From positions 1,538,032-1,602,031 of the forward strand of contig JADJEF010000020.1 of the NCBI GenBank assembly GCA_016702335.1: a DNA stretch of 64,000 nucleotides, in the 5' to 3' direction. Below the pieces are notes generated by a model. That model was not told the origin of the DNA and did no database searches. It was given only the letters and a program-made list of their open reading frames with translations. The translations under genes were made by a program, and so were the position numbers. Source of the stretch: Rhodocyclaceae bacterium. Its GTDB lineage: Bacteria; Pseudomonadota; Gammaproteobacteria; Burkholderiales; Rhodocyclaceae. This document shows, one piece after another, positions 1-64,000 of this stretch (position 1 is the first letter of the stretch; every line of letters begins with the position of its first letter).

Positions 1-1
1 G

Positions 2-292
2 CTGGGTGTGGCCGAGTTGTCGGTGCTCGAGGATGTCCGGCAGGGCCCCTGGCTTGTCGTGCTGGGCACGTTTGCCGAGTCGGCAGCGGCGCAGAAGCTG
101 CTCGATGAGCTGGGTCCGCGCGGTGTGCGTTCGGCCCGGCTGCTCACTCGCGAGTCAGCAGCGAGCACGTTTTCTGTGACGCTGAACTGGCCTGAACCCG
201 TCAGCAGTGCACGTCGCCAGTTACTTCAGGACTGGCTTGCCGGCCTGCCTGCCGGCCACGCGGTGCGCACCACCGCCTGCGCCGCGAAGTAA
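2..292 (+). CDS. 3' end of a gene that begins upstream of the window; hypothetical protein, possibly SPOR-like
   Basis: ORF is open from the window start (frame of the 8..292 ORF) and stops at 292, just before coaE. The WLVVLGTFAESAAAQKLLDEL segment resembles a SPOR domain. No strong homology recognised. Confidence 0.35.
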   Translation: MGVAELSVLEDVRQGPWLVVLGTFAESAAAQKLLDELGPRGVRSARLLTRESAASTFSVTLNWPEPVSSARRQLLQDWLAGLPAGHAVRTTACAAK

Positions 293-299
293 GCCCACG

Positions 300-950
300 A
301 TGGCGGTGCTGGCCCCTGTTATTGGCCTCACCGGGGGTATCGGCAGTGGCAAGAGTGCTGTTGCAGAGGTTTTTGCTGCCCATGGCGCGGTTATTGTCGA
401 TACCGACGCCATTGCCCACACGATGACCGGTCCGAGCGGCGCGGCCATGGCCGCGGTGGCGACCGCCTTCGGTTCGGCGGTACTCACCCCGGCAGGTGCG
501 CTGGATCGTGCCGCCATGCGTGAACTGGCGTTCGCCGACCCGGCGGCACGTGCCCGGCTTGAGGGCATCCTGCACCCGGCAATACGCGCCGAGAGTGCCC
601 GTCAGGTGGCTCAGGCCCAAGCCGACCCGGTTGTTCCCTACGTTATTCTTGCCGTCCCGCTGCTGGTGGAGTCGGGTGCCTACACGCGCGGCAATGGCCG
701 CGTGGATCGCGTCTGCGTGGTCGATTGCGCTGAAGAAACCCAGATTCTCCGGGTCATGGGTCGCTCTGGCTTGAGCCGTGAGCAGGTGCTCGGCATCATG
801 TCGGCGCAGGCGACGCGGGCCCAGCGGCTGGTGGTGGCCGACGACGTCATCGACAACAACGGCACCCTTGCCGCCTTGCAGGCGCAAGTCGCTGTCCTTG
901 ACCTGCGGTATCGAAGGATTAGCGGGGGAAATTCGCCAAATGCCGAGTAA
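300..950 (+). CDS. coaE: dephospho-CoA kinase
   Basis: P-loop GLTGGIGSGKS lies right after Met at 300. Typical CoaE length of about 215 aa. Followed by zapD, as in many proteobacteria. The upstream in-frame extension from 207 is rejected. Confidence 0.9.
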   Translation: MAVLAPVIGLTGGIGSGKSAVAEVFAAHGAVIVDTDAIAHTMTGPSGAAMAAVATAFGSAVLTPAGALDRAAMRELAFADPAARARLEGILHPAIRAESARQVAQAQADPVVPYVILAVPLLVESGAYTRGNGRVDRVCVVDCAEETQILRVMGRSGLSREQVLGIMSAQATRAQRLVVADDVIDNNGTLAALQAQVAVLDLRYRRISGGNSPNAE

Positions 951-1011
951 ATATTGTTGTTTGCGCTCGGCTGCGCGAGAATCGCGCGGTGGATGAACTT
1001 TTTCTGACTGT

Positions 1012-1767
1012 GTGACTACCTACGAATACCCGCTCAGCGAGCGCGTGCGCACCCTGCTGCGTCTTGAAGATTTGTTCGAGAAGCTGGGCCACTTCGCCGA
1101 AAGCGATGCGGGGCATGACCATCACGTCGCGCTCACCACGCTGTTTGAAGTGCTCGAAGTCGCCAGTCGCGCCGACCTTAAATTCGATCTGGTGCAGGAA
1201 CTGGAGCGCCAGCGACAGATTTTGCTCTCGTTCCGCAACAACCCCGACATTTCCGAAGAGGCACTATCCGGCGCGCTCTACGAGATCGAGCAGGCCTCGG
1301 CATCCCTGCTCGCCATGCATGGCAAGATTGGTCAGTATCTGCGCGAGAACGACTGGCTCATGGCGATCAAGAACCGGGTGGCCATTCCCGGCGGGGCCTG
1401 CGAGTTTGATTTACCGGGCTATCACTACTGGCTGAATCTGACCCCCGATGTCCGCCGCCGTGATATCAACGGCTGGGTTGCCCCAATGCTGCCGATTCAG
1501 TCGGGTCTCGCGATCGTGCTGCGTTTGCTGCGTTCATCAGGCCGCTCAGAAAATCTCGAAGGCAAGCGCGGGGCGTTTCAGCTCATGTTGCAGGGGCGTA
1601 CTGCGCAATTGATCCGCATTCGCATCGCTGATGGCGAGCCCTATATCCCCGAGATTTCAGCAGGTAAATTCGCCATCAACATTCGCTTTCTCGCTCCCGA
1701 CATGTCGGCCAGGCCCAAGGCGGTCGAGGCGGATGTCCGCTTCGCGATGACGATGTGCAACCTGTAA
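1012..1767 (+). CDS. zapD: cell division protein ZapD (YacF)
   Basis: N-terminus MTTYEYPLSERVRTLLRLEDLF is characteristic of ZapD. 251 aa. Conserved position downstream of coaE. Confidence 0.88.
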   Translation: MTTYEYPLSERVRTLLRLEDLFEKLGHFAESDAGHDHHVALTTLFEVLEVASRADLKFDLVQELERQRQILLSFRNNPDISEEALSGALYEIEQASASLLAMHGKIGQYLRENDWLMAIKNRVAIPGGACEFDLPGYHYWLNLTPDVRRRDINGWVAPMLPIQSGLAIVLRLLRSSGRSENLEGKRGAFQLMLQGRTAQLIRIRIADGEPYIPEISAGKFAINIRFLAPDMSARPKAVEADVRFAMTMCNL

Positions 1768-1789
1768 CCGCACCAGCGGTTCGGTGTCT

Positions 1790-3613
1790 CTAGCGCGCCG
1801 GCAGCACCAAAGAAAACTCGACCTGCTTGTCGTCACTGAAGCTCAGCGTAATGTCACCACCATGCGCCCGGGCAATCTCGCGCGCTAGCGCCAGCCCGAG
1901 GCCGACGCCTTCGACCGTACGGCTGTGCGCCGCATCGGCGCGGAAAAAGCGCTCGAACAGTTTTTTGCGCTGCGTGGCCGAGATGCCGGCCGAGGCATTG
2001 CTCACTTTCACCTCGACGCGCTGCGACCAGTGCAGCAGCGTGATGCGCACCCACCCGTCCGGGAGGTTGTACTTGATGGCATTGCTGATCAGGTTGTGCA
2101 GCACCTGGCGCAGCATAGTGCCATCGGCCTGAATCACAATGCCGGGGGCGATATTGCCATCGACAGTGAGGTGGGGTGCCAGCATGCGCGTGTCTTCGAT
2201 CAGATCGTCGAGTGCCTCCGAAAGATTGAAACTCTCGCGCAGCAGACTCATGTGCCCGGCATCGGCTTGCGAGAGCAGCATCAGCTTGCGTGAAATGCCT
2301 GACAGCCGGCGCACCTCGTCGAGAATGCCGGACAACTGCGCCTGCAGCGGTGAGCCATCGTCGGCACTCTGGATCGCCCGCTCCAGCTGGCCTTGCAGGA
2401 TGGCCAGCGGCGTTTTCAGCTCATGGGCGGCATCGGCGGAAAAGCGCTGCGATTGCTTGAAACTGCGCTCCAGCCGTTCGAGCATGCGGTTAAAAACCTC
2501 GATCAGTTCGCCAAACTCTTCGTCTTCGTCCTGTGTGGCGATGCGTTGATCCAGGCCCTCTGCGGTGACCTTGCGTGCGGCGAAGGTCAGTTTGCGCAGC
2601 GGTTTGAGTGCTCGGCTGGCGACCACCCAACTGGCGACGCCGATCAGCACTAACGCGAAGGGCAAGGCCAACAGAAAGGCATTGCGCATGCTGCGCATGT
2701 CGTCGGCAATCACCTGCGCATTGACGGCAATAGCCACGCGTCCGTTGTCAGTCACGCCGAGGCCAATGCGCCATTCCTGACCATCGACTACGCGTACCAA
2801 TTGTGCGGTGGCAGGCGGAACGCGGCGCGGCGGCGGAAGGGATTCGAGGGGCGGTGGCGGCAAACCGGTGCCGGGTGGTGGGCGTAGCTCCTCACTGGCT
2901 GTCGCCCCACTGTCGGCAGTGACCGGAGTGGCGGGCTCGCCCGGGCTCGTCGATGGCGGCGGGAGTGGCGGCTGAAGCGGCGGCGCAGAAAATACGGGTT
3001 CGGAGGTGCTGCTGGCAGGGCTAGGTGGCGGTAGTCTGAGCGCCATGCCTGCCGGGGGCGGAGCGCTCTCACCGTTGGCGTTGCTTGCAACACCACGCGG
3101 TGGCTGATTGCCGGCACGCGGCGGCGGGAATGGACCACCGATCCCCGCAGGACCACCGGGACCACCGGGACCACCGGGGCCACCCATGCCCGGGCGCGGG
3201 CGACCGCCACCAGGTGGTTCCTGTGCGTGGGCCGAGGCAAACAGCCAGCTACCACTATCCACCACCGGTGCCACGCCCGGCACTGGCCAGGGCAGTGCGT
3301 CACTATCAAGCCCGGCGGGCCAATGCGGCGAACGGTACACGGTATCGCCGCTTTCATCCTGCACCAGCAGCACCAGATCGGTGGGGTTCTTGACCCCGAT
3401 CGCCGTGGTCATGCGCCCGAGCGGTCGCTGCCAGTCGATGACTTCAACGAACCGGGTGACCTCGCGCTCGGCATGAGTCCTCACCTCACTGTCAATGCGT
3501 TCGAGTTTGATCGAGCGCACCAGCCACCACGTACCACCGCCAAAGGCGATCAGCACCAGGCCCGAAAGCAGTGCACTCAACAGCGCAATGCGCAGGCGGA
3601 AGGAGCGGGTCAT
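1790..3613 (-). CDS. two-component sensor histidine kinase with long Pro/Gly-rich periplasmic low-complexity region
   Basis: N-terminal TM, then a second TM and HAMP-like segment. H-box HELKTPLAILQGQLE. HATPase_c motifs (NLISNAIKY, GVGLGLAL). Overlaps the response regulator gene by 4 bp. Confidence 0.85.
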   Translation of the reverse strand: MTRSFRLRIALLSALLSGLVLIAFGGGTWWLVRSIKLERIDSEVRTHAEREVTRFVEVIDWQRPLGRMTTAIGVKNPTDLVLLVQDESGDTVYRSPHWPAGLDSDALPWPVPGVAPVVDSGSWLFASAHAQEPPGGGRPRPGMGGPGGPGGPGGPAGIGGPFPPPRAGNQPPRGVASNANGESAPPPAGMALRLPPPSPASSTSEPVFSAPPLQPPLPPPSTSPGEPATPVTADSGATASEELRPPPGTGLPPPPLESLPPPRRVPPATAQLVRVVDGQEWRIGLGVTDNGRVAIAVNAQVIADDMRSMRNAFLLALPFALVLIGVASWVVASRALKPLRKLTFAARKVTAEGLDQRIATQDEDEEFGELIEVFNRMLERLERSFKQSQRFSADAAHELKTPLAILQGQLERAIQSADDGSPLQAQLSGILDEVRRLSGISRKLMLLSQADAGHMSLLRESFNLSEALDDLIEDTRMLAPHLTVDGNIAPGIVIQADGTMLRQVLHNLISNAIKYNLPDGWVRITLLHWSQRVEVKVSNASAGISATQRKKLFERFFRADAAHSRTVEGVGLGLALAREIARAHGGDITLSFSDDKQVEFSLVLPAR

Positions 3614-4305
3614 GACGCCTCAGTCAGCTTGCGAAAACGGTAGCCGACACCGCGCACCGCTTCGATGGGCGATTCGCCATCCGCGGCCACGCCAAGCGAG
3701 GCGATCTTTTTGCGGATACGCTGTATGCACACATCGACCACATTGGTGCTCGGGTCGAAGTCGTAACCCCAGACGTGCTCGAGAATCTGCGTGCGCGTGA
3801 ACACCCGGCCGGGCGAGCGCATCAGGTATTCGATAAGGTTGAATTCGCGCCCGGTCAGATCGACCGTCTGACCATGCCAGGTGACTTCGCGGCTGATGCG
3901 ATCCAGGCGCAGTTCGCCCACCGCCAGAATGTTCTGCCGCTCGCCCGAGACGCGGCGCAGCAGCGCCTGCACTCGCGCGATCAGTTCTTCAACGAAGAAG
4001 GGCTTGGCCAGATAGTCGTCCGCCCCGAGTGACAGGCCTTCGACGCGGTCATCAAGCTCATTGCGTGCGGTGAGCAGGATGACCGGTGTGGCATTGCCCG
4101 CCTTGCGCAGGCCCTTGAGGATGGACAGCCCGTCGCGCCCGGGCAGCATGATGTCGAGCACGATCACATCGTAGCTGCCGGTGCTGGCGCGGGCAAAACC
4201 CTCGGTGCCGTCGGCACAGTGCTCGACGACAAAGCCCTGCTCCTTGAAGCCGGCGCATACGAAGTCGGCGATTTTCTTCTCGTCTTCTACCAGCAGCACT
4301 TTCAT
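3610..4305 (-). CDS. OmpR/PhoB-family response regulator
   Basis: Receiver domain (MKVLLVEDE...DVIVLDIMLPGRDG...LTAR) plus winged-helix C-terminus (VWGYDFDPSTNVVDVCIQRIRKKI). 231 aa. Confidence 0.9.
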   Translation of the reverse strand: MKVLLVEDEKKIADFVCAGFKEQGFVVEHCADGTEGFARASTGSYDVIVLDIMLPGRDGLSILKGLRKAGNATPVILLTARNELDDRVEGLSLGADDYLAKPFFVEELIARVQALLRRVSGERQNILAVGELRLDRISREVTWHGQTVDLTGREFNLIEYLMRSPGRVFTRTQILEHVWGYDFDPSTNVVDVCIQRIRKKIASLGVAADGESPIEAVRGVGYRFRKLTEAS

Positions 4306-4472
4306 GGGCGGCCTTCCCGTGTTTTTCCTGCATGGAGATTAGCGCGCGCGGCCGTGCACCGCCAATGACAAATCTGTAATCAAAGCGCGGGGGTAGGCGT
4401 TAGGCGCCGGGTAAATCATTCGCTCCAGCAACGCAACACAACTACACCACATCACACCCAAAGGAGCAGCGC

Positions 4473-4739
4473 ATGACCGCACGACAAGTGGAGTTTCCCA
4501 AGACCGAGGTACTGCAGCGATTGGCGCTCAGTGACAGCGGCTTTGTCTTCGATCCGCTCAGCGGCGCCAGCTACACCGTCAATACCACGGGCATTGCCCT
4601 GCTGCGCCGCCTGCAGCATTACGACGGCGACATTACCCGCCTGGTCGCTGGCCTGCGCACAGAATTCGAGGTCGATGCCGCCGTCGCCGAACAGGACACG
4701 GTGGAGTTTGCCGGCGTACTGCGGAGCTACTTCAAATGA
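4473..4739 (+). CDS. PqqD-family / RRE-like small protein (peptide-chaperone fold)
   Basis: 88 aa. Strong RBS aaaggag precedes the ATG. Sequence pattern (L.RL.LSDSGFVFDPLSG.SYTVN.TG..LL..L...) resembles the PqqD family. Stop overlaps the next start (ATGA). Confidence 0.6.
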   Translation: MTARQVEFPKTEVLQRLALSDSGFVFDPLSGASYTVNTTGIALLRRLQHYDGDITRLVAGLRTEFEVDAAVAEQDTVEFAGVLRSYFK

Positions 4740-5851
4740 ACGCCCTGCCTGTGAGAACAATGCACACTGACCCGATCACCGTCGCTATCACCGGCATGAA
4801 CGCACTGCCGGAAAACCCCGGCCCCGGCCTCGCCGTAGCGCGCTGCCTGCGCGAAGCCTTGGGCGAGGGTGTGCGCATTATCGGCCTGGGCTACGACGCG
4901 CTCGATCCGGGCATGTACCTCGACACCTATACCGATGTCGCCTACCTGCTCTCCTACCCGTTGCATGGCAGCGAGGCATTGCTCGAGCGCTTGCAGGAGA
5001 TTCAGCGCATCGAGCAGATCGACGTGCTGATCCCCTGTCTGGATGCCGAGTTGCCACTGATGGTGGCGTTGGCCGAACAAATTACGGCCATGGGCATTCG
5101 CACTTTTTTGCCCGATGCCACGCAATTGCAACGACGCACCAAGGATCGTCTGCCCGAGCTGTGCAAAACCGCCGCCGTGGGCTGCCCGGAGATACAGCCG
5201 CTCAACAGCGCGGCCTTCTTCTACAGCGGCGAAGCCGAGGGGTGGAGCTACCCGCTGGTGGTCAAGGGGCCTTTTTACGACGCCAAGATTTGTCGCAATG
5301 CCGCCGAGGCCACCGCCGCCTTTTACGCCATTGCCGCTGAATGGGGTTACCCGGTGCTGGCCCAGCGCTTCATTGCCGGCGAGGAATACAACCTCGCCGC
5401 GTTGGGCGACGGCAAGGGCGCCATGCTCGGTGAAGTGATGATGAAAAAGCGCGCGCTGACCGCCAAGGGCAAGGCCTGGGCCGGCATTGCCATCAATGAT
5501 GCGGCGCTCGGCGACTTCGCCCGTCGTCTGGTCGCGGAGCTGAAATGGAAAGGCCCGCTCGAAGTCGAAGTGATGCGCGACGAGCACGGCCAGTACCAGC
5601 TCATCGAGATTAACCCGCGCTTTCCGGCGTGGATCTATCTCTCGCAGGGCGTGGGCCGCAACCTGCCGGCGCTGCTGCTGGATCTGGCGCTCGGACGCAC
5701 GCCCGAAGCACTACCGGCGTCACGCCCGGGCACGATGTTCATCCGCTACGCGCAGGAAACCATTGTCGAGCTCAGCGAGTTCGAAACCATGATGATCAAT
5801 GGCAGCACCGTCAATTTCAACCCGCCCTTCAATCTGGGCAAAGGAGAATAA
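4736..5851 (+). CDS. ATP-grasp domain ligase (amino-acid/peptide ligase-like)
   Basis: 371 aa. ATP-grasp signatures (PLVVKGPFYDAKI..., EYNLAALGDGKG, LIEINPRFPAWIYL). Translationally coupled to the PqqD-like gene. Confidence 0.8.
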   Translation: MNALPVRTMHTDPITVAITGMNALPENPGPGLAVARCLREALGEGVRIIGLGYDALDPGMYLDTYTDVAYLLSYPLHGSEALLERLQEIQRIEQIDVLIPCLDAELPLMVALAEQITAMGIRTFLPDATQLQRRTKDRLPELCKTAAVGCPEIQPLNSAAFFYSGEAEGWSYPLVVKGPFYDAKICRNAAEATAAFYAIAAEWGYPVLAQRFIAGEEYNLAALGDGKGAMLGEVMMKKRALTAKGKAWAGIAINDAALGDFARRLVAELKWKGPLEVEVMRDEHGQYQLIEINPRFPAWIYLSQGVGRNLPALLLDLALGRTPEALPASRPGTMFIRYAQETIVELSEFETMMINGSTVNFNPPFNLGKGE

Positions 5852-5853
5852 AC

Positions 5854-7242
5854 ATGGGACACCTTCACCCCTGGATCAAGCCCGTACTCACCGCCCACCG
5901 CGCCGGTGTCATGAACAAGTTCGGTGCCGTGCGCGCGCAGTTTCATCAGCCCGATGTCGATGGCGTGGACATCACCGGCCTGATCGAAAAGTTCGGCTCG
6001 CCGCTCTACATTCTCTCCGAGAAAACCCTGCGCCAGACCGTGCGCCGGCTCAAGCGCGCCTTTGCCACGCGCTGGCCGCGCGTGCGCCACGGCTGGTCGT
6101 ACAAGACCAACTATCTGGGCGCGGTGTGCACCACCCTGCATCAGGAAGGCTCGTGGGCCGAAGTCGTGTCGGCCTACGAGTACCAGAAGGCACGGGCGCT
6201 GGGCGTGCCCGGCTCGCGCATCATCTTCAACGGCCCGCTGAAAGGCGTCGAGATTCTCGAGCAGGCCATCAATGAAGGGGCCACGCTGCACATCGACCAT
6301 TTCGATGAGCTCTACGCCATCGAGCAGATTGCCCAGCGCCTCGACAAGCAGGTGCCGGTCGGCCTGCGCCTGACCTTCGATACCGGCTACACCGACGCCT
6401 GGAGCCGCTTCGGCTTCCATCTCGAATCGGGCGCGGCCATGGACGCGGTGCAGCGCATCGGCGCCAGCCGCCACCTCAAGCTCACCGGCCTGCACAGCCA
6501 CATTGGCACCTTTGTGCTCGACGTGCGCGCTTATGCCGCGCAAGCCAAGATCATGGCCGGCTTCATGGAGCAGGCCGAACAGGCCATCGGCTGCCGCATC
6601 GAGTATCTCGACATTGGCGGCGGCTTCGCCTCGAAGAACGCGCTGCAGGGCTTGTATCTGCCGCCCGAGCAGGTGGTGCCCAGCTTCGAACAATACGCCG
6701 AAGCCATTACCGGCGCGCTGCTGGAGGCCACGCGTGAGCGGGCAGGCAAGGGCAAGCCGCTGCCCGAGTTAGTGCTGGAAACCGGCCGCGCCGTGGTCGA
6801 TGAAGCGGAAGTGCTGATCACCAGCGTGGTCGGCGGCAAGCGCCTGCCCGATGGGCGGCGCGCCGCGATTCTCGATGCCGGAGTCAATCTGTTGTTCACC
6901 GCCTTCTGGTACAACCACGAGGTGCGCCCGGTGCGCCCGCTCGATGGCATTGCCGAAGACACGGTGCTCTACGGCCCGTTGTGCATGAACATCGATGTGC
7001 TGCGCAGTTCCATCATGCTGCCGCCGCTCAATGTCGGCGAGGCGCTGGTGATCCGTAATGTCGGTGCCTACAACAATACCCAGTGGATGCAGTTCATCCA
7101 GCTGCGCCCGGCCATTGTCATGGTGCGCGAAGATGGCAGTGTCGATCTGATCCGCGACGCCGAGCAGGTGGAAACGCTGAGCAACATGGAGCACCTGCCG
7201 GCGAATCTGCAGCAGCCGTTTCCGAAAGGATTGCCGCAGTGA
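5854..7242 (+). CDS. type-III PLP-dependent decarboxylase (DapDC/ODC fold)
   Basis: RBS aaggaga lies 7 bp upstream of ATG 5854. Motifs GSPLYILSEKTLRQ, RIIFNGPLK, LDIGGGF and GPLCMNID match the diaminopimelate/ornithine decarboxylase family. The in-frame extension from 5629 overlaps the ATP-grasp gene and is rejected. Confidence 0.8.
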   Translation: MGHLHPWIKPVLTAHRAGVMNKFGAVRAQFHQPDVDGVDITGLIEKFGSPLYILSEKTLRQTVRRLKRAFATRWPRVRHGWSYKTNYLGAVCTTLHQEGSWAEVVSAYEYQKARALGVPGSRIIFNGPLKGVEILEQAINEGATLHIDHFDELYAIEQIAQRLDKQVPVGLRLTFDTGYTDAWSRFGFHLESGAAMDAVQRIGASRHLKLTGLHSHIGTFVLDVRAYAAQAKIMAGFMEQAEQAIGCRIEYLDIGGGFASKNALQGLYLPPEQVVPSFEQYAEAITGALLEATRERAGKGKPLPELVLETGRAVVDEAEVLITSVVGGKRLPDGRRAAILDAGVNLLFTAFWYNHEVRPVRPLDGIAEDTVLYGPLCMNIDVLRSSIMLPPLNVGEALVIRNVGAYNNTQWMQFIQLRPAIVMVREDGSVDLIRDAEQVETLSNMEHLPANLQQPFPKGLPQ

Positions 7243-9464
7243 ACAGCAGCACCGCAAGTGCCGGAACCCGCCGCATGCCTGATCATCGCGCAAATCGCCG
7301 TGTTACCAGCGCCGACTTGCGGAATAGCGTAGGCAATCGACTGGAAAGCGCATTTCGCGGCCACTTGGAAAGCGCCTTGCGCGCCTACGCCGGGGTGCTG
7401 TTCTGCACCTCACCCCGGCTGGGCGCCTGGCTGGCGGCGATCACCTGGTGTGCGCCGCGCGCGGCGGCGGCGGGCACGCTAGCGCTGCTGGCGTCCATGC
7501 TCTGGGCACGGCTGTTTTCGCTGGAGAAAAGCGGCGAGGGGCATCTGGTCAACAGCCTGCTGGCCGGGCTGTGCCTCGGTGCCTTTCATGCCTTTGACAG
7601 CGTGCTGGCCGGCTGGCTGTTGGCTGCGTCACTCCTCACTACCCTGCTCACCCACGCGCTGGCCGGCCCGCTCTGGCAGCTGGCGCGCCTGCCGGTGCTC
7701 AGCCTGCCCTTTGTGCTCGGCAGCTGGGCGGTGAGCCTCGGCGCGCATCAGTCCTTTTCCCTGTCGATGACCGGCACTACGCTCAATCACCTCGCCGGGC
7801 CATCGTTCGGCAGTTGGGGCGATGCGTTTTTTACCGCGCTGGGCTGGCTGTTGCTGGTGCCCTACCCGCTGGCGGGTGCACTGATCTTTGCCGGCCTCAT
7901 CGCCGCCTCGCGCTATCTGGCCCTGCTCGCGCTCGCTGGCTATCTGGCCGGCCAGTTGGTAATCGCGCTGCTCGCCCACGGCGATACGCAAGCCACCGGC
8001 TTCAACTTCATGCTCGCCAGCATGGCGCTCGGCGGCACCTTCGCCGTGCCCGGCCGGCTGAGCTTTGCCGTTGCGCTCGGTGGCGGCGCGCTGGCCGCGG
8101 CGCTGGTCCTGATGCTCGCGGCACCCCTGGGCGCACAGGGCTTGAGTCTGCTCACCCTGCCCTTCATTCTTGCGGTGTATTTGTGGCTGGCAGCGCTGGG
8201 CAGTCGCGTGCACTCCGGCTCGCTGCAGCTACGTCTGGCACACCCCGGCGACCCGGAAAGCGCCTTCGCCGCCGAGCGGCTGGGGCGGGCGCGCGGTCTC
8301 GCCGGCGACAGCATCGACAGCATTCCGCTGGCCGTACCCTTCTATGGCGAATGGCAGGTCACGCAGGGCTTCGATGGCGAGCACACGCATCAGGCATCGT
8401 GGCAGCATGCGCTGGATTTTGAAATCTTCGCAGACGATGCGCCCGGCAGCGGCAACGGCGATGCCCGCGAGGACTATTTCTGCTTTGGCGCGCCTGTGCT
8501 GGCACCTGCCGCCGGCACCGTGGTCGCCACCGTCGATCACCTGCCCGACTGCCGGCCCGGCGAGGCGGATCTGGCCAACAACTGGGGCAACCATGTACTG
8601 ATCCGCACCGCCGGCGGTGTGTACGTGCTACTTGCGCATCTGCGCCAACACAGCCTCTGCGTCCAGCCCGGTGCCTGGGTGACGGTAGGCGAGCGCATCG
8701 CCGCCTGCGGCAGCTCGGGCCGCTCGCCGGTGCCGCACCTGCATCTGCAGGTGCAAAGCACCGCCGCGCTGGGCAGCCCGACCCTGCCCTTTCATCTGGT
8801 CAATGTCATCGTGCGCCAGGCTGATGCAGAGAGCGAGTTTCGCCTCTGTCATCGCCCCACGCAGGGCGAAGCGATTGCCGGCGTGCAGCGCGACGAGGTA
8901 CTGGCACAGGCCATGGTGCCGACCGTGGGCATGGCCACACACTACCGCTTACCTTCTGGCGGGCAAGCCAGTCTGCGCGCCGAGTTGACCCTGCTCGGGC
9001 AGGCTCGTCTGCACTGTGACAACGGCACTCAACATGCCTCCTGTGCCTTTGACGGACAGGGGGCGAGCCTGGCCGCCTATGATCGGCAGGGGCCGCGCAG
9101 CCCGCTGCTCGATACCTGGCTGCTCGCCCTGGGCCTGAGTGCTCTGAGCAGCGCGGCACAGAGCTGGCGCGATGCCCCGGCACTTGAGCTGTGGCCGCTG
9201 GCACCCTGGCAACGCGCCCTGGTCGCCCTGCTCTATCCGCTGGGCGCGGCCGGACGCAGCCACTACCAGCGCCACTGGGATCTCGCCGAGCAATGCTGGC
9301 GCATTGACGGTACGCATCACTTCACTCTGTTGCCCGGACTACGCGCCCTGCACTGGCAGGCGACCACCCACGCCTGGGTCGCCCCCGGCCAAGGCGTTCG
9401 GCGCCTGCACGTAAGCATGGACGATCGCTGCTGGTTGGCACACCTCGAATCACCCACCCACTAA
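7239..9464 (+). CDS. polytopic membrane domain (urea-transporter-like) fused to C-terminal M23 (LytM-type) metallopeptidase
   Basis: About 8-10 hydrophobic helices in the N-terminal roughly 350 aa. C-terminal M23 motifs HQASWQHALDF (HxxxD) and HLHLQV (HxH). Start is GTG 7239 overlapping the upstream stop, or ATG 7275. A copy of the dispersed repeat lies in the 5' end. Confidence 0.7.
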   Translation: MNSSTASAGTRRMPDHRANRRVTSADLRNSVGNRLESAFRGHLESALRAYAGVLFCTSPRLGAWLAAITWCAPRAAAAGTLALLASMLWARLFSLEKSGEGHLVNSLLAGLCLGAFHAFDSVLAGWLLAASLLTTLLTHALAGPLWQLARLPVLSLPFVLGSWAVSLGAHQSFSLSMTGTTLNHLAGPSFGSWGDAFFTALGWLLLVPYPLAGALIFAGLIAASRYLALLALAGYLAGQLVIALLAHGDTQATGFNFMLASMALGGTFAVPGRLSFAVALGGGALAAALVLMLAAPLGAQGLSLLTLPFILAVYLWLAALGSRVHSGSLQLRLAHPGDPESAFAAERLGRARGLAGDSIDSIPLAVPFYGEWQVTQGFDGEHTHQASWQHALDFEIFADDAPGSGNGDAREDYFCFGAPVLAPAAGTVVATVDHLPDCRPGEADLANNWGNHVLIRTAGGVYVLLAHLRQHSLCVQPGAWVTVGERIAACGSSGRSPVPHLHLQVQSTAALGSPTLPFHLVNVIVRQADAESEFRLCHRPTQGEAIAGVQRDEVLAQAMVPTVGMATHYRLPSGGQASLRAELTLLGQARLHCDNGTQHASCAFDGQGASLAAYDRQGPRSPLLDTWLLALGLSALSSAAQSWRDAPALELWPLAPWQRALVALLYPLGAAGRSHYQRHWDLAEQCWRIDGTHHFTLLPGLRALHWQATTHAWVAPGQGVRRLHVSMDDRCWLAHLESPTH
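7291..7325 (+). repeat. dispersed element copy 1 (gcaaatCGCCGTgttaCCAGCGCCGACTTGCGGaat)
   Basis: Read directly from the sequence. Lies in the 5' end of the M23-fusion gene, just downstream of the decarboxylase stop. Confidence 0.85.
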
Positions 9465-9476
9465 ACGGAGAATCTC

Positions 9477-10091
9477 ATGAAACTCAAGCTCAATGCCCTG
9501 CTCGTCGTTGCATCAATCACCTTTGCCGGTTCCTCGGCGTTTGCCCAAGCAAGTTCGTGGAAGGACTCGTACGGGCACGAGAGCGGCGGTCGCTACGCGC
9601 AAGCCGCAGAAGCCATGGAGCAGGTGCTGCGCGAAGCGCCAGGGCACAGTTTTGCCCTGATGCGCCGCGGCTGGCTCAACTACCTGCAGGGCCGCCATGC
9701 CGAGGCGCTGCGCGACTATGACAACGTGCTCTTGCGCAACCCTAATGCACTGGAAGCGCGCCTGGGGATCACCTTGCCGCTGATGGCGCAAAAACGTTGG
9801 CCCGAAGCCGCCGCCGAGGCGCGCAAGGTGCTGGCCGTGAATGCCTGGGACTACACCGCGCACACGCGTCTGCTGGCCTGCGAAGAAGCCGAGCGGCAGT
9901 GGGACGAACTGGCCCGGCACGCCAATGCCCTGGCCGTGCGCTACCCCTCGGATGCCACGGTGCTGGTGTATCTGGCCCGCGCCGAATTGGCGCGCGGCAA
10001 CGCGAAGGGCGCGCGCAGCGCCTACGCGCAGGTGCTCGAGCGCGCCCCGACGAATGCCGAGGCCTTGGGCTATTTCAGCAAAAGCACCTAG
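9477..10091 (+). CDS. secreted TPR-repeat protein
   Basis: Signal peptide MKLKLNALLVVASITFAGSSAFA. TPR-like repeats (ALMRRGWLNYLQGRHAEALRDYDNVL...). RBS ggagaa. Lies 12 bp after the M23 gene. Confidence 0.7.
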   Translation: MKLKLNALLVVASITFAGSSAFAQASSWKDSYGHESGGRYAQAAEAMEQVLREAPGHSFALMRRGWLNYLQGRHAEALRDYDNVLLRNPNALEARLGITLPLMAQKRWPEAAAEARKVLAVNAWDYTAHTRLLACEEAERQWDELARHANALAVRYPSDATVLVYLARAELARGNAKGARSAYAQVLERAPTNAEALGYFSKST

Positions 10092-10197
10092 CCCCGAAAC
10101 TGCCGGACAGCCTCGACCTCAGAATCACTTCAACCATAGTCTGGTGCGGACTAAGGTTCGAGCTCAGGCAGTCGGGATTGCAGCGAAAGCCTATGCG

Positions 10198-10770
10198 CTA
10201 CCGACGGAACATTGGCAACGGATTGAGCGGGTGTCTGAACAGCCATTTTGTACCAAGCCGCAACAGCTGCATGTGAAATCCGGCGTTGGGGAACGCCGCT
10301 TTGGTCTGGGCAATTAAAGCGGCAGGAATTCCAATTGCCACCACGCCAAGGGAAAAGTCAGCGATGTCAGCACGACGGAAAGCCTCGACGAGAGCAAATG
10401 AGGAGTCCTTGCATGAGCAGATGCAATGATGCATTGCGATCATTTCGGTGATCTCCGCATTCCAGGCCCCCAGTCCTTTCTCATTCAGGTACCTGGATGC
10501 CTCCGACTCTGAAGGAGGCAAATAGTCCAATGTGCCAGCTGTCCAGATGCCGATGTCATGGAAGCAGCCCGCGAGTTGGATTTTCTCTTTCTCTATGGCG
10601 GAGAACTGACCGAGAGAGAAGCACAGATTGATGACTCGGTAGACGTGATTTCGATAGGCATCGAAGTCGCCACCGATACACGCTTTGTACTCACTGAGAA
10701 TCTCTTCAATCAGCGGCAACTGCTTTTCAATAGTCATTAGCACAGTCCATTCTTTGGTCGGTGGGTTCAC
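10198..10770 (-). CDS. HD-domain phosphohydrolase-like protein, in a lower-GC segment
   Basis: CFHDIGIW (HD motif). About 190 aa. Local GC is visibly lower than the surroundings. The start is uncertain (10770 or 10737). Confidence 0.55.
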   Translation of the reverse strand: MNPPTKEWTVLMTIEKQLPLIEEILSEYKACIGGDFDAYRNHVYRVINLCFSLGQFSAIEKEKIQLAGCFHDIGIWTAGTLDYLPPSESEASRYLNEKGLGAWNAEITEMIAMHHCICSCKDSSFALVEAFRRADIADFSLGVVAIGIPAALIAQTKAAFPNAGFHMQLLRLGTKWLFRHPLNPLPMFRR

Positions 10771-10861
10771 TGATCAAGTGAAAAAGTGAAATGTGATGAT
10801 GATGCCGTCTGAAGTGAAAAGTGTCAGCAGAGAAACGCCCACGGTCCTCTTCCGAAGGATC

Positions 10862-11275
10862 TCACGCGGTAAGCTGACGCTTGACATCCCCCATGTCGAA
10901 ATGCGCGCGCTTCTCGACAATCTTCCCATCCTTGATCGTCAGCATGTGCAGTAAAGAAATGCGGATATCCCTTCCGGTCGGCGGGATGCCCAAGGACTCG
11001 GCGCAATGGTTCTTGCCCTCGAAATACATGTACGCGGCGACCTTGTCGCCTTCGGCAATCAACGTGACGACAGGAAACTGGAAGCTTTCAAACGCCTCGA
11101 ACGACTTTTTCTCCGATTCGACCAAACCGGCAACGCCCGGGAAGGGCGTGTCGACCTGAGGGTAAAAAACGAAATCCTCATGCACCATGTTGCTCAGCGC
11201 GTCGAACTCCAATCGCTCGATGGCCTCATAAAAACGCTTCACCAATTCCTTGTTCGCTTCAATCGACATTTTCAT
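10862..11275 (-). CDS. SnoaL-like / NTF2-fold ester cyclase family protein
   Basis: 137 aa beginning MKMSIEANKELVKRFYEAIE. RBS aaggaga upstream. The longer ORF extending to 11620 is rejected. Lower GC. Confidence 0.65.
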   Translation of the reverse strand: MKMSIEANKELVKRFYEAIERLEFDALSNMVHEDFVFYPQVDTPFPGVAGLVESEKKSFEAFESFQFPVVTLIAEGDKVAAYMYFEGKNHCAESLGIPPTGRDIRISLLHMLTIKDGKIVEKRAHFDMGDVKRQLTA

Positions 11276-11312
11276 TCTCCTTGTGGGGTATTCGCCTGAG
11301 TCAGGCCGCGAT

Positions 11313-12239
11313 TCAGAAGCGATAGCTCTGGCCGTCGTTGGGCACCAGCACGCGCCGCTTATCCAGCTTCTGCTCATCGATGAAGGCGCGCAGTTCCTGG
11401 CGCGTGAGCATGGCGTGATTGACCGATTCCATGTGCACGCCGACGATGCTTGCCTTGGGTGAGAAGCGGTAGGCGCGCGCCACATCGTCCTTGCCCATGA
11501 TGATGGAGCCATCGAAGCCGCTGATCTGCGCGTAGCCAGTGTTGAGGAACACCACATCGGGTTGATAAGCGGCAAGCGCGTCTTCAACATTCTGGTTCCA
11601 GACCGTGTCGCCGGCGACATAGGCGGTGGGATGATTCGGGCGCTGGAACACGATGCCCATCACGTCGCCGAGCAGCTCGGCCACCTGGGGCACGGCAAAG
11701 AAATGGTTGCTGCCGTGCTTGCCCAGCGTTTTGATCAGGCGGGTGCCCTTGAACTCAAGGCCCGCTTCCGTCAGTACGCGCACATCGCTGAAGCCATCTT
11801 CGCGTACCTTGGCCGCGTCCTTTTCGTCCTGGGTGAAGATGGTCATTTCGCGCGGCACCAGAAAGCGCGCGACGGGGTCCCAGTGGTCCTCGTGAATGTG
11901 ACTCAGGATGATCGCGTCGGTTTTGAGCACCTCGGTAATCGGCACCGGCAAATTGACCAGCGGGTTGCGTAGCTCGCTGCGCGGCGTGCCCTCAAAGCCT
12001 TTGTAGGCACCTTTGACGGCCAGCATGGGGTCGATCAGAAAAGTGGTGCCGGCATAGGTAAGTTTCATTGTGGCATTGCGGATCAACTGGAAGCCCACCT
12101 GCTTGGACGCCGCCTTCGCCTTGCCAGGGTGGGCGTGGCCGGTTTCATGCGCTTGAACCGTGCCGACGGTGCCGGCGGCGGCGAGCAGCAAGGCGCACAT
12201 CAGGCCGCAGGTAGTGCGCAATAGCGTGGTTGATTTCAT
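11313..12239 (-). CDS. secreted MBL-fold metallo-hydrolase
   Basis: Signal peptide MKSTTLLRTTCGLMCALLLAAAG. MBL motifs (HIHEDHWD). The upstream in-frame extension is rejected. Confidence 0.75.
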   Translation of the reverse strand: MKSTTLLRTTCGLMCALLLAAAGTVGTVQAHETGHAHPGKAKAASKQVGFQLIRNATMKLTYAGTTFLIDPMLAVKGAYKGFEGTPRSELRNPLVNLPVPITEVLKTDAIILSHIHEDHWDPVARFLVPREMTIFTQDEKDAAKVREDGFSDVRVLTEAGLEFKGTRLIKTLGKHGSNHFFAVPQVAELLGDVMGIVFQRPNHPTAYVAGDTVWNQNVEDALAAYQPDVVFLNTGYAQISGFDGSIIMGKDDVARAYRFSPKASIVGVHMESVNHAMLTRQELRAFIDEQKLDKRRVLVPNDGQSYRF

Positions 12240-12398
12240 TTTGTTTTTTCCTTTTCGTGAGGTGGGGAAAATGGAGCCGAGGGGTCTCGGTGAAGCGGTG
12301 ATCGAATTTTCACCAAAGGATGAAAATCTCACCATTGGCCCGAATGACTATCAGCGATACAATCGGGCCATAGTGCTTGCTCTGCATTGGGAGGTGTC

Positions 12399-13388
12399 AT
12401 GCAGCCCGTCCGTGTCGCAGTCCTCGCCTTCGAAGGCGTCAGCCTGTTTCATCTCTCGGTGCCCGGCATTGTGTTCGGCGTCGAGCCCAGGCCAAGCGGC
12501 CTGCCACCGTACGACGTGCGCTATTGCACGCCCACACCCGGCCGCGTCCGCAGTGATCAGGGGATTGAGATCGAAGTGCCCGACGGCCTGGAACTAATGA
12601 CCAGGGCCGACATCGTCGTCGTCCCGGCCTGGAGTCACCCGGAGCACAGCGCTCCGCTGGCCTTGACCAAGGCGCTGCAAAAAGCCCATGCCCGTGGTGC
12701 GCAGGTGGTCGGCTTGTGTCTGGGTGCTTTCGTGCTGGGCGATGCGGGTCTGCTCGATGGGCACCGCGCGACCACCCATTGGGCCGCCCGTGAGCTTTTC
12801 GCCCGGCGCTTTCCCAAGGCCGACTACCACCCCCACGTGCTGTATGTCGACGACGGCAATGTCATTACGTCGGCCGGGACCGTCGCCGCGATCGATTGCT
12901 GCCTGAACCTCATCCGCCAACGCCACGGGGCCGATGTGGCCAATCGCGTCGCGCGAATGCTGGTGACGCCGCCGCACCGCCAGGGCGGACAAGCGCAATA
13001 CATCGAACAGCCCGTGCCCATCCTGCCCAGCGAGAGCCGCCTGCCGAACGTGCTGGACTGGGCGCGGGAACATCTGTCCGAGCCACTGTCTGTGGATACG
13101 CTGGCCGACATCGCGCGTATGAGTCGACGCACCTTTACCCGACGTTTTCGTGAAGCTACCGGCACGACCGTGATCAAGTGGCTGGCCCTGGCGCGTATCG
13201 CAAGAGCGCAGCAATTACTGGAGACAACGGATATGCCGATTGAGCGGGTGGCGGCAGAAGTAGGCTTTGGGTCAGCGCTGTCGCTGCGCCAATATTTTTC
13301 GGGCCAGGTGGGTACTTCGCCGTCGTTGTATCGGCGGACCTTCCGCGATGGTCGGCGGGGAACCGGTGAGTCTCAACGTCCGACTTGA
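12399..13388 (+). CDS. GlxA-family transcriptional regulator (DJ-1/PfpI domain + AraC HTH)
   Basis: RBS gggagg precedes the ATG. DJ-1-like N-terminus (VAVLAFEGVSLFHLSVP). C-terminal AraC HTH (RRFREATGTTVIKWLALARIARAQQLL). Divergent from the MBL hydrolase gene. Confidence 0.8.
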   Translation: MQPVRVAVLAFEGVSLFHLSVPGIVFGVEPRPSGLPPYDVRYCTPTPGRVRSDQGIEIEVPDGLELMTRADIVVVPAWSHPEHSAPLALTKALQKAHARGAQVVGLCLGAFVLGDAGLLDGHRATTHWAARELFARRFPKADYHPHVLYVDDGNVITSAGTVAAIDCCLNLIRQRHGADVANRVARMLVTPPHRQGGQAQYIEQPVPILPSESRLPNVLDWAREHLSEPLSVDTLADIARMSRRTFTRRFREATGTTVIKWLALARIARAQQLLETTDMPIERVAAEVGFGSALSLRQYFSGQVGTSPSLYRRTFRDGRRGTGESQRPT

Positions 13389-13518
13389 TCTGCATGCCAG
13401 GATCTGCCATGTGGCCGGTCGCACCCACACAGCGATACGTCAGTAAGCACAAGTCGGCAAACAAAGCTGTTGCTGCCGCAAGCCTTGCGGATTAGCCGAT
13501 ATTGCATTCAATATCAGT

Positions 13519-13953
13519 ATGATAGCTCTCGATGCCAACGTTCTGGTGGCGGCCTTGCGTTCTACAACTGGATGTTCACGCGTTCTACTCAAGCGTGTGC
13601 TTTTGGGCGAGTTCTTGGCCGTTGTGTCGGTTCCGCTGTTTCTTGAGTACGAGGCGGTGCTGACTCGGTCCAAGCATCTGGCAGCGTTTCAACTTGCCGA
13701 GCAGGAGGTTGTCGAGTTTCTCGACGGTCCGGCCGGTCGGCTTGCGCCAGTTGAAATTTCCTACCTCTGGCGTCCGCAATTACGCGACGCCAGTGATGAG
13801 ATGGTGTTGGAAGCGGCTGCCAATGGCGCAGTCAGCCATCTGGTCACGTGGAACGGCAAAGACTTCCTGCCCGCGGCCGAAAAATTTGGAATCGCTGTAG
13901 TGACTCCGGCCGCATTTATAGCGGCCCATCTACCAACTCGACAGAAGGAGTGA
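13519..13953 (+). CDS. PIN-domain protein (putative toxin), paralog of 52831..53256
   Basis: MIALDANVLVAALRS...; the acidic residues are typical of PIN. Clear paralogy to the second PIN gene in the window. Confidence 0.75.
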   Translation: MIALDANVLVAALRSTTGCSRVLLKRVLLGEFLAVVSVPLFLEYEAVLTRSKHLAAFQLAEQEVVEFLDGPAGRLAPVEISYLWRPQLRDASDEMVLEAAANGAVSHLVTWNGKDFLPAAEKFGIAVVTPAAFIAAHLPTRQKE

Positions 13954-13957
13954 TCCG

Positions 13958-14191
13958 ATGCGTACCAATAACTTTGCCTTGCGTTTGCCTAACTCGCTGA
14001 TGGCCACCCTTCGGCAGGCCGCTGAAGATGATGGTGTCGCCATGAATCAGTACATCACCGTTGCCCTCGCGGAAAAACTGGCCACTCGCAAGACGGCCCT
14101 GCAGTTTCTGGCAGAGCGTGCTCAGCACAGCAGTCCGGCCCGCGCACTGGAAATCCTGGAGCGCGCCGGCAGGGCGGTTGACGAGGTTTGA
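13958..14191 (+). CDS. small DNA-binding (RHH/Arc-like) putative antitoxin, paralog of 52595..52834
   Basis: 77 aa. ALRLPNSLMATLRQAAEDDGVAMNQYITVALAEKLA aligns with LTIRLPDSVHLRIKELAARDGVSVNQFIASAAAEKMA of the second pair. Lies 5 bp after the PIN gene. Confidence 0.6.
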   Translation: MRTNNFALRLPNSLMATLRQAAEDDGVAMNQYITVALAEKLATRKTALQFLAERAQHSSPARALEILERAGRAVDEV

Positions 14192-14508
14192 TGTCCCGCC
14201 ACCGCTTGCCTGGCTCACGGATAGATTGATACCACGATGGTGAATCGCGCCCGCTGGTTCTGGGAGGAGGTTCTTCGCCATCGATTGGCCAGATGGTAAA
14301 TCTGGCCTTCCAGTGGCATTTCGCGCGCAATGCCCTCAAGAACCTCAATGTGATCATGGATCTGCCCTGTGATGGTCTGGCCGATGGGCAGCCAGTCAAA
14401 CGCGAAACATTCGCTGCAATGACGAGCGCGCCGAGCAATCCGGTGATCAGAGTGAAGGCCCAGGCAGTCATCGCACCACACGCCAGCGGATGGAGTCAGG
14501 TGCGCGGC

Positions 14509-15015
14509 TCAATGGCGCGCCTGCAGGTGCAGCCATAGCTGCGCATCGAAAGGCACCTTGCGTGCACCGGCATGAGGGCTTGATGCAACCCGATCCGCCG
14601 ACCCGAACAGGACTTTCTCATACGATAGTTTGGCCAGCGCGAAGGGCGAGTTGGCAAACGGAACGGCCAGACGGTGCAACAGCGCCGGGTCAAGCAGCAC
14701 TTGCGCGGCCATTTGGCTGCCGGACAGGTGCGTGGGTTTTGCTAACGCGGTATCGGCCATGTGTTGCGACAACCAAGGATAGTTGACCGCCCTGCCGAGC
14801 CCAAGCGTCATCGGCTGTTCCGCATCGGATGCGTGTGCACTTAACCAGTCGGCGACCAGACGCTGATAGGTAACTTCATCGATGGTGCATGCCGTAAAGG
14901 CATCGGTGTGAGGACGCAGGATCGCACCCGAGTTGTGGTCCTCGATCCAGGGCGTGCATGCCAGCACCGGCGGGCTGAGGGCGAGGAAGACGAGGGGAAG
15001 AATGCGCCAGGTCAT
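14509..15015 (-). CDS. hypothetical secreted protein
   Basis: Signal-peptide-like N-terminus MTWRILPLVFLALSPPVLA. No recognisable domain. The upstream extension to 15126 is rejected. Confidence 0.4.
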   Translation of the reverse strand: MTWRILPLVFLALSPPVLACTPWIEDHNSGAILRPHTDAFTACTIDEVTYQRLVADWLSAHASDAEQPMTLGLGRAVNYPWLSQHMADTALAKPTHLSGSQMAAQVLLDPALLHRLAVPFANSPFALAKLSYEKVLFGSADRVASSPHAGARKVPFDAQLWLHLQARH

Positions 15016-15120
15016 GCCTAAAGGAAGTGAAGAAGAATCAGCATGCCCGTATTGTGCGCGCCGACAGCGGCCTTGAACAAGACGGGTTTGCTTGGGCGTG
15101 GCTCCGGATGGCCGGCCAGC

Positions 15121-15158
15121 GCGCAAATCGCCGTGTCACCAGCGCCGACTTGCGGAAA
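15121..15158 (+). repeat. dispersed element copy 2 (nearly identical to copy 1 over ~40 bp)
   Basis: gcgcaaatCGCCGTgtcaCCAGCGCCGACTTGCGGaaaa. Intergenic, between two minus-strand genes. Confidence 0.85.
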
Positions 15159-15185
15159 ATGCATGGACATCCGCGCCAAGCACCG

Positions 15186-15881
15186 TCAGCCAGCGCTCCC
15201 CACGTGCACCAGCTCATCGCGCCACTGATCCCAGGTCACGCCTTTGCCCGTGGTATCGCGGTAGTCATGGCGCACCGAGCGGCCTACGCTCGGCGCATAC
15301 CAATAGGTTTCGCTGATGCGGCCCTGCCAGCGATAGCGGCCATCGGTCGCCTCGTAGCGCCCCTCGTGCTCGATGCGCAGCGCCTCGAAACGTCCGGCCG
15401 GCGTGCTCACCGCTTCGTAGCCAACGACACGCGCGGTCTGGTTCACGCTGACCGGGTTCTTGCCCGCGTAGTCATAGCGAAACGACCACGACTGCCCGAT
15501 GACGAGCGGAAAGCGCAGCGGCTCGTAGCGTCCGCGCAGCTTGGCGTCGGCAAAGGCCTGCGTGGCCGCTTCCATCTGCTCGTCGGTCACACTGCCCTGA
15601 CGCGTACTGTCCTCGGAGGATTCGATGGTCCAACGCACCGTCCATTGGCCCTGCTGCTCGGACACCAGCTGTTGGGAAAAGCGTTCGATCTCCTGGTTGC
15701 GCCACTGGTCAATACGCCGGTAGGTCAGGATTTGCCCGGCACGCAGCGTCGGCAAGGCGGCGAGATTGGCGGCCTGGGCGGTGGTGAGCTTCGGCTTGCT
15801 CGGCGCGTTGCGTGTGGGTGGCGCGGCGCACCCCGTGGCCAGACTCAGGAAGGTCAGTGACAGAAAAAAGTGCTTGCTCAT
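15186..15881 (-). CDS. hypothetical lipoprotein
   Basis: Lipobox (LSLATGC) after MSKHFFLSLTF. 232 aa. Sits 15 bp downstream of the DUF1566 gene. Confidence 0.55.
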   Translation of the reverse strand: MSKHFFLSLTFLSLATGCAAPPTRNAPSKPKLTTAQAANLAALPTLRAGQILTYRRIDQWRNQEIERFSQQLVSEQQGQWTVRWTIESSEDSTRQGSVTDEQMEAATQAFADAKLRGRYEPLRFPLVIGQSWSFRYDYAGKNPVSVNQTARVVGYEAVSTPAGRFEALRIEHEGRYEATDGRYRWQGRISETYWYAPSVGRSVRHDYRDTTGKGVTWDQWRDELVHVGSAG

Positions 15882-15895
15882 GGTCGTTCGCTGGC

Positions 15896-17131
15896 TCACT
15901 TCACCTCCCGCACCAGACGCACCAGGTTGGCCATGCGCCGCACATCGCCCTGCGGCCCCATGCCAGTGGGGTAGTCGGCAGCATTTCCCACTTTGGGGTC
16001 GCTGCGTTGTGCGCCGGCGCCATGCACGTCAATGAGCGTCGGCTGGGTGCCGGAGCGGGGAAAGCGCATGAAGCCAAGCGCGTCACCAAAGGCCACATAA
16101 ACCGCCGCGCTGCCGGGACGGGCGCCGTCGAAGTGCGAGGTACTGCTCCAGTAGAAGCCGTAGTTGCTCTGCCCGCCTTCATCGACGATGGCTGTGGCCT
16201 TGAACAGCGGATCGATGGCGGCACTGCCCGTGGTCTGCGGCGAGCGCTGGTAGTCGACGATGCTTTGCAGCTCCTTGGCATTGGGCAGGCGCCAGTCGGT
16301 GTGGCCGGCATAGCTCAGCCCTTGCGCCCACGCCAGGGCCTGGGGCCAATCCATGCGCCCGTCACGGCTCGGCCCGGCCTTGAGATGGCCGCTGTCTTCC
16401 TGCATCCACATCAGGCCGGTGGCGTGATCAGTGAGGGTGCCATCACCATTGGCGCGAAACTGGTTTTGCCCATAGCGGCTGTCGCCGCGGACATAACGCA
16501 CAAACAGTCGTTGCTCGCCGCCGCCGGGTTTGACGCTCGGGTAGGCCTTGATCCGGCCATCGGCGAAATTGACCCCGAAGATCATGTCGCGGCGGTTCAT
16601 GGCGCGGCCGACGTACGGCGTTGCGCTCCAGAACTGCACGTCGATCGGACGCTCGCCCGCGCTGGCGTCGCCATAGCGGAAGGAGAACAGCGGCGACAAA
16701 AACGCCTTGCCCGAGCGCCCCGGCATGGGCGTGCTGCCGGAAAAATCCATCAGCGAGTACAGCTCCTTGAGGGTGGGCAGACGCCAGTCGGTGTGGCCGG
16801 CCAGCGCCAGCGCCGCGGCACCGTCACCAGCGCCGGCACGCGCCTGCGCCCAGGTCACTTTGGCCGGCAGGACCTGCTGCCACATCAGGCCTGTGGTCAG
16901 GTCGCTCACCGTGCCATCGCCGTTGTCGCGATAACGCAGCTCCTGCGTGGCAAAAGCCGCATCTTGCCCGGCCAGGGGACCAACGCGTGCGCGGCAGGCC
17001 ATAACGGCGCCGGTGGTGTTGTGGCAAGTACGCTGGCCGGTGGGGGCCACGGGGTAAGAGCGTTCCACCGCGCCGGCCAGCGCGCTGAAAAATACCGCTA
17101 CGAGCGCCAGAGGCCAATGAATCGTGGGCAT
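15896..17131 (-). CDS. secreted DUF1566 (Lcl C-terminal-like) domain protein, two repeats
   Basis: Signal peptide MPTIHWPLALVAVFFSALAGA. Two copies of the HTDWRLP(T/N)xKEL motif. Confidence 0.65.
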   Translation of the reverse strand: MPTIHWPLALVAVFFSALAGAVERSYPVAPTGQRTCHNTTGAVMACRARVGPLAGQDAAFATQELRYRDNGDGTVSDLTTGLMWQQVLPAKVTWAQARAGAGDGAAALALAGHTDWRLPTLKELYSLMDFSGSTPMPGRSGKAFLSPLFSFRYGDASAGERPIDVQFWSATPYVGRAMNRRDMIFGVNFADGRIKAYPSVKPGGGEQRLFVRYVRGDSRYGQNQFRANGDGTLTDHATGLMWMQEDSGHLKAGPSRDGRMDWPQALAWAQGLSYAGHTDWRLPNAKELQSIVDYQRSPQTTGSAAIDPLFKATAIVDEGGQSNYGFYWSSTSHFDGARPGSAAVYVAFGDALGFMRFPRSGTQPTLIDVHGAGAQRSDPKVGNAADYPTGMGPQGDVRRMANLVRLVREVK

Positions 17132-17236
17132 GATGTGCACCTTGGAGAGTGTCGTGAAAGCGTGTGTGGCGATGGCCACAACGACATTCTTGTCCCCGCA
17201 GATGTCGGGGCAGCGCACCTGCGCATTACAGAGTTG

Positions 17237-17446
17237 TCATCTACCGTGGGCGCGTCTGGGCCCCGACGCGCGATGCGTCACCTCAGGCTTACCGCAGGCT
17301 GTAACACCCAAGGTGGCCAGCGCCAGCACCAGATCGCGGCCACCTTTGGCCAGCGTGACCACCAGAAAAAAACGCCCCAGTGGCTCACGCATGACGCCGG
17401 CAATCAGCGTCAGCGGATCGCCGACCACAGGCAGCCAGCTGAACAA
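17237..17446 (-). pseudogene. possible remnant of a DedA/YqaA-family membrane protein (C-terminal ~60 aa only)
   Basis: VVGDPLTLIAGVMREPLGRFFLVVTLAKGG resembles the DedA C-terminus. The N-terminal 100+ aa are absent upstream. Confidence 0.25.
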
Positions 17447-17571
17447 CAGGGACCAATGGCCATAGCGCGTGTAGCGGGTGCGCGCCGCGTCGCGGCCCCG
17501 AAGGCCGCGACGAACAAGTCCAGATAGGCGCTCAATGCCGGGGTGGGTTGCAGAAGAGCGTAGCGGGTGAC

Positions 17572-18375
17572 TTACAGATTGATGGTTTCGCCCACTTGCA
17601 TTTCCCGCATCGGCGTCTTGACCTTGCGCGCCTTGAGCTCGGCCGCGAGTTCTTCAGGCTTGCCGTGCAGCACGGGGTAGGTGCCGAAGTGCATCGGGAT
17701 CACCATCTTTTTAGGTTGCACCAGACTTGCGGCCACCGCCGCACGGGCAGGGCCCATGGTGAATTTGTCGCCGATGGTGGTCAGCATGACATCGACGGGG
17801 CGGAAGTTTTTGATCAGCGCCATATCGGTAAAGACATCGGTATCGCCGGTGTGATAAATGCTCGGCCCACCCTTGACCGAGACCAGGAAGCCGCCGGGGC
17901 TGCCGCCGGGTGCAATCTCCTTGCCATACGCGACTGCCGAGCTATGTACCGCAGGAATGAAAGCCACCTTGACCTCGCCCGCCAACAGGCTGAGCTCGCC
18001 GCCGAAGTTGCCGGTGTTGTCACGCGGAAACTGCGCTTCGGGAAAGTTTTGGTATTGCGTAATGGCCTTGCCCAGATCAAAGGTCGCCACCAGTTGTGCG
18101 CCGGTCTTTTGGGCGATCGCCACGGCATCGCCAATGTGGTCGTTGTGGCCGTGCGTGATCAGGATCAGGTCGGCTTTTTCGATTGTCGCCAGATCGGCCT
18201 CGCCGTTCTTGTTCGCCGGATTTTTGATCCATGGGTCGAGCAGCACCACCTTGCCCGCAGGCGTTTCGATCTTGAAGGCGGCATGGCCGTACCAGGTGAG
18301 CTTGCTCTGAGCGGCGGCGCTGCCAGCAATTAGCAGTGCGGCGCAAAACGAGACGGATTGCAGCAGGGTTTTCAT
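17572..18375 (-). CDS. secreted MBL-fold metallo-hydrolase (UPF0173-like)
   Basis: Signal peptide MKTLLQSVSFCAALLIAGSAAA. HGHNDHIGD motif. 267 aa. Confidence 0.8.
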   Translation of the reverse strand: MKTLLQSVSFCAALLIAGSAAAQSKLTWYGHAAFKIETPAGKVVLLDPWIKNPANKNGEADLATIEKADLILITHGHNDHIGDAVAIAQKTGAQLVATFDLGKAITQYQNFPEAQFPRDNTGNFGGELSLLAGEVKVAFIPAVHSSAVAYGKEIAPGGSPGGFLVSVKGGPSIYHTGDTDVFTDMALIKNFRPVDVMLTTIGDKFTMGPARAAVAASLVQPKKMVIPMHFGTYPVLHGKPEELAAELKARKVKTPMREMQVGETINL

Positions 18376-18776
18376 GAGTGTTCTCCTTGGTGGGGGTGGG
18401 GGTGGCGGTTCAGTGTAGGCAAAAACGGGTCAAGAACGCGTGCGAGGCGCACGCGATGCCGCGCAAAGCCGCGATAGGCGAAGTTGAGCAAGGGCTGCAG
18501 CAAAGGGCGCGAGAGCAGCCAGGCCAGCACCGGCAGATCGGCGCGCTGATAGGCTTCGGCAAATACGCTGACACCGCTGAGCATCTGGCCATCGGCAAGC
18601 CGCCCGTGCATGGTCGCCAGGGCGATGGCGCAACTCACCTCGCAGGGCAGTGCCTCGGGGGTGCGCGCGATATCCACGAAACTCAGCAAGCCCTGCCGGT
18701 TGCGTCGCTGAAGCAAAGCAATCTCCGTGGCGCACAAGGGGCAGTTGCCGTCAAAGAACAGGGTCAGTGTTTGCAT
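18372..18776 (-). CDS. thiol-disulfide oxidoreductase DCC family (DUF393)
   Basis: LFFDGNCPLCATEIALL motif. 134 aa. 4-bp overlap with the downstream gene. Confidence 0.75.
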   Translation of the reverse strand: MQTLTLFFDGNCPLCATEIALLQRRNRQGLLSFVDIARTPEALPCEVSCAIALATMHGRLADGQMLSGVSVFAEAYQRADLPVLAWLLSRPLLQPLLNFAYRGFARHRVRLARVLDPFLPTLNRHPHPHQGEHS

Positions 18777-18915
18777 GGCGGGGTGGCGAGGGCTTCAGGG
18801 CTATGCGGCAAAGAGCAAGGACCATCTGAAGGCACGAGTAAGTGAGTTGTAGTGGACAATAATAAGAAATATCGAGAATTATTGGGTATACTACGAATCA
18901 ATACATCATCTGTCC

Positions 18916-19491
18916 ATGACAAAAATGTTACGCTATCCGATAATCCAACGCCTCCGACACTTCTGCCTTCTGATCGCTGTACCCCTGTTGCTCACCGCCT
19001 GCGCCCTTGGTCCGGCCCCCGGCGTAACCCCGGTGAGCCCGTTTGCGCTCGAACGCTATCTGGGCACCTGGTATGAAATCGCCCGCCTCGACCATCGCTT
19101 TGAGCGGGACATGTCCGATGTCAGCGCCCGCTACAGCCTCAACGCCGATGGCAGTGTGCGCGTGCTCAATCGTGGCTACGACACCGGCAAAAGCGAGTGG
19201 CGCGAGGCCGAGGGCAAGGCGTTATTCATTGATGACACCAATACTGGCTCGCTCAAAGTCTCGTTCTTTGGTCCGTTCTACGGCGGCTACCATGTGGCCG
19301 CGCTCGACCCGGACTACCGCTGGTCGCTGGTGATCGGGCCCGACCCCTCGTATGCCTGGATTCTGGCGCGCGAGAAAACGCTGTCGCCCGAGGATAGGGA
19401 GCGCATCCTGAACGTGGCCAAGCGCGCCAAGGTGGATACCGATGCGCTGATCTGGGTCAGCCAGGACAAGACCGACCCGGCCGCCAAGTAG
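18916..19491 (+). CDS. blc: bacterial lipocalin (outer-membrane lipoprotein Blc)
   Basis: Lipobox LLTAC. Lipocalin SCR1 motif GTWYEIARL. About 190 aa. AT-rich promoter upstream. Confidence 0.85.
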   Translation: MTKMLRYPIIQRLRHFCLLIAVPLLLTACALGPAPGVTPVSPFALERYLGTWYEIARLDHRFERDMSDVSARYSLNADGSVRVLNRGYDTGKSEWREAEGKALFIDDTNTGSLKVSFFGPFYGGYHVAALDPDYRWSLVIGPDPSYAWILAREKTLSPEDRERILNVAKRAKVDTDALIWVSQDKTDPAAK

Positions 19492-19518
19492 CGCACATAG
19501 TTCGTCTGCAAGCAGGCG

Positions 19519-20154
19519 TCAGGTTTCGTTGCTGCGCTTGAGCGGCTCGACGAAATGAGCCAGCTTGGCGCGCACCTCGCTGCGCAACTCGGGGAAGTGA
19601 ACGCCCTTGAGTGCCAGCGCGCCGATCATCACCATCTTGGCAAAGCGGCCCATCTCGGCCTCGGTAAAGGTGCCCGAACGCTTGTTGATCAGTTCCGCGA
19701 CACCAATAATTTCTCCGCGCGCTGACGTCAGGGGTACGCACAAGATAGTGCGTGTGATCACACCGGTTTCCGCATCCACCTGGCGATTGAAGCGGGGATC
19801 GGCATAGGGGTCATCGATGATCTCGGGCTTGCCCGAGTGGAACACATGACCGGCAATACCACTGGTGTTGGGTATGCGGATGACGTGGGATGAATCGCTC
19901 TCGGTGGGGAAGAAAAACAGTTCTCGGGTGACGGGGTCGTTGAAGAACAGCGAGCCCATTTCGGCGTCGATTTCTGTCTTCGCGATGGCGATGATGGCCG
20001 AGACGCCCTCATGCAGGGTGTGGGTGATCGAAAGCCGCGTGGATATGGCCAGCAGCAACTCCGCTTCGCTGAGCGCGTAGGGTACTTGCTCGACCGGAAC
20101 CTGGCTTTTATCGATGGGTGGCATGAAATAGTGACTTTCAGTCAATGACAACAA
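19519..20154 (-). CDS. GAF-domain protein
   Basis: About 200 aa. Pattern consistent with a GAF fold (..GVITRTILCVPL..GEIIGVAELINK). The start may instead be at 20124. Confidence 0.55.
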   Translation of the reverse strand: MLSLTESHYFMPPIDKSQVPVEQVPYALSEAELLLAISTRLSITHTLHEGVSAIIAIAKTEIDAEMGSLFFNDPVTRELFFFPTESDSSHVIRIPNTSGIAGHVFHSGKPEIIDDPYADPRFNRQVDAETGVITRTILCVPLTSARGEIIGVAELINKRSGTFTEAEMGRFAKMVMIGALALKGVHFPELRSEVRAKLAHFVEPLKRSNET

Positions 20155-20157
20155 CGG

Positions 20158-21501
20158 TTACAAGGCAGGCTTTTTACCACCTGCGCTGCTGGCGGTGAGA
20201 AAACAGGCGCGTACATCCACCCGCGCCTGAAGGCGGGCAGCGAGCAAGTACACGCCGCCAATCTTGCGATGCAGAAAAATGGCATCCACCGGTGGGGTAT
20301 GCCAATAGTCGCGGTCAAAACCCAGTTCCATGCCCAGGCTGTTGATGCGCCTGGCCATATCGGTCTGGCCAAAATCATAGGTACCCGCATGGCGTAGTGG
20401 CTCACAGGCGATCATGAAGATGTCGATCACCACGTCCTTGTGCCGGGGCAGGCTATCGGCCTGAAAGTAACCGATATCGCGTGCCGCCGATTCGAGCGCG
20501 GCGCGATCTTCGTGCATGCCGGCACTGAGCAGGCGGTGATAGGCCTCGATGCGGTCCTTGCGATACACCCGCGTGGCACCAAAATCGAGCAGCACGAGGC
20601 GGTCGCTGACCGGGTCGTAGCGGTAATTGGCGAAGTTGGGGTCGGTCTGCACGCGCCGGAACTCGAACATCTCGCGCACCAGCAGCGAGAACAGCAAGGT
20701 GCCCAGACGGTCACGTCGCGCCTGCGGTGCCGAGAGCTGATCTTCAATGGGCGTGCCGTCAATGAAGGACATGGCCAAAATATTCTTGCGCGTGAATTCC
20801 TCGACCACGCGCGGCAGCACAAAATCGTCACTGCCAGCGAGCAACTCGCCGTAGTGCGCGAGGTGCTTGCCCTCTTTGACGTAATCGGCTTCTTCGTGCA
20901 ACTGACGCTTGGCTTCCTCGACCAGGGGGTCGATGTCCAGACTGCGCGGCACCAGCCCGGCCATGCGCAGCAGGCTCACGACATTGGCCACATCGCTGTC
21001 GATGCTCTGGCGCACACCGGGGTACTGCACCTTGATCGCGAGCTTTTCACCGTCGTGGGTGCGCGCCGCGTGCACCTGCCCGATCGAGGCGGCGGCCACC
21101 GGCGTAAAGTCGAACTCGGCGAACTGCGCTTCCCAGCCCTTGCCCCAGGCCTTGTTGAGCACTTTCATCAACTGCTCGCGCGGCATGTGGTGGGCCTCGG
21201 AACGCAGACGCCCCAAAATGGCCGTGAGCTCCGGGGGCAGCAGATCGCCGGCATCCATGGACAGCATCTGGCCCAGCTTCATCGCCGCACCGCGCATTTG
21301 CGCCAACTGGTCGGCAATGCGCTGGGCATTTTTGGGTGTCAGCAGCAGATCCGATACGCTCGGCCGCTTGCCCTGCGCCAGCTGACGCACGCCCTCCGCC
21401 AGAATATTGCCGGCAATTCCCGAGGCCATTCCGCCTAGCCGCGCCAGGCGCGAAAGACGTGCGGACGGTACTGCCGAGGCTTCGACTTTTTTATCTTTCA
21501 T
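20158..21501 (-). CDS. ABC1/UbiB-family atypical kinase
   Basis: 447 aa. Motifs AAASIGQVHAA, LAIKVQYPGV and LLDFGATR are typical of AarF/ABC1/UbiB. Confidence 0.8.
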   Translation of the reverse strand: MKDKKVEASAVPSARLSRLARLGGMASGIAGNILAEGVRQLAQGKRPSVSDLLLTPKNAQRIADQLAQMRGAAMKLGQMLSMDAGDLLPPELTAILGRLRSEAHHMPREQLMKVLNKAWGKGWEAQFAEFDFTPVAAASIGQVHAARTHDGEKLAIKVQYPGVRQSIDSDVANVVSLLRMAGLVPRSLDIDPLVEEAKRQLHEEADYVKEGKHLAHYGELLAGSDDFVLPRVVEEFTRKNILAMSFIDGTPIEDQLSAPQARRDRLGTLLFSLLVREMFEFRRVQTDPNFANYRYDPVSDRLVLLDFGATRVYRKDRIEAYHRLLSAGMHEDRAALESAARDIGYFQADSLPRHKDVVIDIFMIACEPLRHAGTYDFGQTDMARRINSLGMELGFDRDYWHTPPVDAIFLHRKIGGVYLLAARLQARVDVRACFLTASSAGGKKPAL

Positions 21502-21532
21502 GCGGCCCTCTTCATCGTCATCGGCGGTGCGG

Positions 21533-22411
21533 TCAGTGGTCGGCCCGGAGGCTGGCGCGCCAAATGCCGGTCGTCAGGATGGTACCCACAACAATCAGCA
21601 AACCGCCGGTGATGAAGCGGGGTGTCAGACTTTCATTGAGAAAGACCACACCCCAGAATGTGCCAAAAAGCGGGATCAAAAAAGTGACCGAGAGCGCACG
21701 CACCGGCCCGACATCGGTAATCAAACGGAAGTACATCAGGTAGGCTGCGCCGGTGCAAAGAATACCGAGCGCCAGTGCCGAGCCCCAGGCCATAGCCTCA
21801 GGCTGTCCGGGAAACGGAGCGAGACAAAAGGGCAGCACCATGAGGCTGGAGGCCCCCATGCTGCCGGCGGCATTCTCGAATGCGCCGCCGGCCTGCGGCG
21901 CGCGTTGTGCCAGACCACTGGCAATAGCGTAGCACAGGGGCGCGAGCACTGCCGCGAGGATGGGCAAGCTGCTGCCGACGGGCAGGTGCGCGCCCTCGCC
22001 CAGCGTCATCAAGGCTACGCCGCTGACGCCCAGCGCGAGACCAAGGCCGGCGGTCGCCGTGACCGGCTGCCTCAAGAAAACAAGACCCAGGAGTGCGCCC
22101 CAGATAGGTGCCGTGGAGTTGAACACCGAGAGTACCGAGGCGGGCAGGGTACCTGCCGCATAAGCAAAAAGCAGGAAGGGCAAGGCCGAGTTGAACAGGC
22201 CGATGGTTGCGTAGTGCCGCCAGTGCGCACGCCAGTCGATACGCCGCCCAAGCCAGCGGCCGACGCCAAGCAAAAACAGGAACGCAATGCCGACGCGCAG
22301 CTCAATGATCCAGCCGGCACCGAAGGCCGGCACTCCCAGGCGCAAAAACATGAATGACGCACCCCACAAGGCCGCCAGCAGCACCAGCAGACCGAAGCTG
22401 GCCGGGGTCAT
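21533..22411 (-). CDS. EamA-family (DMT) transporter
   Basis: 10 predicted TM helices with duplicated EamA halves. 292 aa. Confidence 0.8.
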   Translation of the reverse strand: MTPASFGLLVLLAALWGASFMFLRLGVPAFGAGWIIELRVGIAFLFLLGVGRWLGRRIDWRAHWRHYATIGLFNSALPFLLFAYAAGTLPASVLSVFNSTAPIWGALLGLVFLRQPVTATAGLGLALGVSGVALMTLGEGAHLPVGSSLPILAAVLAPLCYAIASGLAQRAPQAGGAFENAAGSMGASSLMVLPFCLAPFPGQPEAMAWGSALALGILCTGAAYLMYFRLITDVGPVRALSVTFLIPLFGTFWGVVFLNESLTPRFITGGLLIVVGTILTTGIWRASLRADH

Positions 22412-23541
22412 CGGCCGCGGGCAATGGCGATGGGCACTACGGTCGCCGCCGCTGGGCGCTCGTGCGCCGTCCCCGGCGTGCCACGAAAGCCGATGACGTG
22501 GTCGACGGCCAGACGGATGCCGATCTTTTCACCCACCGCGTGGTTGTGGTGCGAGGGCACCAGCGAGAGCAATTCGCGCCCCGATGCCAGGCGCAAGGTA
22601 TAGAGAAAGTCGGCACCGCGAAAGGACTTGGCTACGACCTCGGCCTGCAGCTCGCTGGCATCGTCATGCACAATGTCGTCTGGGCGCAGCAGCACGTCGA
22701 GGTGGCAGTCGCGCTGGCAGGTCATGCAGGTTTCAGCGCATTCGAGGGGCAGGTCGGAATGCAGCACGCCCAGCTCGACCTGCACCTCGCCCTTGCCCAC
22801 CACCTCGCCGGGCATGAACACCCCCTGGCCGATGAAGTCGGCCACCGCGCGCGTCGCCGGTTGGTGATACAGCTCGTAGGGGGGTGCCCATTGCTCGATG
22901 CGCCCGTCGCGCATTACACCCACCACATCGGCCATGGCAAAGGCCTCGTGTTGATCATGCGTGACCAGAATGGCCGAGGTGCCCGAGCGCTTGAGGATGT
23001 CGCGCACTTCGAGCGAGAGGCGCTCACGCAGCTCGACATCGAGATTAGAAAAGGGCTCGTCCATGAGCAGCAGATGCGGTGCCGGCGCCAGTGCCCGCGC
23101 CAGGGCCACGCGCTGCTGCTGGCCACCGGAAAGCTCGTGCGGATAGCGCCCGCCCTGAGCCGCCAGCCCGACCAGGTCCAGCATTTCCTCAATTCGCCGT
23201 ATCGCCAGCGCCGACTTGCGGTCAGGCAGGCCAAAACCGACGTTCTGGGCAATGGTCAGGTGCGGAAACAGAGCGTAGTCCTGAAACACCATGCCGATGC
23301 GGCGCTTTTCCGGCGGCAGTTGCCGGCGCGCATCGGCAATCAACTCGCCACCCAGCGCAATGCGGCCAGCCTGCGGCGTTTCGAAGCCCGCAATCAGGCG
23401 CAATACCGTCGTCTTGCCGCAGCCCGAGGCACCGAGCAGGCAGGCGATATCCCCGTGTTCGAGGGCGAACGACAGCTCACGCACCACGGGGGTCTTTCCG
23501 TAGGCATGGGATAGGGCATCCACTGAGAGGATCGCGGACAT
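22408..23541 (-). CDS. ABC transporter ATP-binding protein (Fe3+/polyamine-type, FbpC/PotA-like)
   Basis: Walker A GASGCGKTT, signature LSGGQQQRVALARAL, Walker B LLLMDEPFSNLD, C-terminal TOBE-like domain. The start is Met at 23541; the extension to 23622 is rejected. Contains a copy of the dispersed repeat. Confidence 0.85.
   Translation of the reverse strand: MSAILSVDALSHAYGKTPVVRELSFALEHGDIACLLGASGCGKTTVLRLIAGFETPQAGRIALGGELIADARRQLPPEKRRIGMVFQDYALFPHLTIAQNVGFGLPDRKSALAIRRIEEMLDLVGLAAQGGRYPHELSGGQQQRVALARALAPAPHLLLMDEPFSNLDVELRERLSLEVRDILKRSGTSAILVTHDQHEAFAMADVVGVMRDGRIEQWAPPYELYHQPATRAVADFIGQGVFMPGEVVGKGEVQVELGVLHSDLPLECAETCMTCQRDCHLDVLLRPDDIVHDDASELQAEVVAKSFRGADFLYTLRLASGRELLSLVPSHHNHAVGEKIGIRLAVDHVIGFRGTPGTAHERPAAATVVPIAIARGR
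23195..23221 (+). repeat. dispersed element copy 3
   Basis: CGCCGTatcgCCAGCGCCGACTTGCGG. Lies inside the minus-strand ABC ATPase gene, where it encodes ...RKSALAIRRI... on the other strand. Confidence 0.85.
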
Positions 23542-23578
23542 CAGGAAATGGGCTTCAGGTAATTGAGAGTCATTCGCA

Positions 23579-25297
23579 ATGAGTATACTGGGCTGGCGCC
23601 CTTTTCGACCGCCCTTGTTCACTCACTTCGCCAGCGACCCCTTCACCTTGCCGCGCCTGACCGTTTCCCCTCTGACCGCACTGGCGGTAGTGCTCGCCTT
23701 TGCGGTGGCCATGCCGGTGCTCTCGGTCGCCGCCAACCTGTTTGACGCCGGCACCTCGGGCACCTGGGCGCATCTGGTCGACACCGTGCTGGCCGACTAC
23801 ATACTCAATTCCCTCTGGCTCTGTCTGGGCGTGGGTCTGGGTGTGGCGGCGCTGGGTACCGGCTCGGCCTGGCTGGTGGCGCTGCATGAGTTCCCTGGCC
23901 GGCGTACCGCCGAATGGGCGCTGCTCTTGCCGATGGCGATGCCCGCGTATGTGCTGGCCTACGTCTACACCGACTTTTTGCAGTTTGTCGGCCCGGTACA
24001 AAGCGGCCTGCGCGAGGGCTTTGGCTGGAGCAAAGCCGACTACTGGTTCCCCGAGGTGCGCAGCCTGCCGGGCGCAATTGCACTGTTTTCCTTTGTGCTT
24101 TACCCCTATGTCTATCTGCTGGTGCGCTCGGCCTTTCTCGAGCGCGCCGCCGGCACGCTGGAGGCGGCGCGCAGCCTCGGCCTGTCGCGCGGGCAGGCCA
24201 TCGTGCGCGTGCTCGTTCCGCTGACCCGCCCGGCGATTGCCGCCGGCGTGGCGCTGGCGCTGATGGAAACACTGGCCGACTATGGCACTGTCGCTTACTT
24301 CGCCCTGCCGACGTTTACCACTGGCATCTACCGTGCGTGGTTCTCGCTCGGTGACCGCACCGCGGCGGCGCAGCTGGCCGGCTGCCTGCTCAGCTTCGTG
24401 TTGCTGCTGCTGCTGGTCGAGCGCGCCAGTCGCGGCCGTGCCCGCTACCACGACACCTCAGCGCGCACACGCAACCCCCGGCGACCGCTCACCGGCCTGC
24501 GTGCCCGGCTGGCCCTGGCCGGTTGCGCCGTGCCGGTGCTCATGGGCTTTGCCCTGCCGGCGTGGCTGCTGGTGCGGTTGGCCCGGCAAGACGACGCCTC
24601 CTTACCTTTCGAGCGCTTCTGGCACCTGGCTGGGAACAGTGTTCTGGTCGCACTGGTGGCCGCCGTGCTGGCCGCCGGATTGGCGCTGCTGCTGGCGTAC
24701 GCCGCACGCGGCACCCGCCCGCAACAACGTGTGGCCAAAGTGGCCGCGCGCCTGACCAGTCTTGGCTACGCCGTTCCCGGCTCAGTGATTGCGGTCGGCG
24801 TGCTGATTCCCGTGACCCGGCTCGATCACGCGCTTGGCAGCGCCTGGCAGGCGTTGAGCGGAAGCCACCCGGGCCTGCTGCTCACCGGCGGCATTGCCGC
24901 GTTGGTCTATGCCTATCTCGCCCGCTTTCTGTCCATTGCCCTGCAAACCATGGACGCCGGCTTTACCCGCCTGACGCCGAGCATGGACGCCGTCGCGCGC
25001 AGCCTAGGGTGCACGCCGGGGCAGACGCTACGCCGGGTGCATCTGCCGGTGCTGCGCGGCAGCGTGCTCACCGCCGCGCTGCTGGTGTTTGTCGATGTCA
25101 TGAAAGAGCTGCCCGCCACGCTGGTGATGCGCCCGTTCAACTTCGACACGCTGGCCACGCAAACCTACACCTTCGCCGCCGATGAGCGCCTGGGCGAAGC
25201 CGCCGTGGTATCGCTGGCGATTGTGGTCGTCGGGCTATTGCCGCTGATCGTGCTGGCGCGACAGATCGGCAAGGGGCAAAAAGTGTCGGGCTGCTGA
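23579..25297 (+). CDS. ABC transporter permease, two fused BPD_transp_1 domains (FbpB-like iron(III) permease)
   Basis: 572 aa, about 12 TM helices with duplicated halves. Divergent from the ATPase gene. Confidence 0.85.
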   Translation: MSILGWRPFRPPLFTHFASDPFTLPRLTVSPLTALAVVLAFAVAMPVLSVAANLFDAGTSGTWAHLVDTVLADYILNSLWLCLGVGLGVAALGTGSAWLVALHEFPGRRTAEWALLLPMAMPAYVLAYVYTDFLQFVGPVQSGLREGFGWSKADYWFPEVRSLPGAIALFSFVLYPYVYLLVRSAFLERAAGTLEAARSLGLSRGQAIVRVLVPLTRPAIAAGVALALMETLADYGTVAYFALPTFTTGIYRAWFSLGDRTAAAQLAGCLLSFVLLLLLVERASRGRARYHDTSARTRNPRRPLTGLRARLALAGCAVPVLMGFALPAWLLVRLARQDDASLPFERFWHLAGNSVLVALVAAVLAAGLALLLAYAARGTRPQQRVAKVAARLTSLGYAVPGSVIAVGVLIPVTRLDHALGSAWQALSGSHPGLLLTGGIAALVYAYLARFLSIALQTMDAGFTRLTPSMDAVARSLGCTPGQTLRRVHLPVLRGSVLTAALLVFVDVMKELPATLVMRPFNFDTLATQTYTFAADERLGEAAVVSLAIVVVGLLPLIVLARQIGKGQKVSGC

Positions 25298-25413
25298 ACC
25301 AAGACTCTCAGGGCCCGCAGTCGAACTCGCGCGTTGCGCGGCTTCTGTCGCATGCACATCGTTGGCGATGGCGGTACTGTGACAACGGGCAAGAAAAAAG
25401 CCTCGCCCGGCAA

Positions 25414-28400
25414 TCAAGCCTTCCCCGCCTCCCCACTCCCCGCCGCCTTCCGCGTTCGCGGCGCCGTCTTGGCGTGGGGCATATCCGTCATCTCAATCAA
25501 CTGCTTCATTTCCTTGCCCATTGCTTGCACACGCTCCCAGATGTCATGGTCCATCTTGAGCTTGTGGTAGGCCGCTGTGACCAGCGGGGCGATGCCCTTC
25601 TCATAGGTTTCAGACAGGCTGCGCATGGTGGCGGCAATAGCCGGCGATTCCGCCACATCGACCCGTATGCTCGGTTGCAATGCCGCGATCATGTCGCGTA
25701 GCGCCCCCAGCTCCCGCGCCCAGTCCGGCGTACCGGGCAGCGGGCTGGCGAGTTGGGTTCTGAGGCCATCGAGGGTCATGCCGATGTCGGCAAGCAAATT
25801 GGCGACCCGGGTGGCACCGTCGCTTTCGCTCCCGCCAAGTTTCTTCAGGCGTCGGTAGCCTTCGGTGATGGTCGTCCAGCGGGCCTGCTCCTCCTTGGTC
25901 GGCGTGCCAATCAGTTGCGCCAGTTTCAGCAGATTCTCCTCGGCACCGGTGGTCAGCGTCTGCGCTTCGCCTCGGTAGTGGTCGCGCAGCAGTGCGTCGA
26001 GTTCTGCCGGCTCCATGATCGCGGTGACTTTCACTGCCAGCTTGGCCATGTTGCGGTAGCTGCCTTGGAGCTTGAAGGGCGGTTCGACCCTGTAGTCGTC
26101 GTCCTGCGCTGCGGACAGAATGTAGGCTTGATTGACCCGCAGCAGGACGTCGCGCACCTTGAACAAGCGTTGCATGATGCCGGTCAGCTCCGTGAGCTCG
26201 GCGCTGCTGTAGCTGTGGGCGAAGGCACTGGCGGGGATATCTTCGCCCTGGGCGAGTTTGACCAGACGCTCGATGTCTTTCGGGTCGCGGGTGGCCAGCG
26301 GCATCAGCGCCGGGTTCGCCGTCAGGCTGTTTTCGATATAGGACAGCGCGAAGCTGGCTTCCTTGCCCGAGAGCACGTCGCCGAGGTTGTAGATGTCGGC
26401 GCGATTCGCCAGCATGTCGGGGATCTTGAAGGCCTCGCCGGACTCGGTATAGGGATTGCCGGCCATCACCACCGCGAAGCGCTTGCCGCGCATGTCGTAG
26501 GTGCGCGGTGCGCCCTGCCAGACGCCTTCGATGCGGCGGGTGCCGTCGCACAGCGCGATGAACTTTTGCAGAAATTCCGGGTTCGTGTGCTGGATGTCGT
26601 CGAGATAGAGCATCACGTTGTTGCCCATCGCCAGGCCGAGGTTGAGCTTTTCCAGTTCCTGTCTGGCGCCGCTATGCGGGGCCTGGGTGGGGTCGAGCGA
26701 GACCACGTCGTGGCCCAGCGCCGGGCAGTTGATGCGCACAAAGATCAGCCCCAGGCGGTCGGCGATGTATTCCATCAGCGTGGTCTTGCCGTAGCCGGGC
26801 GGCGAGATCAGCAGCAGCATGCCCATGCGGTCGGTGCGCTTGGCGTCGCCGGCCGCGCCGATCTGCTTGGCCAGGTTGTCACCGACCAGCGGCAGATAGA
26901 CCTCGTCGATCAGGCGGTTGCGCACAAAGCTGGAGAGCGGCTTGGCCTGGAACTGGTCGAGGTGGAGTTGCGCTTTCTCGCTGGCCAACACTTGCTGGCG
27001 CAGCGCCTGCCAGCGCCGAAACTGAGGCACGATGCCGTTGGCGTGCTGACGCAGACGGCCGTGGAAATCGTTGAGATTGAGCGCAAGCTGACCGTTCTCG
27101 ATGCGCGGGTGTTCGCCGCGCAGGCCCGCGACGGTGCAGGCGAGGTCGGCGTTGTGGCGCTGGCGCGGCAGGTCAAGCACCAGCGTCGCCGCCGCTTCGT
27201 CGCTCCAGGCTGCCTCTGTCGGCGCGTGGGCTTGTTGGTAGCTGCCCACCCAGTCGCGCGCGAGGTGCCAGGCGTCGAGCGGGGTACAGTCGGCGAGGCT
27301 GTCTCGCCAGCGGGCAAGCTGTCCCTGGCGTTCGAGATGGCGGACGAAGGCGTCGGCCAGGTCGAGTGCCGCTCCGCTGGCGATCCATGCGCCGTCGCTG
27401 GCGAGTTCGTCGACCAGGTAGGCGGCGGCCTCCTCACTGAGTTCCGGCCCAGCGGCCCAGAGCTTCAGCAGGTGTTCGCGCTCGGCGATGCGTGCGATAT
27501 CGGGTGCCCAGCGGGTGATCAAGGCCTGGCGGACATTGGCTGCGCCGAAGAGTTGATAGATCTGCCCGGCGCTGGCGGCTTGACGTTGCAGGCGCGGACG
27601 TTCAATCATCGGCGCACCTTGCAGCCAGAACAGCGCGGCCAACACGCGCGCCCGTGGGCTGAAGGCCAGACGGCTGGCCTGGGCTTGCATCGGCAGCAGG
27701 GCGGTCAGGATGGCGGCGGTGTCGTGGTCGTGCACGCCCTTTTGGTAGCCTTCCTGATAGCGGGCGGCGCTGAATTCGCGCACCAGTGCCAAGAGCCCCT
27801 CCTGCGTGTCGGCGCTGCACAGGGTTTGCAGGGTGTCGAGGGTGGTTTCATACTCGCCGCGCTGGCAGGCGTGCAGAATCTCTCCAGCGAGGTATTCGGC
27901 GCGGTAAAGGGTGGCAGATTCCGAGACCAGCGCCATCGTCCAGAAGGGCTTGAGCGCTTGTGCTTCTTCGTGTTGCAGCGGCACCAGATAGTCGGTGCCG
28001 GTGAGGTGATAGGCCAGGCCTTGCTCGCCGGGAACCAGCGTCAGATCGAGCGCCTGGTGACCCACCGTGAACGCGTGCCGCCCCAGGTGGATGGTATTGC
28101 CGTCTTCGCCGGTCAGTTCGGCGCGGTCGCGCACGGCGCGAATGGCCTGGTCGCGGGCAGTCTTCAGCCGGGTGTCAAGGTCGTCGGCCTGCAGTTGCGC
28201 GCCGATCTTGCGCAATTCGTCGCAGACGCTGCGGCATTTGGCCAGCAGTGGGTCGCCGGCGAAATAGCCATGCACCTCGGCCAGTTCCTTGAATTGCTGC
28301 ACCCGACGGGGGATGCCGGCGATGATACGTTGGGCGGAGTCCATCAAGGTCTGCGCGCGGCGCTGGCGGGTTTCCAGCAGTTGCTGCTTTCGGGCGGTCA

Positions 28401-30693
28401 GCGCCTCGTAGACCGCCTCGCGCTTTTCGCTGAGGTCGGCGGCGAAGCCTTCCTGTTCGCCGAAGCGTCCTTCGAGTTCTTCGAGCTGCGCCAGCAGCCG
28501 CGTCATCGCATCGTCGCATTGTTCGGGCGTGTCGACCCGCTCCAGCGCGCTTTCGACGGACTGGGCGAAGAGCTTGAACTGAGCGCCGAATTCGGCGGAG
28601 AGTTCGACGCTGGCGAGGTGCTTGCGGCGATTGCGCACCTCTGCCCGCAGCCGGTTGGTTTCGGCGTAGGTGCTGGAAATCTGCTCGAGGATGCCGGTGC
28701 GCGCGGTGGCGTCGCCGCTGGGCAAGTTAGCGACCAGTTCGTTCAACAGGTCCAGGGCGTGGGCGGTGTGTTCGAGGGCCTTGCCTTGCTCGTCAAGCTG
28801 GGTCGTGGTTGTTGCGGTGCCGATGGCAGCTGAGGTTGCGACCAATGCGCTCAGATAGGGCTGAAAGGCTTTGTCGGTGAGCAGGAAGGCAAGGGTCTTC
28901 TCGCCGATTCGTAGCTGTTCGGAGGCCAGTTGCTGGTCGATGGCGTCGATGCGCGGCAGGTCGATGTAGCGCTGCTCGCGCAACGCCAGTAGCCGCCCGC
29001 GCTCCATGCGCAGGCGGTCGAGCATGGCGACGAATTCGTCCGGGTGCTGCCAGAGCTTGGCGGCGATGTCGGTGAGCAGTTTGTGCTGCTCGCCTTCGGC
29101 CTGGGCGAGCAGGCGGGCAGCTTCGCGGCGGATGGCAGCGACCTTGTCGAATTCGTCGAGCGCGGCTCGGGCTGTCCCGGCGATAGCCTTGAGATCAGCA
29201 TCGGCATGGCCCGCTTCGTCGCTGGCCAGCCAGAAATAGCCGTCGAGAATGCGGCTGCACAGACGCAGCAGGTCTTCATAGACCACGCGCGTCGGTGCCT
29301 GCTCGCCGACCGCGCGAGTAATTTCCATCGATTCGGCGATGCCGCGCACCAGTTCGGCATTGCCGATACGGCCGAAGAAACTGGCGCGATCGACGTTACG
29401 CTCGGCGTGATCGTCGCTGACGAAGGGCGTTTGCCAGAGTTGCATCGGATGTAGCCGCGTCGGCTCGTCGGCATCGCTCTGGAACACCAGCATGCGGCCG
29501 TCGTCGTAGCGGGCGTAGCCGTGGGAGAAGACCGGCGTGCCGAGACGCTTTTCGATCAGGTTGTAGGTGAATAGGGCATATTGGCCGCCACCGGGCTGGT
29601 AAAAGACGTAGAGCACGTCTTCGCCGTTCGGCGAGCGCTGCATGCGCTTGAAGCGTAGGCCGGTATTACCCATCGTGGCGTCGGGGGGCAGGTCGAAGCG
29701 CTTGTGCTCGCCGGCTTGCAGGTAGTAGCCGCCGGGGAAGATGATGCCGTGGTCCTCCGGCAGTTGCACGCACGACGGGCCAATGGCGTCGATGCGGACG
29801 ACCTGCTGGGTGCGGTGGTTATAGACCAGATAGCGGTAGTCCGGCTCGCGGTAGGGCTTGATCTTGAGCAGGATCAGCGAACCGAGGCGAACATAGTAGA
29901 TCTCTGCGTCGGCCAGCGACTGGTTCTTGTCAACGACGGGTTCGGCATAGATGCCCAGCCCGCTTTCTGTGTTGTTCTCGATTTTGACGGTGAGATCGCC
30001 GCCAACCGTCTCGACGAAGATGGTGTTGAGGATATTGATGTGGGGGTGGCGACCCGTGATGTGGTCTTCGCGGCGGGTGGGTAGCCATTCGAAGTCGTGA
30101 GCCGCCGGTAGCGCGATGTCGCGCTCGCCGCGGTTGTCGATGTATTTAAGGCTACCGTCGAGTTCGATGGACCAGCGGAAAACGCGCAGATCGGTGAGCT
30201 GCTGGCCGATCTGGAAGGCGGCGAGGAGCTTGTGCTGGTTGATGCGCAACTGCGTCAGGCTGGCCTGCTTGTAGTAGCTGTAGAGCTCGCGAAAATCCAT
30301 CTCGAAACGCGAATCGGCGAGGAAGCTGCCCTCCAGCGGGACAGCTTCCAGTTCTTCGCTGCCCGCCGCCTCGTTCAGGCGATAGAGGCTGAACACGTCT
30401 GCTGCCTGGATGTCCTTGCGCAGGCCCATGAAGACGTTGTAGCCGAAGACCAGGGTATCGCCGACCCGGACGATGTCGCGGGCGACACAGTTGTTCTCGG
30501 TGCGCGCGCGCAGGCGGGCTTGCAGCTTGAGGTCGGAGCGGCCGAAGGCGGTCAGGCGCGCTTCGTTAAGCTGCTTGATTTTGCCGGCCAAGACCTCGCC
30601 CTGTTGCTGGAGGCGCTTCCTCAGCAGTTCGTAGCTGCCGCCAGCGGCAACTGCGGCTTCGACTTGGGTGCTGTCTGTTTCGGCTTGGGTCAT
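25414..30693 (-). CDS. giant (1759 aa) uncharacterised protein with C-terminal-half AAA+ ATPase domain
   Basis: Single uninterrupted ORF. P-loop LLISPPGYGKTT followed by Walker B-like MLYLDDIQH near residue 1330. Same strand as, and downstream of, yqiJ-flotillin. Confidence 0.8.
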   Translation of the reverse strand: MTQAETDSTQVEAAVAAGGSYELLRKRLQQQGEVLAGKIKQLNEARLTAFGRSDLKLQARLRARTENNCVARDIVRVGDTLVFGYNVFMGLRKDIQAADVFSLYRLNEAAGSEELEAVPLEGSFLADSRFEMDFRELYSYYKQASLTQLRINQHKLLAAFQIGQQLTDLRVFRWSIELDGSLKYIDNRGERDIALPAAHDFEWLPTRREDHITGRHPHINILNTIFVETVGGDLTVKIENNTESGLGIYAEPVVDKNQSLADAEIYYVRLGSLILLKIKPYREPDYRYLVYNHRTQQVVRIDAIGPSCVQLPEDHGIIFPGGYYLQAGEHKRFDLPPDATMGNTGLRFKRMQRSPNGEDVLYVFYQPGGGQYALFTYNLIEKRLGTPVFSHGYARYDDGRMLVFQSDADEPTRLHPMQLWQTPFVSDDHAERNVDRASFFGRIGNAELVRGIAESMEITRAVGEQAPTRVVYEDLLRLCSRILDGYFWLASDEAGHADADLKAIAGTARAALDEFDKVAAIRREAARLLAQAEGEQHKLLTDIAAKLWQHPDEFVAMLDRLRMERGRLLALREQRYIDLPRIDAIDQQLASEQLRIGEKTLAFLLTDKAFQPYLSALVATSAAIGTATTTTQLDEQGKALEHTAHALDLLNELVANLPSGDATARTGILEQISSTYAETNRLRAEVRNRRKHLASVELSAEFGAQFKLFAQSVESALERVDTPEQCDDAMTRLLAQLEELEGRFGEQEGFAADLSEKREAVYEALTARKQQLLETRQRRAQTLMDSAQRIIAGIPRRVQQFKELAEVHGYFAGDPLLAKCRSVCDELRKIGAQLQADDLDTRLKTARDQAIRAVRDRAELTGEDGNTIHLGRHAFTVGHQALDLTLVPGEQGLAYHLTGTDYLVPLQHEEAQALKPFWTMALVSESATLYRAEYLAGEILHACQRGEYETTLDTLQTLCSADTQEGLLALVREFSAARYQEGYQKGVHDHDTAAILTALLPMQAQASRLAFSPRARVLAALFWLQGAPMIERPRLQRQAASAGQIYQLFGAANVRQALITRWAPDIARIAEREHLLKLWAAGPELSEEAAAYLVDELASDGAWIASGAALDLADAFVRHLERQGQLARWRDSLADCTPLDAWHLARDWVGSYQQAHAPTEAAWSDEAAATLVLDLPRQRHNADLACTVAGLRGEHPRIENGQLALNLNDFHGRLRQHANGIVPQFRRWQALRQQVLASEKAQLHLDQFQAKPLSSFVRNRLIDEVYLPLVGDNLAKQIGAAGDAKRTDRMGMLLLISPPGYGKTTLMEYIADRLGLIFVRINCPALGHDVVSLDPTQAPHSGARQELEKLNLGLAMGNNVMLYLDDIQHTNPEFLQKFIALCDGTRRIEGVWQGAPRTYDMRGKRFAVVMAGNPYTESGEAFKIPDMLANRADIYNLGDVLSGKEASFALSYIENSLTANPALMPLATRDPKDIERLVKLAQGEDIPASAFAHSYSSAELTELTGIMQRLFKVRDVLLRVNQAYILSAAQDDDYRVEPPFKLQGSYRNMAKLAVKVTAIMEPAELDALLRDHYRGEAQTLTTGAEENLLKLAQLIGTPTKEEQARWTTITEGYRRLKKLGGSESDGATRVANLLADIGMTLDGLRTQLASPLPGTPDWARELGALRDMIAALQPSIRVDVAESPAIAATMRSLSETYEKGIAPLVTAAYHKLKMDHDIWERVQAMGKEMKQLIEMTDMPHAKTAPRTRKAAGSGEAGKA

Positions 30694-30884
30694 GACGGTT
30701 CGTGGTGTTCCGAGGATTCCATTCGGTCAGGCTCGGCATTCAAAAAGGCAAGCATTTCTCGCCGCTGGCCCTGTTGCGTCAGCCATTGACGCATCTCACA
30801 CAGACGCGCAAATTCGGCAGCCCCAAAGCGAGCGCTGCAATAGCAGAACAACTCGGCTGCGCTCGCTTTTTTGCGTGCCGTCAT
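30690..30884 (-). CDS. small hypothetical protein (64 aa), translationally coupled to the giant gene
   Basis: Start lies 6 bp after the flotillin stop. Its stop overlaps the giant gene start (ATGA). No homology recognised. Confidence 0.35.
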   Translation of the reverse strand: MTARKKASAAELFCYCSARFGAAEFARLCEMRQWLTQQGQRREMLAFLNAEPDRMESSEHHEPS

Positions 30885-30889
30885 TGCGA

Positions 30890-33112
30890 CTAATTGCGCA
30901 AGCTGGTGACGAATTTCTGTAATGCCGAGCGCTGGTCCGCCGTGCCCTCCTGCATCACCTTGGTCATGATCGCGGTCAGGCTCAGGTTTTGCAGCTCGGG
31001 CGACGAACTGCCCAGTGCGCCGATCAGACCTTGCAGATCGCCGACCATGTCGCGTTCGCCGGCGAGGTGATCTTTGAGCGCAATCTGCAGCGTTTCGCTC
31101 TTGGCGATTGCGCCGTCAATACCCTTGCCGACTGCCAGCGCATTGACGAAGCGCTGGAAGTAATCGCCTTCGCCGCCGACGATGTCGATCTTGGCGTGGC
31201 TCATGGCCGATGACAGGACTTCGGCCTGTTCTTTGGCGATACTGGTTTGTGCCTCGATGCCCTTGAGGATTTCGATATGGGCGTTGTTCACGCGCACGCG
31301 ATATTCCTCGTGCGCCCGTGTCTCCGGCGACATTTCGGCCATGGCGGCGAATTTTTCCTTCAGACCGCGCGCTTCCGCAATCATGCGGGCTTCGACGGCT
31401 TCGCCTTCTGCATGGCCTTGCTTGCTGACGGCTTCGGCGTCGGCGGCTTTGATAGTCACGGCGGCCATGCCGAGCTGCTGGTTGCCTTGTGCCTGTGCTT
31501 CGAGCTTGAGGCGCAGCACATCGGCTTCGGCAGTGCCGTATTTCGCGGTGGCGTCAGCGTCGGCGATTTTCACCTTGGCGGCGACCATGCCGAGTTGCTG
31601 GTTACCCTGTGCCTGTGCTTCGAGCTTGAGGCGCAGCACATCGGCTTCGGCGGTGCCGAATTTCGCAGTGGCGTCGGCGTCGGCGATCTTCACCTTGGCG
31701 GCGACCATGCCAGCTTTCTCGTTGGCGTCGGCAGTGGCCAGTTGCACCTTCGCGGCGGCGAGGCCCGGGGCGGCGGCGTAGGCTTCGATACCCTCGGCCT
31801 CGCGCTTCTTGGCCTCGGCGTCCTTTTCGGCAACCTTCAATTTGGCTTCGGCCAGGGTCAAATCCCGCGTGGCTTGATGACGCGCCTTGCGTTCATCGGA
31901 CTCCGCGGCTTTCACCTGCAGCACCAGATCATGCTCTGCCTTGCCTTCCGCTTCGATGACGGTTGACTTGCGGACGCGGTCAGCCTCTGACACCAGGCGA
32001 ACTTCCTTGATCGCTTCCTCCTGCTCGGCGACCGTGCGCTCGACGATGACCCGTTCGCGGATCACATCGGCGATGGCCTTCTTCTGCACTTCGACCGCCT
32101 TGTCCTTGTCTATGGTCTGCAGCGTGACTTCTTTCTCGCGGTCAACGATCTCCAACAGGCGGGCGCGGGTGACGCGCTCTTCCTCGATGGCGACAGCGCG
32201 TTGGCGGTTGTTGGCGGCCACTTCGGTTTCGCGCCTGACGTTTTCCTTTTGTACCGCGATCAACTGGTCGGCCTGCAGCCCGGCCAGTTCGCCCTTGGCG
32301 CGCTCTTCGGACTGCACCTTGCGTGATTCGGCCTCTTCACGGGCTTGAACGACGGCAATTTCCCGAAGCTGACGGGCCTGCGCCTCGGCTTGCTGACGCT
32401 CCAGCTCATAGATGGTTTCCTGCGTCTCGACGTCTTTCTTCTTTATCTTGGCCTGTTCGTCGCGCTCCCACTGATTGGTCTGAATATGCTCGATGGCGGT
32501 CAGCTCGGTGATCTTGCGGATACCTTGGGCATCCATGATGTTGCGGGGATCGAGCCTGTCGAGCGGCGTTTGCTCCAAATAGTCGATAGCGGCGTCTTCC
32601 AGCACGTAGCCGGACAGGTTGTCGCCGATCTGGCGGAGTATTTCGTCCCGGAAGCGGTCGCGAGCCTGATAGAGGTCTTCGAAATTCATCGACTTGCCGG
32701 CGGTCTTAAGGGCTTCGGAGAATTTGGCGGCGAAGAGTTCTTCCAGGGTTTCCTGACTCGACGCACGGGCGCAGCCAATGTTCTGAGCGACCTTCATCAC
32801 GTCGGCGGTGGTCTTATTGACATGCACGAAAAAGGTAACTTCGATGTCGGCGCGGATATTGTCCTTGCAGATCAGCCCCTGATTTCCGGTGCGCTTGATC
32901 ACGATGGTCTTGATGGAGATTTCCATCATCTCCATCTTGTGAATGATCGGATACACCATGCCGCCGGTGAAGGTGACCTCCGGCATGGCGGAGAGGTTAT
33001 TCACGATCATCGCGTGCCCCTGTTCCACCTTGTGATAGAACTTCGCGAACAGAGCGAACAGTCCGAAGACGAAGATCGCCAGTATGACGATAGCAGTGAG
33101 GATCAGTTCCAT
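30890..33112 (-). CDS. yqiK: flotillin-like SPFH/band-7 protein (YqiK family) with long coiled-coil and internal 39-aa tandem repeats
   Basis: N-terminal TM plus SPFH domain (MIVNNLSAMPEVTFTGGMVYPIIHKMEMMEISIKTI). Long E/A/K/R-rich coiled-coil. C-terminal flotillin-like tail. Confidence 0.85.
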   Translation of the reverse strand: MELILTAIVILAIFVFGLFALFAKFYHKVEQGHAMIVNNLSAMPEVTFTGGMVYPIIHKMEMMEISIKTIVIKRTGNQGLICKDNIRADIEVTFFVHVNKTTADVMKVAQNIGCARASSQETLEELFAAKFSEALKTAGKSMNFEDLYQARDRFRDEILRQIGDNLSGYVLEDAAIDYLEQTPLDRLDPRNIMDAQGIRKITELTAIEHIQTNQWERDEQAKIKKKDVETQETIYELERQQAEAQARQLREIAVVQAREEAESRKVQSEERAKGELAGLQADQLIAVQKENVRRETEVAANNRQRAVAIEEERVTRARLLEIVDREKEVTLQTIDKDKAVEVQKKAIADVIRERVIVERTVAEQEEAIKEVRLVSEADRVRKSTVIEAEGKAEHDLVLQVKAAESDERKARHQATRDLTLAEAKLKVAEKDAEAKKREAEGIEAYAAAPGLAAAKVQLATADANEKAGMVAAKVKIADADATAKFGTAEADVLRLKLEAQAQGNQQLGMVAAKVKIADADATAKYGTAEADVLRLKLEAQAQGNQQLGMAAVTIKAADAEAVSKQGHAEGEAVEARMIAEARGLKEKFAAMAEMSPETRAHEEYRVRVNNAHIEILKGIEAQTSIAKEQAEVLSSAMSHAKIDIVGGEGDYFQRFVNALAVGKGIDGAIAKSETLQIALKDHLAGERDMVGDLQGLIGALGSSSPELQNLSLTAIMTKVMQEGTADQRSALQKFVTSLRN
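31444..31710. repeat. 117-bp direct tandem repeat (~2.3 copies) inside the flotillin gene
   Basis: 31467-31583 and 31584-31700 are near-identical. They encode the repeated AGMVAAKVKIADADATAK(F/Y)GTAEADVLRLKLEAQAQGNQQL segment. Confidence 0.85.
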
Positions 33113-33137
33113 TGGTTTGCCTTTCGGTGGGTTGTAG

Positions 33138-33800
33138 TCAAACGGGATCGGTGGTGGCTGGGTCGACGCCAGTGACGCGGTAGCGCTGAGCGGCTTCGTC
33201 GTAGTTGATTATCAGCGCCTGCGCTCCCTTGCAAAGGGTATTCGGTTCGGCGGCGGCAATGCGAATATTGAAGCTGCCGGTGTGATCGGCGCCCTCGGCC
33301 TGACCAAACGCTTCGCCGACTGTCAGCGTAGTGACCCGGCAGTACAGGCCGATCAGACCCTGGCTGGATCGCGCGGTATGGCGCACGAACAAGCCACGTA
33401 TTGGCTGCACCAGGAGCGCAGTGAGAAAAATGGACGGTGCCAACGCGAGCACGGCAACGGCCAGACCCGCCACGGCACGCAAGGGCGCAGTGGGCACCCA
33501 GGACAGGAGGTATTGGGAAATTAGCCCGGTGATTACCCAGGCGATCAGGGTTACCAGGCTGATCACTATCGAGAACGGCACGCCGCTCAAGCCGAAGGCG
33601 ACAACGTAACCGGCGATGGTGGAAAGATGCTCGCCGCCGCTGTGGTTGGGCACCTCGTGGTGGGCATCGATATGCAAATGGCCGTGGTCAAAATTGACGA
33701 CGCCCACCAGCGCCATCAGCCAGTACAGCACCACCACGCCAAGCAATACCGTATAGACACCCGTCGGCCAGCCGACAATCAGTGTTAGCAATGCGTCCAT
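33138..33800 (-). CDS. yqiJ: NfeD-like inner-membrane protein (YqiJ family), partner of the flotillin
   Basis: Multi-TM N-terminus plus C-terminal beta-rich domain (VTTLTVGEAFGQAEG...ALIINYDEAAQRYRV). Lies immediately upstream of the flotillin gene. Confidence 0.7.
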   Translation of the reverse strand: MDALLTLIVGWPTGVYTVLLGVVVLYWLMALVGVVNFDHGHLHIDAHHEVPNHSGGEHLSTIAGYVVAFGLSGVPFSIVISLVTLIAWVITGLISQYLLSWVPTAPLRAVAGLAVAVLALAPSIFLTALLVQPIRGLFVRHTARSSQGLIGLYCRVTTLTVGEAFGQAEGADHTGSFNIRIAAAEPNTLCKGAQALIINYDEAAQRYRVTGVDPATTDPV

Positions 33801-33927
33801 ACCCGTCCTCGCTCAGTTCGCGCCGCCAAAGCCTGTCATTGTGCGGCTATGGGGAAAGTCAATCAAGTCGAATTTGATGACGGCGCGCTTGAATTTGCTG
33901 CCGAAGACTCTCTGCGGCAACGGTGAG

Positions 33928-34872
33928 TCAGCGAGTCTGCGAGGCGATCCAGATCGCCAGCCCCTGAGCATCCAGTTCCAGATCCATGTCCCAGATCTCC
34001 AGCAACTGCACATCTGACTGCTGACAGCCGTGGGCGCGCGCTTCGGCCAGCAGGTAGGTGCGCAGGTGCTGATGAATCGCCGCAATCGCCGTGTCACCAG
34101 CGCCGACTTGCCGCGCAATCGCCACCATGCCGTCCAGCCGGCGCAGCAGGTCAGTCGCTAGCAACGCGGGCGGTGCGCGCCGGCTGTAGTGGGTGAGATA
34201 CACCGCCTCGGGCTGGCAGGCGAGCATGCGTGCCACCGAATCGCGCATGGCCTCGGGATCAAACTGGCTGGGCGTGGTGGTGGGGAAGATGAAGGCGCGG
34301 CCATCGACATCGCATTCGCGATAACTCAGTCCAAAGGTATCGCCGGTGAATAGGCCACGCGCGGCGTGATCGTGAATGAAGACATGGTGCTTGGCATGGC
34401 CGGGGCAGTCATGAAAGCTCAGGGTGCGTGCGCCCAATGTCAGCATCATCCCATCGGTGGTTTCGAGCACGCGTTCGGCTGCAATGGGGATAAGCGCACC
34501 GTAGAGTGCCTTGGCGCGCTCGCTGCCGTATACCTCTTCGGTCGCGGCCCAGAGCTTGGCGGGCTCGATCATGTGCCGCGCCCCGCGCGGGTGCACCACC
34601 AGTTTGGCGTGCGGAAAGGCCTGCATCATGGCGCCAGCGCCGCCGGCATGATCGAGGTGAATGTGTGTGAGCAACACATAGTCAACGCAGTCCGGCGTGA
34701 GGCCCAGCTCGCTCAGCGCAGCTTGAGCGGCCGGCAGGCTGTAGTTGCTGCCGCAATCGACAAAGGCGGCGCGACCGTTGTCGATAATCAGGTGGATCGC
34801 CGCCAGTTGGTGGCGCACATAGGTGGCGTCGATGGCATGAATGCCGTTGCCGTAGTCGATGCGGGGGGTCAT
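33928..34872 (-). CDS. MBL-fold metallo-hydrolase
   Basis: LLTHIHLDHAGG motif. 314 aa. Contains a copy of the dispersed repeat near its 3' end (encoding VGAGDTAIA). Confidence 0.75.
   Translation of the reverse strand: MTPRIDYGNGIHAIDATYVRHQLAAIHLIIDNGRAAFVDCGSNYSLPAAQAALSELGLTPDCVDYVLLTHIHLDHAGGAGAMMQAFPHAKLVVHPRGARHMIEPAKLWAATEEVYGSERAKALYGALIPIAAERVLETTDGMMLTLGARTLSFHDCPGHAKHHVFIHDHAARGLFTGDTFGLSYRECDVDGRAFIFPTTTPSQFDPEAMRDSVARMLACQPEAVYLTHYSRRAPPALLATDLLRRLDGMVAIARQVGAGDTAIAAIHQHLRTYLLAEARAHGCQQSDVQLLEIWDMDLELDAQGLAIWIASQTR
34087..34113 (+). repeat. dispersed element copy 4
   Basis: CGCCGTgtcaCCAGCGCCGACTTGCCG. Lies inside the minus-strand MBL gene, where it encodes ...VGAGDTAIA... Confidence 0.85.
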
Positions 34873-35042
34873 TGCTTTCTCCGTCTTTCCAAGACCGGGA
34901 GTATCGCTCAGGCGCTCACTGCGGCGAGATTCAGGTGCCGCTGGGCGAGGGGCGAAGGTGCCCGTGAGGCCTTACCCCTCCGCCTCCAGAAAACTGATCT
35001 AGCGCAAGAACCCGGCAGCGTGGACTTGCTAGACTGCGCGCC

Positions 35043-35441
35043 ATGTTCTCCGGTTTCGATGTGCTGCTGATGCGCCTGCGCCGCCATGGCTGGGCCTTGC
35101 TCGCCCTGGCCTTGAGCCTGGTGCTGCTGCAAACCGCGACGCTCGCCCGTAGCGCGCCTCATGGGAGCGTCGGCGGCGAAAGCGGGCTCAGTGAAATCTG
35201 TACCGTACAAGGTGTCATCACCGTCAATGCCAACGGCGAACCGGTGCTGCCGGCCAGCAGCGACGCTGGCCACGATTGCTGCGTCAGTTGCATTCTGGCT
35301 GCCCCGGCACTCCCCGATACGGCCCGCATCGCCGTCCCGCCAGCGCCGACTTGCGGAACGCAAGCCGCCCACGTCGCCGCGCCTTACCCTGGGCGCGACC
35401 AGTACCGCGCGCCGCCGAGCCGCGCCCCACCCTCCGCCTGA
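35043..35441 (+). CDS. DUF2946-like small membrane-anchored Cys-motif protein (paralog 1)
   Basis: N-terminal TM. HDCCVSC motif. C-terminal ..IAVPPAPTCG...PP..A tail shared with paralogs at 36627 and 40901. Copper-locus context. Confidence 0.55.
   Translation: MFSGFDVLLMRLRRHGWALLALALSLVLLQTATLARSAPHGSVGGESGLSEICTVQGVITVNANGEPVLPASSDAGHDCCVSCILAAPALPDTARIAVPPAPTCGTQAAHVAAPYPGRDQYRAPPSRAPPSA
35330..35356 (+). repeat. dispersed element copy 5
   Basis: CGCCGTcccgCCAGCGCCGACTTGCGG. In-frame in DUF2946 paralog 1 (IAVPPAPTCG). Confidence 0.85.
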
Positions 35442-35510
35442 GTGTTTTCCGGTGGCCCTGTTCCTGCGAACAGCGGCCTTTGGTTTCTCACTTTTGTTCA
35501 GGAGGGATTC

Positions 35511-36083
35511 ATGTCCCCAGAGAGTTGCATTGGCTTCGCCCATGGCGAAGCAGTTTTGGTCGCTGGCATGCCCGGACGCTGCTGGCGCATTCATCAAGGC
35601 GCTGTCCGCCTCACCCGCTGGGTAGACGACAGCGAGCACTTTGCCGGCCTGGCCCGCACCGGTGACCTGATCGGGGTCGAGGCGCTCATGGGTAATGACA
35701 GCACGTTCAGTGCCTATGCCTTGAGCGAACTTATTCTTGAGCCCAAGGGTGCGCTGGACAGTGCCGCCCTGCTGGCCGCGCTCACCTCCAGCGAGCAACG
35801 AGCCGCCGAGGCGCTCGCCCTGTGTCGCGGCACGGCAGACGAACGCATCGCACGTCTGATGACCCTGCTGGCCAAGCCCACCGCCAGCGGCCACGCCCGC
35901 GTGCAAATGCCCAGCCTGCGCGAAATGGCCGAGATCACCAACCTGACGCAAGAGACCATCTCGCGCGTGGTCAGCCGCTTGCGGCGTCTTGGCCAGTTGG
36001 TGCGCAACAGCCGGGCGCAGGCCGAGTTCATTCCCTGCCGTGGGCTGGCCACCGGCAATCCGGGTCTGAGTCTGGCGGCCTGA
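35511..36083 (+). CDS. Crp/Fnr-family transcriptional regulator
   Basis: RBS aggaggga. cNMP-binding-like N-terminus. C-terminal HTH (SLREMAEITNLTQETISRVVSRLRRLG). Confidence 0.75.
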   Translation: MSPESCIGFAHGEAVLVAGMPGRCWRIHQGAVRLTRWVDDSEHFAGLARTGDLIGVEALMGNDSTFSAYALSELILEPKGALDSAALLAALTSSEQRAAEALALCRGTADERIARLMTLLAKPTASGHARVQMPSLREMAEITNLTQETISRVVSRLRRLGQLVRNSRAQAEFIPCRGLATGNPGLSLAA

Positions 36084-36133
36084 TCACAATTCCCTCCACT
36101 GCCCACTTCATTCACCTTAGCGAAAGAAATCCC

Positions 36134-36604
36134 ATGAGACTCAAACTTGCCGCACTCCTCACTGCTCTCCTCGCCACCGCGCTTGCCAGCCAGTTCGCCG
36201 TGGCCGAGGTCAAGGTCGCCGACGCCTGGGTGCGCGCCACCGTGCCCGCCCAAAAAGCCACCGGTGCCTTCATGACCCTGACGGCTGACAAGGCGACCCG
36301 TCTGATCGCGGCAAGTTCGCCTGCCGCCGAGGTGACCGAGGTGCATGAAATGGCCATGAGCGACGGCATCATGACCATGCGCCATTTGGAGAAAGGGCTG
36401 GAGCTGCCCGCCGGCAAGGCCGTCGAGCTCAAGCCCGGTGGCTATCACTTCATGCTCATGGGCCTGAAGGCACAGATGAAGGCAGGCAGCACCGTGCCGC
36501 TCACCCTCAGCTTGCAAGACGCCGATGGCAAGAGCCGGACCGTCGCGGTCGAGGCCGTGGTCAAGCCGCTCGCGGCCCCGGCGGCAGGCTCCAAGCACCA
36601 CTGA
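36134..36604 (+). CDS. periplasmic copper chaperone PCu(A)C
   Basis: Signal peptide. H(M)x10Mx21HxM-type motif (EVHEMAMSDGIMTMRHLE). About 156 aa. Confidence 0.8.
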   Translation: MRLKLAALLTALLATALASQFAVAEVKVADAWVRATVPAQKATGAFMTLTADKATRLIAASSPAAEVTEVHEMAMSDGIMTMRHLEKGLELPAGKAVELKPGGYHFMLMGLKAQMKAGSTVPLTLSLQDADGKSRTVAVEAVVKPLAAPAAGSKHH

Positions 36605-36626
36605 GCCACTGAGTAACGGCCGCGCC

Positions 36627-36995
36627 ATGCACAGTTGCCGTCTGCGCCACCCGGCTCCGGCATGGCTCATGCTCGTGCTGGGCCTGCTGGTCTGGTGCGG
36701 TCAGGCCATTGCCTTTCAGCGGCTGGCGCAGGCTGAACTGGTGGCGCTTGATCCGCTCGCGCGCATCGTCGCCGCTTCGCTCTGCACCAGTCATGGCGGT
36801 GAAGCCGGCCCTGTTGCCCAAACCCATGACTGCTGCCTCAGTTGCGTCGGCGTTGCCAGCGGTGGCATCCCCGGCAGCGCGCCAAGCGCCGTCTCACCAG
36901 CGCCGACTTGGGGACTGTTCGTTACCGGCATCCACGCACCACCGCCAACACCTCGCTATCTGCGCCGCCCGGCGCGCGAGCCACCCCTCGCCTGA
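36627..36995 (+). CDS. DUF2946-like protein (paralog 2)
   Basis: TM region. HDCCLSC motif. C-terminal AVSPAPTWG...PPPTPRYLRRPAREPP tail. Confidence 0.55.
   Translation: MHSCRLRHPAPAWLMLVLGLLVWCGQAIAFQRLAQAELVALDPLARIVAASLCTSHGGEAGPVAQTHDCCLSCVGVASGGIPGSAPSAVSPAPTWGLFVTGIHAPPPTPRYLRRPAREPPLA
36887..36913 (+). repeat. dispersed element copy 6
   Basis: CGCCGTctcaCCAGCGCCGACTTGGGG. In-frame in DUF2946 paralog 2 (AVSPAPTWG). Confidence 0.85.
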
Positions 36996-37067
36996 TCGAC
37001 ACCCACTGATTCCTCCACGTGCGCGCCGCGCACCGTGGCCGTATTCCCTGTCGATTGGAAGAATTTC

Positions 37068-39203
37068 ATGATGTCCACCCGCATTGCGCTCGCCGTCGCC
37101 ACGGCTTGCACCAGCCTTTCCGCGTTCGCCGTCCATGTGGACGCCCCCCTCACCATTACCGTCACCGCCACGCGTGAAGCCAAGGCCATCGCCGAAACCC
37201 CGGCCAGCCTCAGCGCCGTCGATGGCGAAGCCATCCGCGAGCAACGCCCCACGCACCCCAGCCAGATCCTCAATCAGCTGCCCGGCGTCTGGCTGAGCAC
37301 GCTCTCGGGTGAGGGTCACTTCACCTCGATCCGTCACCCGCTGACCACCGGCGCGGTGTATCTGTATCTCGAAGACGGAATCCCGACACGCTCGACCGGC
37401 TTCTTCAACCACAATGCCCTGTACGAAATCAACGTGCCGCAAGCGGGCGGCATGGAAGTTTCGAAAGGGCCGGGCAGCGCGCTCTACGGCTCGGATGCCA
37501 TCGGCGGCACCATCAACGTGCTCACCCGCGCGCCGGACAAAAGCAATGGCGGCGAGCTGACGCTGGAAGCCGGCAGCCACGGCTGGCAACGCGCCCTGGG
37601 CAGTGCCAGCGTGCGTTGGGGAGACGCGGGCCGGGACGGCCTGCGCGCCAGCGTCAACCTGACACGCACCGACGGCTGGCAGGACGACGCCGGCTACGAC
37701 CGGCAGGCCGGCACCCTGCGCTGGGACCGCGCGCTGGGCGATGGGGCGAATCTCACCACCGTGCTCTCGTATTCGCACGTCGACCAGCAGCATGTCGGCA
37801 GCCTCAACCCGGCGCAACTGCGCGCCACGCCCGAGCACAACAACATTCCGTTTTCCTATCGCACGGTCGATGCCCTGCGCCTGTCCAGCACCTTTGAAAA
37901 GCACAGTGGCGAATGGCTGCTGAGCCTCACGCCCTACTACCGTGACAACCGCATGGAGATCATCCCCAGCTGGTCCGTCACCTACGACCCGAGCCAGTAC
38001 GTGAGTGCCAATGAGTCCTTCGGCCTGCTCGCCAAAGTGCGCCGCGATTTCGTGCCCATGCGTGCACAGCTGATCGCCGGCATCGACCTCGACCACAGCC
38101 CCGGCATGCGCAAGGAAGATTCGATCCGCCTCGCCTCGACCACCAATGCCTTCGGTGCCAGCGACTACACCCTCAACACCGCCACCGCGCCGGTGCGTAT
38201 CTACGACTACGACGTCACCTACCGGGGCATCTCGCCCTATCTGCACGGCGAGATTTCGCCCCTCGAACCGCTGCGCATTACCGCCGGCCTGCGCTACGAC
38301 CGCATGAGCTACGACTACGACAATCACATGGCCGACGCCGCCACACGCGGCGTGCTCACACCCGCCGGATTTCCCGCCGGCGGCTTCTACGGCCACGCGC
38401 CCAGCCAGAAGGTCAGCTACTCGCACCTTGGGCCCAAGCTGGGCGCGACCTGGCGTTTCAGCAAACAGCTGTCGGCCTTTGTGAATTACGCCAATTCCTT
38501 CCGCACGCCCTCCGAGAGCCAGGTGTTCCGGGGCAGCCGTGAATCGAATGCGCTGCGCGCGCAAACCCAGGCGCTCTCGCTCATTGAGCTCAAGCCCGTG
38601 GTGGTGGACAACGTCGAGACCGGCGTGCGCTTCGCCAATGGCCACTGGAGCGGCAGCCTCTCGGTCTATGACATGCACAAGTCGGACGACATTGTCAGCT
38701 ATCAGGACGCGACCTTGCAGCGGCGCACAGTCAATGCCGGCTCGACGCGCCATCGCGGTACCGAGCTGGCGCTGGGCTTGCGTTTCAACGACGACTGGCG
38801 GGCCGATCTGGCCTGGAGCAGCGCCCGCCACACCTATGAAAAATGGCTGATCTCGGGCACCACCGATTACAGCGGCAAGACCATGGAAGCCGCACCGCGC
38901 TACATGGGCCACCTGGCGCTGGCGTGGACGCCCGCGCTACTCAATGGCGGGCATGTGCGGCTGACCTGGCATCACATCGGTAGCTACTGGCATGACCCGG
39001 CCAATACCCAGAAGTACGATGGCCACACCCTGCTCGGCCTGCAAGTGCGTTACCCGGCCAGTGAGCACTGGGAGCTCTATGCCAATGCTGAAAATCTGGC
39101 CAACAAACGCTATGCCGATACCGTCGGCGGCACCGATGCCGCGCCCACCTATGGGGCCGGCCAGCCGCGTACCGTCACGGCCGGCGTGCAGTACCGTTTC
39201 TGA
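37068..39203 (+). CDS. TonB-dependent outer-membrane receptor (copper-locus associated)
   Basis: Signal peptide. Plug domain (GSALYGSDAIGGTINV). C-terminal ...GVQYRF beta-barrel terminus with terminal aromatic residue. Confidence 0.85.
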   Translation: MMSTRIALAVATACTSLSAFAVHVDAPLTITVTATREAKAIAETPASLSAVDGEAIREQRPTHPSQILNQLPGVWLSTLSGEGHFTSIRHPLTTGAVYLYLEDGIPTRSTGFFNHNALYEINVPQAGGMEVSKGPGSALYGSDAIGGTINVLTRAPDKSNGGELTLEAGSHGWQRALGSASVRWGDAGRDGLRASVNLTRTDGWQDDAGYDRQAGTLRWDRALGDGANLTTVLSYSHVDQQHVGSLNPAQLRATPEHNNIPFSYRTVDALRLSSTFEKHSGEWLLSLTPYYRDNRMEIIPSWSVTYDPSQYVSANESFGLLAKVRRDFVPMRAQLIAGIDLDHSPGMRKEDSIRLASTTNAFGASDYTLNTATAPVRIYDYDVTYRGISPYLHGEISPLEPLRITAGLRYDRMSYDYDNHMADAATRGVLTPAGFPAGGFYGHAPSQKVSYSHLGPKLGATWRFSKQLSAFVNYANSFRTPSESQVFRGSRESNALRAQTQALSLIELKPVVVDNVETGVRFANGHWSGSLSVYDMHKSDDIVSYQDATLQRRTVNAGSTRHRGTELALGLRFNDDWRADLAWSSARHTYEKWLISGTTDYSGKTMEAAPRYMGHLALAWTPALLNGGHVRLTWHHIGSYWHDPANTQKYDGHTLLGLQVRYPASEHWELYANAENLANKRYADTVGGTDAAPTYGAGQPRTVTAGVQYRF

Positions 39204-39213
39204 GGAATCCATC

Positions 39214-40419
39214 ATGAGAATTCTGCTTTTCTGTCTGAGCCTTTTTCTGGCCACGGCCGAGGCCCACGACATGAGTGCCCACTGGAAAACCCTGCACCAG
39301 ACAAGGGGCGGGCTGGCCACAGCGCTCGCCAGCGACAGCACCGGCGCGCTCTGGCGCGTCGAAGCGCGGGCCGGGCACCTGTGGGTGAGCCGGTCCACCG
39401 ACACGGGCAAGACTTTCAGCGCCCCGGTGCGGGTCAATGCCGAGCCGGAAACAGTGATGGCCGAAGGCCAGAACCGGCCGCAGATCGCCGTACTGGAGTC
39501 GTCCGGGCAGGCCCCGGTCGTGGTGGTAGCGTGGGTACGGGCGCGGGAAAAAGTGTTTGCCTCGGAGGTTCGCTTTGCTCGTTCGGTCGATGGCGGCGTC
39601 AGCTTCGAACCGGCGCGCACGCTCAATGACGACGGCCAGACCGACATTGGTCACAGCTTTGTCGCCCTCGCCGCACAAGGCGCGCAGCTGACTCTGGCGT
39701 GGATCGACGCCCGCGCATCGCACGCTGCCCGCACCGCCGCCGGCGGCAAGCGCGACGCCTATGCCGGTAGCGCCATTTTTGTTGTCGAGTCGCAGGACGC
39801 CGGCGCGAGCTTTGCGCCCAACCGCAAACTGGCCGACCACAGCTGCGAGTGCTGCCAGCTCTCGCTCGCCAGCCCGGCGACGGGGGCGCCACTGCTGCTC
39901 TGGCGACACATCTTCGAGGGCAAATTCCGCGACTTTGCCCTGGCCGATGTCAGCACCGGCGTGATCACCCGCGCCAGCAGCGACGGCTGGGCGATCACCG
40001 CCTGCCCGCACCATGGCGGTGATCTGGCCATTGCCGCCGACGGCCGCCAGCACTGGGTATGGTTCACCGGGGCGGCCGGCGCCCCCGGCCTGCACTATCG
40101 CCATCAGAGCGGCAATCAACTGTCCCCCGCGCAAGCCGTCGGCAATCTCGACGCGCAGGCGAGCTTTCCGGTCGTCTGGGCTGGCGGTGCGCCGAATGAA
40201 GTGCATCTGGCCTGGCGCGAATTTAGCGACGGCGCCTACGCGCTGCGTACTCGGCGCTCGCAGGACGGCGGTGTGAGCTGGTCAGCCGAGCGCACCGTCG
40301 CCAGCAGCCGCAACGCCGCCGACAACCCGCGCTTTGTGCGCGCCGCCCCGCGCCCGCTGCTGGCCTGGAACACGCAGGAGGAAGGCACGCGCGTGTTTGA
40401 TCTGGGGGTGCAGCCATGA
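39214..40419 (+). CDS. secreted BNR/Asp-box repeat protein (sialidase-like beta-propeller)
   Basis: RBS gaggaa. Signal peptide MRILLFCLSLFLATAEA. Asp-box STDTGKTFS. Confidence 0.7.
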   Translation: MRILLFCLSLFLATAEAHDMSAHWKTLHQTRGGLATALASDSTGALWRVEARAGHLWVSRSTDTGKTFSAPVRVNAEPETVMAEGQNRPQIAVLESSGQAPVVVVAWVRAREKVFASEVRFARSVDGGVSFEPARTLNDDGQTDIGHSFVALAAQGAQLTLAWIDARASHAARTAAGGKRDAYAGSAIFVVESQDAGASFAPNRKLADHSCECCQLSLASPATGAPLLLWRHIFEGKFRDFALADVSTGVITRASSDGWAITACPHHGGDLAIAADGRQHWVWFTGAAGAPGLHYRHQSGNQLSPAQAVGNLDAQASFPVVWAGGAPNEVHLAWREFSDGAYALRTRRSQDGGVSWSAERTVASSRNAADNPRFVRAAPRPLLAWNTQEEGTRVFDLGVQP

Positions 40420-40901
40420 GTCTGCTGCGCAAACTCCTCGGCCTGCTGGTGCTGGTCGCGGCCACGACCGCGTTCGCCAGTGCGCCGGTCAAGCCCTTTA
40501 CCACCGAGAGTTATGCCGCCATTCTCGCCGCGCACCGGGGCCAGCCGCTGGTCGTCGCCTTCTGGTCGCTGGACTGCGCCCATTGCCCGGGCTCGCTGGC
40601 CACACTGGCCAGGTTCGCCCGTGCCCATCCAAAGGTGTCGGTGGTACTGGTCGCCACCGACACCGGCGCAGACCCGGCGGCACTGGCCAGCCATGTGCGG
40701 CAGGCCGCTCTGGCGCAGGCCGAACAGTGGGTCTTCGCCGACCCGCTGCCCGAGCGCCTGCGCCTGAGCATCGACAGCCGCTGGTGGGGCGAACTGCCGC
40801 GCAGCTATCTGATCGCCGCCGACGGCACGCGCAGCGCCCATTCCGGCGTGTTAGACGCCGGGCAGCTGGCCCAGTGGCTGAGCGCGCAGCGGCAGCCCTG
40901 A
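40416..40901 (+). CDS. TlpA/ResA-like periplasmic thiol-disulfide oxidoreductase
   Basis: Signal peptide. Thioredoxin CxxC motif (WSLDCAHCP). Confidence 0.75.
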   Translation: MSLLRKLLGLLVLVAATTAFASAPVKPFTTESYAAILAAHRGQPLVVAFWSLDCAHCPGSLATLARFARAHPKVSVVLVATDTGADPAALASHVRQAALAQAEQWVFADPLPERLRLSIDSRWWGELPRSYLIAADGTRSAHSGVLDAGQLAQWLSAQRQP

Positions 40902-41272
40902 TGCAGCAAGCCCGGCGCGCCCGGTGCAACGCCAGCGCCAGCCGCTGGCTGCTGGCGCTCGGACTGCTGGTGATACTGATGCAGGCCACGGCGCGGTGGC
41001 CGCAGGCACGCACCGTGTCGCTGCAGATGACGCAGGTATGCACCGCGCACGGCATGGTGTCGGTAGTGCTGCCGGGTCCACCGGCACAGAGCGCGCCGGG
41101 CGCGCACGAGTGCTGTCGCGACTGTGTGCTGAACACCCCCGCGCCCCCGGCGCTGCACGCAATCGCCGTCCCGCCAGCGCCGACTTGGGGGCTTTTATCC
41201 AGCGCGGTCAGTACATCGATCACGCCGCCCCGCTACCTGCGCCACCCGGCGCGCGCGCCGCCGCACGCCTGA
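40901..41272 (+). CDS. DUF2946-like protein (paralog 3)
   Basis: Start overlaps the upstream stop (TGATG). HECCRDC motif. C-terminal IAVPPAPTWG...PPRYLRHPARAPP tail. Confidence 0.55.
   Translation: MQQARRARCNASASRWLLALGLLVILMQATARWPQARTVSLQMTQVCTAHGMVSVVLPGPPAQSAPGAHECCRDCVLNTPAPPALHAIAVPPAPTWGLLSSAVSTSITPPRYLRHPARAPPHA
41164..41190 (+). repeat. dispersed element copy 7
   Basis: CGCCGTcccgCCAGCGCCGACTTGGGG. In-frame in DUF2946 paralog 3 (IAVPPAPTWG). Confidence 0.85.
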
Positions 41273-41394
41273 GCCTTTTCCGGCCTTTTGGCTGTCCTGT
41301 TGTCTGCTCTGTGCGCGCACCGCGCGGTGCGTATGCATACGCGTATCCGCCTGCCGGCGGCGCTCCCCTGATCTTTTTCGGAAAGTCTTCTGTC

Positions 41395-43593
41395 ATGAAA
41401 CGCAAACTGCTCTGCACCGCCCTGGCGGCGCTGCCCCTGATCACTCTGGCCGACGAGGCCAGTCTCGCCACCATTGTCATTACCGGCCGGTCCGCTGAGC
41501 CGGCGACCGCCGGCAGCATCGGCCCCCGCCAGCTGCGCGCCCAGCAGGCCGCGACCTCGGATACCGCCAGTCTGCTCAAGGATGTACCCGGCGTCAGCCT
41601 CTATGGGGCCGGCGGCGCGTCCAGCCTGCCGGTGATCCACGGCCTTGCCGACGACCGCCTGCGCATCAAGGTTGACGGCATGGATCTGGTGGCCTCCTGC
41701 CCCAACCACATGAACCCGGCGCTCTCTTACCTCGACCCGAGCAATGTCGCCAAGCTCAAGGTCTATGCCGGCATCGCGCCGGTGAGTGTGGGCGGCGACA
41801 GCATCGGCGGGACGATCCTTGCCGAAACGCCGGCGCCCGAATTTGCCACGGCCGCTGCACCGAGCTTGTTCAAGGGCGAGATTGGCGGCTTTTATCGCAG
41901 CAATGGCGGCGCGACCGGGGGCAATCTCTCGGCCACGGCGGCCACTGAAACGTTCAGCCTGAGCTATTCCGGGTCCATCGCCAAGTCGGACAACTACGAA
42001 GCGGGCGGAAAGTTCAAGACCCGCACCGACACCGGCCGCACCGGCCACAGCCTCGATCTTGATGAGGTCGGCTCCACGGCCTACGAGACGCGCAATCAGA
42101 CGCTGGGCATTGCGTTCAAGAATGGCCAGCATTTGCTGGAAGCCAAGCTTGGGCGGCAGGACGTGCCCGAGCAGCTGTTCCCCAATCAGCGCATGGACAT
42201 GCTGAAGAACACGCAGGATCGCCTGAATCTGCGCTATGCCGGTGAGTTCGCCTGGGGGGCGCTGGAGGCGCGGGTGTATCAGGAAAAAGTCGATCACTTC
42301 ATGGATTTCGGCGCCGACAAGCAGTTCCAGTACGGCACCGCGCCGGGCATGCCCATGAACACCGTAAGCAAAACCACCGGCCTCAGTATTAATGCCAACC
42401 TCGACCTGCGCGCCGGCAACCAGCTGCGCCTGGGCACGGAATTCCAGCACTACGCGCTGAACGACTGGTGGCCGCCCTCGGGCACGGGCATGATGTCGCC
42501 CAATGCCTTCATCAACATCAATGACGGCCAGCGCAACCGCAGTGCTGTCTTTGGCGAGTGGGAACAGCGCGCCTCGGCGCAGTGGCTGAGCGTGCTCGGG
42601 CTGCGCTACGAGCACGTCAGCACCGATGCCAGCAATGTCGCCGGCTATGCCGCCACCAATATGATGGGCTCGAACCAGCTGCGCGACAGCACGGCCTTCA
42701 ACGCCCGGGATCGCAGCAAAACCGACCACAACTGGGACCTGACGGCCCTGGCTCGCTATACGGCCAGCGCCACCTACGACATCGAATTCGGCGTAGCACG
42801 CAAGACCCGCTCGCCCAATCTCTATGAGCGTTATACCTGGTCGACCTGGGGCATGGCGGCGATCATGAACAACTTCAATGGCGACGGCAACGGCTATCTG
42901 GGCGATGTTGAGCTCAAACCCGAGGTAGCTCACACCGCCAGCGCTACCTTCGACTGGCACGCCGCCGATCGCAACTGGGGGTTCAAGGCCACGCCGTACT
43001 ACACGCGCGTTGCCGACTATATCGATGCCGTGCAATGGGACGGCACCAGCAACGTCGCCGACACCACGCCCGCTGTCGGGGCGTTCTCGGTGCTGAAGTA
43101 TCGCAATCAGTCGGCGCGCCTTTACGGGCTCGACCTTTCCGGCCATCTGCCACTGGCCACGACCGCGCTGGGCGAATTCGGCCTGAAAGGCGTGTTGAAC
43201 TACGTCAATGGCAAGAACCGCGACACCGGCGATGACCTGTACAACATCATGCCACTCAACACCCGACTGACCCTGACCCAAACGCTGGGCAACTGGTCCA
43301 ACAGTGCCGAGCTGGTCACGGTGAAGTCCAAAAATCACGTCTCGGATGTGCGCAACGAAATCGCCACCGGCGGCTACAGCCTGATCAACCTGCGCGCGAG
43401 CTACGCATGGGCCAAGGCGCGCATTGATGTCGGCGTGGAAAACCTGTTTGACAAGCGCTACGACCTGCCGCTGGGCGGCGCCTATGTCGGCCAGGGCAGC
43501 ACCATGTCCACCAACACCGCCAACCTGCCCTGGGGTATTGCGGTTCCCGGTGCCGGACGGTCGCTCTACGCGGGCTTCAACCTGAAGTTCTGA
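41395..43593 (+). CDS. TonB-dependent outer-membrane receptor (OprC/NosA-like candidate copper receptor)
   Basis: Signal peptide MKRKLLCTALAALPLITLA. Plug domain. Ends ...GFNLKF. Confidence 0.85.
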   Translation: MKRKLLCTALAALPLITLADEASLATIVITGRSAEPATAGSIGPRQLRAQQAATSDTASLLKDVPGVSLYGAGGASSLPVIHGLADDRLRIKVDGMDLVASCPNHMNPALSYLDPSNVAKLKVYAGIAPVSVGGDSIGGTILAETPAPEFATAAAPSLFKGEIGGFYRSNGGATGGNLSATAATETFSLSYSGSIAKSDNYEAGGKFKTRTDTGRTGHSLDLDEVGSTAYETRNQTLGIAFKNGQHLLEAKLGRQDVPEQLFPNQRMDMLKNTQDRLNLRYAGEFAWGALEARVYQEKVDHFMDFGADKQFQYGTAPGMPMNTVSKTTGLSINANLDLRAGNQLRLGTEFQHYALNDWWPPSGTGMMSPNAFININDGQRNRSAVFGEWEQRASAQWLSVLGLRYEHVSTDASNVAGYAATNMMGSNQLRDSTAFNARDRSKTDHNWDLTALARYTASATYDIEFGVARKTRSPNLYERYTWSTWGMAAIMNNFNGDGNGYLGDVELKPEVAHTASATFDWHAADRNWGFKATPYYTRVADYIDAVQWDGTSNVADTTPAVGAFSVLKYRNQSARLYGLDLSGHLPLATTALGEFGLKGVLNYVNGKNRDTGDDLYNIMPLNTRLTLTQTLGNWSNSAELVTVKSKNHVSDVRNEIATGGYSLINLRASYAWAKARIDVGVENLFDKRYDLPLGGAYVGQGSTMSTNTANLPWGIAVPGAGRSLYAGFNLKF

Positions 43594-43636
43594 CCTGAAA
43601 TGCGGCGATCGGGACGAAGCCGTGACTCGCCCCGAT

Positions 43637-43663
43637 CGCCGTTTCACCAGCGCCGACTTGCGG
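43637..43663 (+). repeat. dispersed element copy 8
   Basis: CGCCGTttcaCCAGCGCCGACTTGCGG. Intergenic, between the TonB-dependent receptor stop and the GGDEF-EAL gene start. Confidence 0.85.
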
Positions 43664-43710
43664 GCCCGGACTGTCATCCTGCGGCAAGACAGCCGGTTCA
43701 TACTACGGGC

Positions 43711-45627
43711 ATGAACGTGTTGCCGACCCAGCTCCAAACCGCGCAAGGCCTACCCTCTGCCCCGACCGATCTGGCGACCTGGCGCCAGCGCCTGCTGGAG
43801 CGCCTGCTTGGCGTCATCATTGTCGCGGGCTGGCTGGTCGCCCTGCCCAGCATTGCCCTGGCGGTTTATGAGCGGCTCTGGCCGCTGGTCGTCGTCGACG
43901 TGGTCGCGCTGGGCTGGCTCTCCCTGATTTACCGCAAGCGCCAGTGGGACTACCGCTGGCGCACCTGGCAGTTGCTCGCCCTGCTTTATCTGATCAGCGT
44001 CGTCCTGCTGCTGACCATCGGCCATGCCAGCCAGATCTACCTGATGGCACTGCCCGTATTGGCCGTGCTGTTGCTCTCGCTGCGCGCGGCCATCGGCTGT
44101 CTGGTGCTCAACGCGCTGACCCTGGCGCTGGTGGGCACGCTGCTCCAGGTCGACAGCGGCATGGCGGCACTGGGCGAGAACCCGCTGCTGCGCTGGGGGG
44201 CGATCACGCTCAATTTTCTGCTTATCGACACGGCCCTCACCATTGCCTGCGCCTTTCTACTGCACGGCATGGAGCGCGCCCTGGCCGAGCAGCAGGCCAA
44301 TGCCCGGCTGCTCGAACATCAGGCCATGCACGACACCCTGACCGGGCTGGCCAACCGCCGCCTGCTCGACGACCGTGTGCATCAGGCCATTGCCCAGGCC
44401 CAGCGTCAGGGCGGCGTGGTCGGACTGGTGTTGCTCGATCTGGATCACTTCAAGCTCGTCAACGACGGCCACGGCCACGAACTCGGTGACGCGCTCATCG
44501 TCGCCTGCGCACAGCGGCTGACCGCCGCCGCGCGCGCCGGCGACACCGTCGCCCGCTTTGGCGGCGACGAGTTTGTCGTGGTGCTCACCGGCCTGCGCAC
44601 GGAAAGCGAATTGCCGGGGGCCATCGAACGCCTGCATGGCGCCATTGGCGGCCGCTACGAATTACCCGGCCATGAGCTGCATGTCGGCACCAGTATGGGC
44701 GTGGCGGTGTACCCGCGTGACGGCGCCGACGCCACCAGCCTGATCAAGAGCGCCGACACCGCGATGTATCGGGCCAAGGAAAAGGGGCGCGACGGCTTCC
44801 AGTTTTTCCAGGCAGAAATGAACGATCGGCTGGCGCAGCGTTTGCAGCTGGAGAACGCCCTGCGCGACGCCCTTGAGCGTGATCAGCTGCGCCTGCATTT
44901 CCAGCCCCGCGTGGGTGCATCCGACGGCCGGCCGCGCGGTGGCGAGGCCCTGCTGCGCTGGCACCACCCCGAGCTGGGCCTGATCAGCCCGGCGCAGTTC
45001 ATCCCCATCGCCGAGGAAACCGGGCTGATCGTGCCCATCGGCGAATGGGTGGTGCGCACCGCCGCCGAGCATCTGGCGCAGTGGCAGCAGGAGTTTCCGG
45101 TCATGTGCCTGAGCGTCAATATTTCGCCCCGGCAGTTTCGCGCTGCCGGGCTGGAGCCGGCGATCCGTGCCGCCTGCGCGCGCGTCGCGCCGGGCACCCT
45201 GGAAGTGGAGATCACCGAGAGCCTGGTCATGCATCAGCCCGATGCCGCCTTCAGCCTGTTGCGCCAGTGGCGTGCGCTGGGTGTTGGTGTGGCCATGGAC
45301 GATTTCGGTACCGGCTTTTCCAGCCTGGCGCGGCTGAAGTCCTTTCCGCTCGATGTGCTCAAGATCGATCAGTCGTTTGTGCGCGGCATCGGGCAGGACG
45401 CCTCCGATGCCGCCATCGTCAAGACCATTGTCGACCTGGCCGGGAACCTCGGGCTGACCACCGTCGCCGAGGGCGTGGAGACGGACGGGCAGGCGAGCAT
45501 TTTGCGCAAACTCGGCGTGCATGAGTTGCAGGGCTATCTGCTGGCGCGGCCGATGCCGGCGGACGACTACCTGGCCTGGTGGCGGGCACAGGCCGCCGCC
45601 CCAAGTGGCGGACACGTGGCAGAATAA
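43711..45627 (+). CDS. membrane-anchored GGDEF-EAL (diguanylate cyclase/phosphodiesterase) protein
   Basis: N-terminal multi-TM sensor domain. RFGGDEF motif. EAL-type domain (EVEITES...DDFGTG...KIDQSF). Confidence 0.85.
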   Translation: MNVLPTQLQTAQGLPSAPTDLATWRQRLLERLLGVIIVAGWLVALPSIALAVYERLWPLVVVDVVALGWLSLIYRKRQWDYRWRTWQLLALLYLISVVLLLTIGHASQIYLMALPVLAVLLLSLRAAIGCLVLNALTLALVGTLLQVDSGMAALGENPLLRWGAITLNFLLIDTALTIACAFLLHGMERALAEQQANARLLEHQAMHDTLTGLANRRLLDDRVHQAIAQAQRQGGVVGLVLLDLDHFKLVNDGHGHELGDALIVACAQRLTAAARAGDTVARFGGDEFVVVLTGLRTESELPGAIERLHGAIGGRYELPGHELHVGTSMGVAVYPRDGADATSLIKSADTAMYRAKEKGRDGFQFFQAEMNDRLAQRLQLENALRDALERDQLRLHFQPRVGASDGRPRGGEALLRWHHPELGLISPAQFIPIAEETGLIVPIGEWVVRTAAEHLAQWQQEFPVMCLSVNISPRQFRAAGLEPAIRAACARVAPGTLEVEITESLVMHQPDAAFSLLRQWRALGVGVAMDDFGTGFSSLARLKSFPLDVLKIDQSFVRGIGQDASDAAIVKTIVDLAGNLGLTTVAEGVETDGQASILRKLGVHELQGYLLARPMPADDYLAWWRAQAAAPSGGHVAE

Positions 45628-45708
45628 AGCCGTACGCGCCGCTCTTCGGTGGCCGGCGCATGCACTGCCCCTGACTATCCACGCTAGCCACCCCTCCGGG
45701 AGAACCTC

Positions 45709-46152
45709 ATGGATCGACGCGACACTCTGCTCGCCCTTGCCGGCGCCGGCCTGCTGGCCGCCAGCGGCAGCGCGGCTGCCAGCAACCACCAGCATCATGG
45801 CCACCACGGTCACAGCATGGCCCTGCACGACGCGCTGATCGCAGCGGCGAGCAAATGTGTGAGTACCGGTGAAGCCTGCCTGGCCCACTGTCTGGTGCTG
45901 CTCGCCGATGGCGACAAGGCCATGGCCGAGTGCGCCCAGTCGGTCAATGAAACCCTGGCTATCTGCGGCGCGCTGCGCAGCCTCGCCGGCCAGCAGTCGA
46001 ATCACACGCCGGCCATGGCCAAGGTCGCGCTCGATGCTTGCCTCGAGTGCGAAAAGGAATGCAAGAAGCATGCCGACAAGCACGCCGAATGCAAGGCCTG
46101 TATGGAGGCCTGCGCCGACTGCGCCAGGGAGTGCAAGAAGCTGATCGGCTGA
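45709..46152 (+). CDS. Tat-exported four-helix-bundle Cys-rich copper-storage protein (Csp1-like, DUF326)
   Basis: Twin-arginine signal MDRRDTLLALAGAGLLAASGSAAA. His-rich stretch. Multiple CxxxC pairs on predicted helices. Confidence 0.7.
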   Translation: MDRRDTLLALAGAGLLAASGSAAASNHQHHGHHGHSMALHDALIAAASKCVSTGEACLAHCLVLLADGDKAMAECAQSVNETLAICGALRSLAGQQSNHTPAMAKVALDACLECEKECKKHADKHAECKACMEACADCARECKKLIG

Positions 46153-46189
46153 ACCAAACCGGCGCTGATCCGTCGCCGGTGCGTGACAG

Positions 46190-46216
46190 CGCCGTGTCAC
46201 CAGCGCCGACTTGGGG
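46190..46216 (+). repeat. dispersed element copy 9
   Basis: CGCCGTgtcaCCAGCGCCGACTTGGGG. Intergenic, between the convergent csp-like and fbpA genes. Confidence 0.85.
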
Positions 46217-46263
46217 TAGCCGCCTGAACCTCGCCGGCGAGGCGGCACCCGCAGGCCGCGTGC

Positions 46264-47277
46264 TTACTTCCAGCCGGCGCGATCAAATACCTTTTGTGCG
46301 GTGGCGGCATGGTTCGCCAGTTGCGCGACGGGCAGCGCATCGGCCTTGAACGGCCCCATGGCCTTGAGTGCCGGGTTGTCGACCTTGACACTCGCCACCA
46401 CCGGCCACTCGTTATTGCCATCGGCAAAATATTTCTGCGCGCTGTCCGAGGCGAGGTACTCCAGGAACTTCACGGCCGCTTCCTTGTGCGGAGCTGTTTT
46501 CAGCAGGCCGCCACCCGAGACATTGATGTGCGCACCCAAGCCTGAGGCCTGCTCGGGCCAGACCACCTGAAACTGGCTGGCCAGCTTTTTGTCTTCGGGT
46601 TTCTCGCTGCGCAAGATGCGCGCGACGTAGTAGCTGTTGGCAATCGCCACGCCGCATTCGCCGGCGGCCACGCCCTTGATCTGGTCGGTGTCGCCACCCT
46701 TGGGCGTGCGCGCGAAGTTTTGCACTACGCCACGCGCCCAGGCCTCGGCACGCGCCTCATCGCTGTGCGCAATGATCGAGGCCAGCAATGAGATGTTGTA
46801 CGGGTGCGCACCCGAGCGGCTGCACACCTGACCCTTGAGTTTGGGGTTGGCCAGGTCGCCGTAGCTCTGCACATCGGCCGCCTTGACCAGCGCCGGGTTG
46901 ATCACGAACACGCGGGCGCGGGTCGAAAACGCCAGCCAGGTGTCGGCGCGCAGGTTGGCCGGCACGCGTGATTCGATGGCTTTCGACTTCACCGGCGCGA
47001 ACAGACCCAGCTCATCGGCCTTGGCCAGGCGCGAGGCATCGACGGTAATAAACACGTCGGCGGGGCTCGACGCACCCTCGTTCTTTAGCCGTTCGAGCAG
47101 TTCGTCTTCCTTGCCTTCAATGCGATTGATCTTGATGCCGGTTTGCTTGGTGAAATCGGCATACAGCGCTTCATCGGTCTGGTAGTGACGGGCTGAGTAG
47201 AGGTTGAGTTCGGTGTCTTTGGCCTGAGCAGTGGAAAAAGCAGCGGTCATGGCGAGAAAGAATGCAGCGCGTTTCAT
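46264..47277 (-). CDS. fbpA: Fe(3+) ABC transporter substrate-binding protein (FbpA/AfuA family)
   Basis: Signal peptide. 337 aa. Typical FbpA sequence, with Fur boxes in its upstream region. Confidence 0.85.
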   Translation of the reverse strand: MKRAAFFLAMTAAFSTAQAKDTELNLYSARHYQTDEALYADFTKQTGIKINRIEGKEDELLERLKNEGASSPADVFITVDASRLAKADELGLFAPVKSKAIESRVPANLRADTWLAFSTRARVFVINPALVKAADVQSYGDLANPKLKGQVCSRSGAHPYNISLLASIIAHSDEARAEAWARGVVQNFARTPKGGDTDQIKGVAAGECGVAIANSYYVARILRSEKPEDKKLASQFQVVWPEQASGLGAHINVSGGGLLKTAPHKEAAVKFLEYLASDSAQKYFADGNNEWPVVASVKVDNPALKAMGPFKADALPVAQLANHAATAQKVFDRAGWK

Positions 47278-47295
47278 GGGCGGGTTCCTTGGGTG

Positions 47296-47380
47296 GAGTG
47301 GAGAACGTACGTATCTTAATGAGAACGATTCTCATTCTACTTGACTTATATCAATCCACAAATGAGAATGATTCCTAATA
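47296..47380. promoter_or_regulatory. divergent Fur-regulated promoter with two Fur boxes
   Basis: AATGAGAACGATTCTCATT is a perfect 8-bp inverted repeat matching the Fur-box consensus. A second box is AATGAGAATGATTCCTAAT. Both sit between fbpA and hemP. Confidence 0.65.
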
Positions 47381-47595
47381 ATTCATCCCATTCACTGATC
47401 AACTTACCTGTCATGACCCCTCTCAACACGTCCCTCGCCCCGCCTCGCCCCGACCAGCCCGTGCCCGTGCACCGCATCAACGGCATGGACAGCCGCACCC
47501 TGTTTGCCGGGGCCAAAGAAGTTCTGATCCTGCATCACGGCGAGCCCTACCGCCTTCGCGAAACGCGGCAGGGCAAGCTGATCCTGACCAAGTAA
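47341..47595 (+). CDS. hemP: hemin uptake protein HemP
   Basis: C-terminal LFAGAKEVLILHHGEPYRLRETRQGKLILTK is the HemP signature. The true start is probably Met 47413 (60 aa), because 47341 overlaps a Fur box. Confidence 0.65.
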   Translation: MTYINPQMRMIPNNSSHSLINLPVMTPLNTSLAPPRPDQPVPVHRINGMDSRTLFAGAKEVLILHHGEPYRLRETRQGKLILTK

Positions 47596-47605
47596 AGGAG
47601 CCACC

Positions 47606-47821
47606 ATGTACGTGTGCATCTGCAATGCGGTACGCGAAGCCGACATCCACGCTGCCGTCGCTGGCGGTGGCTGCCGGAAAGTGCGAGACTTGCGCACGCA
47701 GTTGGGGGTAGCGGCCGAGTGTGGCCGCTGCGCCGGCTGCGCGCGCGAGGTGCTGCATCAGGCTCTGCAAACCCGTGCCTCGAACAACCCCGCGGTCCGC
47801 GCCTGTTGCGCCGCCGCCTGA
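47606..47821 (+). CDS. bfd: bacterioferritin-associated ferredoxin
   Basis: RBS aaaggag. MYVCICNAV...CGRCAGC [2Fe-2S]-binding BFD motif. Confidence 0.85.
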
Positions 47822-47834
47822 ACGGAGATTTGCC

Positions 47835-48311
47835 ATGAAAGGCGACGCCCAGGTCATCAAACTGCTCAACAAGCAACTGGTCAACGAGCTGACCGCGATC
47901 AACCAGTATTTCCTGCATGCGCGCATGTACAAGAACTGGGGCTTTACCGCCCTGGGCAAGCATGAGTACGAGGAGTCGATCGAGGAAATGCATCACGCCG
48001 ACAAGCTCATCGAGCGCGTGCTGTTCCTCGAAGGCTTGCCCAATCTGCAAGCGCTGAACAAGCTGATCATCGGCGAGAACGTGCCCGAATGCATCGCCGG
48101 CGATCTGAAGCTGGAAAAGGGCGCGCACAAGGATCTGGTCGAGGCCATCGCCCACTGCGAGAGCGTGCGCGACTACGTCTCGCGTGATCTGCTGCAGGAG
48201 ATTCTCGACGATACCGAAGAGCACATCGACTACCTCGAAACGCAACTGGAGCTGATCGAGAAGGTCGGCGTGCAGAACTATCTGCAGACGCAGATGGGCT
48301 CGCCCTCGTAG
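47835..48311 (+). CDS. bfr: bacterioferritin
   Basis: [37 protein letters not shown]; a classic Bfr of 158 aa. Confidence 0.9.
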
Positions 48312-48421
48312 CTTTGCAACACTGACGGCCGGGCAGTCTCCCGGTCTTTTCCAGCCAGCCAGCCGGCGCGCATGATGCGCCTGGCAAGCCAGCCAACAAT
48401 CATCTTGTTTGGAGGTTTGCC

Positions 48422-48976
48422 ATGCGCATCGCGCGCCTTGCTGTAGTTGCCGCATCACTCACCACCCTGACCACCCTGCCAGCGCTGGCGCTGGAATACC
48501 CCATCGGCGCGCCGAAGGAGGTCAATGGTCTCGAAGTCGCTGCCGTTTATCTGCAGCCCATCGACATGGAACCGCCCGGCCACATGCGCAAGGCCTCGGA
48601 GTCGGACATCCACCTCGAAGCCGACATCAAGGCCTTGGGCAAGAACCCCAACGGCATTCCCGAAGGTGCCTGGGCGCCTTACCTGCACGTCACCTTCGAG
48701 CTGACCAAGGCCGGTGACAAGGACGTGATCAAGGGCGACATGATGCCCATGGTCGCCAGCGACGGTCCGCACTATGGCGACAACGTCAAGCTCAAGGGCC
48801 CGGGCAAGTACAAGGTTAAATTCACCGTCTACCCGCCGGGCGATGCCGGCAACCCGCATGGTGCGCACTTCGGCCGCCACACCGACCGCGCCACCGGTGT
48901 CGGTGCCTGGTTCAAGCCCTTCAGCGTGGAGTGGGACTTCACCTACGCCGGCATCGGCAAGAAGGGCGGCTACTGA
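48422..48976 (+). CDS. ftrA: periplasmic iron/copper-binding protein P19 (FtrA/Tp34 family)
   Basis: Signal peptide. Conserved P19 segments (MMPMVASDGPHYGDNVKL, KVKFTVYPPG). Confidence 0.8.
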   Translation: MRIARLAVVAASLTTLTTLPALALEYPIGAPKEVNGLEVAAVYLQPIDMEPPGHMRKASESDIHLEADIKALGKNPNGIPEGAWAPYLHVTFELTKAGDKDVIKGDMMPMVASDGPHYGDNVKLKGPGKYKVKFTVYPPGDAGNPHGAHFGRHTDRATGVGAWFKPFSVEWDFTYAGIGKKGGY

Positions 48977-49347
48977 TGCCGCCTCGTGGTGGCCGCTGGC
49001 TCGCGCACGGCAGCTTTGTCGCCGCACTCTGGATCGGGCTTGGCCTCGCCGTGCCCGAGCCGGTGCAGGCGCAGGCCAAAGCGCTGCCGGCATTTACCGC
49101 CACCGTGACCGATGGCGTGTTCGCCCCGGCCCGCCTCGTCGTGCCGGCCGGCGAGCGGGTCAAGATCATCCTCAAGAACGAAGGCCCCGGCCCGCTCGAA
49201 TTCGAGAACGACGACATGCGCATCGAAAAGATTGTCGCTGCCGGAGCGGGTTCGTTTGTGGTGCTGCCACCGCTCAAGCCGGGGACGTATGAGTTCATTG
49301 ATGAATTCAACATCGCGACCGGCGTGCTGGTGATCGAGGCGCAGTAA
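48976..49347 (+). CDS. periplasmic cupredoxin-like protein (FtrB-like)
   Basis: Start overlaps the upstream stop (ATGA). Signal peptide. Cupredoxin-like beta-strand pattern. Confidence 0.6.
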   Translation: MPPRGGRWLAHGSFVAALWIGLGLAVPEPVQAQAKALPAFTATVTDGVFAPARLVVPAGERVKIILKNEGPGPLEFENDDMRIEKIVAAGAGSFVVLPPLKPGTYEFIDEFNIATGVLVIEAQ

Positions 49348-49352
49348 TCGTT

Positions 49353-50735
49353 GTGCACACCATCGTATTCCATCGCCAACCGCCGTTACGCCAGCGCCGA
49401 CTTGCGGTACTTGCGCGCATTGGCGACTGGCTGGCCACGCACCGCCGCGTCATCCTCGGCGTGCAGTGGGTGGTGGTCGCGTGCTATCTGCTGCTCGTCG
49501 CGCTGCCCGCCTTCCTGCCCCTGCCGGCGGGCGACGCACACCTGTTTGGCTCGGCACTGTGGCATGAACGTGTGGTGCTCTTGGCGCAATACCTGTTCTG
49601 GGGCGTGTGGTGGCCCTTCGTCATTCTGTCCATCATGCTCATGGGCCGCGTCTGGTGCGGCGTGCTCTGCCCCGAGGGCGCGCTCTCGGAATGGGCCAGC
49701 CGGCACGGGCGCGGCGGCGCGATTCCCAAATGGCTGCGCTGGGGCGGCTGGCCCTTTGTTGCCTTCGTACTGACCACGGTTTATGGGCAGCTGGTCAGCG
49801 TGTATGACTACGCGCAGGCGGCACTGCTGATCCTAGGCGGCTCGACCGTTGCCGCGATGATCGTGGGCTATTTCTACGGCCAGGGCAAGCGCGTCTGGTG
49901 CCGCTACCTGTGCCCGGTCACCGGCGTGTTTGCGTTGCTGGCGCGCTTAGCGCCCATCCACTTTCGCGTCGACCGCGCCGCGTGGGCCGCCTACCCGCAG
50001 CGCACGCCAGCGGTCGATTGCGCACCGCTGCTGCCCGTGAGCCACCTGAATGGCATGGCGCAGTGCCACGCCTGCGGCCGCTGCAGCGGGCATCGTGATG
50101 CGATGACGCTGGCGGCGCGTTCGCCCAATGCCGAAATCCTTGCCGGCGATGCGCCAACGCACTGGGACATGGCGCTGCTCTGCGTCGGCATTTTCGGCGT
50201 GGCGCTGGGCGCGTTTACCTGGAGCCTGGCGCCGACGTTTGTGGCGCTGAAACAGACAACGGCCGCATGGCTGATCGAGCGCGACATCCTCTGGCCGCTG
50301 GCCGAGAGCCCGGCCTGGTGGCTGCTCACGGCCTACCCGCAGGCCAACGACGTATTCACCCTGCTCGACGGCGCAGCCATCCTCGGCTGGATCGCAGCGA
50401 CCGCACTGGTGCTCGGCGGCGGCATCTGGCTGACGCTGCACGGCGCGGCGCGGCTGGCCCAGGTCGATGCCCGTCGCCTGGCCCTGGGTCTCGTGCCACT
50501 GGCCGGCGCCAGCCTGTTTCTCGGCCTCTCAATGATGACGGTGAATCACCTGCGCGCCGAGGGCGTGCTGCTGCCCTGGCTTGAGGTGGTGCGAGTGGGC
50601 CTGCTGGGCGGTACGGCGCTGTGGTCGGCCGCGCTGCTCTGGCGACTGGCGGCGGATCGCCTCGCCGGCTTTCTAACCGCCCTGCTGCCGGTGGTCGCGG
50701 TGTGCAGCGTCTGGACGCTAACGCTGCTCAAATGA
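49353..50735 (+). CDS. membrane-bound polyferredoxin (FtrD/NapH-like)
   Basis: TM helices plus CxxC..CP pairs (WCGVLCPEG, WCRYLCPVTG, CHACGRC). The dispersed repeat lies in the N-terminal cytoplasmic region. Confidence 0.7.
   Translation: MHTIVFHRQPPLRQRRLAVLARIGDWLATHRRVILGVQWVVVACYLLLVALPAFLPLPAGDAHLFGSALWHERVVLLAQYLFWGVWWPFVILSIMLMGRVWCGVLCPEGALSEWASRHGRGGAIPKWLRWGGWPFVAFVLTTVYGQLVSVYDYAQAALLILGGSTVAAMIVGYFYGQGKRVWCRYLCPVTGVFALLARLAPIHFRVDRAAWAAYPQRTPAVDCAPLLPVSHLNGMAQCHACGRCSGHRDAMTLAARSPNAEILAGDAPTHWDMALLCVGIFGVALGAFTWSLAPTFVALKQTTAAWLIERDILWPLAESPAWWLLTAYPQANDVFTLLDGAAILGWIAATALVLGGGIWLTLHGAARLAQVDARRLALGLVPLAGASLFLGLSMMTVNHLRAEGVLLPWLEVVRVGLLGGTALWSAALLWRLAADRLAGFLTALLPVVAVCSVWTLTLLK
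49381..49407 (+). repeat. dispersed element copy 10
   Basis: CGCCGTtacgCCAGCGCCGACTTGCGG. In the 5' end of the polyferredoxin gene, encoding PPLRQRRLAVL in a different frame. Confidence 0.85.
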
Positions 50736-51430
50736 ACGTGCGCACAACCACCTTGATCGTGTCCTCGCCGACACAGATTCTGAGCTCTGCCTGTCACTGC
50801 GCACTGGTCGCCGGCGTGCATCTGGCGGTGCTGGCATGGCTGTGGCAGGCGGTGCCGACCGCTGTGCGCGCGCCGCTGGTGTTGCAGATGCGCATGATCG
50901 CAGCAGGGGTAGCACCAACGGTCACAGCGCCACTATCGGCCGTGTCCCCACTCCAGTCGCGCCGGCAAAACGCCGTCCTGCCAGCGCCGACTTCCCGACC
51001 CATCGTTGCACCCGTCGCGCCACCCATAGCATCACCCACGGCCACATCGCCCGTCGCCGTTGCCGATGCGCCCGCGCCAACCATCGCCGCCACTGAGAGC
51101 TTCGCCACGCCCACCGAGAGCACCCCCGCGAGCGCCCCGGTCGACCCCACGCCGCCACGCTTTGACGTCGGCACGCTCGACAACCCCACGCCCGCCTACC
51201 CCGCGCTCTCGCGCCGGCTGGGCGAGCAGGGGCAGGTGCTGCTGCAGGTCGAGGTCGGCACCGACGGCCGCGCGCACAAAGTGGCGGTGAAACGCAGCAG
51301 CGGCTACCCGCGTCTGGACCACGCGGCGCTGGAAACCGTGCGCCGCTGGACCTTTATCCCCGCCCGCCTGAGCCGCCTCGCCATCGCGGCCAGCGTGCTG
51401 GTGCCAATTCGTTTCTCGCTGAAAGAGTGA
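50732..51430 (+). CDS. tonB: TonB energy-transducer
   Basis: ATG overlaps the upstream stop (ATGA). N-terminal TM. Pro/Ala-rich spacer. C-terminal TonB domain (GQVLLQVEVGTDGRAHKVAVKRSSGYPRLDHAALETVRRWTFIPA). The GTG start at 50621 is rejected. Confidence 0.75.
   Translation: MNVRTTTLIVSSPTQILSSACHCALVAGVHLAVLAWLWQAVPTAVRAPLVLQMRMIAAGVAPTVTAPLSAVSPLQSRRQNAVLPAPTSRPIVAPVAPPIASPTATSPVAVADAPAPTIAATESFATPTESTPASAPVDPTPPRFDVGTLDNPTPAYPALSRRLGEQGQVLLQVEVGTDGRAHKVAVKRSSGYPRLDHAALETVRRWTFIPARLSRLAIAASVLVPIRFSLKE
50971..50997 (+). repeat. dispersed element copy 11 (CTTCCCGACCC sub-variant)
   Basis: CGCCGTcctgCCAGCGCCGACTTCCCGACC. In the TonB proline-rich spacer (AVLPAPTSRP). Confidence 0.85.
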
Positions 51431-51431
51431 T

Positions 51432-52154
51432 GTGATGGACTCCGCTGCAAACCCCATGGGCCTCGCCCACTTCATTGCCCACGCCGACGCCGTGGCGCGC
51501 ACCCTGCTGCTCATCCTGCTGGTGATGTCCATTGGCACCTGGTCGCTCATTGTCGGCAAGGGGCTCAAGCTGTGGCGCGCGCACCGCGCTGCCGGCGATT
51601 TCCTGCGCGATTTCTGGGCCGCGCCCAGCCTCGATGCCGTGGCGCAGCGCATTACCGAGAACGGCGTCACCGACGCCTTCTCGCACCTCGTGCATCACGG
51701 CTTTACGGCTGTGGCGCAGCATCGCGCCGGGCGCGACGGCGAACAGCCGCGCGGCCTGATCGACGCCGGCACGCCCGACGAGTTCCTCACCCGCGCACTC
51801 AAGCGCGCCATCGCGCAGGACAAGGCGCGCCTCGATGCTGGCCTCACCTTTCTCGCCACCGTCGCGTCGAGTGCGCCCTTCGTCGGTTTGTTTGGCACGG
51901 TCTGGGGCATCTACCACGCGCTGATCGCCATCGGCGCCAGCGGCCAGGGCACGCTGGACAAGGTCGCCGGCCCGGTCGGTGAAGCGCTGATCATGACCGC
52001 CATGGGTCTGGCGGTCGCCATTCCCGCCGCCATGGCCTACAACGCCTTCGCCCGTGCCCAGCGCAACACGCTCGCCGAGCTCAATTCGTTCGCCCACGAC
52101 GTGTTCACCTTTCTTGCCACCGGGCTCAAGCAAGCGCCGGTAGCGCGCGTCTGA
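51432..52154 (+). CDS. exbB: ExbB (MotA/TolQ/ExbB proton channel)
   Basis: Three TM helices. Conserved ExbB C-terminal helix (PFVGLFGTVWGI...IMTAMGLAVAIPA). Confidence 0.85.
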   Translation: MMDSAANPMGLAHFIAHADAVARTLLLILLVMSIGTWSLIVGKGLKLWRAHRAAGDFLRDFWAAPSLDAVAQRITENGVTDAFSHLVHHGFTAVAQHRAGRDGEQPRGLIDAGTPDEFLTRALKRAIAQDKARLDAGLTFLATVASSAPFVGLFGTVWGIYHALIAIGASGQGTLDKVAGPVGEALIMTAMGLAVAIPAAMAYNAFARAQRNTLAELNSFAHDVFTFLATGLKQAPVARV

Positions 52155-52166
52155 GCGGCCAACACC

Positions 52167-52586
52167 ATGAGCTTCGCCACCCTCGACCCCGACGATACCG
52201 CCAGCGATCTGGCCGAGATCAACATGGTGCCGCTGATCGACGTGATGCTGGTGCTGCTGGTGATCTTCATCGTCGCCGCACCGCTGCTCCAGCATGCCGT
52301 GCCGCTCGATCTGCCACGCGCCGCCAGCCAGCCGCAGAGCGCGCCGGCCGAGCACATCAAGCTCGCCATCGACCGCGCCGGGCACATCTACTGGAATGGC
52401 ACGCTCACCCCGCTGGCGCAGATCGAGCAACGCCTGACCGACACCGGTACGCGCGCCCCGCACACCGAGTTGCACCTGTCAGCGGACAGCGCCACCGCCT
52501 ACGAACGCGTCGCCCAGCTGCTCGCCGCCAGCAGTCGCGCCGGGCTGACGCGGGTGGGGTTTGTCACCGATCCGAGGGCGAAATGA
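52167..52586 (+). CDS. exbD: ExbD
   Basis: EINMVPLIDVMLVLLVIFIV motif. 139 aa. Confidence 0.85.
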   Translation: MSFATLDPDDTASDLAEINMVPLIDVMLVLLVIFIVAAPLLQHAVPLDLPRAASQPQSAPAEHIKLAIDRAGHIYWNGTLTPLAQIEQRLTDTGTRAPHTELHLSADSATAYERVAQLLAASSRAGLTRVGFVTDPRAK

Positions 52587-52594
52587 ACCGGTAC

Positions 52595-52834
52595 TTACTG
52601 CCGTTCGTCACCGAGGTCGGGCGTCACATCGGGGGCGCGATCCAGCACAGCGAGAAAATCACTGCGCCGGCCTTGCGCCGCCTCGGCGCGCAGGTAGTCC
52701 AGCGTCATTACGCTGGCCATTTTTTCGGCGGCGGCACTGGCAATGAACTGATTCACCGACACGCCGTCGCGCGCCGCCAGTTCCTTGATGCGCAGATGCA
52801 CCGAATCGGGCAGTCGTATGGTCAGGGCAGTCAT
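52595..52834 (-). CDS. small DNA-binding (RHH/Arc-like) putative antitoxin, paralog of 13958..14191
   Basis: 79 aa. Paralogy noted above. 4-bp overlap with the upstream PIN gene. Confidence 0.6.
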   Translation of the reverse strand: MTALTIRLPDSVHLRIKELAARDGVSVNQFIASAAAEKMASVMTLDYLRAEAAQGRRSDFLAVLDRAPDVTPDLGDERQ

Positions 52835-53256
52835 GGCAGGGTCTCCAGATGACGAAGGAAATTACCGGGCGTCATGGCGACCACACCCAGCTCGGAGGCA
52901 CGCGCAAAGTCCTTGACGTTGTGCGTGATGATGAATTCGCAACTCGCCGCCACGGCGCACTCCAGCACCATGTCGTCGTCCGGGTCGCGCAGGAAGGGAC
53001 GCCACAGGTAGTAGATATCCTGCAAGTGCGCAATCGAGGCGAGATAGCGCAGAAAGCCCTGAATCTGCTCAACGCCCACGCCGGGCGGTCGATGCTCAGG
53101 GCGCGTCAGCACCGCCTGCCACTCCATGTACAGGGCGACGGAAAGTGCCGGCGTGAATTGCGTCGACGGCAGGCCGCGCAGCAAGCCCTGACTGGCGCCC
53201 TGACGGGAACGCAGGGCGGCAACGAGTACCGAGGTATCAATAACGATGCGCATCAT
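52831..53256 (-). CDS. PIN-domain protein (putative toxin), paralog of 13519..13953
   Basis: MMRIVIDTSVLVAALRS...EFIITHNVKDF. Aligns with the first PIN gene along its whole length. Confidence 0.75.
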   Translation of the reverse strand: MMRIVIDTSVLVAALRSRQGASQGLLRGLPSTQFTPALSVALYMEWQAVLTRPEHRPPGVGVEQIQGFLRYLASIAHLQDIYYLWRPFLRDPDDDMVLECAVAASCEFIITHNVKDFARASELGVVAMTPGNFLRHLETLP

Positions 53257-53399
53257 GGTTACACCAATATACCCATCGAAGCACTATTACGCAACTCATG
53301 AATACCTGATTGCGTCGAATATCAACCCCTGCCAGCCAGCCCCCGCAGTCCTTTCTGCCGCCAGCCAGCCTTGAACACTTGCTCCCGGAAAGGAATGCC

Positions 53400-55619
53400 A
53401 TGTCCCGTTTTACCCGTTTCACCTCACGTCGCCAGCCGCTGGCGGCTGCCGTCGCCACGGCAATCGCCGTCCTGTCAGCGCCGACTTGGGCGCAGCAGTT
53501 GCTCCAGGAAACCGTCGTCTCCGGCTCGCGCATCGAGCAGGAAATCGACAGCGTGCCGGCCACGCTCACGGTCATCACTGACGAGACCATTGCCCGCGAA
53601 AACCCCACTGATCTCGACGACCTGCTCAAGCATGAGGCGGGCGTTTCGGTGCGCAGCCAGCCCAATCGTTCGTCGGGTGTGTTCCGCGCCGTCGGCCGCG
53701 CCGGCAACGAGGGCGTGAACATTCGCGGCCTCGAAGGTGACCAGGTGCGTCTGCAGGTCGATGGCGTCGCCCTGCCCATGACCTACAGCAGCGGCCCCTA
53801 CGCCGCCGGGCGCGGTGATGTGATCGACCCCGAGGGCTACAAACAGGTCGAGATCCTGCGCGGGGCGGCCTCGACCCAGTTCGGTTCCGACGGCCTCGCC
53901 GGGGCCGTGAGCTTTCGCACCAAGGACCCGGCCGACCTGCTGACGCTGGGCAAGGACGTGCAGGGCAACATAAAGTTGGCCTATGCCTCGGCCAATCGCG
54001 AATGGCAGTTCGCGCCCTCGGCCGCATTCAAGACCGACAGCGTGCAGGGCATGGTGCTGGCCAGCTACCGGCGCGGTCATGAGACCGAGACCATGGGCAC
54101 GAACAACGCGCACAGCGTCAATCGCACCAGCGCCAACCCCTCGGAGCGCGACGCCGATTACCTGCTGGCCAAGCTGGTCTGGTCGCCCTCGGCGGCGCAT
54201 CAGTTCAAGCTCACCGCCGAGTCGCTCAAGCGCGACAACGCCACCGATGTGTACACGTTCTTTGGCGACCCCTTCGCCGCCGCCACGCTCACCGACGTCG
54301 AGGTCGAAGAAAAGGTCACGCGCGAACTGGTCAAGCTCGACTACCGCTACGTGCCGCAGAACCTGTGGTTCGATCTGCTCGAACTCTCGCTCTATACGCA
54401 GGCATCGGAAAACCGCCAGCTCGGGCTGGAGCGCCGTTCGGCCAACCCCCTGCTGCGCACCCGCGATACCCGCTATGCCGAAGACACGCTGGGCGGCAGC
54501 CTGCTGCTGGAGAGCAATCTGCGCTTGGGCAGTACCGAGCACCGCGTGGTCGGCGGGCTGGATCTCGTGCGCAACGACGTGACCTCGCTCAAGGATGGCT
54601 ACAACAGCTCGGGCGCCGCCTTCGTGGCCAACAAGAGCTTTCCCGATACCGGGTACCGCACGCTCGGCGCTTTCCTTCAGGATGAAATCCGTCTCGGCCC
54701 GGTCAGCTTCACGCCGGGGGTGCGCTACGACGAATTCAAGCTCTCGCCCAAGGCCGACGCGCTGTATCGGGTGAACAACACCGTCGCCCCCGCCGCGCTC
54801 AAAGGCGATGAACTCTCGCCGCGTCTGGGCGCGATCTGGTCCGTGTCGCCCCTGCTTCAGCCCTACGCGCAGTACGCGCACGGCTTTCGCGCGACCAAAC
54901 CCAGCCAGGTCAATGGCGGTGTCACCAACCTGACCACGGTCACCGGTTCCGGCCCCTACACCTCGCAAGGCAACCCCGACCTGCTGCCCGAAACCAGCGA
55001 CACCGTCGAGCTCGGCCTGCGCGGGCGCGACGCTACCCGGCGTTACAGCGTGTCGGTGTTCAAGGGCAAGTACAAGGATTTCATTGCCTCCAATCAGCTG
55101 GTGGCGAGCAATGTGGACCTCGGGCTGGGGCCGCTGGTCGATGTCTTCCAGACCGTCAACCTCTCCCGCGTCACCCTGCAAGGTTTTGAAGCGCGCGGCG
55201 AATGGGCATTCGCCAAGGGCTGGCGCACCAGCCTCGCCTACGCCCACGTCAAGGGCGACTCGGATGACGGCAACACCAAAGCCCCGCTGGCCACCGTCGA
55301 CCCCGACAAGCTGGTGCTCGGACTGAGCTACGAGCAGGCCGGGCACTGGGGCGCATCCGCCACCGCGACGGCGGTCGAGCGCAAGCAGCGCAACCCGGAC
55401 CCGACCACCTACACCGCGCCGGGCTACCGACTGCTCGACCTCTCCGCGTGGTACGCGTTCAGCAAAGCCACGCGCCTCGCCACGACGCTCAACAATGTCT
55501 TCGACCGCAAATACGTCGAATGGGCCGACGTGCGCGACCTGGCGGCGACGAGCACCGTGCTCGACGCCTATACGCAGCCGGGGCGCAACTTCACCGTCAG
55601 CCTGACGCACAGCTTCTGA
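53400..55619 (+). CDS. TonB-dependent outer-membrane receptor (heme/metalloporphyrin-type candidate)
   Basis: RBS aaaggaa. Signal peptide incorporating the dispersed repeat (AIAVLSAPTWA/QQ). Plug domain. Ends ...SLTHSF. Confidence 0.85.
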   Translation: MSRFTRFTSRRQPLAAAVATAIAVLSAPTWAQQLLQETVVSGSRIEQEIDSVPATLTVITDETIARENPTDLDDLLKHEAGVSVRSQPNRSSGVFRAVGRAGNEGVNIRGLEGDQVRLQVDGVALPMTYSSGPYAAGRGDVIDPEGYKQVEILRGAASTQFGSDGLAGAVSFRTKDPADLLTLGKDVQGNIKLAYASANREWQFAPSAAFKTDSVQGMVLASYRRGHETETMGTNNAHSVNRTSANPSERDADYLLAKLVWSPSAAHQFKLTAESLKRDNATDVYTFFGDPFAAATLTDVEVEEKVTRELVKLDYRYVPQNLWFDLLELSLYTQASENRQLGLERRSANPLLRTRDTRYAEDTLGGSLLLESNLRLGSTEHRVVGGLDLVRNDVTSLKDGYNSSGAAFVANKSFPDTGYRTLGAFLQDEIRLGPVSFTPGVRYDEFKLSPKADALYRVNNTVAPAALKGDELSPRLGAIWSVSPLLQPYAQYAHGFRATKPSQVNGGVTNLTTVTGSGPYTSQGNPDLLPETSDTVELGLRGRDATRRYSVSVFKGKYKDFIASNQLVASNVDLGLGPLVDVFQTVNLSRVTLQGFEARGEWAFAKGWRTSLAYAHVKGDSDDGNTKAPLATVDPDKLVLGLSYEQAGHWGASATATAVERKQRNPDPTTYTAPGYRLLDLSAWYAFSKATRLATTLNNVFDRKYVEWADVRDLAATSTVLDAYTQPGRNFTVSLTHSF
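53465..53490 (+). repeat. dispersed element copy 12 (TCAGCGCC variant)
   Basis: CGCCGTcctgTCAGCGCCGACTTGGGC. Forms the signal-peptide h/c-region of the TonB-dependent receptor (AIAVLSAPTWA). Confidence 0.8.
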
Positions 55620-55620
55620 C

Positions 55621-58600
55621 ATGCGCGCCATCTTGCTGTTACTGCTGTGCGTGGCGAACTTAACCTGCCACGCCGCCCACCTGCTGGTCGTCACCACCGG
55701 CCCCGTCACCGCCGGCAAGTTCCGTGTGCTGGACGAGGCGGCGCGGGCGCATGGCCTTACCATCGAAGCGCGTTTTGTCGAGAAGCTCGACCGTCCCGTC
55801 AATGCCGACTTCTGGCGTGGGGCGGACGCCGTGCTGTTCGACACCCCGCGCGAACACATGGAAGAAGCCGTGCGCGCCAAGGTCGCCCCGGCGCTGCCGG
55901 CCCTGGCGCAGGCCAAGCTGCCGGTGCTCTGGGCACCGGCCAGCGCGCCGCGCGCAAGCCACCTGCCGGACGAGCTGGCGCGCCGGCTGCACGCCCATTA
56001 CGTCAATGGCGGGCGCGACAACAACGCCGGCTTTGTCGCCACGCTGGCGGCGCACCTGCAAGGCAAACCGTGGCAGGCGTTGCCCGGCATCAAACCGCCC
56101 ATCGTCTTTCCGGCCACGGCCATCTACCACCCGCGCGCACCGGCGACGGTGTTTTCCGACACGGCGGCGTATCGCGCGTGGCATGGCCGACGCGCTACGC
56201 AACCCGTCGTCGCCATCGCCTTCCACCAGCAGGCCATCGCCGCCGGCCAGACCGGTCTGATCGACGACCTGATCGCCCGCATCGAGGCGGCCGGGGCGCT
56301 GCCGCTGGCCTTTTACAGCCCGGTGATGGACAACACGGCCATCACGGCCTTGCTCAAACCCAAGGGCGAGCGCGTCGCCGACGTCCTGATCAACACCCAG
56401 ATCGTGCTCAACCCGGAGGGGCGACGCAGCGAATTCGCCGCGCTCGGCATCCCGGTGCTTCAGGCATTGCACTACAAGAAAGGCGACGAGGCGGCCTGGC
56501 GTGCCGACACGGTCGGCATCACGCTCATGGACGTGCCCTTCTATGTCTCGCAGCCCGAATACGCCGGCATCCACGACATTCAGGTGGCCTCGGTCACCGA
56601 CCCGGCGACCGAGCTGGTGACGCCCATTGCCGATCAGGCGGCGAGCGTGGTCGGCAAGGCGGTAAATCTGGCGCGCCTCGCCCACCTGCCCAATCGCGAA
56701 AAACGCGTGGCGGTGATGTTCTGGAACTACCCCTCGGGCGAAAAAAACCTCGGCGCGTCATTCATGAACCTGCCCGAGAGCCTCGCGCATACCTTGCGTG
56801 AAATGAAAGCTGTCGGCTATCGCGTGGAAACCCCCGAGCCGCGCCAGCTCACCCTGCTCTTGCAGCGTCTGCTGGTGCCCTTCTACCGCCCGGCACTACA
56901 AGTCCGTGACGAGATGGAAACGCTGCTGCGCGAAGGGCTCGCCGAGGCGATACCGATGAGCGCGTACAAGCGCTGGTTCGACGCCCTGCCCGAGGATGTG
57001 CAACAGCGCTGGCTGCAGGCCATGGGCTACCCGGAAAAATCCGGCTTCGCCATCCGTCGCGACGGCGTGCAGTACTTCGTCGTGCCGCGCCTGAAACTGG
57101 GCAATGTGACCATCCTGCCGCAGCCGCCGCGCGGCGAGCCGACGGCCGGCAGCCTCGCCGCCACCGAAAAGGCGCTCTACCACTCCAGCAGCGCCGCGCC
57201 CACGCACTACTACATGGCCGCCTACCTGTGGCTGCGCCAGCAGATGCAGCTCGACGCGCTGGTGCATTTCGGCACCCACGGCACGCAGGAATGGCTGCCC
57301 GGCAAGGAGCGCGGGCTGGCACTCACCGACTACCCGCTCATGGCGCTAGGCGACGTGCCGGTGATCTACCCCTACATCATCGACAACATCGGCGAGGCGG
57401 TGCAGACCAAGCGGCGCGGGCGCGCCGTAAATATCAGCCACCAGACCGCACCGTTCACGCCCGCCGGCCTGCACGATGCCTTCACCAAGCTGCACGACGA
57501 ACTGCACGCCTGGCTGGCGCAGGACGCCGGCCCGGTACGCGACCAGATTCGCGACGAGCTGATCGCGCGCGTGCTGCGCGAAAACCTGCACCGTGACATG
57601 GGCTGGGACGAAGCGCGCATGACGCGCGAATTCCGCCCCTTCATCGACGCCCTGCACGACCACCTGCACGAGCTGGCGCAGGCCGCGCAGCCTGCCGGGC
57701 TGCACACCTTCGGCCGTGGCGCGGGCGAGCATGCACGCTTGGCCACGCTGCTCATGATGCTGGGCAACGAGTTCTGGGAGGCAGCCTACAAGCACAGCGG
57801 CGGCGACCCGGCCGAGGCGGACGAGGCGATCATCGCCAACTACGACCAGCTCGCCGGCACCACGCCCTATCGCCTGCTCAAGACGCAACTGGCGCAAGCC
57901 GACGACACGGCGCTGCCCGAGCCTTTGCGCACGCACATGGCGCAGGCGCGGCGCTGGCATAGCGACCTTGACGCGCGTTCGGAAACACAGGCGCTGCTGG
58001 CCGCGCTGGCCGGGCAGTACATCGCCACCAGCTACGGCGGCGACCCGATCAAGAACCCGGACGCCCTGCCCACCGGGCGCAACGTCTATGGCTTCGACCC
58101 TTCGCGCGTGCCCACCAAGGCCGCATGGGAAGCGGGCAAGGCGGCGCTGGAGCAGCTGGTCGCGGCGCACAAGGCCAGGAGCGGTAGCGCACCGAAAAAG
58201 CTTGCCTTCACGCTCTGGTCAGTCGAGACCATGCGCCATCAGGGCATGCTCGAAGCGCAGGCGCTGTGGGCGCTCGGTGTCGAGCCGGTGTGGGATGCCG
58301 GCGGGCGCGTCACCGATGTCAGGCTGGTGTCGCGCAAGGCGCTGGGCCGGGCGCGCATCGACGTGGTGCTCTCGGCCACGGGCCTCTACCGCGACCACTT
58401 TCCCAATGCCATGAAGCAGCTGGCCAAAGCCGCGCAGCTGGCCGCACAAGCACCGGAGGCAGTGAAAGAAACGGATAACCCGGTGACGCAGAATGCCCGC
58501 GCACTAGTCGCGCAACTGACCACCCAGGGCTGGAGCGGCGCCGCCGCGCAGAAGGCCGCCGCCACGCGCATCTACTCGGCCGCGAGCGGCAACTACGGCT

Positions 58601-59694
58601 CGGGGCTGGACGATGCCGCGACCGCCACCGATACCTGGCAGAGCAAGGCCGAAGGTGACAAAAAACTGGCCGAGCTGTACCTGAAAAAGATGCAGTTCGC
58701 CTTCGGCCCCGATGAAGCCGACTGGGGCAAGAGCGGCGGCGATCTGGCACGCGAGGCGGGCGTGTCGGAAGAGCAGCTGGAAAAAGCCGCAGAGCAGGGC
58801 AGCCTCGCCGTCAATCTTTACGCCGCCACGCTCAAGGGCACCGAGGCGGCGGTGCTGGCACGCACCTCCAACCTCTACGGCATGCTCACCACCGACGACC
58901 CCTTCCAGTACCTGGGCGGCATTGCCACGGCGGTACGGCATCTCGACGGGCAGGCACCCGGCCTCTACATCGCCAACCAGCGCGGCAGCGGGCCGGGGCG
59001 CATCGAGGAGGCCGGTGCCTTTCTGGCCAAGGAACTGGCCACGCGCCAGTTCCACCCCGGCTACATCAAGCACCTGATGGCCGAGGGCTACGCCGGCACG
59101 CTGGAACTGCTCGACGGCATGAACAACTTCGCCGGCTGGACGTCAGTTGCGCGCGAGATCGTGCGCGATGACCAGTGGCAACAGTTCGCCGAGGTCTACG
59201 TGCAGGACAAGCACAATCTCGGGCTGGACAAATGGTTCGAGGCGCAGAACCCGCACGCGCAGGCGCAGATGGTCGAGCGCATGCTCGAAGCGGCGCGCCA
59301 CGGCTACTGGCAGGCCGATCCGGCGACCGTTGAAACACTGAAGGCACGCTACCGTGACCTCGCCGTGCGCTATGACGTGCGTACCGATAACGTCGCCCTG
59401 CAGAAGTTCGCCGGGCTGCCCGGGTACGGGCTGGGTCGCTCGGTGGCACCGCCGCCCGAGGCGGTAGCGCAGCCGCCGGCGGCCGCCTCACGACCGGCGC
59501 TGCGGCAAACCGCCGTACCACCAGCGCCGACTTCCCGACCCGCCGCCGAACCAACACCCCTGATCACCGGCCAGAAGTTGCAGAAGGTCGCGGACGCGGT
59601 TGTCGAAGCAACGCCATGGCTGGGAATGCTCGCGCTGATTCTGATTGCGCTGACACCCCTGGGCGGCGCACTGCGGCAATGGCGGCGCGCATGA
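55621..59694 (+). CDS. CobN/Mg-chelatase-family large subunit homolog (HmuS-like putative metalloporphyrin chelatase/dechelatase)
   Basis: 1357 aa. CobN-family core (HFGTHGTQEWLPGKERGL). Signal-like N-terminus. Sits between a TonB-dependent receptor and a ChaN-like gene. Confidence 0.8.
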   Translation: MRAILLLLLCVANLTCHAAHLLVVTTGPVTAGKFRVLDEAARAHGLTIEARFVEKLDRPVNADFWRGADAVLFDTPREHMEEAVRAKVAPALPALAQAKLPVLWAPASAPRASHLPDELARRLHAHYVNGGRDNNAGFVATLAAHLQGKPWQALPGIKPPIVFPATAIYHPRAPATVFSDTAAYRAWHGRRATQPVVAIAFHQQAIAAGQTGLIDDLIARIEAAGALPLAFYSPVMDNTAITALLKPKGERVADVLINTQIVLNPEGRRSEFAALGIPVLQALHYKKGDEAAWRADTVGITLMDVPFYVSQPEYAGIHDIQVASVTDPATELVTPIADQAASVVGKAVNLARLAHLPNREKRVAVMFWNYPSGEKNLGASFMNLPESLAHTLREMKAVGYRVETPEPRQLTLLLQRLLVPFYRPALQVRDEMETLLREGLAEAIPMSAYKRWFDALPEDVQQRWLQAMGYPEKSGFAIRRDGVQYFVVPRLKLGNVTILPQPPRGEPTAGSLAATEKALYHSSSAAPTHYYMAAYLWLRQQMQLDALVHFGTHGTQEWLPGKERGLALTDYPLMALGDVPVIYPYIIDNIGEAVQTKRRGRAVNISHQTAPFTPAGLHDAFTKLHDELHAWLAQDAGPVRDQIRDELIARVLRENLHRDMGWDEARMTREFRPFIDALHDHLHELAQAAQPAGLHTFGRGAGEHARLATLLMMLGNEFWEAAYKHSGGDPAEADEAIIANYDQLAGTTPYRLLKTQLAQADDTALPEPLRTHMAQARRWHSDLDARSETQALLAALAGQYIATSYGGDPIKNPDALPTGRNVYGFDPSRVPTKAAWEAGKAALEQLVAAHKARSGSAPKKLAFTLWSVETMRHQGMLEAQALWALGVEPVWDAGGRVTDVRLVSRKALGRARIDVVLSATGLYRDHFPNAMKQLAKAAQLAAQAPEAVKETDNPVTQNARALVAQLTTQGWSGAAAQKAAATRIYSAASGNYGSGLDDAATATDTWQSKAEGDKKLAELYLKKMQFAFGPDEADWGKSGGDLAREAGVSEEQLEKAAEQGSLAVNLYAATLKGTEAAVLARTSNLYGMLTTDDPFQYLGGIATAVRHLDGQAPGLYIANQRGSGPGRIEEAGAFLAKELATRQFHPGYIKHLMAEGYAGTLELLDGMNNFAGWTSVAREIVRDDQWQQFAEVYVQDKHNLGLDKWFEAQNPHAQAQMVERMLEAARHGYWQADPATVETLKARYRDLAVRYDVRTDNVALQKFAGLPGYGLGRSVAPPPEAVAQPPAAASRPALRQTAVPPAPTSRPAAEPTPLITGQKLQKVADAVVEATPWLGMLALILIALTPLGGALRQWRRA
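59511..59537 (+). repeat. dispersed element copy 13 (CTTCCCGACCC sub-variant, as copy 11)
   Basis: CGCCGTaccaCCAGCGCCGACTTCCCGACC. Near the 3' end of the CobN-like gene (TAVPPAPTSRP). Confidence 0.85.
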
Positions 59695-60572
59695 GAGCCG
59701 GCCTTATCACTCTGCTGCTGATGGCCAGTCTCGGCACGCAGGCGCACCCGCTGGATGGGCAATGGTGGGACGTCAAGGCGCAGCGTTTCAGCGACGAGAA
59801 GAGCGTGCAGGCGCGTGCGACGGCGGCGCGCTACGTGCTGCTTGGCGAAAAGCACGACAGCGACATTCACCACGCCGAGCAGCTGGCCATGCTTCAGGCA
59901 CTGGCCAGCCACGGCTGGCGCGGTGCCCTGGCCATGGAGCAGTTCGACCAGATAAACCAAGCGGCCCTCACCGCCGCACAACAGACCGGCGCGCGCGATG
60001 CCGACACACTCGCCGACGCTGGCCAGCTCAATCGCAAAGGCTGGCGCTGGCCAATGTACAAGGACCTGATCGCCTTCGCTGCCGCGCAAGGCTGGCCGCT
60101 GCGGGCGGCCAACCTGTCGCGTGCCGAAGGGCGCGCCATTGTGCTCGGCGAAACCACGCCCACGCTACCGCCGGCCGACGCGGCACAGACGGCCGCGCTG
60201 GAAGTCGACGTGATTCAGGGCCATTGCGGCGAGGCGCCCGAGCCGGCACGCCTCACCGCCATCGTGCTCGCCCAGCGCGCCCGCGATGCACGCATGGCCG
60301 AGGCGCTGCGCGCGGTCGGCACGCCCGTGGTGCTGATCGCCGGCGCCGGCCATGTGCGCACCGATCGCGCCGTGCCGCGTTACCTGACGCCGCCGGACTC
60401 GGCGCTGGCCATTGCCTATGTCGAAATCGACGCTGGAAATACCACACCTGCACAGTACGACCTCGCCGGCTTCGATCTTGTCCGCTTCACCCCGGCCACG
60501 GTGCGCCCCGACCCCTGCGCCGTGCCGCTCACCGGTTCCGTTTCACCCTCATCAACCAAGGAAAAACCATGA
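59691..60572 (+). CDS. ChaN-family heme-binding lipoprotein-like protein
   Basis: ATGA overlap with the CobN-like gene. ChaN/DUF399-like sequence (YVLLGEKHDSDIHH...VVLIAGAGHV). Confidence 0.65.
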   Translation: MRAGLITLLLMASLGTQAHPLDGQWWDVKAQRFSDEKSVQARATAARYVLLGEKHDSDIHHAEQLAMLQALASHGWRGALAMEQFDQINQAALTAAQQTGARDADTLADAGQLNRKGWRWPMYKDLIAFAAAQGWPLRAANLSRAEGRAIVLGETTPTLPPADAAQTAALEVDVIQGHCGEAPEPARLTAIVLAQRARDARMAEALRAVGTPVVLIAGAGHVRTDRAVPRYLTPPDSALAIAYVEIDAGNTTPAQYDLAGFDLVRFTPATVRPDPCAVPLTGSVSPSSTKEKP

Positions 60573-61057
60573 ACGACAGCACCCTGATTGAACTTTTGAT
60601 GTACCAGATCGGCCAGCTTTTTTTGCTGCCCGTGCTCGGCCTCGTCGGCCTGCTCTTTGTCTATGCACTCTGGGTGCTCGGCCGCTTTGCCGTGCAGGCC
60701 TGGCAGCGCCGGCAGGCCAGTGCCGCCGGATTTCCCTTGCGCGCCTACCTGCAGCGCCGCCCGCAGGCCAGCGCCGACGAGCTCGACCTCTATGCACACA
60801 AGCTGCTCGAACCCGAGCGCCTGGCCAGCCGCATCGCGCCCATGCTCGGGCTGGTGGGCACCATGATCCCCATGGGCCCGGCGCTCAAGTCGCTGGCCGA
60901 TGGCAATCTTGCCAAAGTGTCAGGGAATCTCACCGTCGCCTTCTCGGCCGTCATCCTCGCCCTGCTCGCCGCCAGCATCACCTACTGGGTGTCAAACGTG
61001 CGCAAGCGCTGGCTGGCCGAAGAGCTGGTGGCGCTGCAACAGGGGGCAGCGGCATGA
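60569..61057 (+). CDS. MotA/TolQ/ExbB-family proton-channel protein (short form)
   Basis: ATGA overlap with the ChaN gene. Three TM helices. The upstream in-frame extension from 59762 is rejected. Confidence 0.7.
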   Translation: MNDSTLIELLMYQIGQLFLLPVLGLVGLLFVYALWVLGRFAVQAWQRRQASAAGFPLRAYLQRRPQASADELDLYAHKLLEPERLASRIAPMLGLVGTMIPMGPALKSLADGNLAKVSGNLTVAFSAVILALLAASITYWVSNVRKRWLAEELVALQQGAAA

Positions 61058-61368
61058 GCCTGAAAATCCTGCATGAAGCGGAGAACGACGATCCGATTCT
61101 CTCGGTGGTGAACATCATCGACATCTTCCTCGTCATCATCGCCGCGCTGCTCATCACTGTCGCGCAGAACCCCATGCTCAATGCCTTCAGCCAACGCGAC
61201 GTAACGGTAATCACCGACGCCGGCAAACCGACGATGGAAATGATGGTCAAGAAAGGCGAAAAGATCGAACGCTACAAATCCCGCGGCCAGATCGGTCAGG
61301 GCGAAGGCGCGAAAGCCGGCACCGCGTATCGCATGAAGGACGGAGGGATTGTTTATGTGCCGGAGTGA
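61054..61368 (+). CDS. DUF2149-like small membrane protein (ExbD-analog partner)
   Basis: Single TM (IIDIFLVIIAALLI). 4-bp overlap with the ExbB-like gene. Typical companion in CobN-associated clusters. Confidence 0.55.
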   Translation: MSLKILHEAENDDPILSVVNIIDIFLVIIAALLITVAQNPMLNAFSQRDVTVITDAGKPTMEMMVKKGEKIERYKSRGQIGQGEGAKAGTAYRMKDGGIVYVPE

Positions 61369-61447
61369 GGAAGCGCGCCAAGCGCAAAATTCCAGACGAT
61401 TTCGCCTCTTCCTGCGCGTGACCGGTGCTTTGATGCAGATAGTCAGC

Positions 61448-62389
61448 TCAATGGTGGGCCTTGAGCGCCCGCTCCAGAAACTGGAAGACTTTTTCAAGAT
61501 TCTGCGGTGTCTCGAACTGCGGGCCACCATGACCCGCTCCTTCGATGATTTCCAGGCTAACCCTTTCGGGCCCACCGATGCGACGAATCGCCTCGGCAAA
61601 CTGGATCGACTGCTGCGTGGGCACCAACGGGTCCTTTGAACCATGTTGAATGAAGAAGGGCGGTGAGTTCGGGGTCAGATGCGAGGCGGGGTTGGCCGCC
61701 TTCACAAGATCCGGAACCTTGTTGATGGCCTGACCAAGGTACCGTGATTCCGGCGAGCCTTGTGCAGAGTGATCTGGCCGCCCGATTCCCGATGCGGCAA
61801 ATTGTTCATCCATAGTCAGAAAGTCGATCGGACCAAACCAGTCGATGACCGCCTGCACGCGATCATTTTCGTCGCGACCCGCCGCACCTGCCCAGGCGGC
61901 CAGATTGCCACCCGCCGATCCGCCCCACGTCGCAAAGCGCTTTGTATCCAGCTGATACCGGCCTGCATTGATCCTTAGAAAGCGAATGGCAGCCTGAACA
62001 TCATCGGTCGCCGCAGGAAAAATTGCTTCGCCACTCATGCGGTAATTGATCGACACGACCGCATAGCCGCGCTTGATCCCAGTCAGGGGGGCATTGAGCT
62101 GCCCGTCGGCCTTATCCCCCATCATGAAGCCGCCACCATGAATGGCCACAATCACGGGAAAGGGCCCCGTGCCAGTGTCGGGAAGATAGATATCCAGTTT
62201 TTGCGCGGGCGATTGCCGCCCATAGGGCAGATCGATCCACTTTCGTTGCACCTGGCTCGTATCGGCCGCTTTCGGCATCATCCCTCCGGGTGGCGGCCCC
62301 GGCATTTCGGCCAATGCCGTTTGTTGGATGCCGACGCACGCAGCAATCAGAAGAAATACGCTTCGGGAGGTGGAATCAGATTTTTTCAT
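61448..62389 (-). CDS. secreted alpha/beta-hydrolase (carboxylesterase/lipase-like)
   Basis: Signal peptide. HGGGF oxyanion motif. GGSAGG nucleophile elbow. Confidence 0.8.
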   Translation of the reverse strand: MKKSDSTSRSVFLLIAACVGIQQTALAEMPGPPPGGMMPKAADTSQVQRKWIDLPYGRQSPAQKLDIYLPDTGTGPFPVIVAIHGGGFMMGDKADGQLNAPLTGIKRGYAVVSINYRMSGEAIFPAATDDVQAAIRFLRINAGRYQLDTKRFATWGGSAGGNLAAWAGAAGRDENDRVQAVIDWFGPIDFLTMDEQFAASGIGRPDHSAQGSPESRYLGQAINKVPDLVKAANPASHLTPNSPPFFIQHGSKDPLVPTQQSIQFAEAIRRIGGPERVSLEIIEGAGHGGPQFETPQNLEKVFQFLERALKAHH

Positions 62390-62635
62390 GGGGTCCTTTC
62401 GTCTGGCGATGGCGGCTTCAAGATGGCAACACTCTCTCGGTTAAGCCAACTCCGTCAGCCCGCCTCGAGCGTACATGCGCAATCAGATCAAAGTCAAACA
62501 AGACAGGTAGGCGCAGGGCTATTGTCACCTGATGTGGCCACGCTATGACGCGTATCGCAAAAATCAATTGGGCGCTGTGTGCGTGGCTGCCTAGTATCCG
62601 GTCAAGCCACAACACGCCGTTCAACCCCTGCCTAG

Positions 62636-64000
<1,365 letters not shown>

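What the first reader, a model, noticed from the sequence alone, without database searches (positions are those of the whole stretch)
34087..53490. The same DNA element is read as protein in three different ways: a conserved ..AV(P/S)PAPTWG.. segment in three DUF2946 paralogs, the signal-peptide cleavage region of a TonB-dependent receptor, and other frames in an ABC ATPase and an MBL hydrolase
In the three DUF2946-like paralogs (35043, 36627, 40901) the element lies at the same relative position and encodes IAVPPAPT(C/W)G. In the 53400 TonB-dependent receptor a diverged copy encodes the h/c-region AIAVLSAPTW-A|QQ of an otherwise canonical signal peptide. In TonB and the CobN-like protein it encodes PAPTSRP linker segments. 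In the minus-strand ABC ATPase and MBL genes it is read on the opposite strand in other frames, giving plausible native sequence (RKSALAIRRIEEML; VGAGDTAIA). Either selection maintains this DNA word wherever protein constraints tolerate it, as with uptake signal sequences in Pasteurellaceae or Neisseria. Alternatively, the word originated in the DUF2946 family and spread.
Basis: partly seen in the sequence, partly recalled or inferred. Interest (0 to 1): 0.7.

Follow-up and report, generated by a model that had tools for sequence, protein, structure and literature searches.

The report
Dispersed DNA word overlaid on genes
A roughly 27-base DNA word is scattered about every 5 kb through this Rhodocyclaceae genome and its relatives, and it is kept nearly letter-perfect whether it lies between genes or inside them in any reading frame, so it shapes short protein segments and behaves like the DNA uptake sequences of Neisseria and Haemophilus, apparently undescribed for this family.

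Summary
The window holds 13 copies of CGCCGT-N4-CCAGCGCCGACTT-G(C/G)GG (0.2 expected by chance), all on the + strand.

- Six copies are read as (A)V-x-PAPT: three DUF2946 paralogs, a TonB-dependent receptor signal peptide, a TonB linker and a CobN-like linker.
- Two are read antisense: KSALA in an ABC ATPase and VGAGDTA in an MBL hydrolase.
- Two sit in other sense frames at called N-termini, and three are intergenic, just past stop codons.

The conservation acts on DNA, not on protein.
- In-frame copies always use the rare codons CCA and ACT.
- The paralogs are 86-96% identical inside the word and about 50% outside it.
- Orthologous MBL and ABC ATPase genes keep the word and change only its variable spacer.
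- The residue after PAPT follows the local 3' variant of the word: W/C here, F in Rugosibacter, P elsewhere.
- A distant DUF2946 and its 20-kb neighbourhood lack the word.

The word is found across Rhodocyclaceae on both strands, with many degenerate copies. One perfect inverted pair looks like a terminator.

My best reading is an uptake-sequence-like self-DNA tag. The function is untested, and I put that reading at about 0.4. An origin in DUF2946 is rejected. I found no report of it in the paper library.

The parts
7296..7322 (+). Copy 1, CGCCGTGTTACCAGCGCCGACTTGCGG. It lies in codons 8-16 of the called urea-transporter/M23 gene (record start = window 7274), frame ..RRVTSADLR.., or just upstream of the true start.
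15129..15155 (+). Copy 2, intergenic, about 30 nt beyond the stop of the minus-strand gene 15186-15899. It shares 54 nt at 87% identity with copy 1.
23195..23221 (+). Copy 3, antisense inside the ABC ATPase (22408-23622, minus strand), read as D-R-K-S-A-L-A-I-R-R in the variable helical subdomain. The orthologue in L372 carries it at the same site as R-E-K-S-A-L-A-G-R-R.
34087..34113 (+). Copy 4, antisense inside the MBL-fold hydrolase (33928-34872, minus strand), read as R-Q-V-G-A-G-D-T-A-I in a hypervariable loop. The three nearest orthologue clusters have it or a decayed form at the same site (DNA confirmed for two, L371 and L372).
35330..35356 (+). Copy 5, in DUF2946 paralog 35043-35441, read as A-V-P-P-A-P-T-C-G. 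It is orthologous by synteny to the L368 gene, which carries the T variant (A-V-P-P-A-P-T-F-P).
36887..36913 (+). Copy 6, in DUF2946-like paralog 36627-36995 (below the Pfam threshold), read as A-V-S-P-A-P-T-W-G. The syntenic second DUF2946 gene of L368 has no copy.
41164..41190 (+). Copy 7, in DUF2946 paralog 40901-41272, read as A-V-P-P-A-P-T-W-G.
43637..43663 (+). Copy 8, intergenic, 44 nt after the stop of the TonB-dependent receptor (43593) and before the called GGDEF/EAL start (43711).
46190..46216 (+). Copy 9, intergenic, between the stops of the convergent Csp gene (46152) and the SBP gene (46264).
49381..49407 (+). Copy 10, in codons 10-18 of the called Fer4_5 membrane protein (49353-50735), read as P-P-L-R-Q-R-R-L-A.
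50971..50997 (+). Copy 11, in the proline-rich linker of TonB (50732-51430), read as A-V-L-P-A-P-T-S-R; 3' ending CTTCCCG.
53465..53491 (+). Copy 12 (one mismatch, TCAG for CCAG), in the signal peptide of the TonB-dependent receptor (53400-55619), read as A-V-L-S-A-P-T-W-A before QQ.
59511..59537 (+). Copy 13, in the C-terminal Pro/Ala linker of the CobN-like protein (55621-59694), read as A-V-P-P-A-P-T-S-R. It shares 87 nt at 71% identity with copy 11.

Best explanation
The element is not a protein motif and not an inserted mobile element. It is one instance of a short, unstructured, non-palindromic DNA word found across the family Rhodocyclaceae. The general form is tCGCCGT-N2-CG/CA-CCAGCGCCGAC-TT plus a lineage-specific 3' ending. 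This genome uses ..AAtCGCCGT-N4-CCAGCGCCGACTTG(C/G)GG, about 30 conserved bases. The word is kept at the DNA level at about one copy per 5 kb. Copies arise and persist by point substitution wherever the local sequence tolerates them: past stop codons, in linkers, signal peptides, variable loops and N-termini. Whatever frame they fall in is simply translated, giving PAPT(W/C/F), KSALA, VGAG, SADL or QRRL. This much is shown (my confidence about 0.9). Inferred: the word is maintained by a trans-acting, sequence-specific process whose specificity has drifted between lineages, so that all copies, including orthologous ones, have tracked the change. Most likely this is preferential uptake of self DNA during natural transformation, a molecular drive as for the Neisseriaceae DUS and the Pasteurellaceae USS. 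The confidence given below is for this uptake mechanism.
For: Excess: 13 copies against 0.2 expected, and 17 copies in about 80 kb of this genome once the flanks are added.

DNA-level constraint:
- CCA is 8.4% of Pro codons and ACT is 6.9% of Thr codons, yet every in-frame copy uses ACT, and all use CCA except copy 12, whose single mismatch makes it TCA (Ser). The chance of CCA-GCG-CCG-ACT for one PAPT is about 8e-4.
- The paralogs are 24-27/28 identical inside the word and 47-52% identical outside it.
- Orthologues of the MBL and the ABC ATPase keep both conserved blocks on the antisense strand and change only N4 and the flanks.

Variants tracked by protein: PAPT-W/C here; PAPT-F in Rugosibacter and in Rhodocyclaceae bacterium GS19, encoded by the exact T-variant word; PAPT-P in L369, whose other copies also end GACTC.

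Family-wide spread, both strands: more than 115 genome stretches (nearly all Rhodocyclaceae) and more than 120 metagenome stretches.

Features shared with uptake sequences:
- Many one-off and two-off copies: 22 exact, 52 one-off, 29 two-off.
- Uneven frame use that favours small residues: 40/38/21/11/6/2.
- Location at poorly conserved residues, as Findlay and Redfield found for USS/DUS (PMC2817400).
- Intergenic copies lie about twice as often at gene 3' ends as at 5' ends.
- A perfect inverted pair plus a T run directly after a stop codon.
- About 3-fold lower density in viral contigs.

No hairpin (z-scores about 0) and no Rfam family.
Against: - No uptake or transformation data exist for any of these organisms, and no competence genes or receptor were examined.
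- The word is longer and more information-rich (19-25 fixed positions) than DUS (12 bp) or the USS core (9 bp), and about five times sparser.
- In this genome 15 consecutive copies share one strand. To my knowledge this is not a property of DUS or USS.
- ORF-less integron-like cassettes carry 1-3 copies each, which might point to another role.
- Whole-genome counts could not be made.
Confidence: 0.4

Rival explanations
1. The word is a polar signal for an intracellular DNA transaction, read on one strand and oriented with replication or repair. Examples of the class would be a recombination hotspot of the Chi type, a translocase-guiding signal or a chromosome-organisation signal.
For: There are 15 consecutive same-strand copies in this genome, then two opposite-strand copies to the left. 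Adjacent copies in other genomes share a strand somewhat more often than not (99 against 65). The complement contains GCTGGTG/GCTGGCG, and copy 13 contains GCTGGTGG, the E. coli Chi octamer (sequence; Chi sequence from my own knowledge). The density of about 1 per 5 kb resembles that of Chi in E. coli (own knowledge).
Against: Known polar signals are 5-8 nt, not 23-30 nt. In other genomes about 40% of neighbouring copies are on opposite strands. The inverted pair in L081 has no meaning for a polar signal. The apparent link with GC skew reflects the coding strand: GC3 skew is -0.14 from coding strand and +0.01 from replication.
Confidence: 0.2
2. The word is the binding site of an abundant DNA-binding protein, such as a nucleoid-associated protein or global regulator, or it acts in RNA. 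It would then be kept by ordinary purifying selection at each site.
For: The anatomy is bipartite, with two CGCCG(T/A) blocks 14 bp apart. In this genome the flanks are quasi-palindromic, GCAA-TCG...CGA-TTGC. Intergenic copies lie near gene ends.
Against: Copies sit in unrelated genes on either strand and at any position within genes, so no common regulatory logic is apparent. There is no RNA structure and no Rfam hit. The many decaying one-off and two-off copies fit a drive-and-decay balance better than site-by-site function.
Confidence: 0.15
3. The word is the footprint or terminus of a miniature mobile element that inserts about 30 bp into genes.
For: Some copies share longer flanks: 54 nt at 87% between copies 1 and 2, and 87 nt at 71% between copies 11 and 13. 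Integron-like cassettes in L047 carry several copies each.
Against: There are no inverted or direct terminal repeats and no hairpin. MBL orthologues without the word have nearly the same length at the site (30 against 31 residues), with AKQAGGDVLA in place of RQVGAGDTAIA, which indicates substitution rather than insertion. Copies are in frame with native-looking sequence.
Confidence: 0.04
4. The similarity is protein-driven. Under this reading, PAPTWG is a conserved DUF2946 motif inherited by the paralogs, and the other copies are coincidental.
For: The three paralogs carry the word at the same relative position. The wider DUF2946 family has a loose AV..P.aP pattern there.
Against: Rare codons are fixed. 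The word is 86-96% identical between paralogs that are about 50% identical elsewhere. Thirteen copies against 0.2 expected include intergenic and antisense ones. A distant DUF2946 and its 20-kb neighbourhood have no copy. The syntenic second DUF2946 gene of L368 lacks it.
Confidence: 0.02

Closest known systems
DNA uptake sequence (DUS) of Neisseriaceae: 12-mer AT-GCCGTCTGAA and its dialects, bound by the minor pilin ComP (my own knowledge; ComP papers listed)
   Same: Both are betaproteobacterial. Both are family-wide dispersed words found on both strands, in coding and intergenic DNA. Both have lineage-specific variants ('dialects'), occasional inverted pairs that form terminator-like hairpins after genes (L081), and many degenerate copies.
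   Different: This word has 23-30 conserved bases against 12. Its density is about 1 per 5-8 kb against about 1 per kb. It has no sequence relationship to DUS beyond a chance GCCGT. Uptake bias, a receptor and competence are all untested here. This genome shows a long same-strand run.
Uptake signal sequence (USS) of Pasteurellaceae: 9-bp core AAGTGCGGT or ACAAGCGGT with flanking AT tracts (Findlay and Redfield 2009, PMC2817400; van Passel 2008, PMC2346458)
   Same: In both, copies inside genes are translated in several frames with a strong frame bias. Copies sit at poorly conserved residues and inflate the frequency of particular peptides. Two subtypes exist in different genera. There is an orientation bias within genes.
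   Different: The clades and sequences are different. The USS has a short core plus weaker flanks, whereas this word has two rigid blocks separated by a 4-nt spacer. Functional evidence exists for the USS and none exists here.
Chi (GCTGGTGG) and KOPS-type polar octamers of E. coli (my own knowledge)
   Same: Density is about 1 per 5 kb. A strand run is seen in this window. The complement of the word contains a GCTGG(T/C)G core.
   Different: Those signals are 8 nt long, strongly replication-oriented, and have no dialect-bearing flanks. This word is 3-4 times longer, and in other genomes it is only weakly co-oriented.
REP/BIME, MITE-like and Correia-type interspersed repeats (my own knowledge)
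   Same: They are short and dispersed, with hundreds of copies, often next to gene ends.
   Different: Those elements are palindromic or bounded by inverted repeats and are almost exclusively extragenic. This word has no structure, and roughly half of its copies lie inside genes in frame.

Membership tests
DNA uptake sequences (DUS/USS class) | Short word present in great excess over chance and dispersed through the genome | tested here: met
   13 copies against 0.2 expected in 64 kb. 17 copies in about 80 kb. In relatives, extra copies occur at 1 per 6.5-7.7 kb. A whole-genome count was not possible.
DNA uptake sequences (DUS/USS class) | Competent cells preferentially take up or are transformed by DNA that carries the word | not testable with these tools
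   This needs uptake or transformation assays. No paper in the library reports competence or uptake sequences for these genera.
DNA uptake sequences (DUS/USS class) | A dedicated receptor (ComP-like minor pilin) and type IV pilus/Com machinery in the same genomes | not tested
   I noticed no pilin or com genes among the window genes I annotated (no dedicated search was made).
DNA uptake sequences (DUS/USS class) | Copies on both strands, in genes and between them, with biased frame use and a preference for weakly conserved residues | tested here: met
   Frame census 40/38/21/11/6/2 plus 98 intergenic copies. MBL copy in a hypervariable loop. ABC ATPase copy in the variable helical subdomain.
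DNA uptake sequences (DUS/USS class) | Lineage-specific variants (dialects) shared by all copies of a genome | tested here: met
   15 of 17 copies here have G after CTT, against T in 138 of 154 copies in other genomes. L369 uses GACTC. Homologous DUF2946 sites and the orthologous ABC ATPase site carry the local variant.
REP / MITE-type interspersed repeats | Stable hairpin or terminal inverted repeats; insertion with a length change | tested here: not met
   DNA folding z-scores range from -2.05 to +1.67 with a mean near 0 and no shared structure. Orthologues without the word have about the same length at the site.
Chi/KOPS-type polar oligomers | 5-8-nt word strongly co-oriented with replication | tested here: inconclusive
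   The length criterion is not met. Strand run of 15 here, but only 60% of neighbours co-oriented elsewhere. Replication direction could not be inferred.
Conserved peptide motif of DUF2946 (PF11162) | The segment is conserved across the protein family independently of the DNA word | tested here: not met
   Only close homologues have AVxPAPT, and the three whose DNA was fetched (P0010, P0012, P0020) lie in genomes that carry the word. More distant members have unrelated residues. The L370 homologue has no copy within 20 kb even at 4 mismatches, and the second DUF2946 gene of L368 lacks it.

The most novel reading that the evidence does not exclude
Rhodocyclaceae possess a third, independently evolved family of DNA uptake sequences. 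It would be the longest and most information-rich known, with genus-level dialects that have rewritten orthologous sites and the residues they encode. That would imply widespread but unrecognised natural transformation with self-DNA preference in environmentally dominant wastewater and groundwater bacteria. Alternatively, the same-strand run means it is a new class of long polar genomic word.
Probability: 0.4. Interest if true: 0.85.

Novelty: new member of a known kind. Interest (0 to 1): 0.7.

Why it matters
To my knowledge, sequence-specific DNA uptake is established in only two bacterial families. A third, in an abundant environmental clade, would give an independent test of the molecular-drive model for how uptake specificity and genomes co-evolve. 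It would also supply a candidate 'self' tag for tracking gene flow in activated-sludge and groundwater communities, and a possible handle for genetics in organisms that are hard to transform. Even without a known function, the word is a clean natural example of DNA-level pressure dictating amino acids. One example is the W, C, F or P that follows PAPT in DUF2946 proteins. Another is the R or E that precedes KSALA in an ABC ATPase. Annotators and protein-family curators should know that the apparent 'AVxPAPTF' motif of DUF2946 relatives is likely to be a nucleotide artefact.

Tried and rejected
- Rfam scan of the whole window: no family.
- Single-strand folding of all 13 copies with flanks: no shared hairpin, z-scores about 0. 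This rejects the REP/MITE and RNA-element readings.
- Literature searches: for the word itself (one unrelated mouse paper), and for uptake sequences or competence in Rhodocyclales, Comamonadaceae and related genera. Nothing relevant was found.
- Homologue search with the 40901 DUF2946: only 2 hits. The exhaustive profile search was needed instead.
- tblastn of the host genes against the about 240 motif-selected loci: no orthologues, only paralogous ABC ATPases.
One end-gene look-up failed.
- GC skew as a proxy for replication strand: there is an association (194 against 133), but GC3 analysis shows the skew is a coding-strand effect, so it says nothing about replication.
- Sigma-54 or ECF promoter, Type I restriction site, dif or attC identity: considered by eye and dropped, because spacing and sequence do not fit and copies lie inside genes on either strand.
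- Metagenome scan for the G variant: it mostly retrieved T-variant genomes with a chance G, so it did not enlarge the sample for this species.

Full report
**1. What is in the sequence**

The 13-mer CCAGCGCCGACTT occurs 14 times in the window at up to 1 mismatch. Dinucleotide shuffles give 0.20 on average and never more than 2. Thirteen hits carry CGCCGT exactly four bases upstream, and all thirteen lie on the + strand.

With the two 10-kb flanks of the source contig there are 17 copies in about 80 kb. The source is GCA_016703725.1, a Rhodocyclaceae metagenome-assembled genome. Its consensus is c.AAtCGCCGT.tCaCCAGCGCCGACTTGcGGa.

**2. Context of each copy**

I used the record's own gene calls, Pfam and frame analysis.

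- Six copies are read as (A)V-x-(P/S)-A-P-T. These are three DUF2946-type paralogs (AVPPAPTCG, AVSPAPTWG, AVPPAPTWG), the signal peptide of the 53400 TonB-dependent receptor (AVLSAPTWA|QQ), the proline-rich linker of TonB, and the C-terminal linker of the CobN-like protein (both ..PAPTSRP).
- Two copies are antisense in minus-strand genes: DRKSALAIRR in an ABC ATPase and RQVGAGDTAI in an MBL hydrolase.
- Two copies fall in the other two sense frames within the first 18 codons of called genes (QRRL in Fer4_5, SADL in the urea-transporter/M23 gene). They may really lie upstream of the true starts.
- Three copies are intergenic and lie about 30-45 nt beyond stop codons.

The word is read in five frames rather than three, and two of the quoted copies lie outside the stated coordinates.

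**3. The conservation is on DNA, not on protein**

- The window's genes use CCA for 8.4% of Pro codons and ACT for 6.9% of Thr codons. The chance that one PAPT is spelled CCA-GCG-CCG-ACT is about 8e-4. Every in-frame copy uses ACT, and all use CCA except copy 12, where one mismatch gives TCA (Ser).
- The three paralogs are 35-46% identical as proteins and 47-52% identical as DNA outside the word. Inside the word they are 24-27/28 identical. By contrast, the truly conserved H(D/E)CCxxC motif shows ordinary synonymous variation.
- MBL: among 120 orthologues at 63-72% identity, the site is a hypervariable loop, typically AKQAGGDVLA. Only the three nearest clusters show the word-encoded (Q/E)VGA.. 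peptide (full in one, decayed in two). The DNA of two of them shows both conserved blocks retained on the antisense strand, with changes only in the N4 spacer and the flanks:
  - window: CAA GTC GGC GCT GGT GAC ACG GCG
  - L371: GAA GTC GGC GCT GGT GGG ACG GCG
  - L372: GAA GTC GGC GCT GAC AAG ACG GCG
  
  The substitution pattern follows the word's own pattern of conserved and variable positions, not the protein's needs.
- ABC ATPase: the orthologue in L372 is 74% identical and carries the word at the same site, REKSALAGRR against DRKSALAIRR.
- MBL orthologues without the word have essentially the same length at the site. Copies therefore arise by substitution, not insertion.

**4. It is a family-wide word with variants**

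- An exact-pattern scan found it in more than 115 genome stretches. Nearly all are Rhodocyclaceae: Sulfuritalea, Rugosibacter, Sulfurisoma, Propionivibrio, Azonexus, Methyloversatilis and unnamed MAGs.
- It also occurs in more than 120 metagenome stretches and more than 120 IMG/VR contigs.
- It lies on both strands.
- In those genomes the base after CTT is T in 138 of 154 copies (consensus tCGCCGT-NN-CG-CCAGCGCCGAC-TTT(T/C)). In the window genome it is G in 15 of 17 copies. One metagenomic relative (L369) uses GACTC(C/T)T.
- Beyond the copy that caused each locus to be fetched, there are 22 exact, 52 one-off and 29 two-off copies. That is about one per 7 kb in host loci and about one per 23 kb in viral contigs.

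**5. The proteins follow the variants**

An exhaustive profile search with the three paralogs and an alignment of the hits show that close DUF2946 relatives have AV(S/P/A)PAPT-F.

- Rugosibacter aromaticivorans: this peptide is encoded by CTCGCCGTATCACCAGCGCCGACTTTTCAC.
- Rhodocyclaceae bacterium GS19, in a locus syntenic with window 35043-39203: it is encoded by CTCGCCGTCCCGCCAGCGCCGACTTTTCCC.
- The L369 homologue has ..APAPT-P from a ..GACTCC copy.

Phe, Trp/Cys or Pro at that position is therefore dictated by the local 3' ending of the word. Likewise, the residue before KSALA is E (GAA AAG) in L372 and R (CGC AAG) here.

More distant DUF2946 proteins have only a loose AV..P.aP pattern. One of them (L370) has no copy of the word within 20 kb even at 4 mismatches. 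The syntenic second DUF2946 gene of GS19 also lacks it.

**6. Population behaviour**

I made crude GC3-based gene calls on 115 genome loci.

| Context | Copies |
|---|---|
| Outside called genes (an overestimate; the calls cover 71% of the DNA) | 98 |
| Sense PAPT | 40 |
| Antisense VGAG | 38 |
| Sense SADL | 21 |
| Antisense KSAL | 11 |
| Sense QRRL | 6 |
| Antisense SRRW | 2 |
| At a gene edge | 2 |

- Frame use is strongly non-uniform (my chi-square on these counts is about 67 with 5 degrees of freedom) and favours frames that encode small residues.
- The sense to antisense ratio is only 67:51.
- Intergenic copies lie next to gene 3' ends about twice as often as next to 5' ends (98 against 52 flank assignments).
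- In L081 two perfect copies form a 27-bp inverted pair directly after a stop codon, followed by a T run.
- Single copies have no secondary structure (z-scores -2.05 to +1.67, mean about 0).
- No Rfam family matches.

**7. Interpretation**

Shown: this is a trans-lineage, DNA-level maintained word superimposed on coding sequence. The peptide segments are by-products.

Inferred: orthologous sites in different genera carry their own genome's variant. The maintaining agent is therefore a trans-acting recognition system whose specificity has drifted, with all cis copies following.

The following set of properties is the one described for Pasteurellaceae USS and Neisseriaceae DUS (Findlay and Redfield 2009, PMC2817400; van Passel 2008, PMC2346458; DUS dialects from my own knowledge):
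- great excess over chance;
- copies on both strands;
- a tail of degenerate copies;
- frame bias;
- preference for poorly conserved residues;
- enrichment at gene ends;
- terminator-like inverted pairs;
- dialects;
- lower density in phage-like DNA.

I therefore rank an uptake-sequence-type molecular drive first, at about 0.4.

Points against:
- There are no functional data.
- The word is much longer (19-25 fixed positions) and about five times sparser than DUS or USS.
- This genome shows a run of 15 same-strand copies, four of them in or beside minus-strand genes, with two opposite-strand copies just to the left of the window.

Elsewhere neighbouring copies share a strand only about 60% of the time (99 against 65). 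The weak link with GC skew turned out to be a coding-strand effect. The run remains unexplained and keeps a polar intracellular signal alive as a rival (0.2). Lesser rivals are a protein-binding or regulatory site (0.15), a miniature mobile element (0.04) and a protein-driven coincidence (0.02).

**8. Comparison and novelty**

It works like DUS/USS in every respect I could compute. Membership in that class requires uptake bias and a receptor, neither of which could be tested.

It is not a REP or MITE (no structure, no indel) and not a DUF2946 protein motif. It does not fit Chi or KOPS in length.

Neither the word nor any uptake sequence in Rhodocyclales or related taxa appears in the searched literature. 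I classify it as a new member of a known kind (dispersed, trans-recognised genomic words). There is a substantial chance that it is a third family of uptake sequences.

**9. Side observation bearing on function**

L047 (Sulfuritalea) looks like an integron cassette array. It has about ten attC-like repeats with GCCCAAC and GTTGGGC cores. Its ORF-less cassettes carry nine copies of the word in 6 kb, all on one strand. This could reflect cassettes hitch-hiking on the word or a different role, and I did not resolve it.

Noticed in passing
L047:1-6122 (Sulfuritalea sp. bin.273, JALHPU010000019.1): This looks like an integron cassette array. About ten attC-like repeats (GCCCAAC...GGACGCTGCGCGATGAAGCCGCGCAGCGCCGGTTA...ACGTTGGGC) separate cassettes of about 450-600 nt. 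Several ORF-less cassettes carry 1-3 copies of the word, nine in all, on one strand.
   Followed up: partly
L081:1361-1411: Two perfect copies in inverted orientation, separated by 5 nt between the 23-nt matches. Extended by their flanking bases they form a 27-bp stem with a 2-nt loop, immediately after a stop codon and followed by a T run. It looks like a bidirectional terminator, as paired DUS do in Neisseria.
   Followed up: partly
window 7296-70784 and L242:5252, 7381 (= window -3737, -1608): Fifteen consecutive copies are on the + strand, including four in or beside minus-strand genes. The two copies further left are on the - strand. The replication direction could not be inferred.
   Followed up: partly
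L369:6536, 10291, 16445: A third 3' ending of the word (..CCAGCGCCGACTC(C/T)T) appears in one metagenomic relative. Its DUF2946 protein accordingly reads APAPT-P.
   Followed up: partly
L372:14323-15501: The orthologous ABC ATPase has a 27-residue insertion (TGLHEALPHAARRLLGNAESSKTVAS..) directly after the word-encoded KSALAGRR segment.
   Followed up: no
L248-L367 (IMG/VR viral contigs): The word also occurs in more than 120 viral or proviral contigs, but extra copies are about 3-fold rarer (1 per 23 kb) than in host loci (1 per 6.5-7.7 kb). I did not check whether these are host flanks of prophages.
   Followed up: partly
window 7271-7324 and 15104-15157; 50926-51012 and 59466-59552: Pairs of copies share similarity well beyond the word: 54 nt at 87%, and 87 nt at 71%. 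Both members of the second pair encode ..Q(N/T)AV.PAPTSRP in Pro-rich linkers.
   Followed up: no
window 31401-31640: A 120-nt tandem duplication (78% identity) lies inside the 740-aa gene (30890-33112, minus strand). It gives two copies of an AAKVKIADADATAK(F/Y)GTAEADVLRLKLEAQAQGNQQLGM segment.
   Followed up: no
window 35043-43593 compared with L368:10001-14105 and L246:10001-12117: There is a conserved gene neighbourhood: DUF2946, Crp-like regulator, LpqE-like (PCuAC-type) protein, DUF2946, TonB-dependent receptor. In relatives it lies next to gmk-rpoZ-spoT. In the window it is followed by a BNR-like gene, a 161-aa gene, a third DUF2946 and a second receptor. It is probably a metal (copper?) uptake module.
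   Followed up: no
window 52583-53256: A PIN-domain gene and a HicB/RHH-like gene (a toxin-antitoxin-like pair) are wedged on the minus strand between exbD and the TonB-dependent receptor.
   Followed up: no

Follow-up and report, generated by a model that had tools for sequence, protein, structure and literature searches.

The question raised by an 11-kb island in a Rhodocyclaceae genome is what three genes of the DUF2946 family are doing among genes for copper handling. The initial annotation took their products for copper-binding partners and found the triplication odd. Published members of the family, however, encode copper-sensing regulatory leaders, namely CruR (PMC9426467) and CutF (bioRxiv 2022.11.11.516240, 2025.02.05.636593), and all three copies match that anatomy. 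Because they have the CruR/CutF type of leader anatomy, the three genes, as judged from sequence, are most likely copper-sensing attenuators and not triplicated copper chaperones. The island itself most likely serves copper uptake and storage, in three modules with one CruR-type leader each.

Organisation of the island

Within the 64,000-nucleotide stretch of DNA that was analysed (the window), the island spans positions 35043–46152 and comprises eleven genes, all on the + strand, as defined by open reading frame listing and translation; the listing matches the genes called independently on public contigs from this species. Gene content and order are those of the initial annotation, and its assignment of the locus to copper is likewise borne out by the PCuAC motif, a 13-Cys Csp1 and a receptor with the four copper ligands of OprC. 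Leader cruR1 is followed by a Crp-family regulator and PCuAC (module 1), cruR2 by TonB-dependent receptor 1, a Cys-rich β-propeller and a CxxC thioredoxin-fold protein (module 2), and cruR3 by receptor 2, a MASE11-GGDEF-EAL protein and a Tat-type Csp1 (module 3).

Spacers of 69, 72 and 122 nt separate leaders 1, 2 and 3, respectively, from the next gene. The start of cruR2 lies 22 nt past the pcuAC stop, and the ATG of cruR3 overlaps the stop of the thioredoxin-fold gene by 1 nt (TGATG); the start of the latter gene in turn overlaps the propeller stop (ATGA). Since leaders 2 and 3 abut the preceding genes in this way, the three checkpoints probably act one after another along a single long transcript, and would together produce graded repression. 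Neither a sigma-70-like promoter nor a convincing intrinsic terminator was found within the island. The window also contains many iron and cobalt uptake genes.

Leader anatomy and a proposed switch

The three leaders, cruR1 (35043–35441, 132 aa), cruR2 (36627–36995, 122 aa) and cruR3 (40901–41272, 123 aa), each have an export-like hydrophobic N-terminus, a Cys motif and an R(A/E)PP sequence two residues before the stop. In cruR1 the Cys motif is HDCCVSC, with CVSC at residues 80–83, and RAPP occurs twice (at 122 and 127), the C-terminus reading RAPPSA*. The corresponding features of cruR2 are HDCCLSC (CLSC at 70–73), REPP at 117–120 and the ending REPPLA*, and those of cruR3 are HECCRDC (CRDC at 72–75), RAPP at 118–121 and RAPPHA*. 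The HDCC.SC motif of the initial annotation thus describes copies 1 and 2 and not copy 3. The CxxC motif and R(A/E)PP are 42–43 residues apart; among 41 homologues the modal spacing is 43, and in Bp2923 it is 45. Copies 1 and 3 score above the cutoff of 23.7 for DUF2946 (PF11162), with 28.6 and 26.5 bits; copy 2 gave no match in the Pfam scan and is recognised by motifs common with the other two. It is 42–47% identical to cruR1 and cruR3, a divergence that points to old paralogues; there are indeed three copies, as first noted, but not by recent triplication.

Leader-like genes of the same layout occur elsewhere, a profile HMM built from the three leaders retrieving 47 relatives from 1.84 billion representatives searched. 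The orthologue of cruR2 in a sister taxon also follows pcuAC and also ends in REPPLA*. In L212, a leader ORF that is uncalled in the public record lies ahead of receptor 1.

At the nucleotide level, the last third of each leader and the start of its spacer form a bubble in which C exceeds G, with C rising to 0.50 and G falling to 0.19 (about 35250–35497, 36873–37081 and 41095–41303 for leaders 1, 2 and 3). These bubbles match in position the rut site region mapped in B. pertussis. Helices between the leader stop zone and the next ribosome-binding site (RBS) are predicted at six of nine junctions, those of leaders 1 and 2 and four related ones. In helix 1 (35430–35506, +) the last cruR1 codons CCCUCCGC are predicted to base-pair with GGAGGG, the Shine-Dalgarno sequence of the regulator gene. 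In helix 2 (36992–37058, +) the cruR2 stop-codon zone CUGAUCGACA is predicted to pair with UGUCGAUUGG, an arm that ends 9 nt upstream of the receptor 1 start. Taken singly, each predicted helix is equalled or bettered by 4–21% of shuffled sequences, and helix 1 alone is not significant against shuffles. Two other taxa retain the predicted structure of helix 2, with base changes on both sides, and the comparison of the window with L212 shows compensatory ones. No helix is predicted at the leader 3 junction, in the module with Csp1.

We consider it fairly probable that the island consists of three consecutive modules, each switched by its CruR-type leader through R(A/E)PP arrest and Rho. The steps of this scheme are borrowed from B. 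pertussis CruR and inferred for the island. A translating ribosome would stall at the C-terminal R(A/E)PP, two codons short of the leader stop, and would there mask the leader's C-rich 3′ end, where Rho putatively loads, and in leaders 1 and 2 also the 5′ arm of the RBS-pairing helix. At low copper, transcription and translation could then run on into the module. Copper bound to the nascent HDCCxxC motif, 42–43 residues upstream of the arrest point, would relieve the arrest and let the ribosome leave; Rho termination and helix closure would follow, turning the module off. The modules would thus be off when copper is plentiful, a direction of response that we infer from the cargo alone.

Some features fit this scheme less readily. 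Control of a storage protein by a copper-starvation switch is not intuitive, and leaders 2 and 3 are not the first genes of an operon, unlike most published cases. The REPP of cruR2 is a variant not found elsewhere among the 41 homologues, the CutF prototype has the opposite sign, and no spacer reaches the 162 nt of B. pertussis. Most loci with the receptor–propeller–redoxin genes have no CruR, and receptor 1 lacks a recognisable copper site.

Cargo of the three modules

The regulator of module 1 (35511–36083, 190 aa) is a divergent Crp/Fnr family member, just above the cutoff for HTH_Crp_2 (27.4 bits against 27) and just below that for cNMP-binding (26.1 against 27.5), with weak similarity to FixK/LdrP. 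An Fnr-type Cys cluster is absent from its sequence, and the redox-responsive module originally proposed finds no redox-sensing evidence here. In Azonexus-like loci, homologues of the regulator (37–41% identity) lie between the two receptor types. The periplasmic Cu(I) chaperone PCuAC (36134–36604; PF04314, 131 bits) has a signal peptide and an H(M)X10MX21HXM motif at residue 71, and is predicted to hand Cu(I) on to cuproenzymes.

In module 2, receptor 1 (37068–39203) has Plug and barrel domains and is closest among solved structures to YncD and PqqU. It falls outside the OprC/NosA group, an outcome that the initial annotation had itself named as counting against its proposal. The secreted BNR-like propeller (39214–40419; AlphaFold model pLDDT 90.6) carries an invariant CxCC (C211, C213, C214) and C264-P-H266; its homologues are annotated as "sialidase family", and a PDB search returns generic propeller matches only. 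The secreted thioredoxin-fold protein (40416–40901) has a CAHC motif. The BNR and thioredoxin/AhpC matches lie under the Pfam gathering scores. Conservation of the propeller–redoxin pair extends to at least 320 species, and the redoxin gene comes after the propeller in nearly all related loci that reach past the propeller gene. Receptor, propeller and redoxin form a conserved module, the substrate of which is possibly a copper complex.

That module 2 instead takes up an organic cofactor or a metal other than copper, and only happens to lie among metal-acquisition genes, we regard as the strongest of the alternatives, if still rather unlikely. It would suit the kinship of receptor 1 with YncD and the PQQ transporter PqqU, and a mature receptor with invariant His residues and neither Cys nor a CxxxM-HxM site. 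Most of 80 genomes carry the module without CruR or PCuAC; the CutF paper states that family members are not all copper-specific, some DUF2946 relatives have been proposed as nickel or cobalt sensors, and iron and cobalt uptake genes abound in the window. Yet the PqqU equivalog score of receptor 1, 113, is far under the cutoff of 1200, and a CruR-type HDCC leader heads the module in this genome, in the sister taxon and in L212. One further leader relative lies immediately 5′ of a propeller–redoxin pair, and PCuAC adjoins the module both in this island and at no fewer than five further loci.

Receptor 2 of module 3 (41395–43593; Plug and barrel domains) has OprC as its sole strong solved relative, so that of the two OprC/NosA-type receptors in the initial annotation only this one stands, and as a distant relative (134.6 bits against a TIGR01778 cutoff of 472). 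The OprC ligands Cys143, Met147, His323 and Met325 (numbering from PMC8610252) align with C102, M106, H301 and M303, four residues that do not vary among nine homologues, and receptor 2 is predicted to import ionic copper through this Cys-Met-His-Met site. The MASE11-GGDEF-EAL membrane protein (43711–45627; 145, 158 and 247 bits for the three domains) has intact GGDEF, EAL and DDFGTG motifs; together with the Crp-family regulator, this c-di-GMP enzyme is predicted to relay copper status to other genes. Csp1 (45709–46152) belongs to a four-helix-bundle family, scores 155 bits against a TIGR04401 cutoff of 100, and has 13 Cys and a twin-arginine leader, MDRRDTLL. Among solved structures it is closest to M. 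trichosporium Csp1 (PDB 5FJD, E 2.5e-25), and it is predicted to be a periplasmic copper buffer or store.

Comparison with characterised systems

The island is an elaborate case of the known CruR-type system and not a new system. The closest parallel is the B. pertussis operon cruR(bp2923)-bfrG-bp2921 (Roy et al., mBio 2022, PMC9426467), which shares the export signal, CxxC, conserved spacer, C-terminal RAPP, C>G-rich leader 3′ end and a TonB-dependent transporter gene directly after the leader; the same paper sets out the mechanism, the synteny of CruR with genes for TonB-dependent transporters, PCuAC and AhpC/TSA-like proteins, and a cruR homologue upstream of oprC. Known from sequence alone, the island differs in having three leaders in one row, two of them internal, with one REPP and one doubled RAPP copy. 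Its spacers are 69–122 nt against 162 nt, its motif spacing 42–43 residues against 45, and two residues follow the motif against three. It has no PepSY_TM gene, and its cargo adds the regulator, the c-di-GMP enzyme and Csp1. What is unusual is the two internal leaders, the conserved REPP arrest variant and a cargo not previously reported.

CutF, from R. capsulatus cutF-cutO-cutG, belongs to the same protein family; its C-terminal stalling motif is rich in proline and lies about 45 residues from the metal motif, and the RBS of the next gene takes part in a stem-loop, a feature that is also predicted at leaders 1 and 2 of the island. Its metal motif is CxxxC, and copper induces stalling and turns the downstream gene, a detoxifying oxidase, on (bioRxiv 2022.11.11.516240, 2025.02.05.636593). 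Polarity of this kind, with copper-induced stalling at one or more leaders melting the RBS helix, appears doubtful for the island. HDCCxxC can be read as CxxC, as in CruR, or as CxxxC, the six predicted helices resemble the cutF-cutO stem-loop, and module 3, with Csp1, would be the most plausible candidate, for storage or detoxification, a storage protein being useful when copper is abundant; but leader 3, ahead of Csp1, is the one without a predicted helix, the C>G bubbles suit Rho-dependent control, and TonB-dependent importers, whose characterised relatives OprC and BfrG are copper-repressed, dominate the cargo. With import and storage as cargo, the sign opposite to that of CutF is therefore expected.

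Least probable is that the DUF2946 products are stable periplasmic copper-binding proteins that assist the receptors and PCuAC as partners or chaperones, their number reflecting dosage or specialisation: the export-like N-terminus, the conserved Cys/His motif and the copper-handling neighbours of every copy would agree with this, but the best-conserved features are those of an arrest peptide set at a constant spacing from the metal motif, the sequence between the motifs is low-complexity and poorly kept, CruR of B. pertussis works in cis and its protein cannot be detected (PMC9426467), and CutF is degraded once exported.

The cargo offers further parallels with known systems. Like P. aeruginosa OprC and P. 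stutzeri NosA (PMC8610252), receptor 2 keeps the Cys-Met ligands of the plug and the His-Met ligands of the barrel, with a Cys-to-His spacing of 199 residues against 180 in OprC; receptor 1 is unrelated to that group. Csp1 resembles that of Methylosinus trichosporium OB3b in its Tat-type leader, four-helix bundle and 13 Cys at aligned positions, but its host is a non-methanotroph and the gene follows those of the predicted copper importer and the c-di-GMP enzyme. The pcuABCDE copper-starvation operon of Bradyrhizobium japonicum reportedly opens with a DUF2946-type gene, also encodes a TonB-dependent receptor and PCuAC, and is said to serve cuproenzyme biogenesis; likened here by description only, it has a single leader and other accessory genes. 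PMC9426467 lists it as reference 39.

Every leader also contains one copy of a 24-nt word, CGCCGTnnnnCCAGCGCCGACTTG, which is scattered across the genome and related metagenomes. It lies at 35330–35353 in cruR1, where it encodes AVPPAPTC, at 36887–36910 in cruR2 and at 41164–41187 in cruR3. Of two non-coding copies, one lies in the gap that separates receptor 2 from the GGDEF-EAL gene (43637–43660) and the other 38 nt past the csp1 stop (46190–46213); all five are on the + strand.

Three probable DUF2946 leader genes in a copper gene row

Eleven co-directional genes lie within 35043–46152 on the forward strand. ORF listing, translation and family scans recover them in exactly the order given in the initial annotation, whose observation is confirmed and whose copper reading is right. 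The genes are tightly packed, with intergenic gaps, in gene order, of 69, 50, 22, 72, 10, −4, −1, 122, 117 and 81 nt. No sigma-70-like promoter was found inside the row by a promoter scan, and terminator-like hairpins occur there only at chance level. The ends of the row are set by divergent or convergent genes on both sides, a metallo-beta-lactamase-fold gene upstream and a gene for an FbpA-like binding protein downstream, both on the minus strand. The proteins encoded by the window are 96–100% identical to those of contig JADJBN010000001.1 (570 kb) of GCA_016703725.1, a metagenome-assembled Rhodocyclaceae bacterium, and the same locus is also found on a JGI metagenome contig.

The prototype for understanding the three DUF2946 genes of the row is bp2923 (cruR) of Bordetella pertussis, an upstream ORF of this family that encodes a nascent peptide able to halt its own ribosome at a C-terminal RAPP motif (PMC9426467). 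The arrest is relieved when copper is sensed by a CxxC motif that lies 45 residues ahead of RAPP, and Rho then terminates transcription before the TonB-dependent transporter gene bfrG is reached; the Rho loading site is the C>G-rich, unstructured 3′ part of cruR, where function depends on the mRNA sequence and not on the encoded amino acids (PMC9426467). In a published survey the CxxC-arrest spacing is 45 residues, within 1–2, the homologues are mostly first in their operons, and a first-in-operon leader of copper genes with a long spacer is a CruR trait (PMC9426467).

All three genes, here called cruR1 (35043–35441), cruR2 (36627–36995) and cruR3 (40901–41272), have this anatomy. Copies 1 and 3 match PF11162 at 28.6 and 26.5 bits (cutoff 23.7); copy 2 has no PF11162 match, yet is 42–47% identical to the other copies and has all motifs in common with them. 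In each N-terminus a hydrophobic stretch follows basic residues and may be an export signal or an Nin-Cout transmembrane segment. The metal motifs are HDCCVSC, HDCCLSC and HECCRDC in cruR1, cruR2 and cruR3 respectively, so that a CxxC (CVSC, CLSC, CRDC) is present in every copy with H-D/E-C directly before it. This CxxC is separated from the arrest motif by 43, 43 and 42 residues, a spacing 2–3 residues shorter than in Bp2923. The proteins end in RAPPSRAPPSA*, REPPLA* and RAPPHA*, with RAPP two residues from the end in copies 1 and 3 and REPP in copy 2. In 78-nt windows, as used for the prototype (PMC9426467), a C>G bubble covers the last third of each leader and extends into the spacer; over this last third C lies at 0.41–0.51 and G at 0.19–0.31, with extremes of C up to 0.50–0.51 and G down to 0.19–0.27. 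Spacers of 69, 72 and 122 nt separate the leaders from the genes that follow them. In contrast to the published survey, two of the three leaders are internal to the gene row, only cruR1 being operon-first; cruR2 starts 22 nt past the pcuAC stop, and the ATG of cruR3 overlaps the redoxin stop by 1 nt (TGATG).

The proposal that the DUF2946 genes are triplicated copper-binding partners of the receptors is therefore not borne out, since all three have the anatomy of CruR/CutF-type leaders. Nor is a recent triplication indicated, as identities of 42–47% between the copies mark them as old paralogues. We conclude that the locus is an unusually elaborate new example of the known CruR-led copper operon class, one that links a putative post-transcriptional CruR-type sensor to a transcription factor, c-di-GMP signalling and Csp1 storage.

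Comparison with homologues places the three copies within a wider family of similar construction. A word-indexed search with cruR3 returned only itself and one 95% variant, and an exhaustive HMM search was used in its place; the three-copy profile, run against 1.84 billion representative proteins, found 47 relatives. Both motifs could be placed in 41 of these, where the commonest CxxC-arrest spacing is 43 residues and the proteins end in R(G/A)PP plus 2–3 residues. The arrest motif among the homologues is RGPP in 25 cases, RAPP in 13, HAPP in two and REPP in one. At a locus from a sister taxon (L210, receptor 82% identical) the order pcuAC-cruR2-receptor 1-propeller-redoxin is kept, and so is the REPP ending of the cruR2 orthologue, so that REPP looks like a maintained variant and not like decay. 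A locus from another lineage (L212, receptor 71% identical) has an ORF at about 800–1175, upstream of the receptor gene at 1276, that carries HDCCFDC and ends in ARAPPLV*. This ORF is absent from the public gene calls, and CruR-type leaders may be under-annotated.

Receptors, propeller-redoxin pair and other cargo

The initial annotation likened the locus to OprC/NosA-type copper-uptake loci; of the two TonB-dependent receptors, receptor 1 does not belong to this type and receptor 2 is a distant relative. The only strong solved relative of receptor 2 (41395–43593) is Pseudomonas aeruginosa OprC, whose copper ligands are Cys143 and Met147 (CxxxM, in the plug) and His323 and Met325 (HxM, in the barrel) (PMC8610252). 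In a nine-member family profile, C102 and M106 of receptor 2 align with OprC Cys143 and Met147, and H301 and M303 with His323 and Met325, the HxM site being aligned only with the family profile, since the middle part of the receptor alone gave zero matches against the PDB. All four residues are invariant in nine homologues. With 134.6 bits against TIGR01778 (OprC/NosA), far under the equivalog cutoff of 472.45, receptor 2 belongs to a distant subfamily that nevertheless keeps the four copper ligands. Receptor 1 (37068–39203), on the other hand, has zero match to TIGR01778 and no CxxxM-HxM site, its mature chain being devoid of Cys. It is YncD/PqqU-like, with YncD and the PQQ transporter PqqU as best solved relatives (E of about 1e-26). 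Its NCBIfam matches are all far under their cutoffs, and the names given to close relatives, such as those of Thiobacillus denitrificans and Magnetococcales, are generic.

Receptor 1 is followed by a propeller gene (39214–40419) and a redoxin gene (40416–40901). The AlphaFold model of the propeller protein, initially annotated as 'BNR', is a beta-propeller with a pLDDT of 90.6. A sialidase or BNR glycosidase identity finds no support: the BNR_2 score of 29.3 bits lies under the cutoff of 31.4, the Foldseek matches to the PDB are generic only (TM 0.45–0.59, rmsd about 7 Å, 10–16% identity), and the residues invariant in the family are Cys and His residues, C211-x-C213-C214 and C264-P-H266, and not sialidase catalytic residues. 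As the structural matches are generic, the 'sialidase' label is unsupported, and the public name 'sialidase family' for these propeller proteins is probably wrong. The redoxin, initially listed as TlpA-like, has a CAHC motif and scores under the cutoffs for both AhpC-TSA (19.6 bits) and Thioredoxin (16.5 bits); its best solved relatives, MPT53, StoA and DsbF (E about 1e-3 to 1e-2), indicate a weak similarity to secreted thiol-disulfide oxidoreductases.

The association of these genes extends well beyond the present locus. A scan of species-representative genomes with an 8-sequence alignment found propeller relatives in 320 stretches, including those of Nitrosomonas europaea and Thiobacillus denitrificans. 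Among 80 fetched loci (L006–L085), nearly all of those that reach beyond the propeller gene have a CxxC thioredoxin-fold gene directly after it, and in most a receptor 1-type gene adjoins the propeller gene; several Azonexus-like loci have the order receptor 2, crp, receptor 1, propeller, redoxin. A TonB-dependent receptor, a CxCC/CPH propeller and a CxxC redoxin form a conserved set across hundreds of Beta- and Gammaproteobacteria, and the module is a candidate for a new metal-import pathway. A literature search on this pair of genes under copper limitation was without result. Very few of the loci have leaders: a three-leader HMM run against six-frame ORFs of 85 loci, 80 of them from other genomes, found none outside this species, and a motif regex over the fetched loci gave only four leader candidates, so that CruR does not accompany the propeller module in general. 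One distant leader homologue stands immediately ahead of a propeller-redoxin pair.

The remaining cargo comprises copper proteins and signalling components. The PCuAC protein matches PF04314 at 131.4 bits and has the canonical H(M)X10MX21HXM copper motif at residue 71. Csp1, a copper storage protein of the Cys-lined four-helix-bundle type, scores 155.4 bits against TIGR04401 (cutoff 100), has a twin-arginine leader (MDRRDTLL) and 13 Cys, and matches Methylosinus trichosporium Csp1 (PDB 5FJD) with an E of 2.5e-25 and the Cys residues aligned. The c-di-GMP protein combines MASE11, GGDEF and EAL domains, whose signature motifs are intact. The regulator is a small, divergent Crp-family protein with Cys at positions 6, 24, 105 and 176. 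The Fnr-type CxxC-x5-C cluster, an N-terminal Cys cluster for an iron-sulfur centre, is absent, and the redox responsiveness suggested for the module is not supported. A search for Crp/Fnr-type palindromes gave two matches, neither at a promoter position.

Further downstream lie hemP, bfd, bacterioferritin and a P19 plus cupredoxin-type iron uptake set, which includes a membrane ferredoxin-like protein and TonB-ExbB-ExbD, as well as a toxin-antitoxin pair and a receptor-CobN pair. These iron- and cobalt-type genes place the island in a metal-acquisition neighbourhood with a TonB system at hand. The iron-handling block (46264–52600) adjoins the island and reads FbpA-like, hemP, bfd, bacterioferritin, P19 (Iron_transport), cupredoxin, membrane Fer4_5 and then TonB-ExbB-ExbD. 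P19-type systems are copper-dependent, and copper and iron uptake are thus physically linked in the window. The receptor-CobN pair (53310–59694) consists of a TonB-dependent receptor followed by a 1357-aa CobN-like chelatase subunit; neither a cobalamin riboswitch nor any other Rfam family is found near it or anywhere in the window, for which scans with Rfam and for tRNAs gave zero matches over its full length. On the other side of the island, at 25414–33112 on the minus strand, a 1759-aa AAA-type protein (DUF3686/DUF7902) is encoded beside a 740-aa Band_7 protein, whose gene is flanked on its other side by that of a 220-aa protein without a family match. This AAA/Band_7 block may be a defence-like or membrane-scaffold module.

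Proposed direction of the copper response and predicted RNA helices

We infer that copper represses the island's modules, and regard this direction as the weakest step of the model. It is suggested by the cargo, which is mainly import machinery, by the copper repression of OprC and BfrG, and by the C>G bubbles. The opposite sign, with expression on in the presence of copper, is kept alive at least for module 3 (receptor 2, the MASE11-GGDEF-EAL protein and Csp1). It has a precedent in CutF of Rhodobacter capsulatus, which belongs to the same family and works with the opposite sign to CruR: copper prolongs stalling, and this melts a stem-loop that covers the copper oxidase gene's ribosome-binding site (bioRxiv 2022.11.11.516240, 2025.02.05.636593). 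The leader metal motif can also be read as CxxxC, and a storage protein, Csp1, is among the cargo; both are consistent with a CutF-like response. If the CruR-type model holds, one transcript carries three sensors with differing arrest motifs (doubled RAPP, REPP and RAPP), and the locus would be a natural test bed for how the strength and position of arrest set a graded copper response.

RNA folding of the junctions predicts two long-range helices, in which leader ends pair with sequences ahead of the downstream genes. The last codons of cruR1 (CCCUCCGC) are predicted to pair with the ribosome-binding site of the regulator gene, GGAGGG, and the stop-codon zone of cruR2 (CUGAUCGACA) with UGUCGAUUGG, a stretch ending nine bases upstream of the receptor 1 start. 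The predicted cruR2 helix is found again in the sister taxon (L210) and in the other lineage (L212), enclosing a different sequence, and between the window and L212 two base pairs show changes of both partners, one from A-U to U-A and the other from A-U to C-G. Helices of at least ten pairs are predicted in six of nine junctions, and are equalled by 4–21% of shuffled sequences in each single case. Since these single-sequence shuffle tests are not significant, we treat the pairing of stop zones with ribosome-binding sites as a hypothesis only, in which the helices may form a second layer of control. A ribosome halted two codons short of the stop would sit over the 5′ arm of the helix, and the helix would reinforce the CruR logic, being open while the ribosome is stalled and closed once it is released.

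A 24-nt word in the leaders and across the window

A repeat search showed that each leader carries a 24-nt word, CGCCGTnnnnCCAGCGCCGACTTG, given for the leaders also as CGCCGTnnnnCCAGCGCCGACTT(G), that encodes AV(P/S)PAPT(W/C). In copy number it exceeds every other word of the window by a wide margin: 13 copies are present where 0.04 would be expected. Exact copies lie at 7296, 15129, 23195, 34087, 35330, 36887, 41164, 43637, 46190 and 49381 and one-mismatch copies at 50971, 53465 and 59511, all on the plus strand; the minus strand has zero copies. The cumulative GC skew of the window rises before about 32000–34000 and falls after it, changing sign near 33 kb, and the strand of the word is constant across this change. 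Two of the island copies are non-coding, one between receptor 2 and the GGDEF-EAL gene and the other 38 nt after csp1. In the window as a whole the word is found in spacers, in several reading frames of unrelated genes and, in antisense orientation, within two minus-strand genes.

Within the leaders, the word occupies the stretch in which the mRNA of B. pertussis cruR, and not its amino-acid sequence, matters. In leaders of other organisms, whose proteins are about 40% identical, the nucleotides of the word are unchanged, and in eight of nine leader genes the rare codons CCA and ACT are used within the word, while common Pro and Thr codons are used elsewhere in the same genes. L212 has a dialect of its own, the variant word CGCCGTATCACCAGCGCTGACTT, in seven copies in 13 kb. 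At least 115 metagenome stretches contain exact, isolated copies of the word, which occur in either orientation and have flanks that are not conserved; they are enriched outside genes, about 45% lying outside ORFs, and cluster near gene 3′ ends in either orientation. The word is absent from 1.34 Mb of loci from other genera, even with three mismatches allowed. A check for over-represented 12-mers in loci of other genera had too little power to be of use.

The word resembles a DNA-uptake-type signal with dialects, and may be a signal of this kind or another lineage-specific one. The fuller reading, in which it is a functional, lineage-specific and genome-wide nucleic-acid signal of the DNA-uptake-sequence kind, more than a piece of coding sequence, that is lodged in, or has been co-opted by, the copper-sensing leaders, we put forward as a tentative and rather unlikely proposal. 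To our knowledge, signals of this type are on record only for Neisseriaceae and Pasteurellaceae, and a literature search for the word and for uptake sequences in Rhodocyclales found nothing. A general role as an RNA-level terminator or rut signal is unlikely, as antisense copies are as frequent near gene 3′ ends as sense copies. That the copies are relics of extra cruR genes is rejected in view of their occurrence in unrelated genes, in several reading frames and in antisense orientation. Together with the conserved receptor-propeller-redoxin module, the word is a lead worth following. Three of the Azonexus-like loci (L027, L031 and L032) carry a different, dispersed intergenic repeat of about 40 nt, starting AATGCTACGGTC, in about four copies per 21 kb and in both orientations.

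Follow-up and report, generated by a model that had tools for sequence, protein, structure and literature searches.

A plus-strand cluster of five tightly coupled genes, located at positions 53400-61368 of a 64,000-nucleotide stretch of DNA from a betaproteobacterium (Rhodocyclaceae bacterium; the whole stretch is hereafter referred to as the window), encodes a TonB-dependent receptor (TBDR), a CobN-like protein, a ChaN-family protein, a MotA/ExbB-like protein and a DUF2149 protein. The cluster is interpreted here, with a probability slightly better than even (about 0.55), as a system that would extract iron from imported heme in the periplasm without the need for oxygen, and as a proteobacterial variant of the Hmu (HmuR-S-U-V)/BtuS module, with the CobN-like protein as a putative heme (metalloporphyrin) dechelatase. 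This interpretation is supported by the heme family of the receptor, by HmuS as the best solved relative of the CobN-like protein, by homologues of HmuU and HmuV and by the ChaN family, as well as by the enrichment of Fur boxes, the iron-gene context, the lack of Zur-box enrichment and of a cobalamin riboswitch, and the HmuS and BtuS precedents.

Organisation and conservation of the gene cluster

The positions and the strand of the five genes agree with the first-pass annotation of this DNA, and all their Pfam matches exceed the curated cut-offs (Table 1). The translational coupling claimed there is also seen, with a gap of 1 nt between the receptor stop codon and the ATG of the CobN-like gene, followed by ATGA overlaps at the remaining three junctions (CobN-like/ChaN, ChaN/ExbB-like and ExbB-like/DUF2149).

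Table 1. Features of the gene cluster and of the region upstream, in window coordinates
Feature	Position	Strand	Evidence
Fur-box-like site cluster, head of plus-strand iron island	47315-47395		consensus and PWM
TonB	50621-51430	+	Pfam TonB_C E=5e-21
ExbB (canonical)	51432-52154	+	Pfam MotA_ExbB E=1e-33
ExbD (canonical)	52167-52586	+	Pfam ExbD E=5e-28
TonB-dependent receptor (TBDR)	53400-55619	+	Plug E=1e-20, barrel E=3e-52; 739 aa
CobN-like protein	55621-59694	+	PF02514 E=8e-290; 1357 aa
Signal-peptide-like N-terminus of CobN-like protein (MRAILLLLLCVANLTCHAA)	55621-55677	+	hydropathy
C-terminal TM helix (residues about 1331-1351) and basic tail RQWRRA of CobN-like protein	59611-59694	+	hydropathy, alignment
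ChaN-family protein	59691-60572	+	PF04187 E=2e-36
MotA/ExbB-like protein	60569-61057	+	PF01618 36.8 bits, cut-off 22.9; 162 aa
DUF2149	61054-61368	+	PF09919 E=2e-28; 104 aa

At least 80 genomes share the arrangement, which is therefore not a chance juxtaposition. The invariant core in the 80 related genomes comprises the CobN-like, ExbB-like and DUF2149 genes; the three co-occur in essentially all loci for which there is enough sequence, the ExbB-like gene being present in 61 and DUF2149 in 64 of 67. Of six exceptions flagged, at least four can be accounted for: two are short contigs, in locus L036 the ExbB-like/DUF2149 pair lies beyond a second CobN-like gene, and locus L038 is an ORF-calling artefact. 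With a presence in 18 of 62 related loci, at three different positions, the ChaN gene is an accessory and not part of the invariant core. It occurs preferentially with receptors of the window type (11/13 against 8/27; Fisher p=0.002, uncorrected for phylogeny).

The receptor and the ChaN-family protein

The receptor carries a signal peptide and a TonB-box-like segment (ETVVSGSR) besides its plug and barrel, and belongs to the TonB-dependent heme/hemoglobin receptor family, passing the curated cut-offs of NCBIfam TIGR01786 (417.8 bits; cut-off 323.75) and TIGR01785 (401.5 bits; cut-off 316.85). Its scores against the BtuB and the siderophore receptor models are far under their cut-offs, as is its ZnuD score (42 bits, where 950 would be needed). 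Both heme receptor models are matched at E<=1e-90 by 45 of the 45 receptors encoded directly upstream of orthologous CobN-like genes. The canonical TonB-ExbB-ExbD system upstream is the likely energiser of the receptor; such a trio also lies ahead of the module in the related loci L013, L046, L048 and L059, with Fur-box-like sites preceding TonB in L013, L046 and L048.

The ChaN-family protein (PF04187, Tiki superfamily; 126 bits, cut-off 27.7) has an SPase-I-type signal and is predicted to be periplasmic. It matches C. jejuni ChaN (PDB 2g5g), a structure deposited as a 'putative lipoprotein', and Pfam names PF04187 for heme-binding uptake. The conserved ChaN motifs are LLGExHD..HH, E83, HCG, AQRxRD and AGxGHVR. 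The two proteins have in common the Pfam family, the GExHD, E and GH motifs, an association with iron uptake and an adjoining TBDR; the match is, however, distant (E=6e-8), the partner genes are different and the window protein has the SPase-I-type signal rather than a lipobox. LAGC lipoboxes are present in the ChaN orthologues of loci L016, L023, L026 and L034. The window protein is regarded as a putative heme-binding or heme-handling accessory.

The CobN-like protein: location, fold and active site

The export-type N-terminus proposed earlier for the CobN-like protein is confirmed by hydropathy and a C-terminal transmembrane (TM) helix was found in addition; no other segment exceeds a Kyte-Doolittle hydropathy of 1.6. 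In the orthologues, the N-terminus carries an A-x-A type site (consensus ...GAAQAA). The C-terminal helix is preceded by a Pro/Ala-rich linker, and this linker-TM-basic-tail layout, in which G1349, R1352 and R1355 are invariant among the orthologues, is common to the orthologues, a paralogous clade and Bacteroides HmuS. The predicted location of the protein is the periplasm, with a tail anchor in the inner membrane.

The PF02514 match spans profile positions 3-1089 of 1090 and hence a full-length domain. The best PDB match is HmuS (9d26; 374 bits), with CobN and ChlH at 316 and 305 bits, and Foldseek with an AF2 model (pLDDT 70) retrieved HmuS, CobN and ChlH as the sole matches at E<=1e-39, with TM-scores of 0.42-0.48 that do not discriminate among them. 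The model is consistent with the presence of the six-domain chelatase fold, and by sequence scores and Foldseek the protein is almost equidistant from the three relatives.

The superfamily active site, taken as the HFG(T/A)HG / His-538 and Glu-577 central-cleft motif (PMC12583661), is kept as VHFGTHG with H553 and as E592; HFGTHG and E592 are invariant among 10-20 orthologues. In a MAFFT alignment with a reconstructed full-length Bacteroides HmuS, the equivalents of HmuS H538, E577, S1014, S1199 and D1208 are all kept. The overall identity to HmuS is only 28%. None of the signatures by which the HmuS family was defined by Nath et al. 2025 (Met79/Gly80 and His254-Gly-Arg, which are the site-1 heme ligands, Gln299, a Met-rich insertion and LSLDHxxEFMGG) is found in the CobN-like protein. 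HmuS Met79 aligns with Ala68, a variable position (MAFFT), the HGR of His254 with I261-V-L by phmmer (I261 being invariant) and with LLKP by MAFFT, and Q299 with F307. The Met-rich insertion, which spans about 120 aa of HmuS domain IV, is missing from the window protein, its orthologues and its paralogues, and LSLDHxxEFMGG is replaced by TTDDPFQYLGG, where D1093 and Q1096 stand for His1209 and Glu1212, both invariant in the clade and common to M. tuberculosis CobN. A search with the N-terminal 325 aa alone did not retrieve HmuS. As all the HmuS-family-specific residues are missing, the protein is, judging from its sequence, Hmu-like rather than an HmuS.

Automatic annotation describes the protein as a genuine CobN of aerobic cobalamin biosynthesis. 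All the database names read CobN, the domain-V DDxFQY motif is of the same type as in M. tuberculosis CobN and the protein passes NCBIfam NF004644 ('cobaltochelatase subunit CobN'; 1311 bits, cut-off 1248). That model is, however, not specific for biosynthetic CobN, since a riboswitch-linked periplasmic paralogue scores 1392 on it and the L036 paralogue, at 1230, almost reaches the cut-off, while the TIGR02257 cobalto_cobN equivalog is not passed (479 bits against a cut-off of 822). A biosynthetic role is further opposed by the signal peptide and the C-terminal anchor, which place the protein outside the cytoplasm by prediction, and by the operon shared with a heme-type receptor. No cobalamin riboswitch was found within 44000-64000. 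The cluster neighbours and the large window ORFs gave no cobS/cobT or other cob gene, and a search of the operon, of the 8 kb flanking it on each side and of these large ORFs gave no AAA+ partner (CobS/CobT, ChlI/ChlD). A role in cobalamin biosynthesis, named in the first-pass annotation as the outcome that would overturn its proposal, finds no support in these searches and is extremely improbable.

The class I chelatases CobN-CobST and ChlH-ChlID have the PF02514 fold and the HFGTHG/Glu elements in common with the window protein; they are cytoplasmic, biosynthetic and driven by ATP via AAA+ partners, whereas the window protein is predicted to be exported and has a proton-channel pair alongside. 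Its active-site motif is nearer to those of the chelatases than to that of HmuS, and salvage or re-metallation roles of homologues have been speculated by Nath et al., so that a forward reaction in the periplasm, such as re-metallating or detoxifying imported free porphyrins, may be envisaged. It is nevertheless very unlikely, given a receptor of the heme/hemoglobin family and an association with Fur boxes and iron-starvation genes that argues for gaining iron and not for spending it.

The ExbB-like/DUF2149 pair

The ExbB-like protein is a MotA/TolQ/ExbB-like proton-channel subunit with three predicted TM helices and a homologue of Bacteroides HmuU (26% identity, E=7e-21); its TM2-TM3 motif P-LGLV-TMIPMGPAL...AFSAVILAL is kept in 75 sequences. 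DUF2149 is a full-length homologue of HmuV (39% identity, E=3e-25), consisting of a single TM helix that bears an ExbD/TolR-like motif and D23, and of a small periplasmic domain (pLDDT below 50 in structure prediction). The segment DPILSVVNxIDxFLV is kept in 74 sequences with D23 invariant, and the best 120 database relatives are 77-99% identical. The TM motif VVNxIDxFLV resembles NMVPLIDVMLV of the window ExbD, and the ExbD Pfam model itself does not match DUF2149. The pair thus combines a PF01618 channel domain with a single-TM partner bearing a conserved Asp, as in stators of the ExbB/ExbD type.

Fur-box-like sites and genomic context

The five genes form the end of a plus-strand iron island that includes a P19/cupredoxin/polyferredoxin set; hemP, bfd, bfr, P19, TonB-ExbBD and Fur boxes are all present in the window. 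The Fur-box-like cluster lies between a minus-strand Fe3+-binding-protein gene and plus-strand hemP, with a 14/19 match to the E. coli Fur consensus at 47321-47339; with a PWM derived from orthologous sites, position 47321 reaches 26.2 bits and 47358-47382 reach 18-19 bits, the top scores in the whole window. No other iron-regulatory site can be recognised on the plus strand upstream of the gene cluster. No Fur box was found in the 143 bp before the receptor gene (best PWM score 8.6 bits), and a minus-strand toxin-antitoxin pair lies between this gene and the upstream genes. The cluster would be transcribed from a Fur-controlled promoter about 6 kb upstream.

The receptor gene is preceded by a Fur-box match of 13/19 or better in 21 of 43 related loci, whereas such a match is present in 6 of 400 random segments. 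Among 11 loci in which a receptor was not found immediately upstream, 8 have a match of this kind ahead of the CobN-like gene, including 7 of the 8 of Alcaligenaceae/Burkholderiaceae type. Bacterioferritin adjoins the module in several loci, and in Rhodoferax saidenbachensis the module is followed immediately by the genes of a canonical uptake set for heme of the ABC type, comprising HemS/ChuX, a periplasmic binding protein, FecCD and an ABC ATPase. Together with the receptor models passed and the iron island, these observations support the link to heme and iron made in the first-pass annotation. Of its 'metalloporphyrin salvage', the heme/iron context stands, but this context indicates the acquisition of iron rather than the salvage of a porphyrin.

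A role in zinc or cobalt acquisition has to be weighed in view of the P. aeruginosa operon PA1922-PA1925 (TBDR, CobN-like, ExbB/D-like, DUF2149), whose expression rises more than 100-fold, under the control of Zur, when zinc is scarce (PMC4542158, PMC9431628). These expression data are the exception to the earlier statement that such clusters are largely untested in proteobacteria. The gene order, with the Pseudomonas annotations as given in these papers, is that of the window apart from the inserted ChaN gene. By analogy, the receptor would import a zinc or cobalt chelate or metallophore from which the CobN-like protein would strip or transfer the metal. The DD motif is CobN-like, and a paralogous clade of the protein in the related genomes (37-40% identical) lies under cobalamin riboswitches, as the window clade does not; the paralogous operons of L028 and L073 combine such a riboswitch with a ZrgA-family zinc-uptake gene. 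The module is therefore not intrinsically heme-specific. For the window cluster, however, zinc or cobalt acquisition is improbable: neither the window nor the 43 related upstream regions searched contained a Zur-box-like site above background, the receptor belongs to the heme family and falls far short of the ZnuD cut-off, and the neighbours are Fur boxes and iron genes.

Comparison with the Hmu and BtuS systems

The hosts of the module are betaproteobacteria, presumably mostly aerobic or facultative and able to make their own heme, whereas the Bacteroidota that carry Hmu are anaerobic heme auxotrophs. The order of TBDR, large CobN-superfamily protein, MotA/ExbB-like protein and DUF2149 is shared with the hmuYRSTUV loci of B. 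thetaiotaomicron and P. gingivalis and with B. fragilis BtuS2, as are N- and C-terminal membrane segments on a CobN-superfamily protein whose body is predicted to be periplasmic, and a link to iron or heme limitation. The parallel with Porphyromonas hmuYRSTUV noted earlier is thus upheld by the HmuU and HmuV homologies, by the best PDB match and by the membrane segments. The differences include the absence of the HmuY hemophore and of the membrane protein HmuT, whose position is occupied by the unrelated ChaN (BLASTP E=26), a DD motif instead of DH with Q in place of E1212, and a receptor of the classical proteobacterial heme type (402 bits on TIGR01785, against 174 for HmuR). With the BtuS class of CobN-like proteins, proposed for 'metalloporphyrin salvage' (Rodionov et al. 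2003), which is heterogeneous and defined by context only, the window protein shares a location outside cob operons and beside a TBDR, and a predicted action on imported metalloporphyrins.

HmuS converts heme to PPIX and Fe(II) (PMC12583661), and BtuS1/2 of B. fragilis, predicted to be periplasmic and membrane-anchored, are required for growth on heme iron (PMC6460266); PPIX is, however, still formed in the btuS1 btuS2 mutants. This observation favours a role as heme chaperone or relay, in which the CobN-like and ChaN proteins would only bind periplasmic heme and either relay it or mitigate its toxicity, the iron being freed elsewhere, for example by cytoplasmic HemS or heme oxygenase after ABC import, and the ExbB-like/DUF2149 pair serving the receptor or another transporter. 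Such a possibility was raised in the study of P. gingivalis HmuS, and fits the missing second axial His of HmuS type and the HemS and ABC import set adjoining the module in R. saidenbachensis. It is considered unlikely, as a heme ABC importer or HemS is missing near most of the related loci, B. thetaiotaomicron HmuS is catalytically active, and the retention of about 1200 residues of the chelatase body with invariant HFGTHG, E592 and DD motif would be odd in a passive carrier.

The interpretation as iron extraction from heme is itself weakened by the missing HmuS-defining residues, by the absence of a Fur box directly before the window receptor and the toxin-antitoxin pair in between, by the zinc and not iron response of PA1922-PA1925, which among proteobacterial operons with expression data is the nearest in architecture, by the riboswitch-controlled paralogous clade and the PPIX formed in the B. 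fragilis mutants, and by the lack of an identified electron donor for periplasmic heme reduction.

Proposed function

In the heme-iron interpretation, the receptor would import heme, probably energised by the upstream TonB-ExbB-ExbD, and periplasmic ChaN would bind the heme or hand it over. The CobN-like protein, located in the periplasm and anchored in the inner membrane through its C-terminal helix, would bind the metalloporphyrin in its central cleft (H553/E592, DD motif) and remove Fe(II), leaving protoporphyrin IX; heme as the substrate and dechelation as the direction of the reaction are inferred. The released Fe(II) would be taken up by general ferrous-iron systems, for example the P19/cupredoxin/polyferredoxin set of the island. 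A role in iron starvation, in which the porphyrin is neither imported nor cleaved, forms part of this interpretation and is likewise narrowly favoured. The ExbB-like/DUF2149 pair would constitute a minimal proton-driven stator working with the CobN-like protein as its partner, and may power a chelatase homologue by the proton-motive force, replacing the AAA+ motor of the cytoplasmic chelatases.

Operon organisation and genomic surroundings

The five genes of the cluster were recovered on the forward strand at exactly the positions given in the first-pass annotation, with Pfam assignments above the curated thresholds for all of them and a full-length CobN domain (E=8e-290). The first junction is a 1-nt gap and the other three are ATGA overlaps, which bears out the translational coupling proposed earlier and indicates a single coupled operon. 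Directly past DUF2149 the GC content falls from ~0.68 to ~0.58-0.61, and synteny with a 93% identical metagenome contig (L002) stops, the window continuing with a minus-strand BD-FAE esterase gene and L002 with two peroxidase genes; the drop and the break together mark the operon end as a rearrangement boundary.

Coordinates of the operon, its surroundings and features of related loci (L numbers denote loci fetched from other genomes)
Feature	Source	Coordinates	Strand	Size or score
TonB-dependent receptor (TBDR)	window	53400-55619	+	739 aa
CobN-family protein	window	55621-59694	+	1357 aa
ChaN-family protein	window	59691-60572	+	293 aa
Short MotA/ExbB-like protein	window	60569-61057	+	162 aa
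DUF2149	window	61054-61368	+	104 aa
GC transition	window	60500-62500		
Fur-box-like site and two-domain ABC permease	window	23559-25297		19 bits (PWM); 572 aa
DUF3686/DUF7902/AAA and Band-7/SPFH proteins	window	25414-33112	-	1759 aa; 740 aa
Second TonB-dependent receptor	window	40924-43593	+	889 aa
MASE11-GGDEF-EAL protein	window	43600-45627		
Fur-box matches	window	47315-47395		14/19; 26 bits (PWM)
P19, cupredoxin, polyferredoxin	window	48422-50735	+	polyferredoxin 460 aa
Toxin-antitoxin pair	window	52595-53256	-	
RHH-type protein	window	52595-52834	-	79 aa
PIN_3 toxin	window	52831-53256	-	
DUF2325 gene	L001	6289-7560		~420 aa
End of synteny with window	L002	15751 onward		
Cobalamin riboswitch	L018	21133-21355	+	86-105 bits
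Cobalamin riboswitch	L028	19784-20014	-	86-105 bits
Cobalamin riboswitch	L073	19509-19738	-	86-105 bits
Ribosomal protein S4 gene	L021	12699-13403		
Ribosomal protein S4 gene	L028	20431-21048		
Operon with two CobN-like paralogs	L036	4881-21247		

The cluster forms the last part of a forward-strand iron island, in which an Fe(III)-binding-protein gene (minus strand) is followed by Fur boxes, hemP, bfd, bacterioferritin, P19 (an Fe2+ transport protein), cupredoxin, a Fer4_5 polyferredoxin and, directly after these, TonB-ExbB-ExbD. No FTR1-type permease gene was recognised beside the P19/cupredoxin/polyferredoxin group. The Fur-box matches of the island are the best in the whole window, as scored against the E. 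coli consensus and by a position weight matrix (PWM) built from related loci. No convincing Fur box or sigma-70 promoter was recognised in the 143-bp spacer 5' of the receptor, and we therefore infer iron control of the window cluster from the upstream site and from its relatives. Of 43 related loci, 21 have a Fur-box match of 13/19 or better 5' of the receptor, compared with 6 of 400 random segments. Among 11 loci in which no receptor was detected immediately upstream, eight have such a match before the CobN-like gene, including seven of the eight Alcaligenaceae/Burkholderiaceae-type loci. In three modules led by TonB-ExbBD (L013, L046 and L048) the matches lie ahead of TonB.

Control by Zur was considered and rejected: scanning of three consensus forms detected no Zur box in the window, and one form applied to orthologous upstream regions gave background matches without enrichment. 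Cobalamin riboswitches were absent at E<=1 from window positions 44000-64000 and from the region 5' of the window-type module in six loci, and this mode of control was also discarded for the window-type module; they were seen solely 5' of a paralogous clade.

Several other features of the window were recorded. Between ExbD and the receptor a toxin-antitoxin pair is inserted in antisense orientation; its PIN_3 toxin gene comes first and overlaps by ATGA the gene for an RHH-type protein. L002 has the same insertion, and related loci have at this position a Fur box or a direct ExbD-receptor junction. An additional Fur-box-like site just precedes the gene of a two-domain BPD_transp_1 ABC permease that may transport ferric iron. 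The window also encodes another, larger TonB-dependent receptor, which is followed by a MASE11-GGDEF-EAL protein. A DUF3686/DUF7902/AAA protein adjoins a Band-7/SPFH protein; such a giant ATPase pair is unusual and has no connection with the cluster.

The CobN-like protein

The CobN-like protein has just two hydrophobic segments: the signal-peptide-like N-terminus, confirming the export-type start noticed earlier, and a C-terminal transmembrane helix that the first-pass annotation did not mention, with a Pro/Ala-rich linker before it and a basic tail (RQWRRA) after it. From this topology the body of the protein is predicted to lie in the periplasm, anchored to the inner membrane. Its best relative in the PDB is the heme dechelatase HmuS of B. 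thetaiotaomicron (374 bits), narrowly above CobN (316) and ChlH (305). An AF2 model of residues 20-1219 (pLDDT 70) adopts the chelatase fold and retrieves HmuS, CobN and ChlH alone, without being able to rank them.

HmuS has been defined by five features: the head/neck heme axial ligands Met79/Gly80 and His254-Gly-Arg, Gln299, a 120-residue Met-rich insertion, and the motif LSLDHxxEFMGG with His1209 and Glu1212 (Nath et al., PMC12583661). For comparison, full-length HmuS was reconstructed from two split ORFs of a Bacteroides contig, the protein database having yielded C-terminal fragments alone, and was aligned with the window protein, eight orthologs and two paralogs. None of the five features is present in the window protein in this alignment. 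Its corresponding motif is TTDDPFQYLGG, with Asp and Gln in place of His1209 and Glu1212; neither residue varies within the clade, and M. tuberculosis CobN has the same type at both positions. Elements shared across the superfamily are retained, namely HFGTHG with His553, Glu592 and the equivalents of Ser1014, Ser1199 and Asp1208. The protein thus has an Hmu-like context but is not an HmuS; it belongs to a separate clade, labelled 'CobN' by NCBIfam NF004644.

That label and the CobN-type motif would suit a genuine CobN; a check of the neighbouring genes and of the large ORFs elsewhere in the window revealed no cob genes or AAA+ chelatase partners, and we regard this assignment as extremely improbable. 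Forward chelation, for which an active-site motif closer to the chelatases than to HmuS would speak, is considered very unlikely, given the association with Fur boxes and iron-starvation genes and the heme-type receptor.

The receptor and ChaN

The receptor scores above the curated cut-offs of two NCBIfam heme/hemoglobin-receptor families (TIGR01785, 401.5 against 316.85; TIGR01786, 417.8 against 323.75) and far under those of the ZnuD, BtuB and siderophore-receptor models. All 45 receptors tested from related loci match TIGR01785/6 at E<=1e-90. A zinc or cobalt system would have a precedent in the Zur-controlled PA1922-25 operon of P. aeruginosa, which encodes a TBDR and CobN-like, ExbB/D-like and DUF2149 proteins (PMC4542158, PMC9431628); with a heme-type receptor in an iron island, it is an unlikely reading of the window cluster.

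ChaN is found in 18 of 62 loci, at three different positions, and accompanies the window-type receptor in 11/13 cases versus 8/27 otherwise (p=0.002, uncorrected for phylogeny). HmuT was examined as a distant ChaN relative and rejected (BLASTP E=26); it is a polytopic membrane protein.

Distribution and paralogous modules

The search scored over 400 homologs and matched at least 590 species genomes. Almost all belong to the Betaproteobacteria, mainly Burkholderiales and Rhodocyclales originating from water, sludge and soil; a few Xanthomonadales and a single Azospirillum make up the rest. The nearest relatives among the matches are from a metagenome contig (93% identity) and Rhodoferax (~65%). 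The invariant unit in 80 fetched loci is the trio of CobN-like, ExbB-like and DUF2149 proteins; a heme-family receptor lies upstream in most and a second receptor is present in some. Alcaligenaceae loci such as L057 have the trio alone, adjoining bacterioferritin, and in R. saidenbachensis HemS/ChuX and a heme-type ABC importer lie directly downstream of the module.

A DUF2325 gene with a coiled-coil N-terminus, not present in the window, lies immediately 5' of the receptor in L001 and at least 13 other loci and often adjoins bacterioferritin. In locus L036, one operon combines three receptors and a single shared ExbB-like/DUF2149 pair with two CobN-like paralogs, which have 55% and 37% identity to the window protein. 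In two Rhodocyclales/Betaproteobacteria loci, a ribosomal protein S4 gene adjoins the module.

Some genomes with the window-type module also carry a second one, 37-40% identical to it, whose periplasmic CobN-like paralog is preceded by a cobalamin riboswitch in three loci; the L028 paralog outscores the window protein on NF004644. In L028 the operon comprises, in order, ZrgA-family (PF10986), ExbB-like (233 aa), DUF2149 (100 aa) and CobN-like (1331 aa) genes with no receptor gene, and L073 has the same layout. The L028 riboswitch is preceded by an AT-rich palindrome resembling a Fur/Zur site, TGAATGAGAATTATTGTTAATAATTCATTT. The iron-linked window, the riboswitch-preceded paralog and the Zur-controlled Pseudomonas operon together suggest the same machine under iron, cobalt/B12 and zinc control.

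The ExbB-like/DUF2149 pair

The Porphyromonas hmuYRSTUV parallel drawn earlier holds for this pair: in comparison with a Bacteroides hmu locus, the ExbB-like protein is a homolog of HmuU (E=7e-21), and DUF2149 is a homolog of HmuV along its entire length (39% identity, E=3e-25). HmuT and HmuY have no counterpart in the cluster. The N-terminal helix of DUF2149 carries the motif DPILSVVNxIDxFLV with an invariant Asp, close to the ExbD/TolR helix (NMVPLIDVMLV in the window ExbD), and is the one confident part, a TM helix, of its AF2 model (mean pLDDT 56). With its ExbB-like partner it looks like a minimal proton-driven stator.

Cytoplasmic class I chelatases are driven by the AAA+ ATPases ChlI/ChlD and CobS/CobT, and the periplasm is ATP-free. 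We tentatively propose, at well below even odds, that the pair is a dedicated proton-motive-force motor engaging the C-terminal helix of the CobN-like protein in place of AAA+ partners, rather than a spare receptor energiser. The invariance of the trio argues for this motor, as does its persistence, together with Fur-box-like sites, in loci with no receptor detected immediately upstream (L049, L051-L053, L057, L058, L060, L062), and also in riboswitch operons devoid of a receptor gene. Further, a canonical TonB-ExbB-ExbD already lies beside the window cluster and the module has no TonB-like gene of its own. DUF2149 is also far more conserved than the chelatase, as expected of a motor part: its 120 best database relatives are 77-99% identical, while the CobN-like protein shares 55-65% identity with all but its two nearest of 120 listed relatives.

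Probable function and significance

Removal of iron from heme that keeps the porphyrin ring intact and does not require oxygen was not demonstrated until 2025, and then for Bacteroidota alone. Systems of known kind include this HmuS (2025), P. gingivalis HmuS (2026) and the BtuS class of CobN-like proteins outside cob operons (Rodionov 2003, as cited in PMC6460266). The proteobacterial, Fur-associated, ChaN-bearing variant without HmuY/HmuT and with a CobN-type domain-V motif is undescribed in the searched literature. Periplasmic extraction of iron from imported heme, a proteobacterial form of the Hmu/BtuS logic, is the best-supported reading, at a probability of roughly 0.55; it is made uncertain chiefly by the missing HmuS-specific residues and by the absence of a Fur box close to the window copy. 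A heme relay without catalysis would also accommodate the missing residues, and sits less easily with the retained superfamily elements; we consider it rather unlikely.

If the module dechelates heme, this chemistry would be widespread across the matched genomes, among organisms that are able to synthesise heme themselves and frequently use oxygen or nitrate for respiration. Since the second heme site and axial His1209 of HmuS are absent from the family, it would also show which features are truly required for dechelation. If the motor proposal is true, the trio would be a general periplasmic metal-extraction machine with paralogs wired to different metals: iron (Fur and a heme receptor; the window), cobalt/corrinoid (cobalamin riboswitch and ZrgA; L018, L028, L073) and zinc (Zur; P. 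aeruginosa). The cluster makes the functions of HmuU/HmuV (DUF2149) and of the zinc-induced P. aeruginosa operon PA1922-25 accessible to genetic study. The uniform mis-annotation of such proteins as 'cobaltochelatase subunit CobN' leads to overestimates of the B12 biosynthetic capacity predicted from metagenomes.
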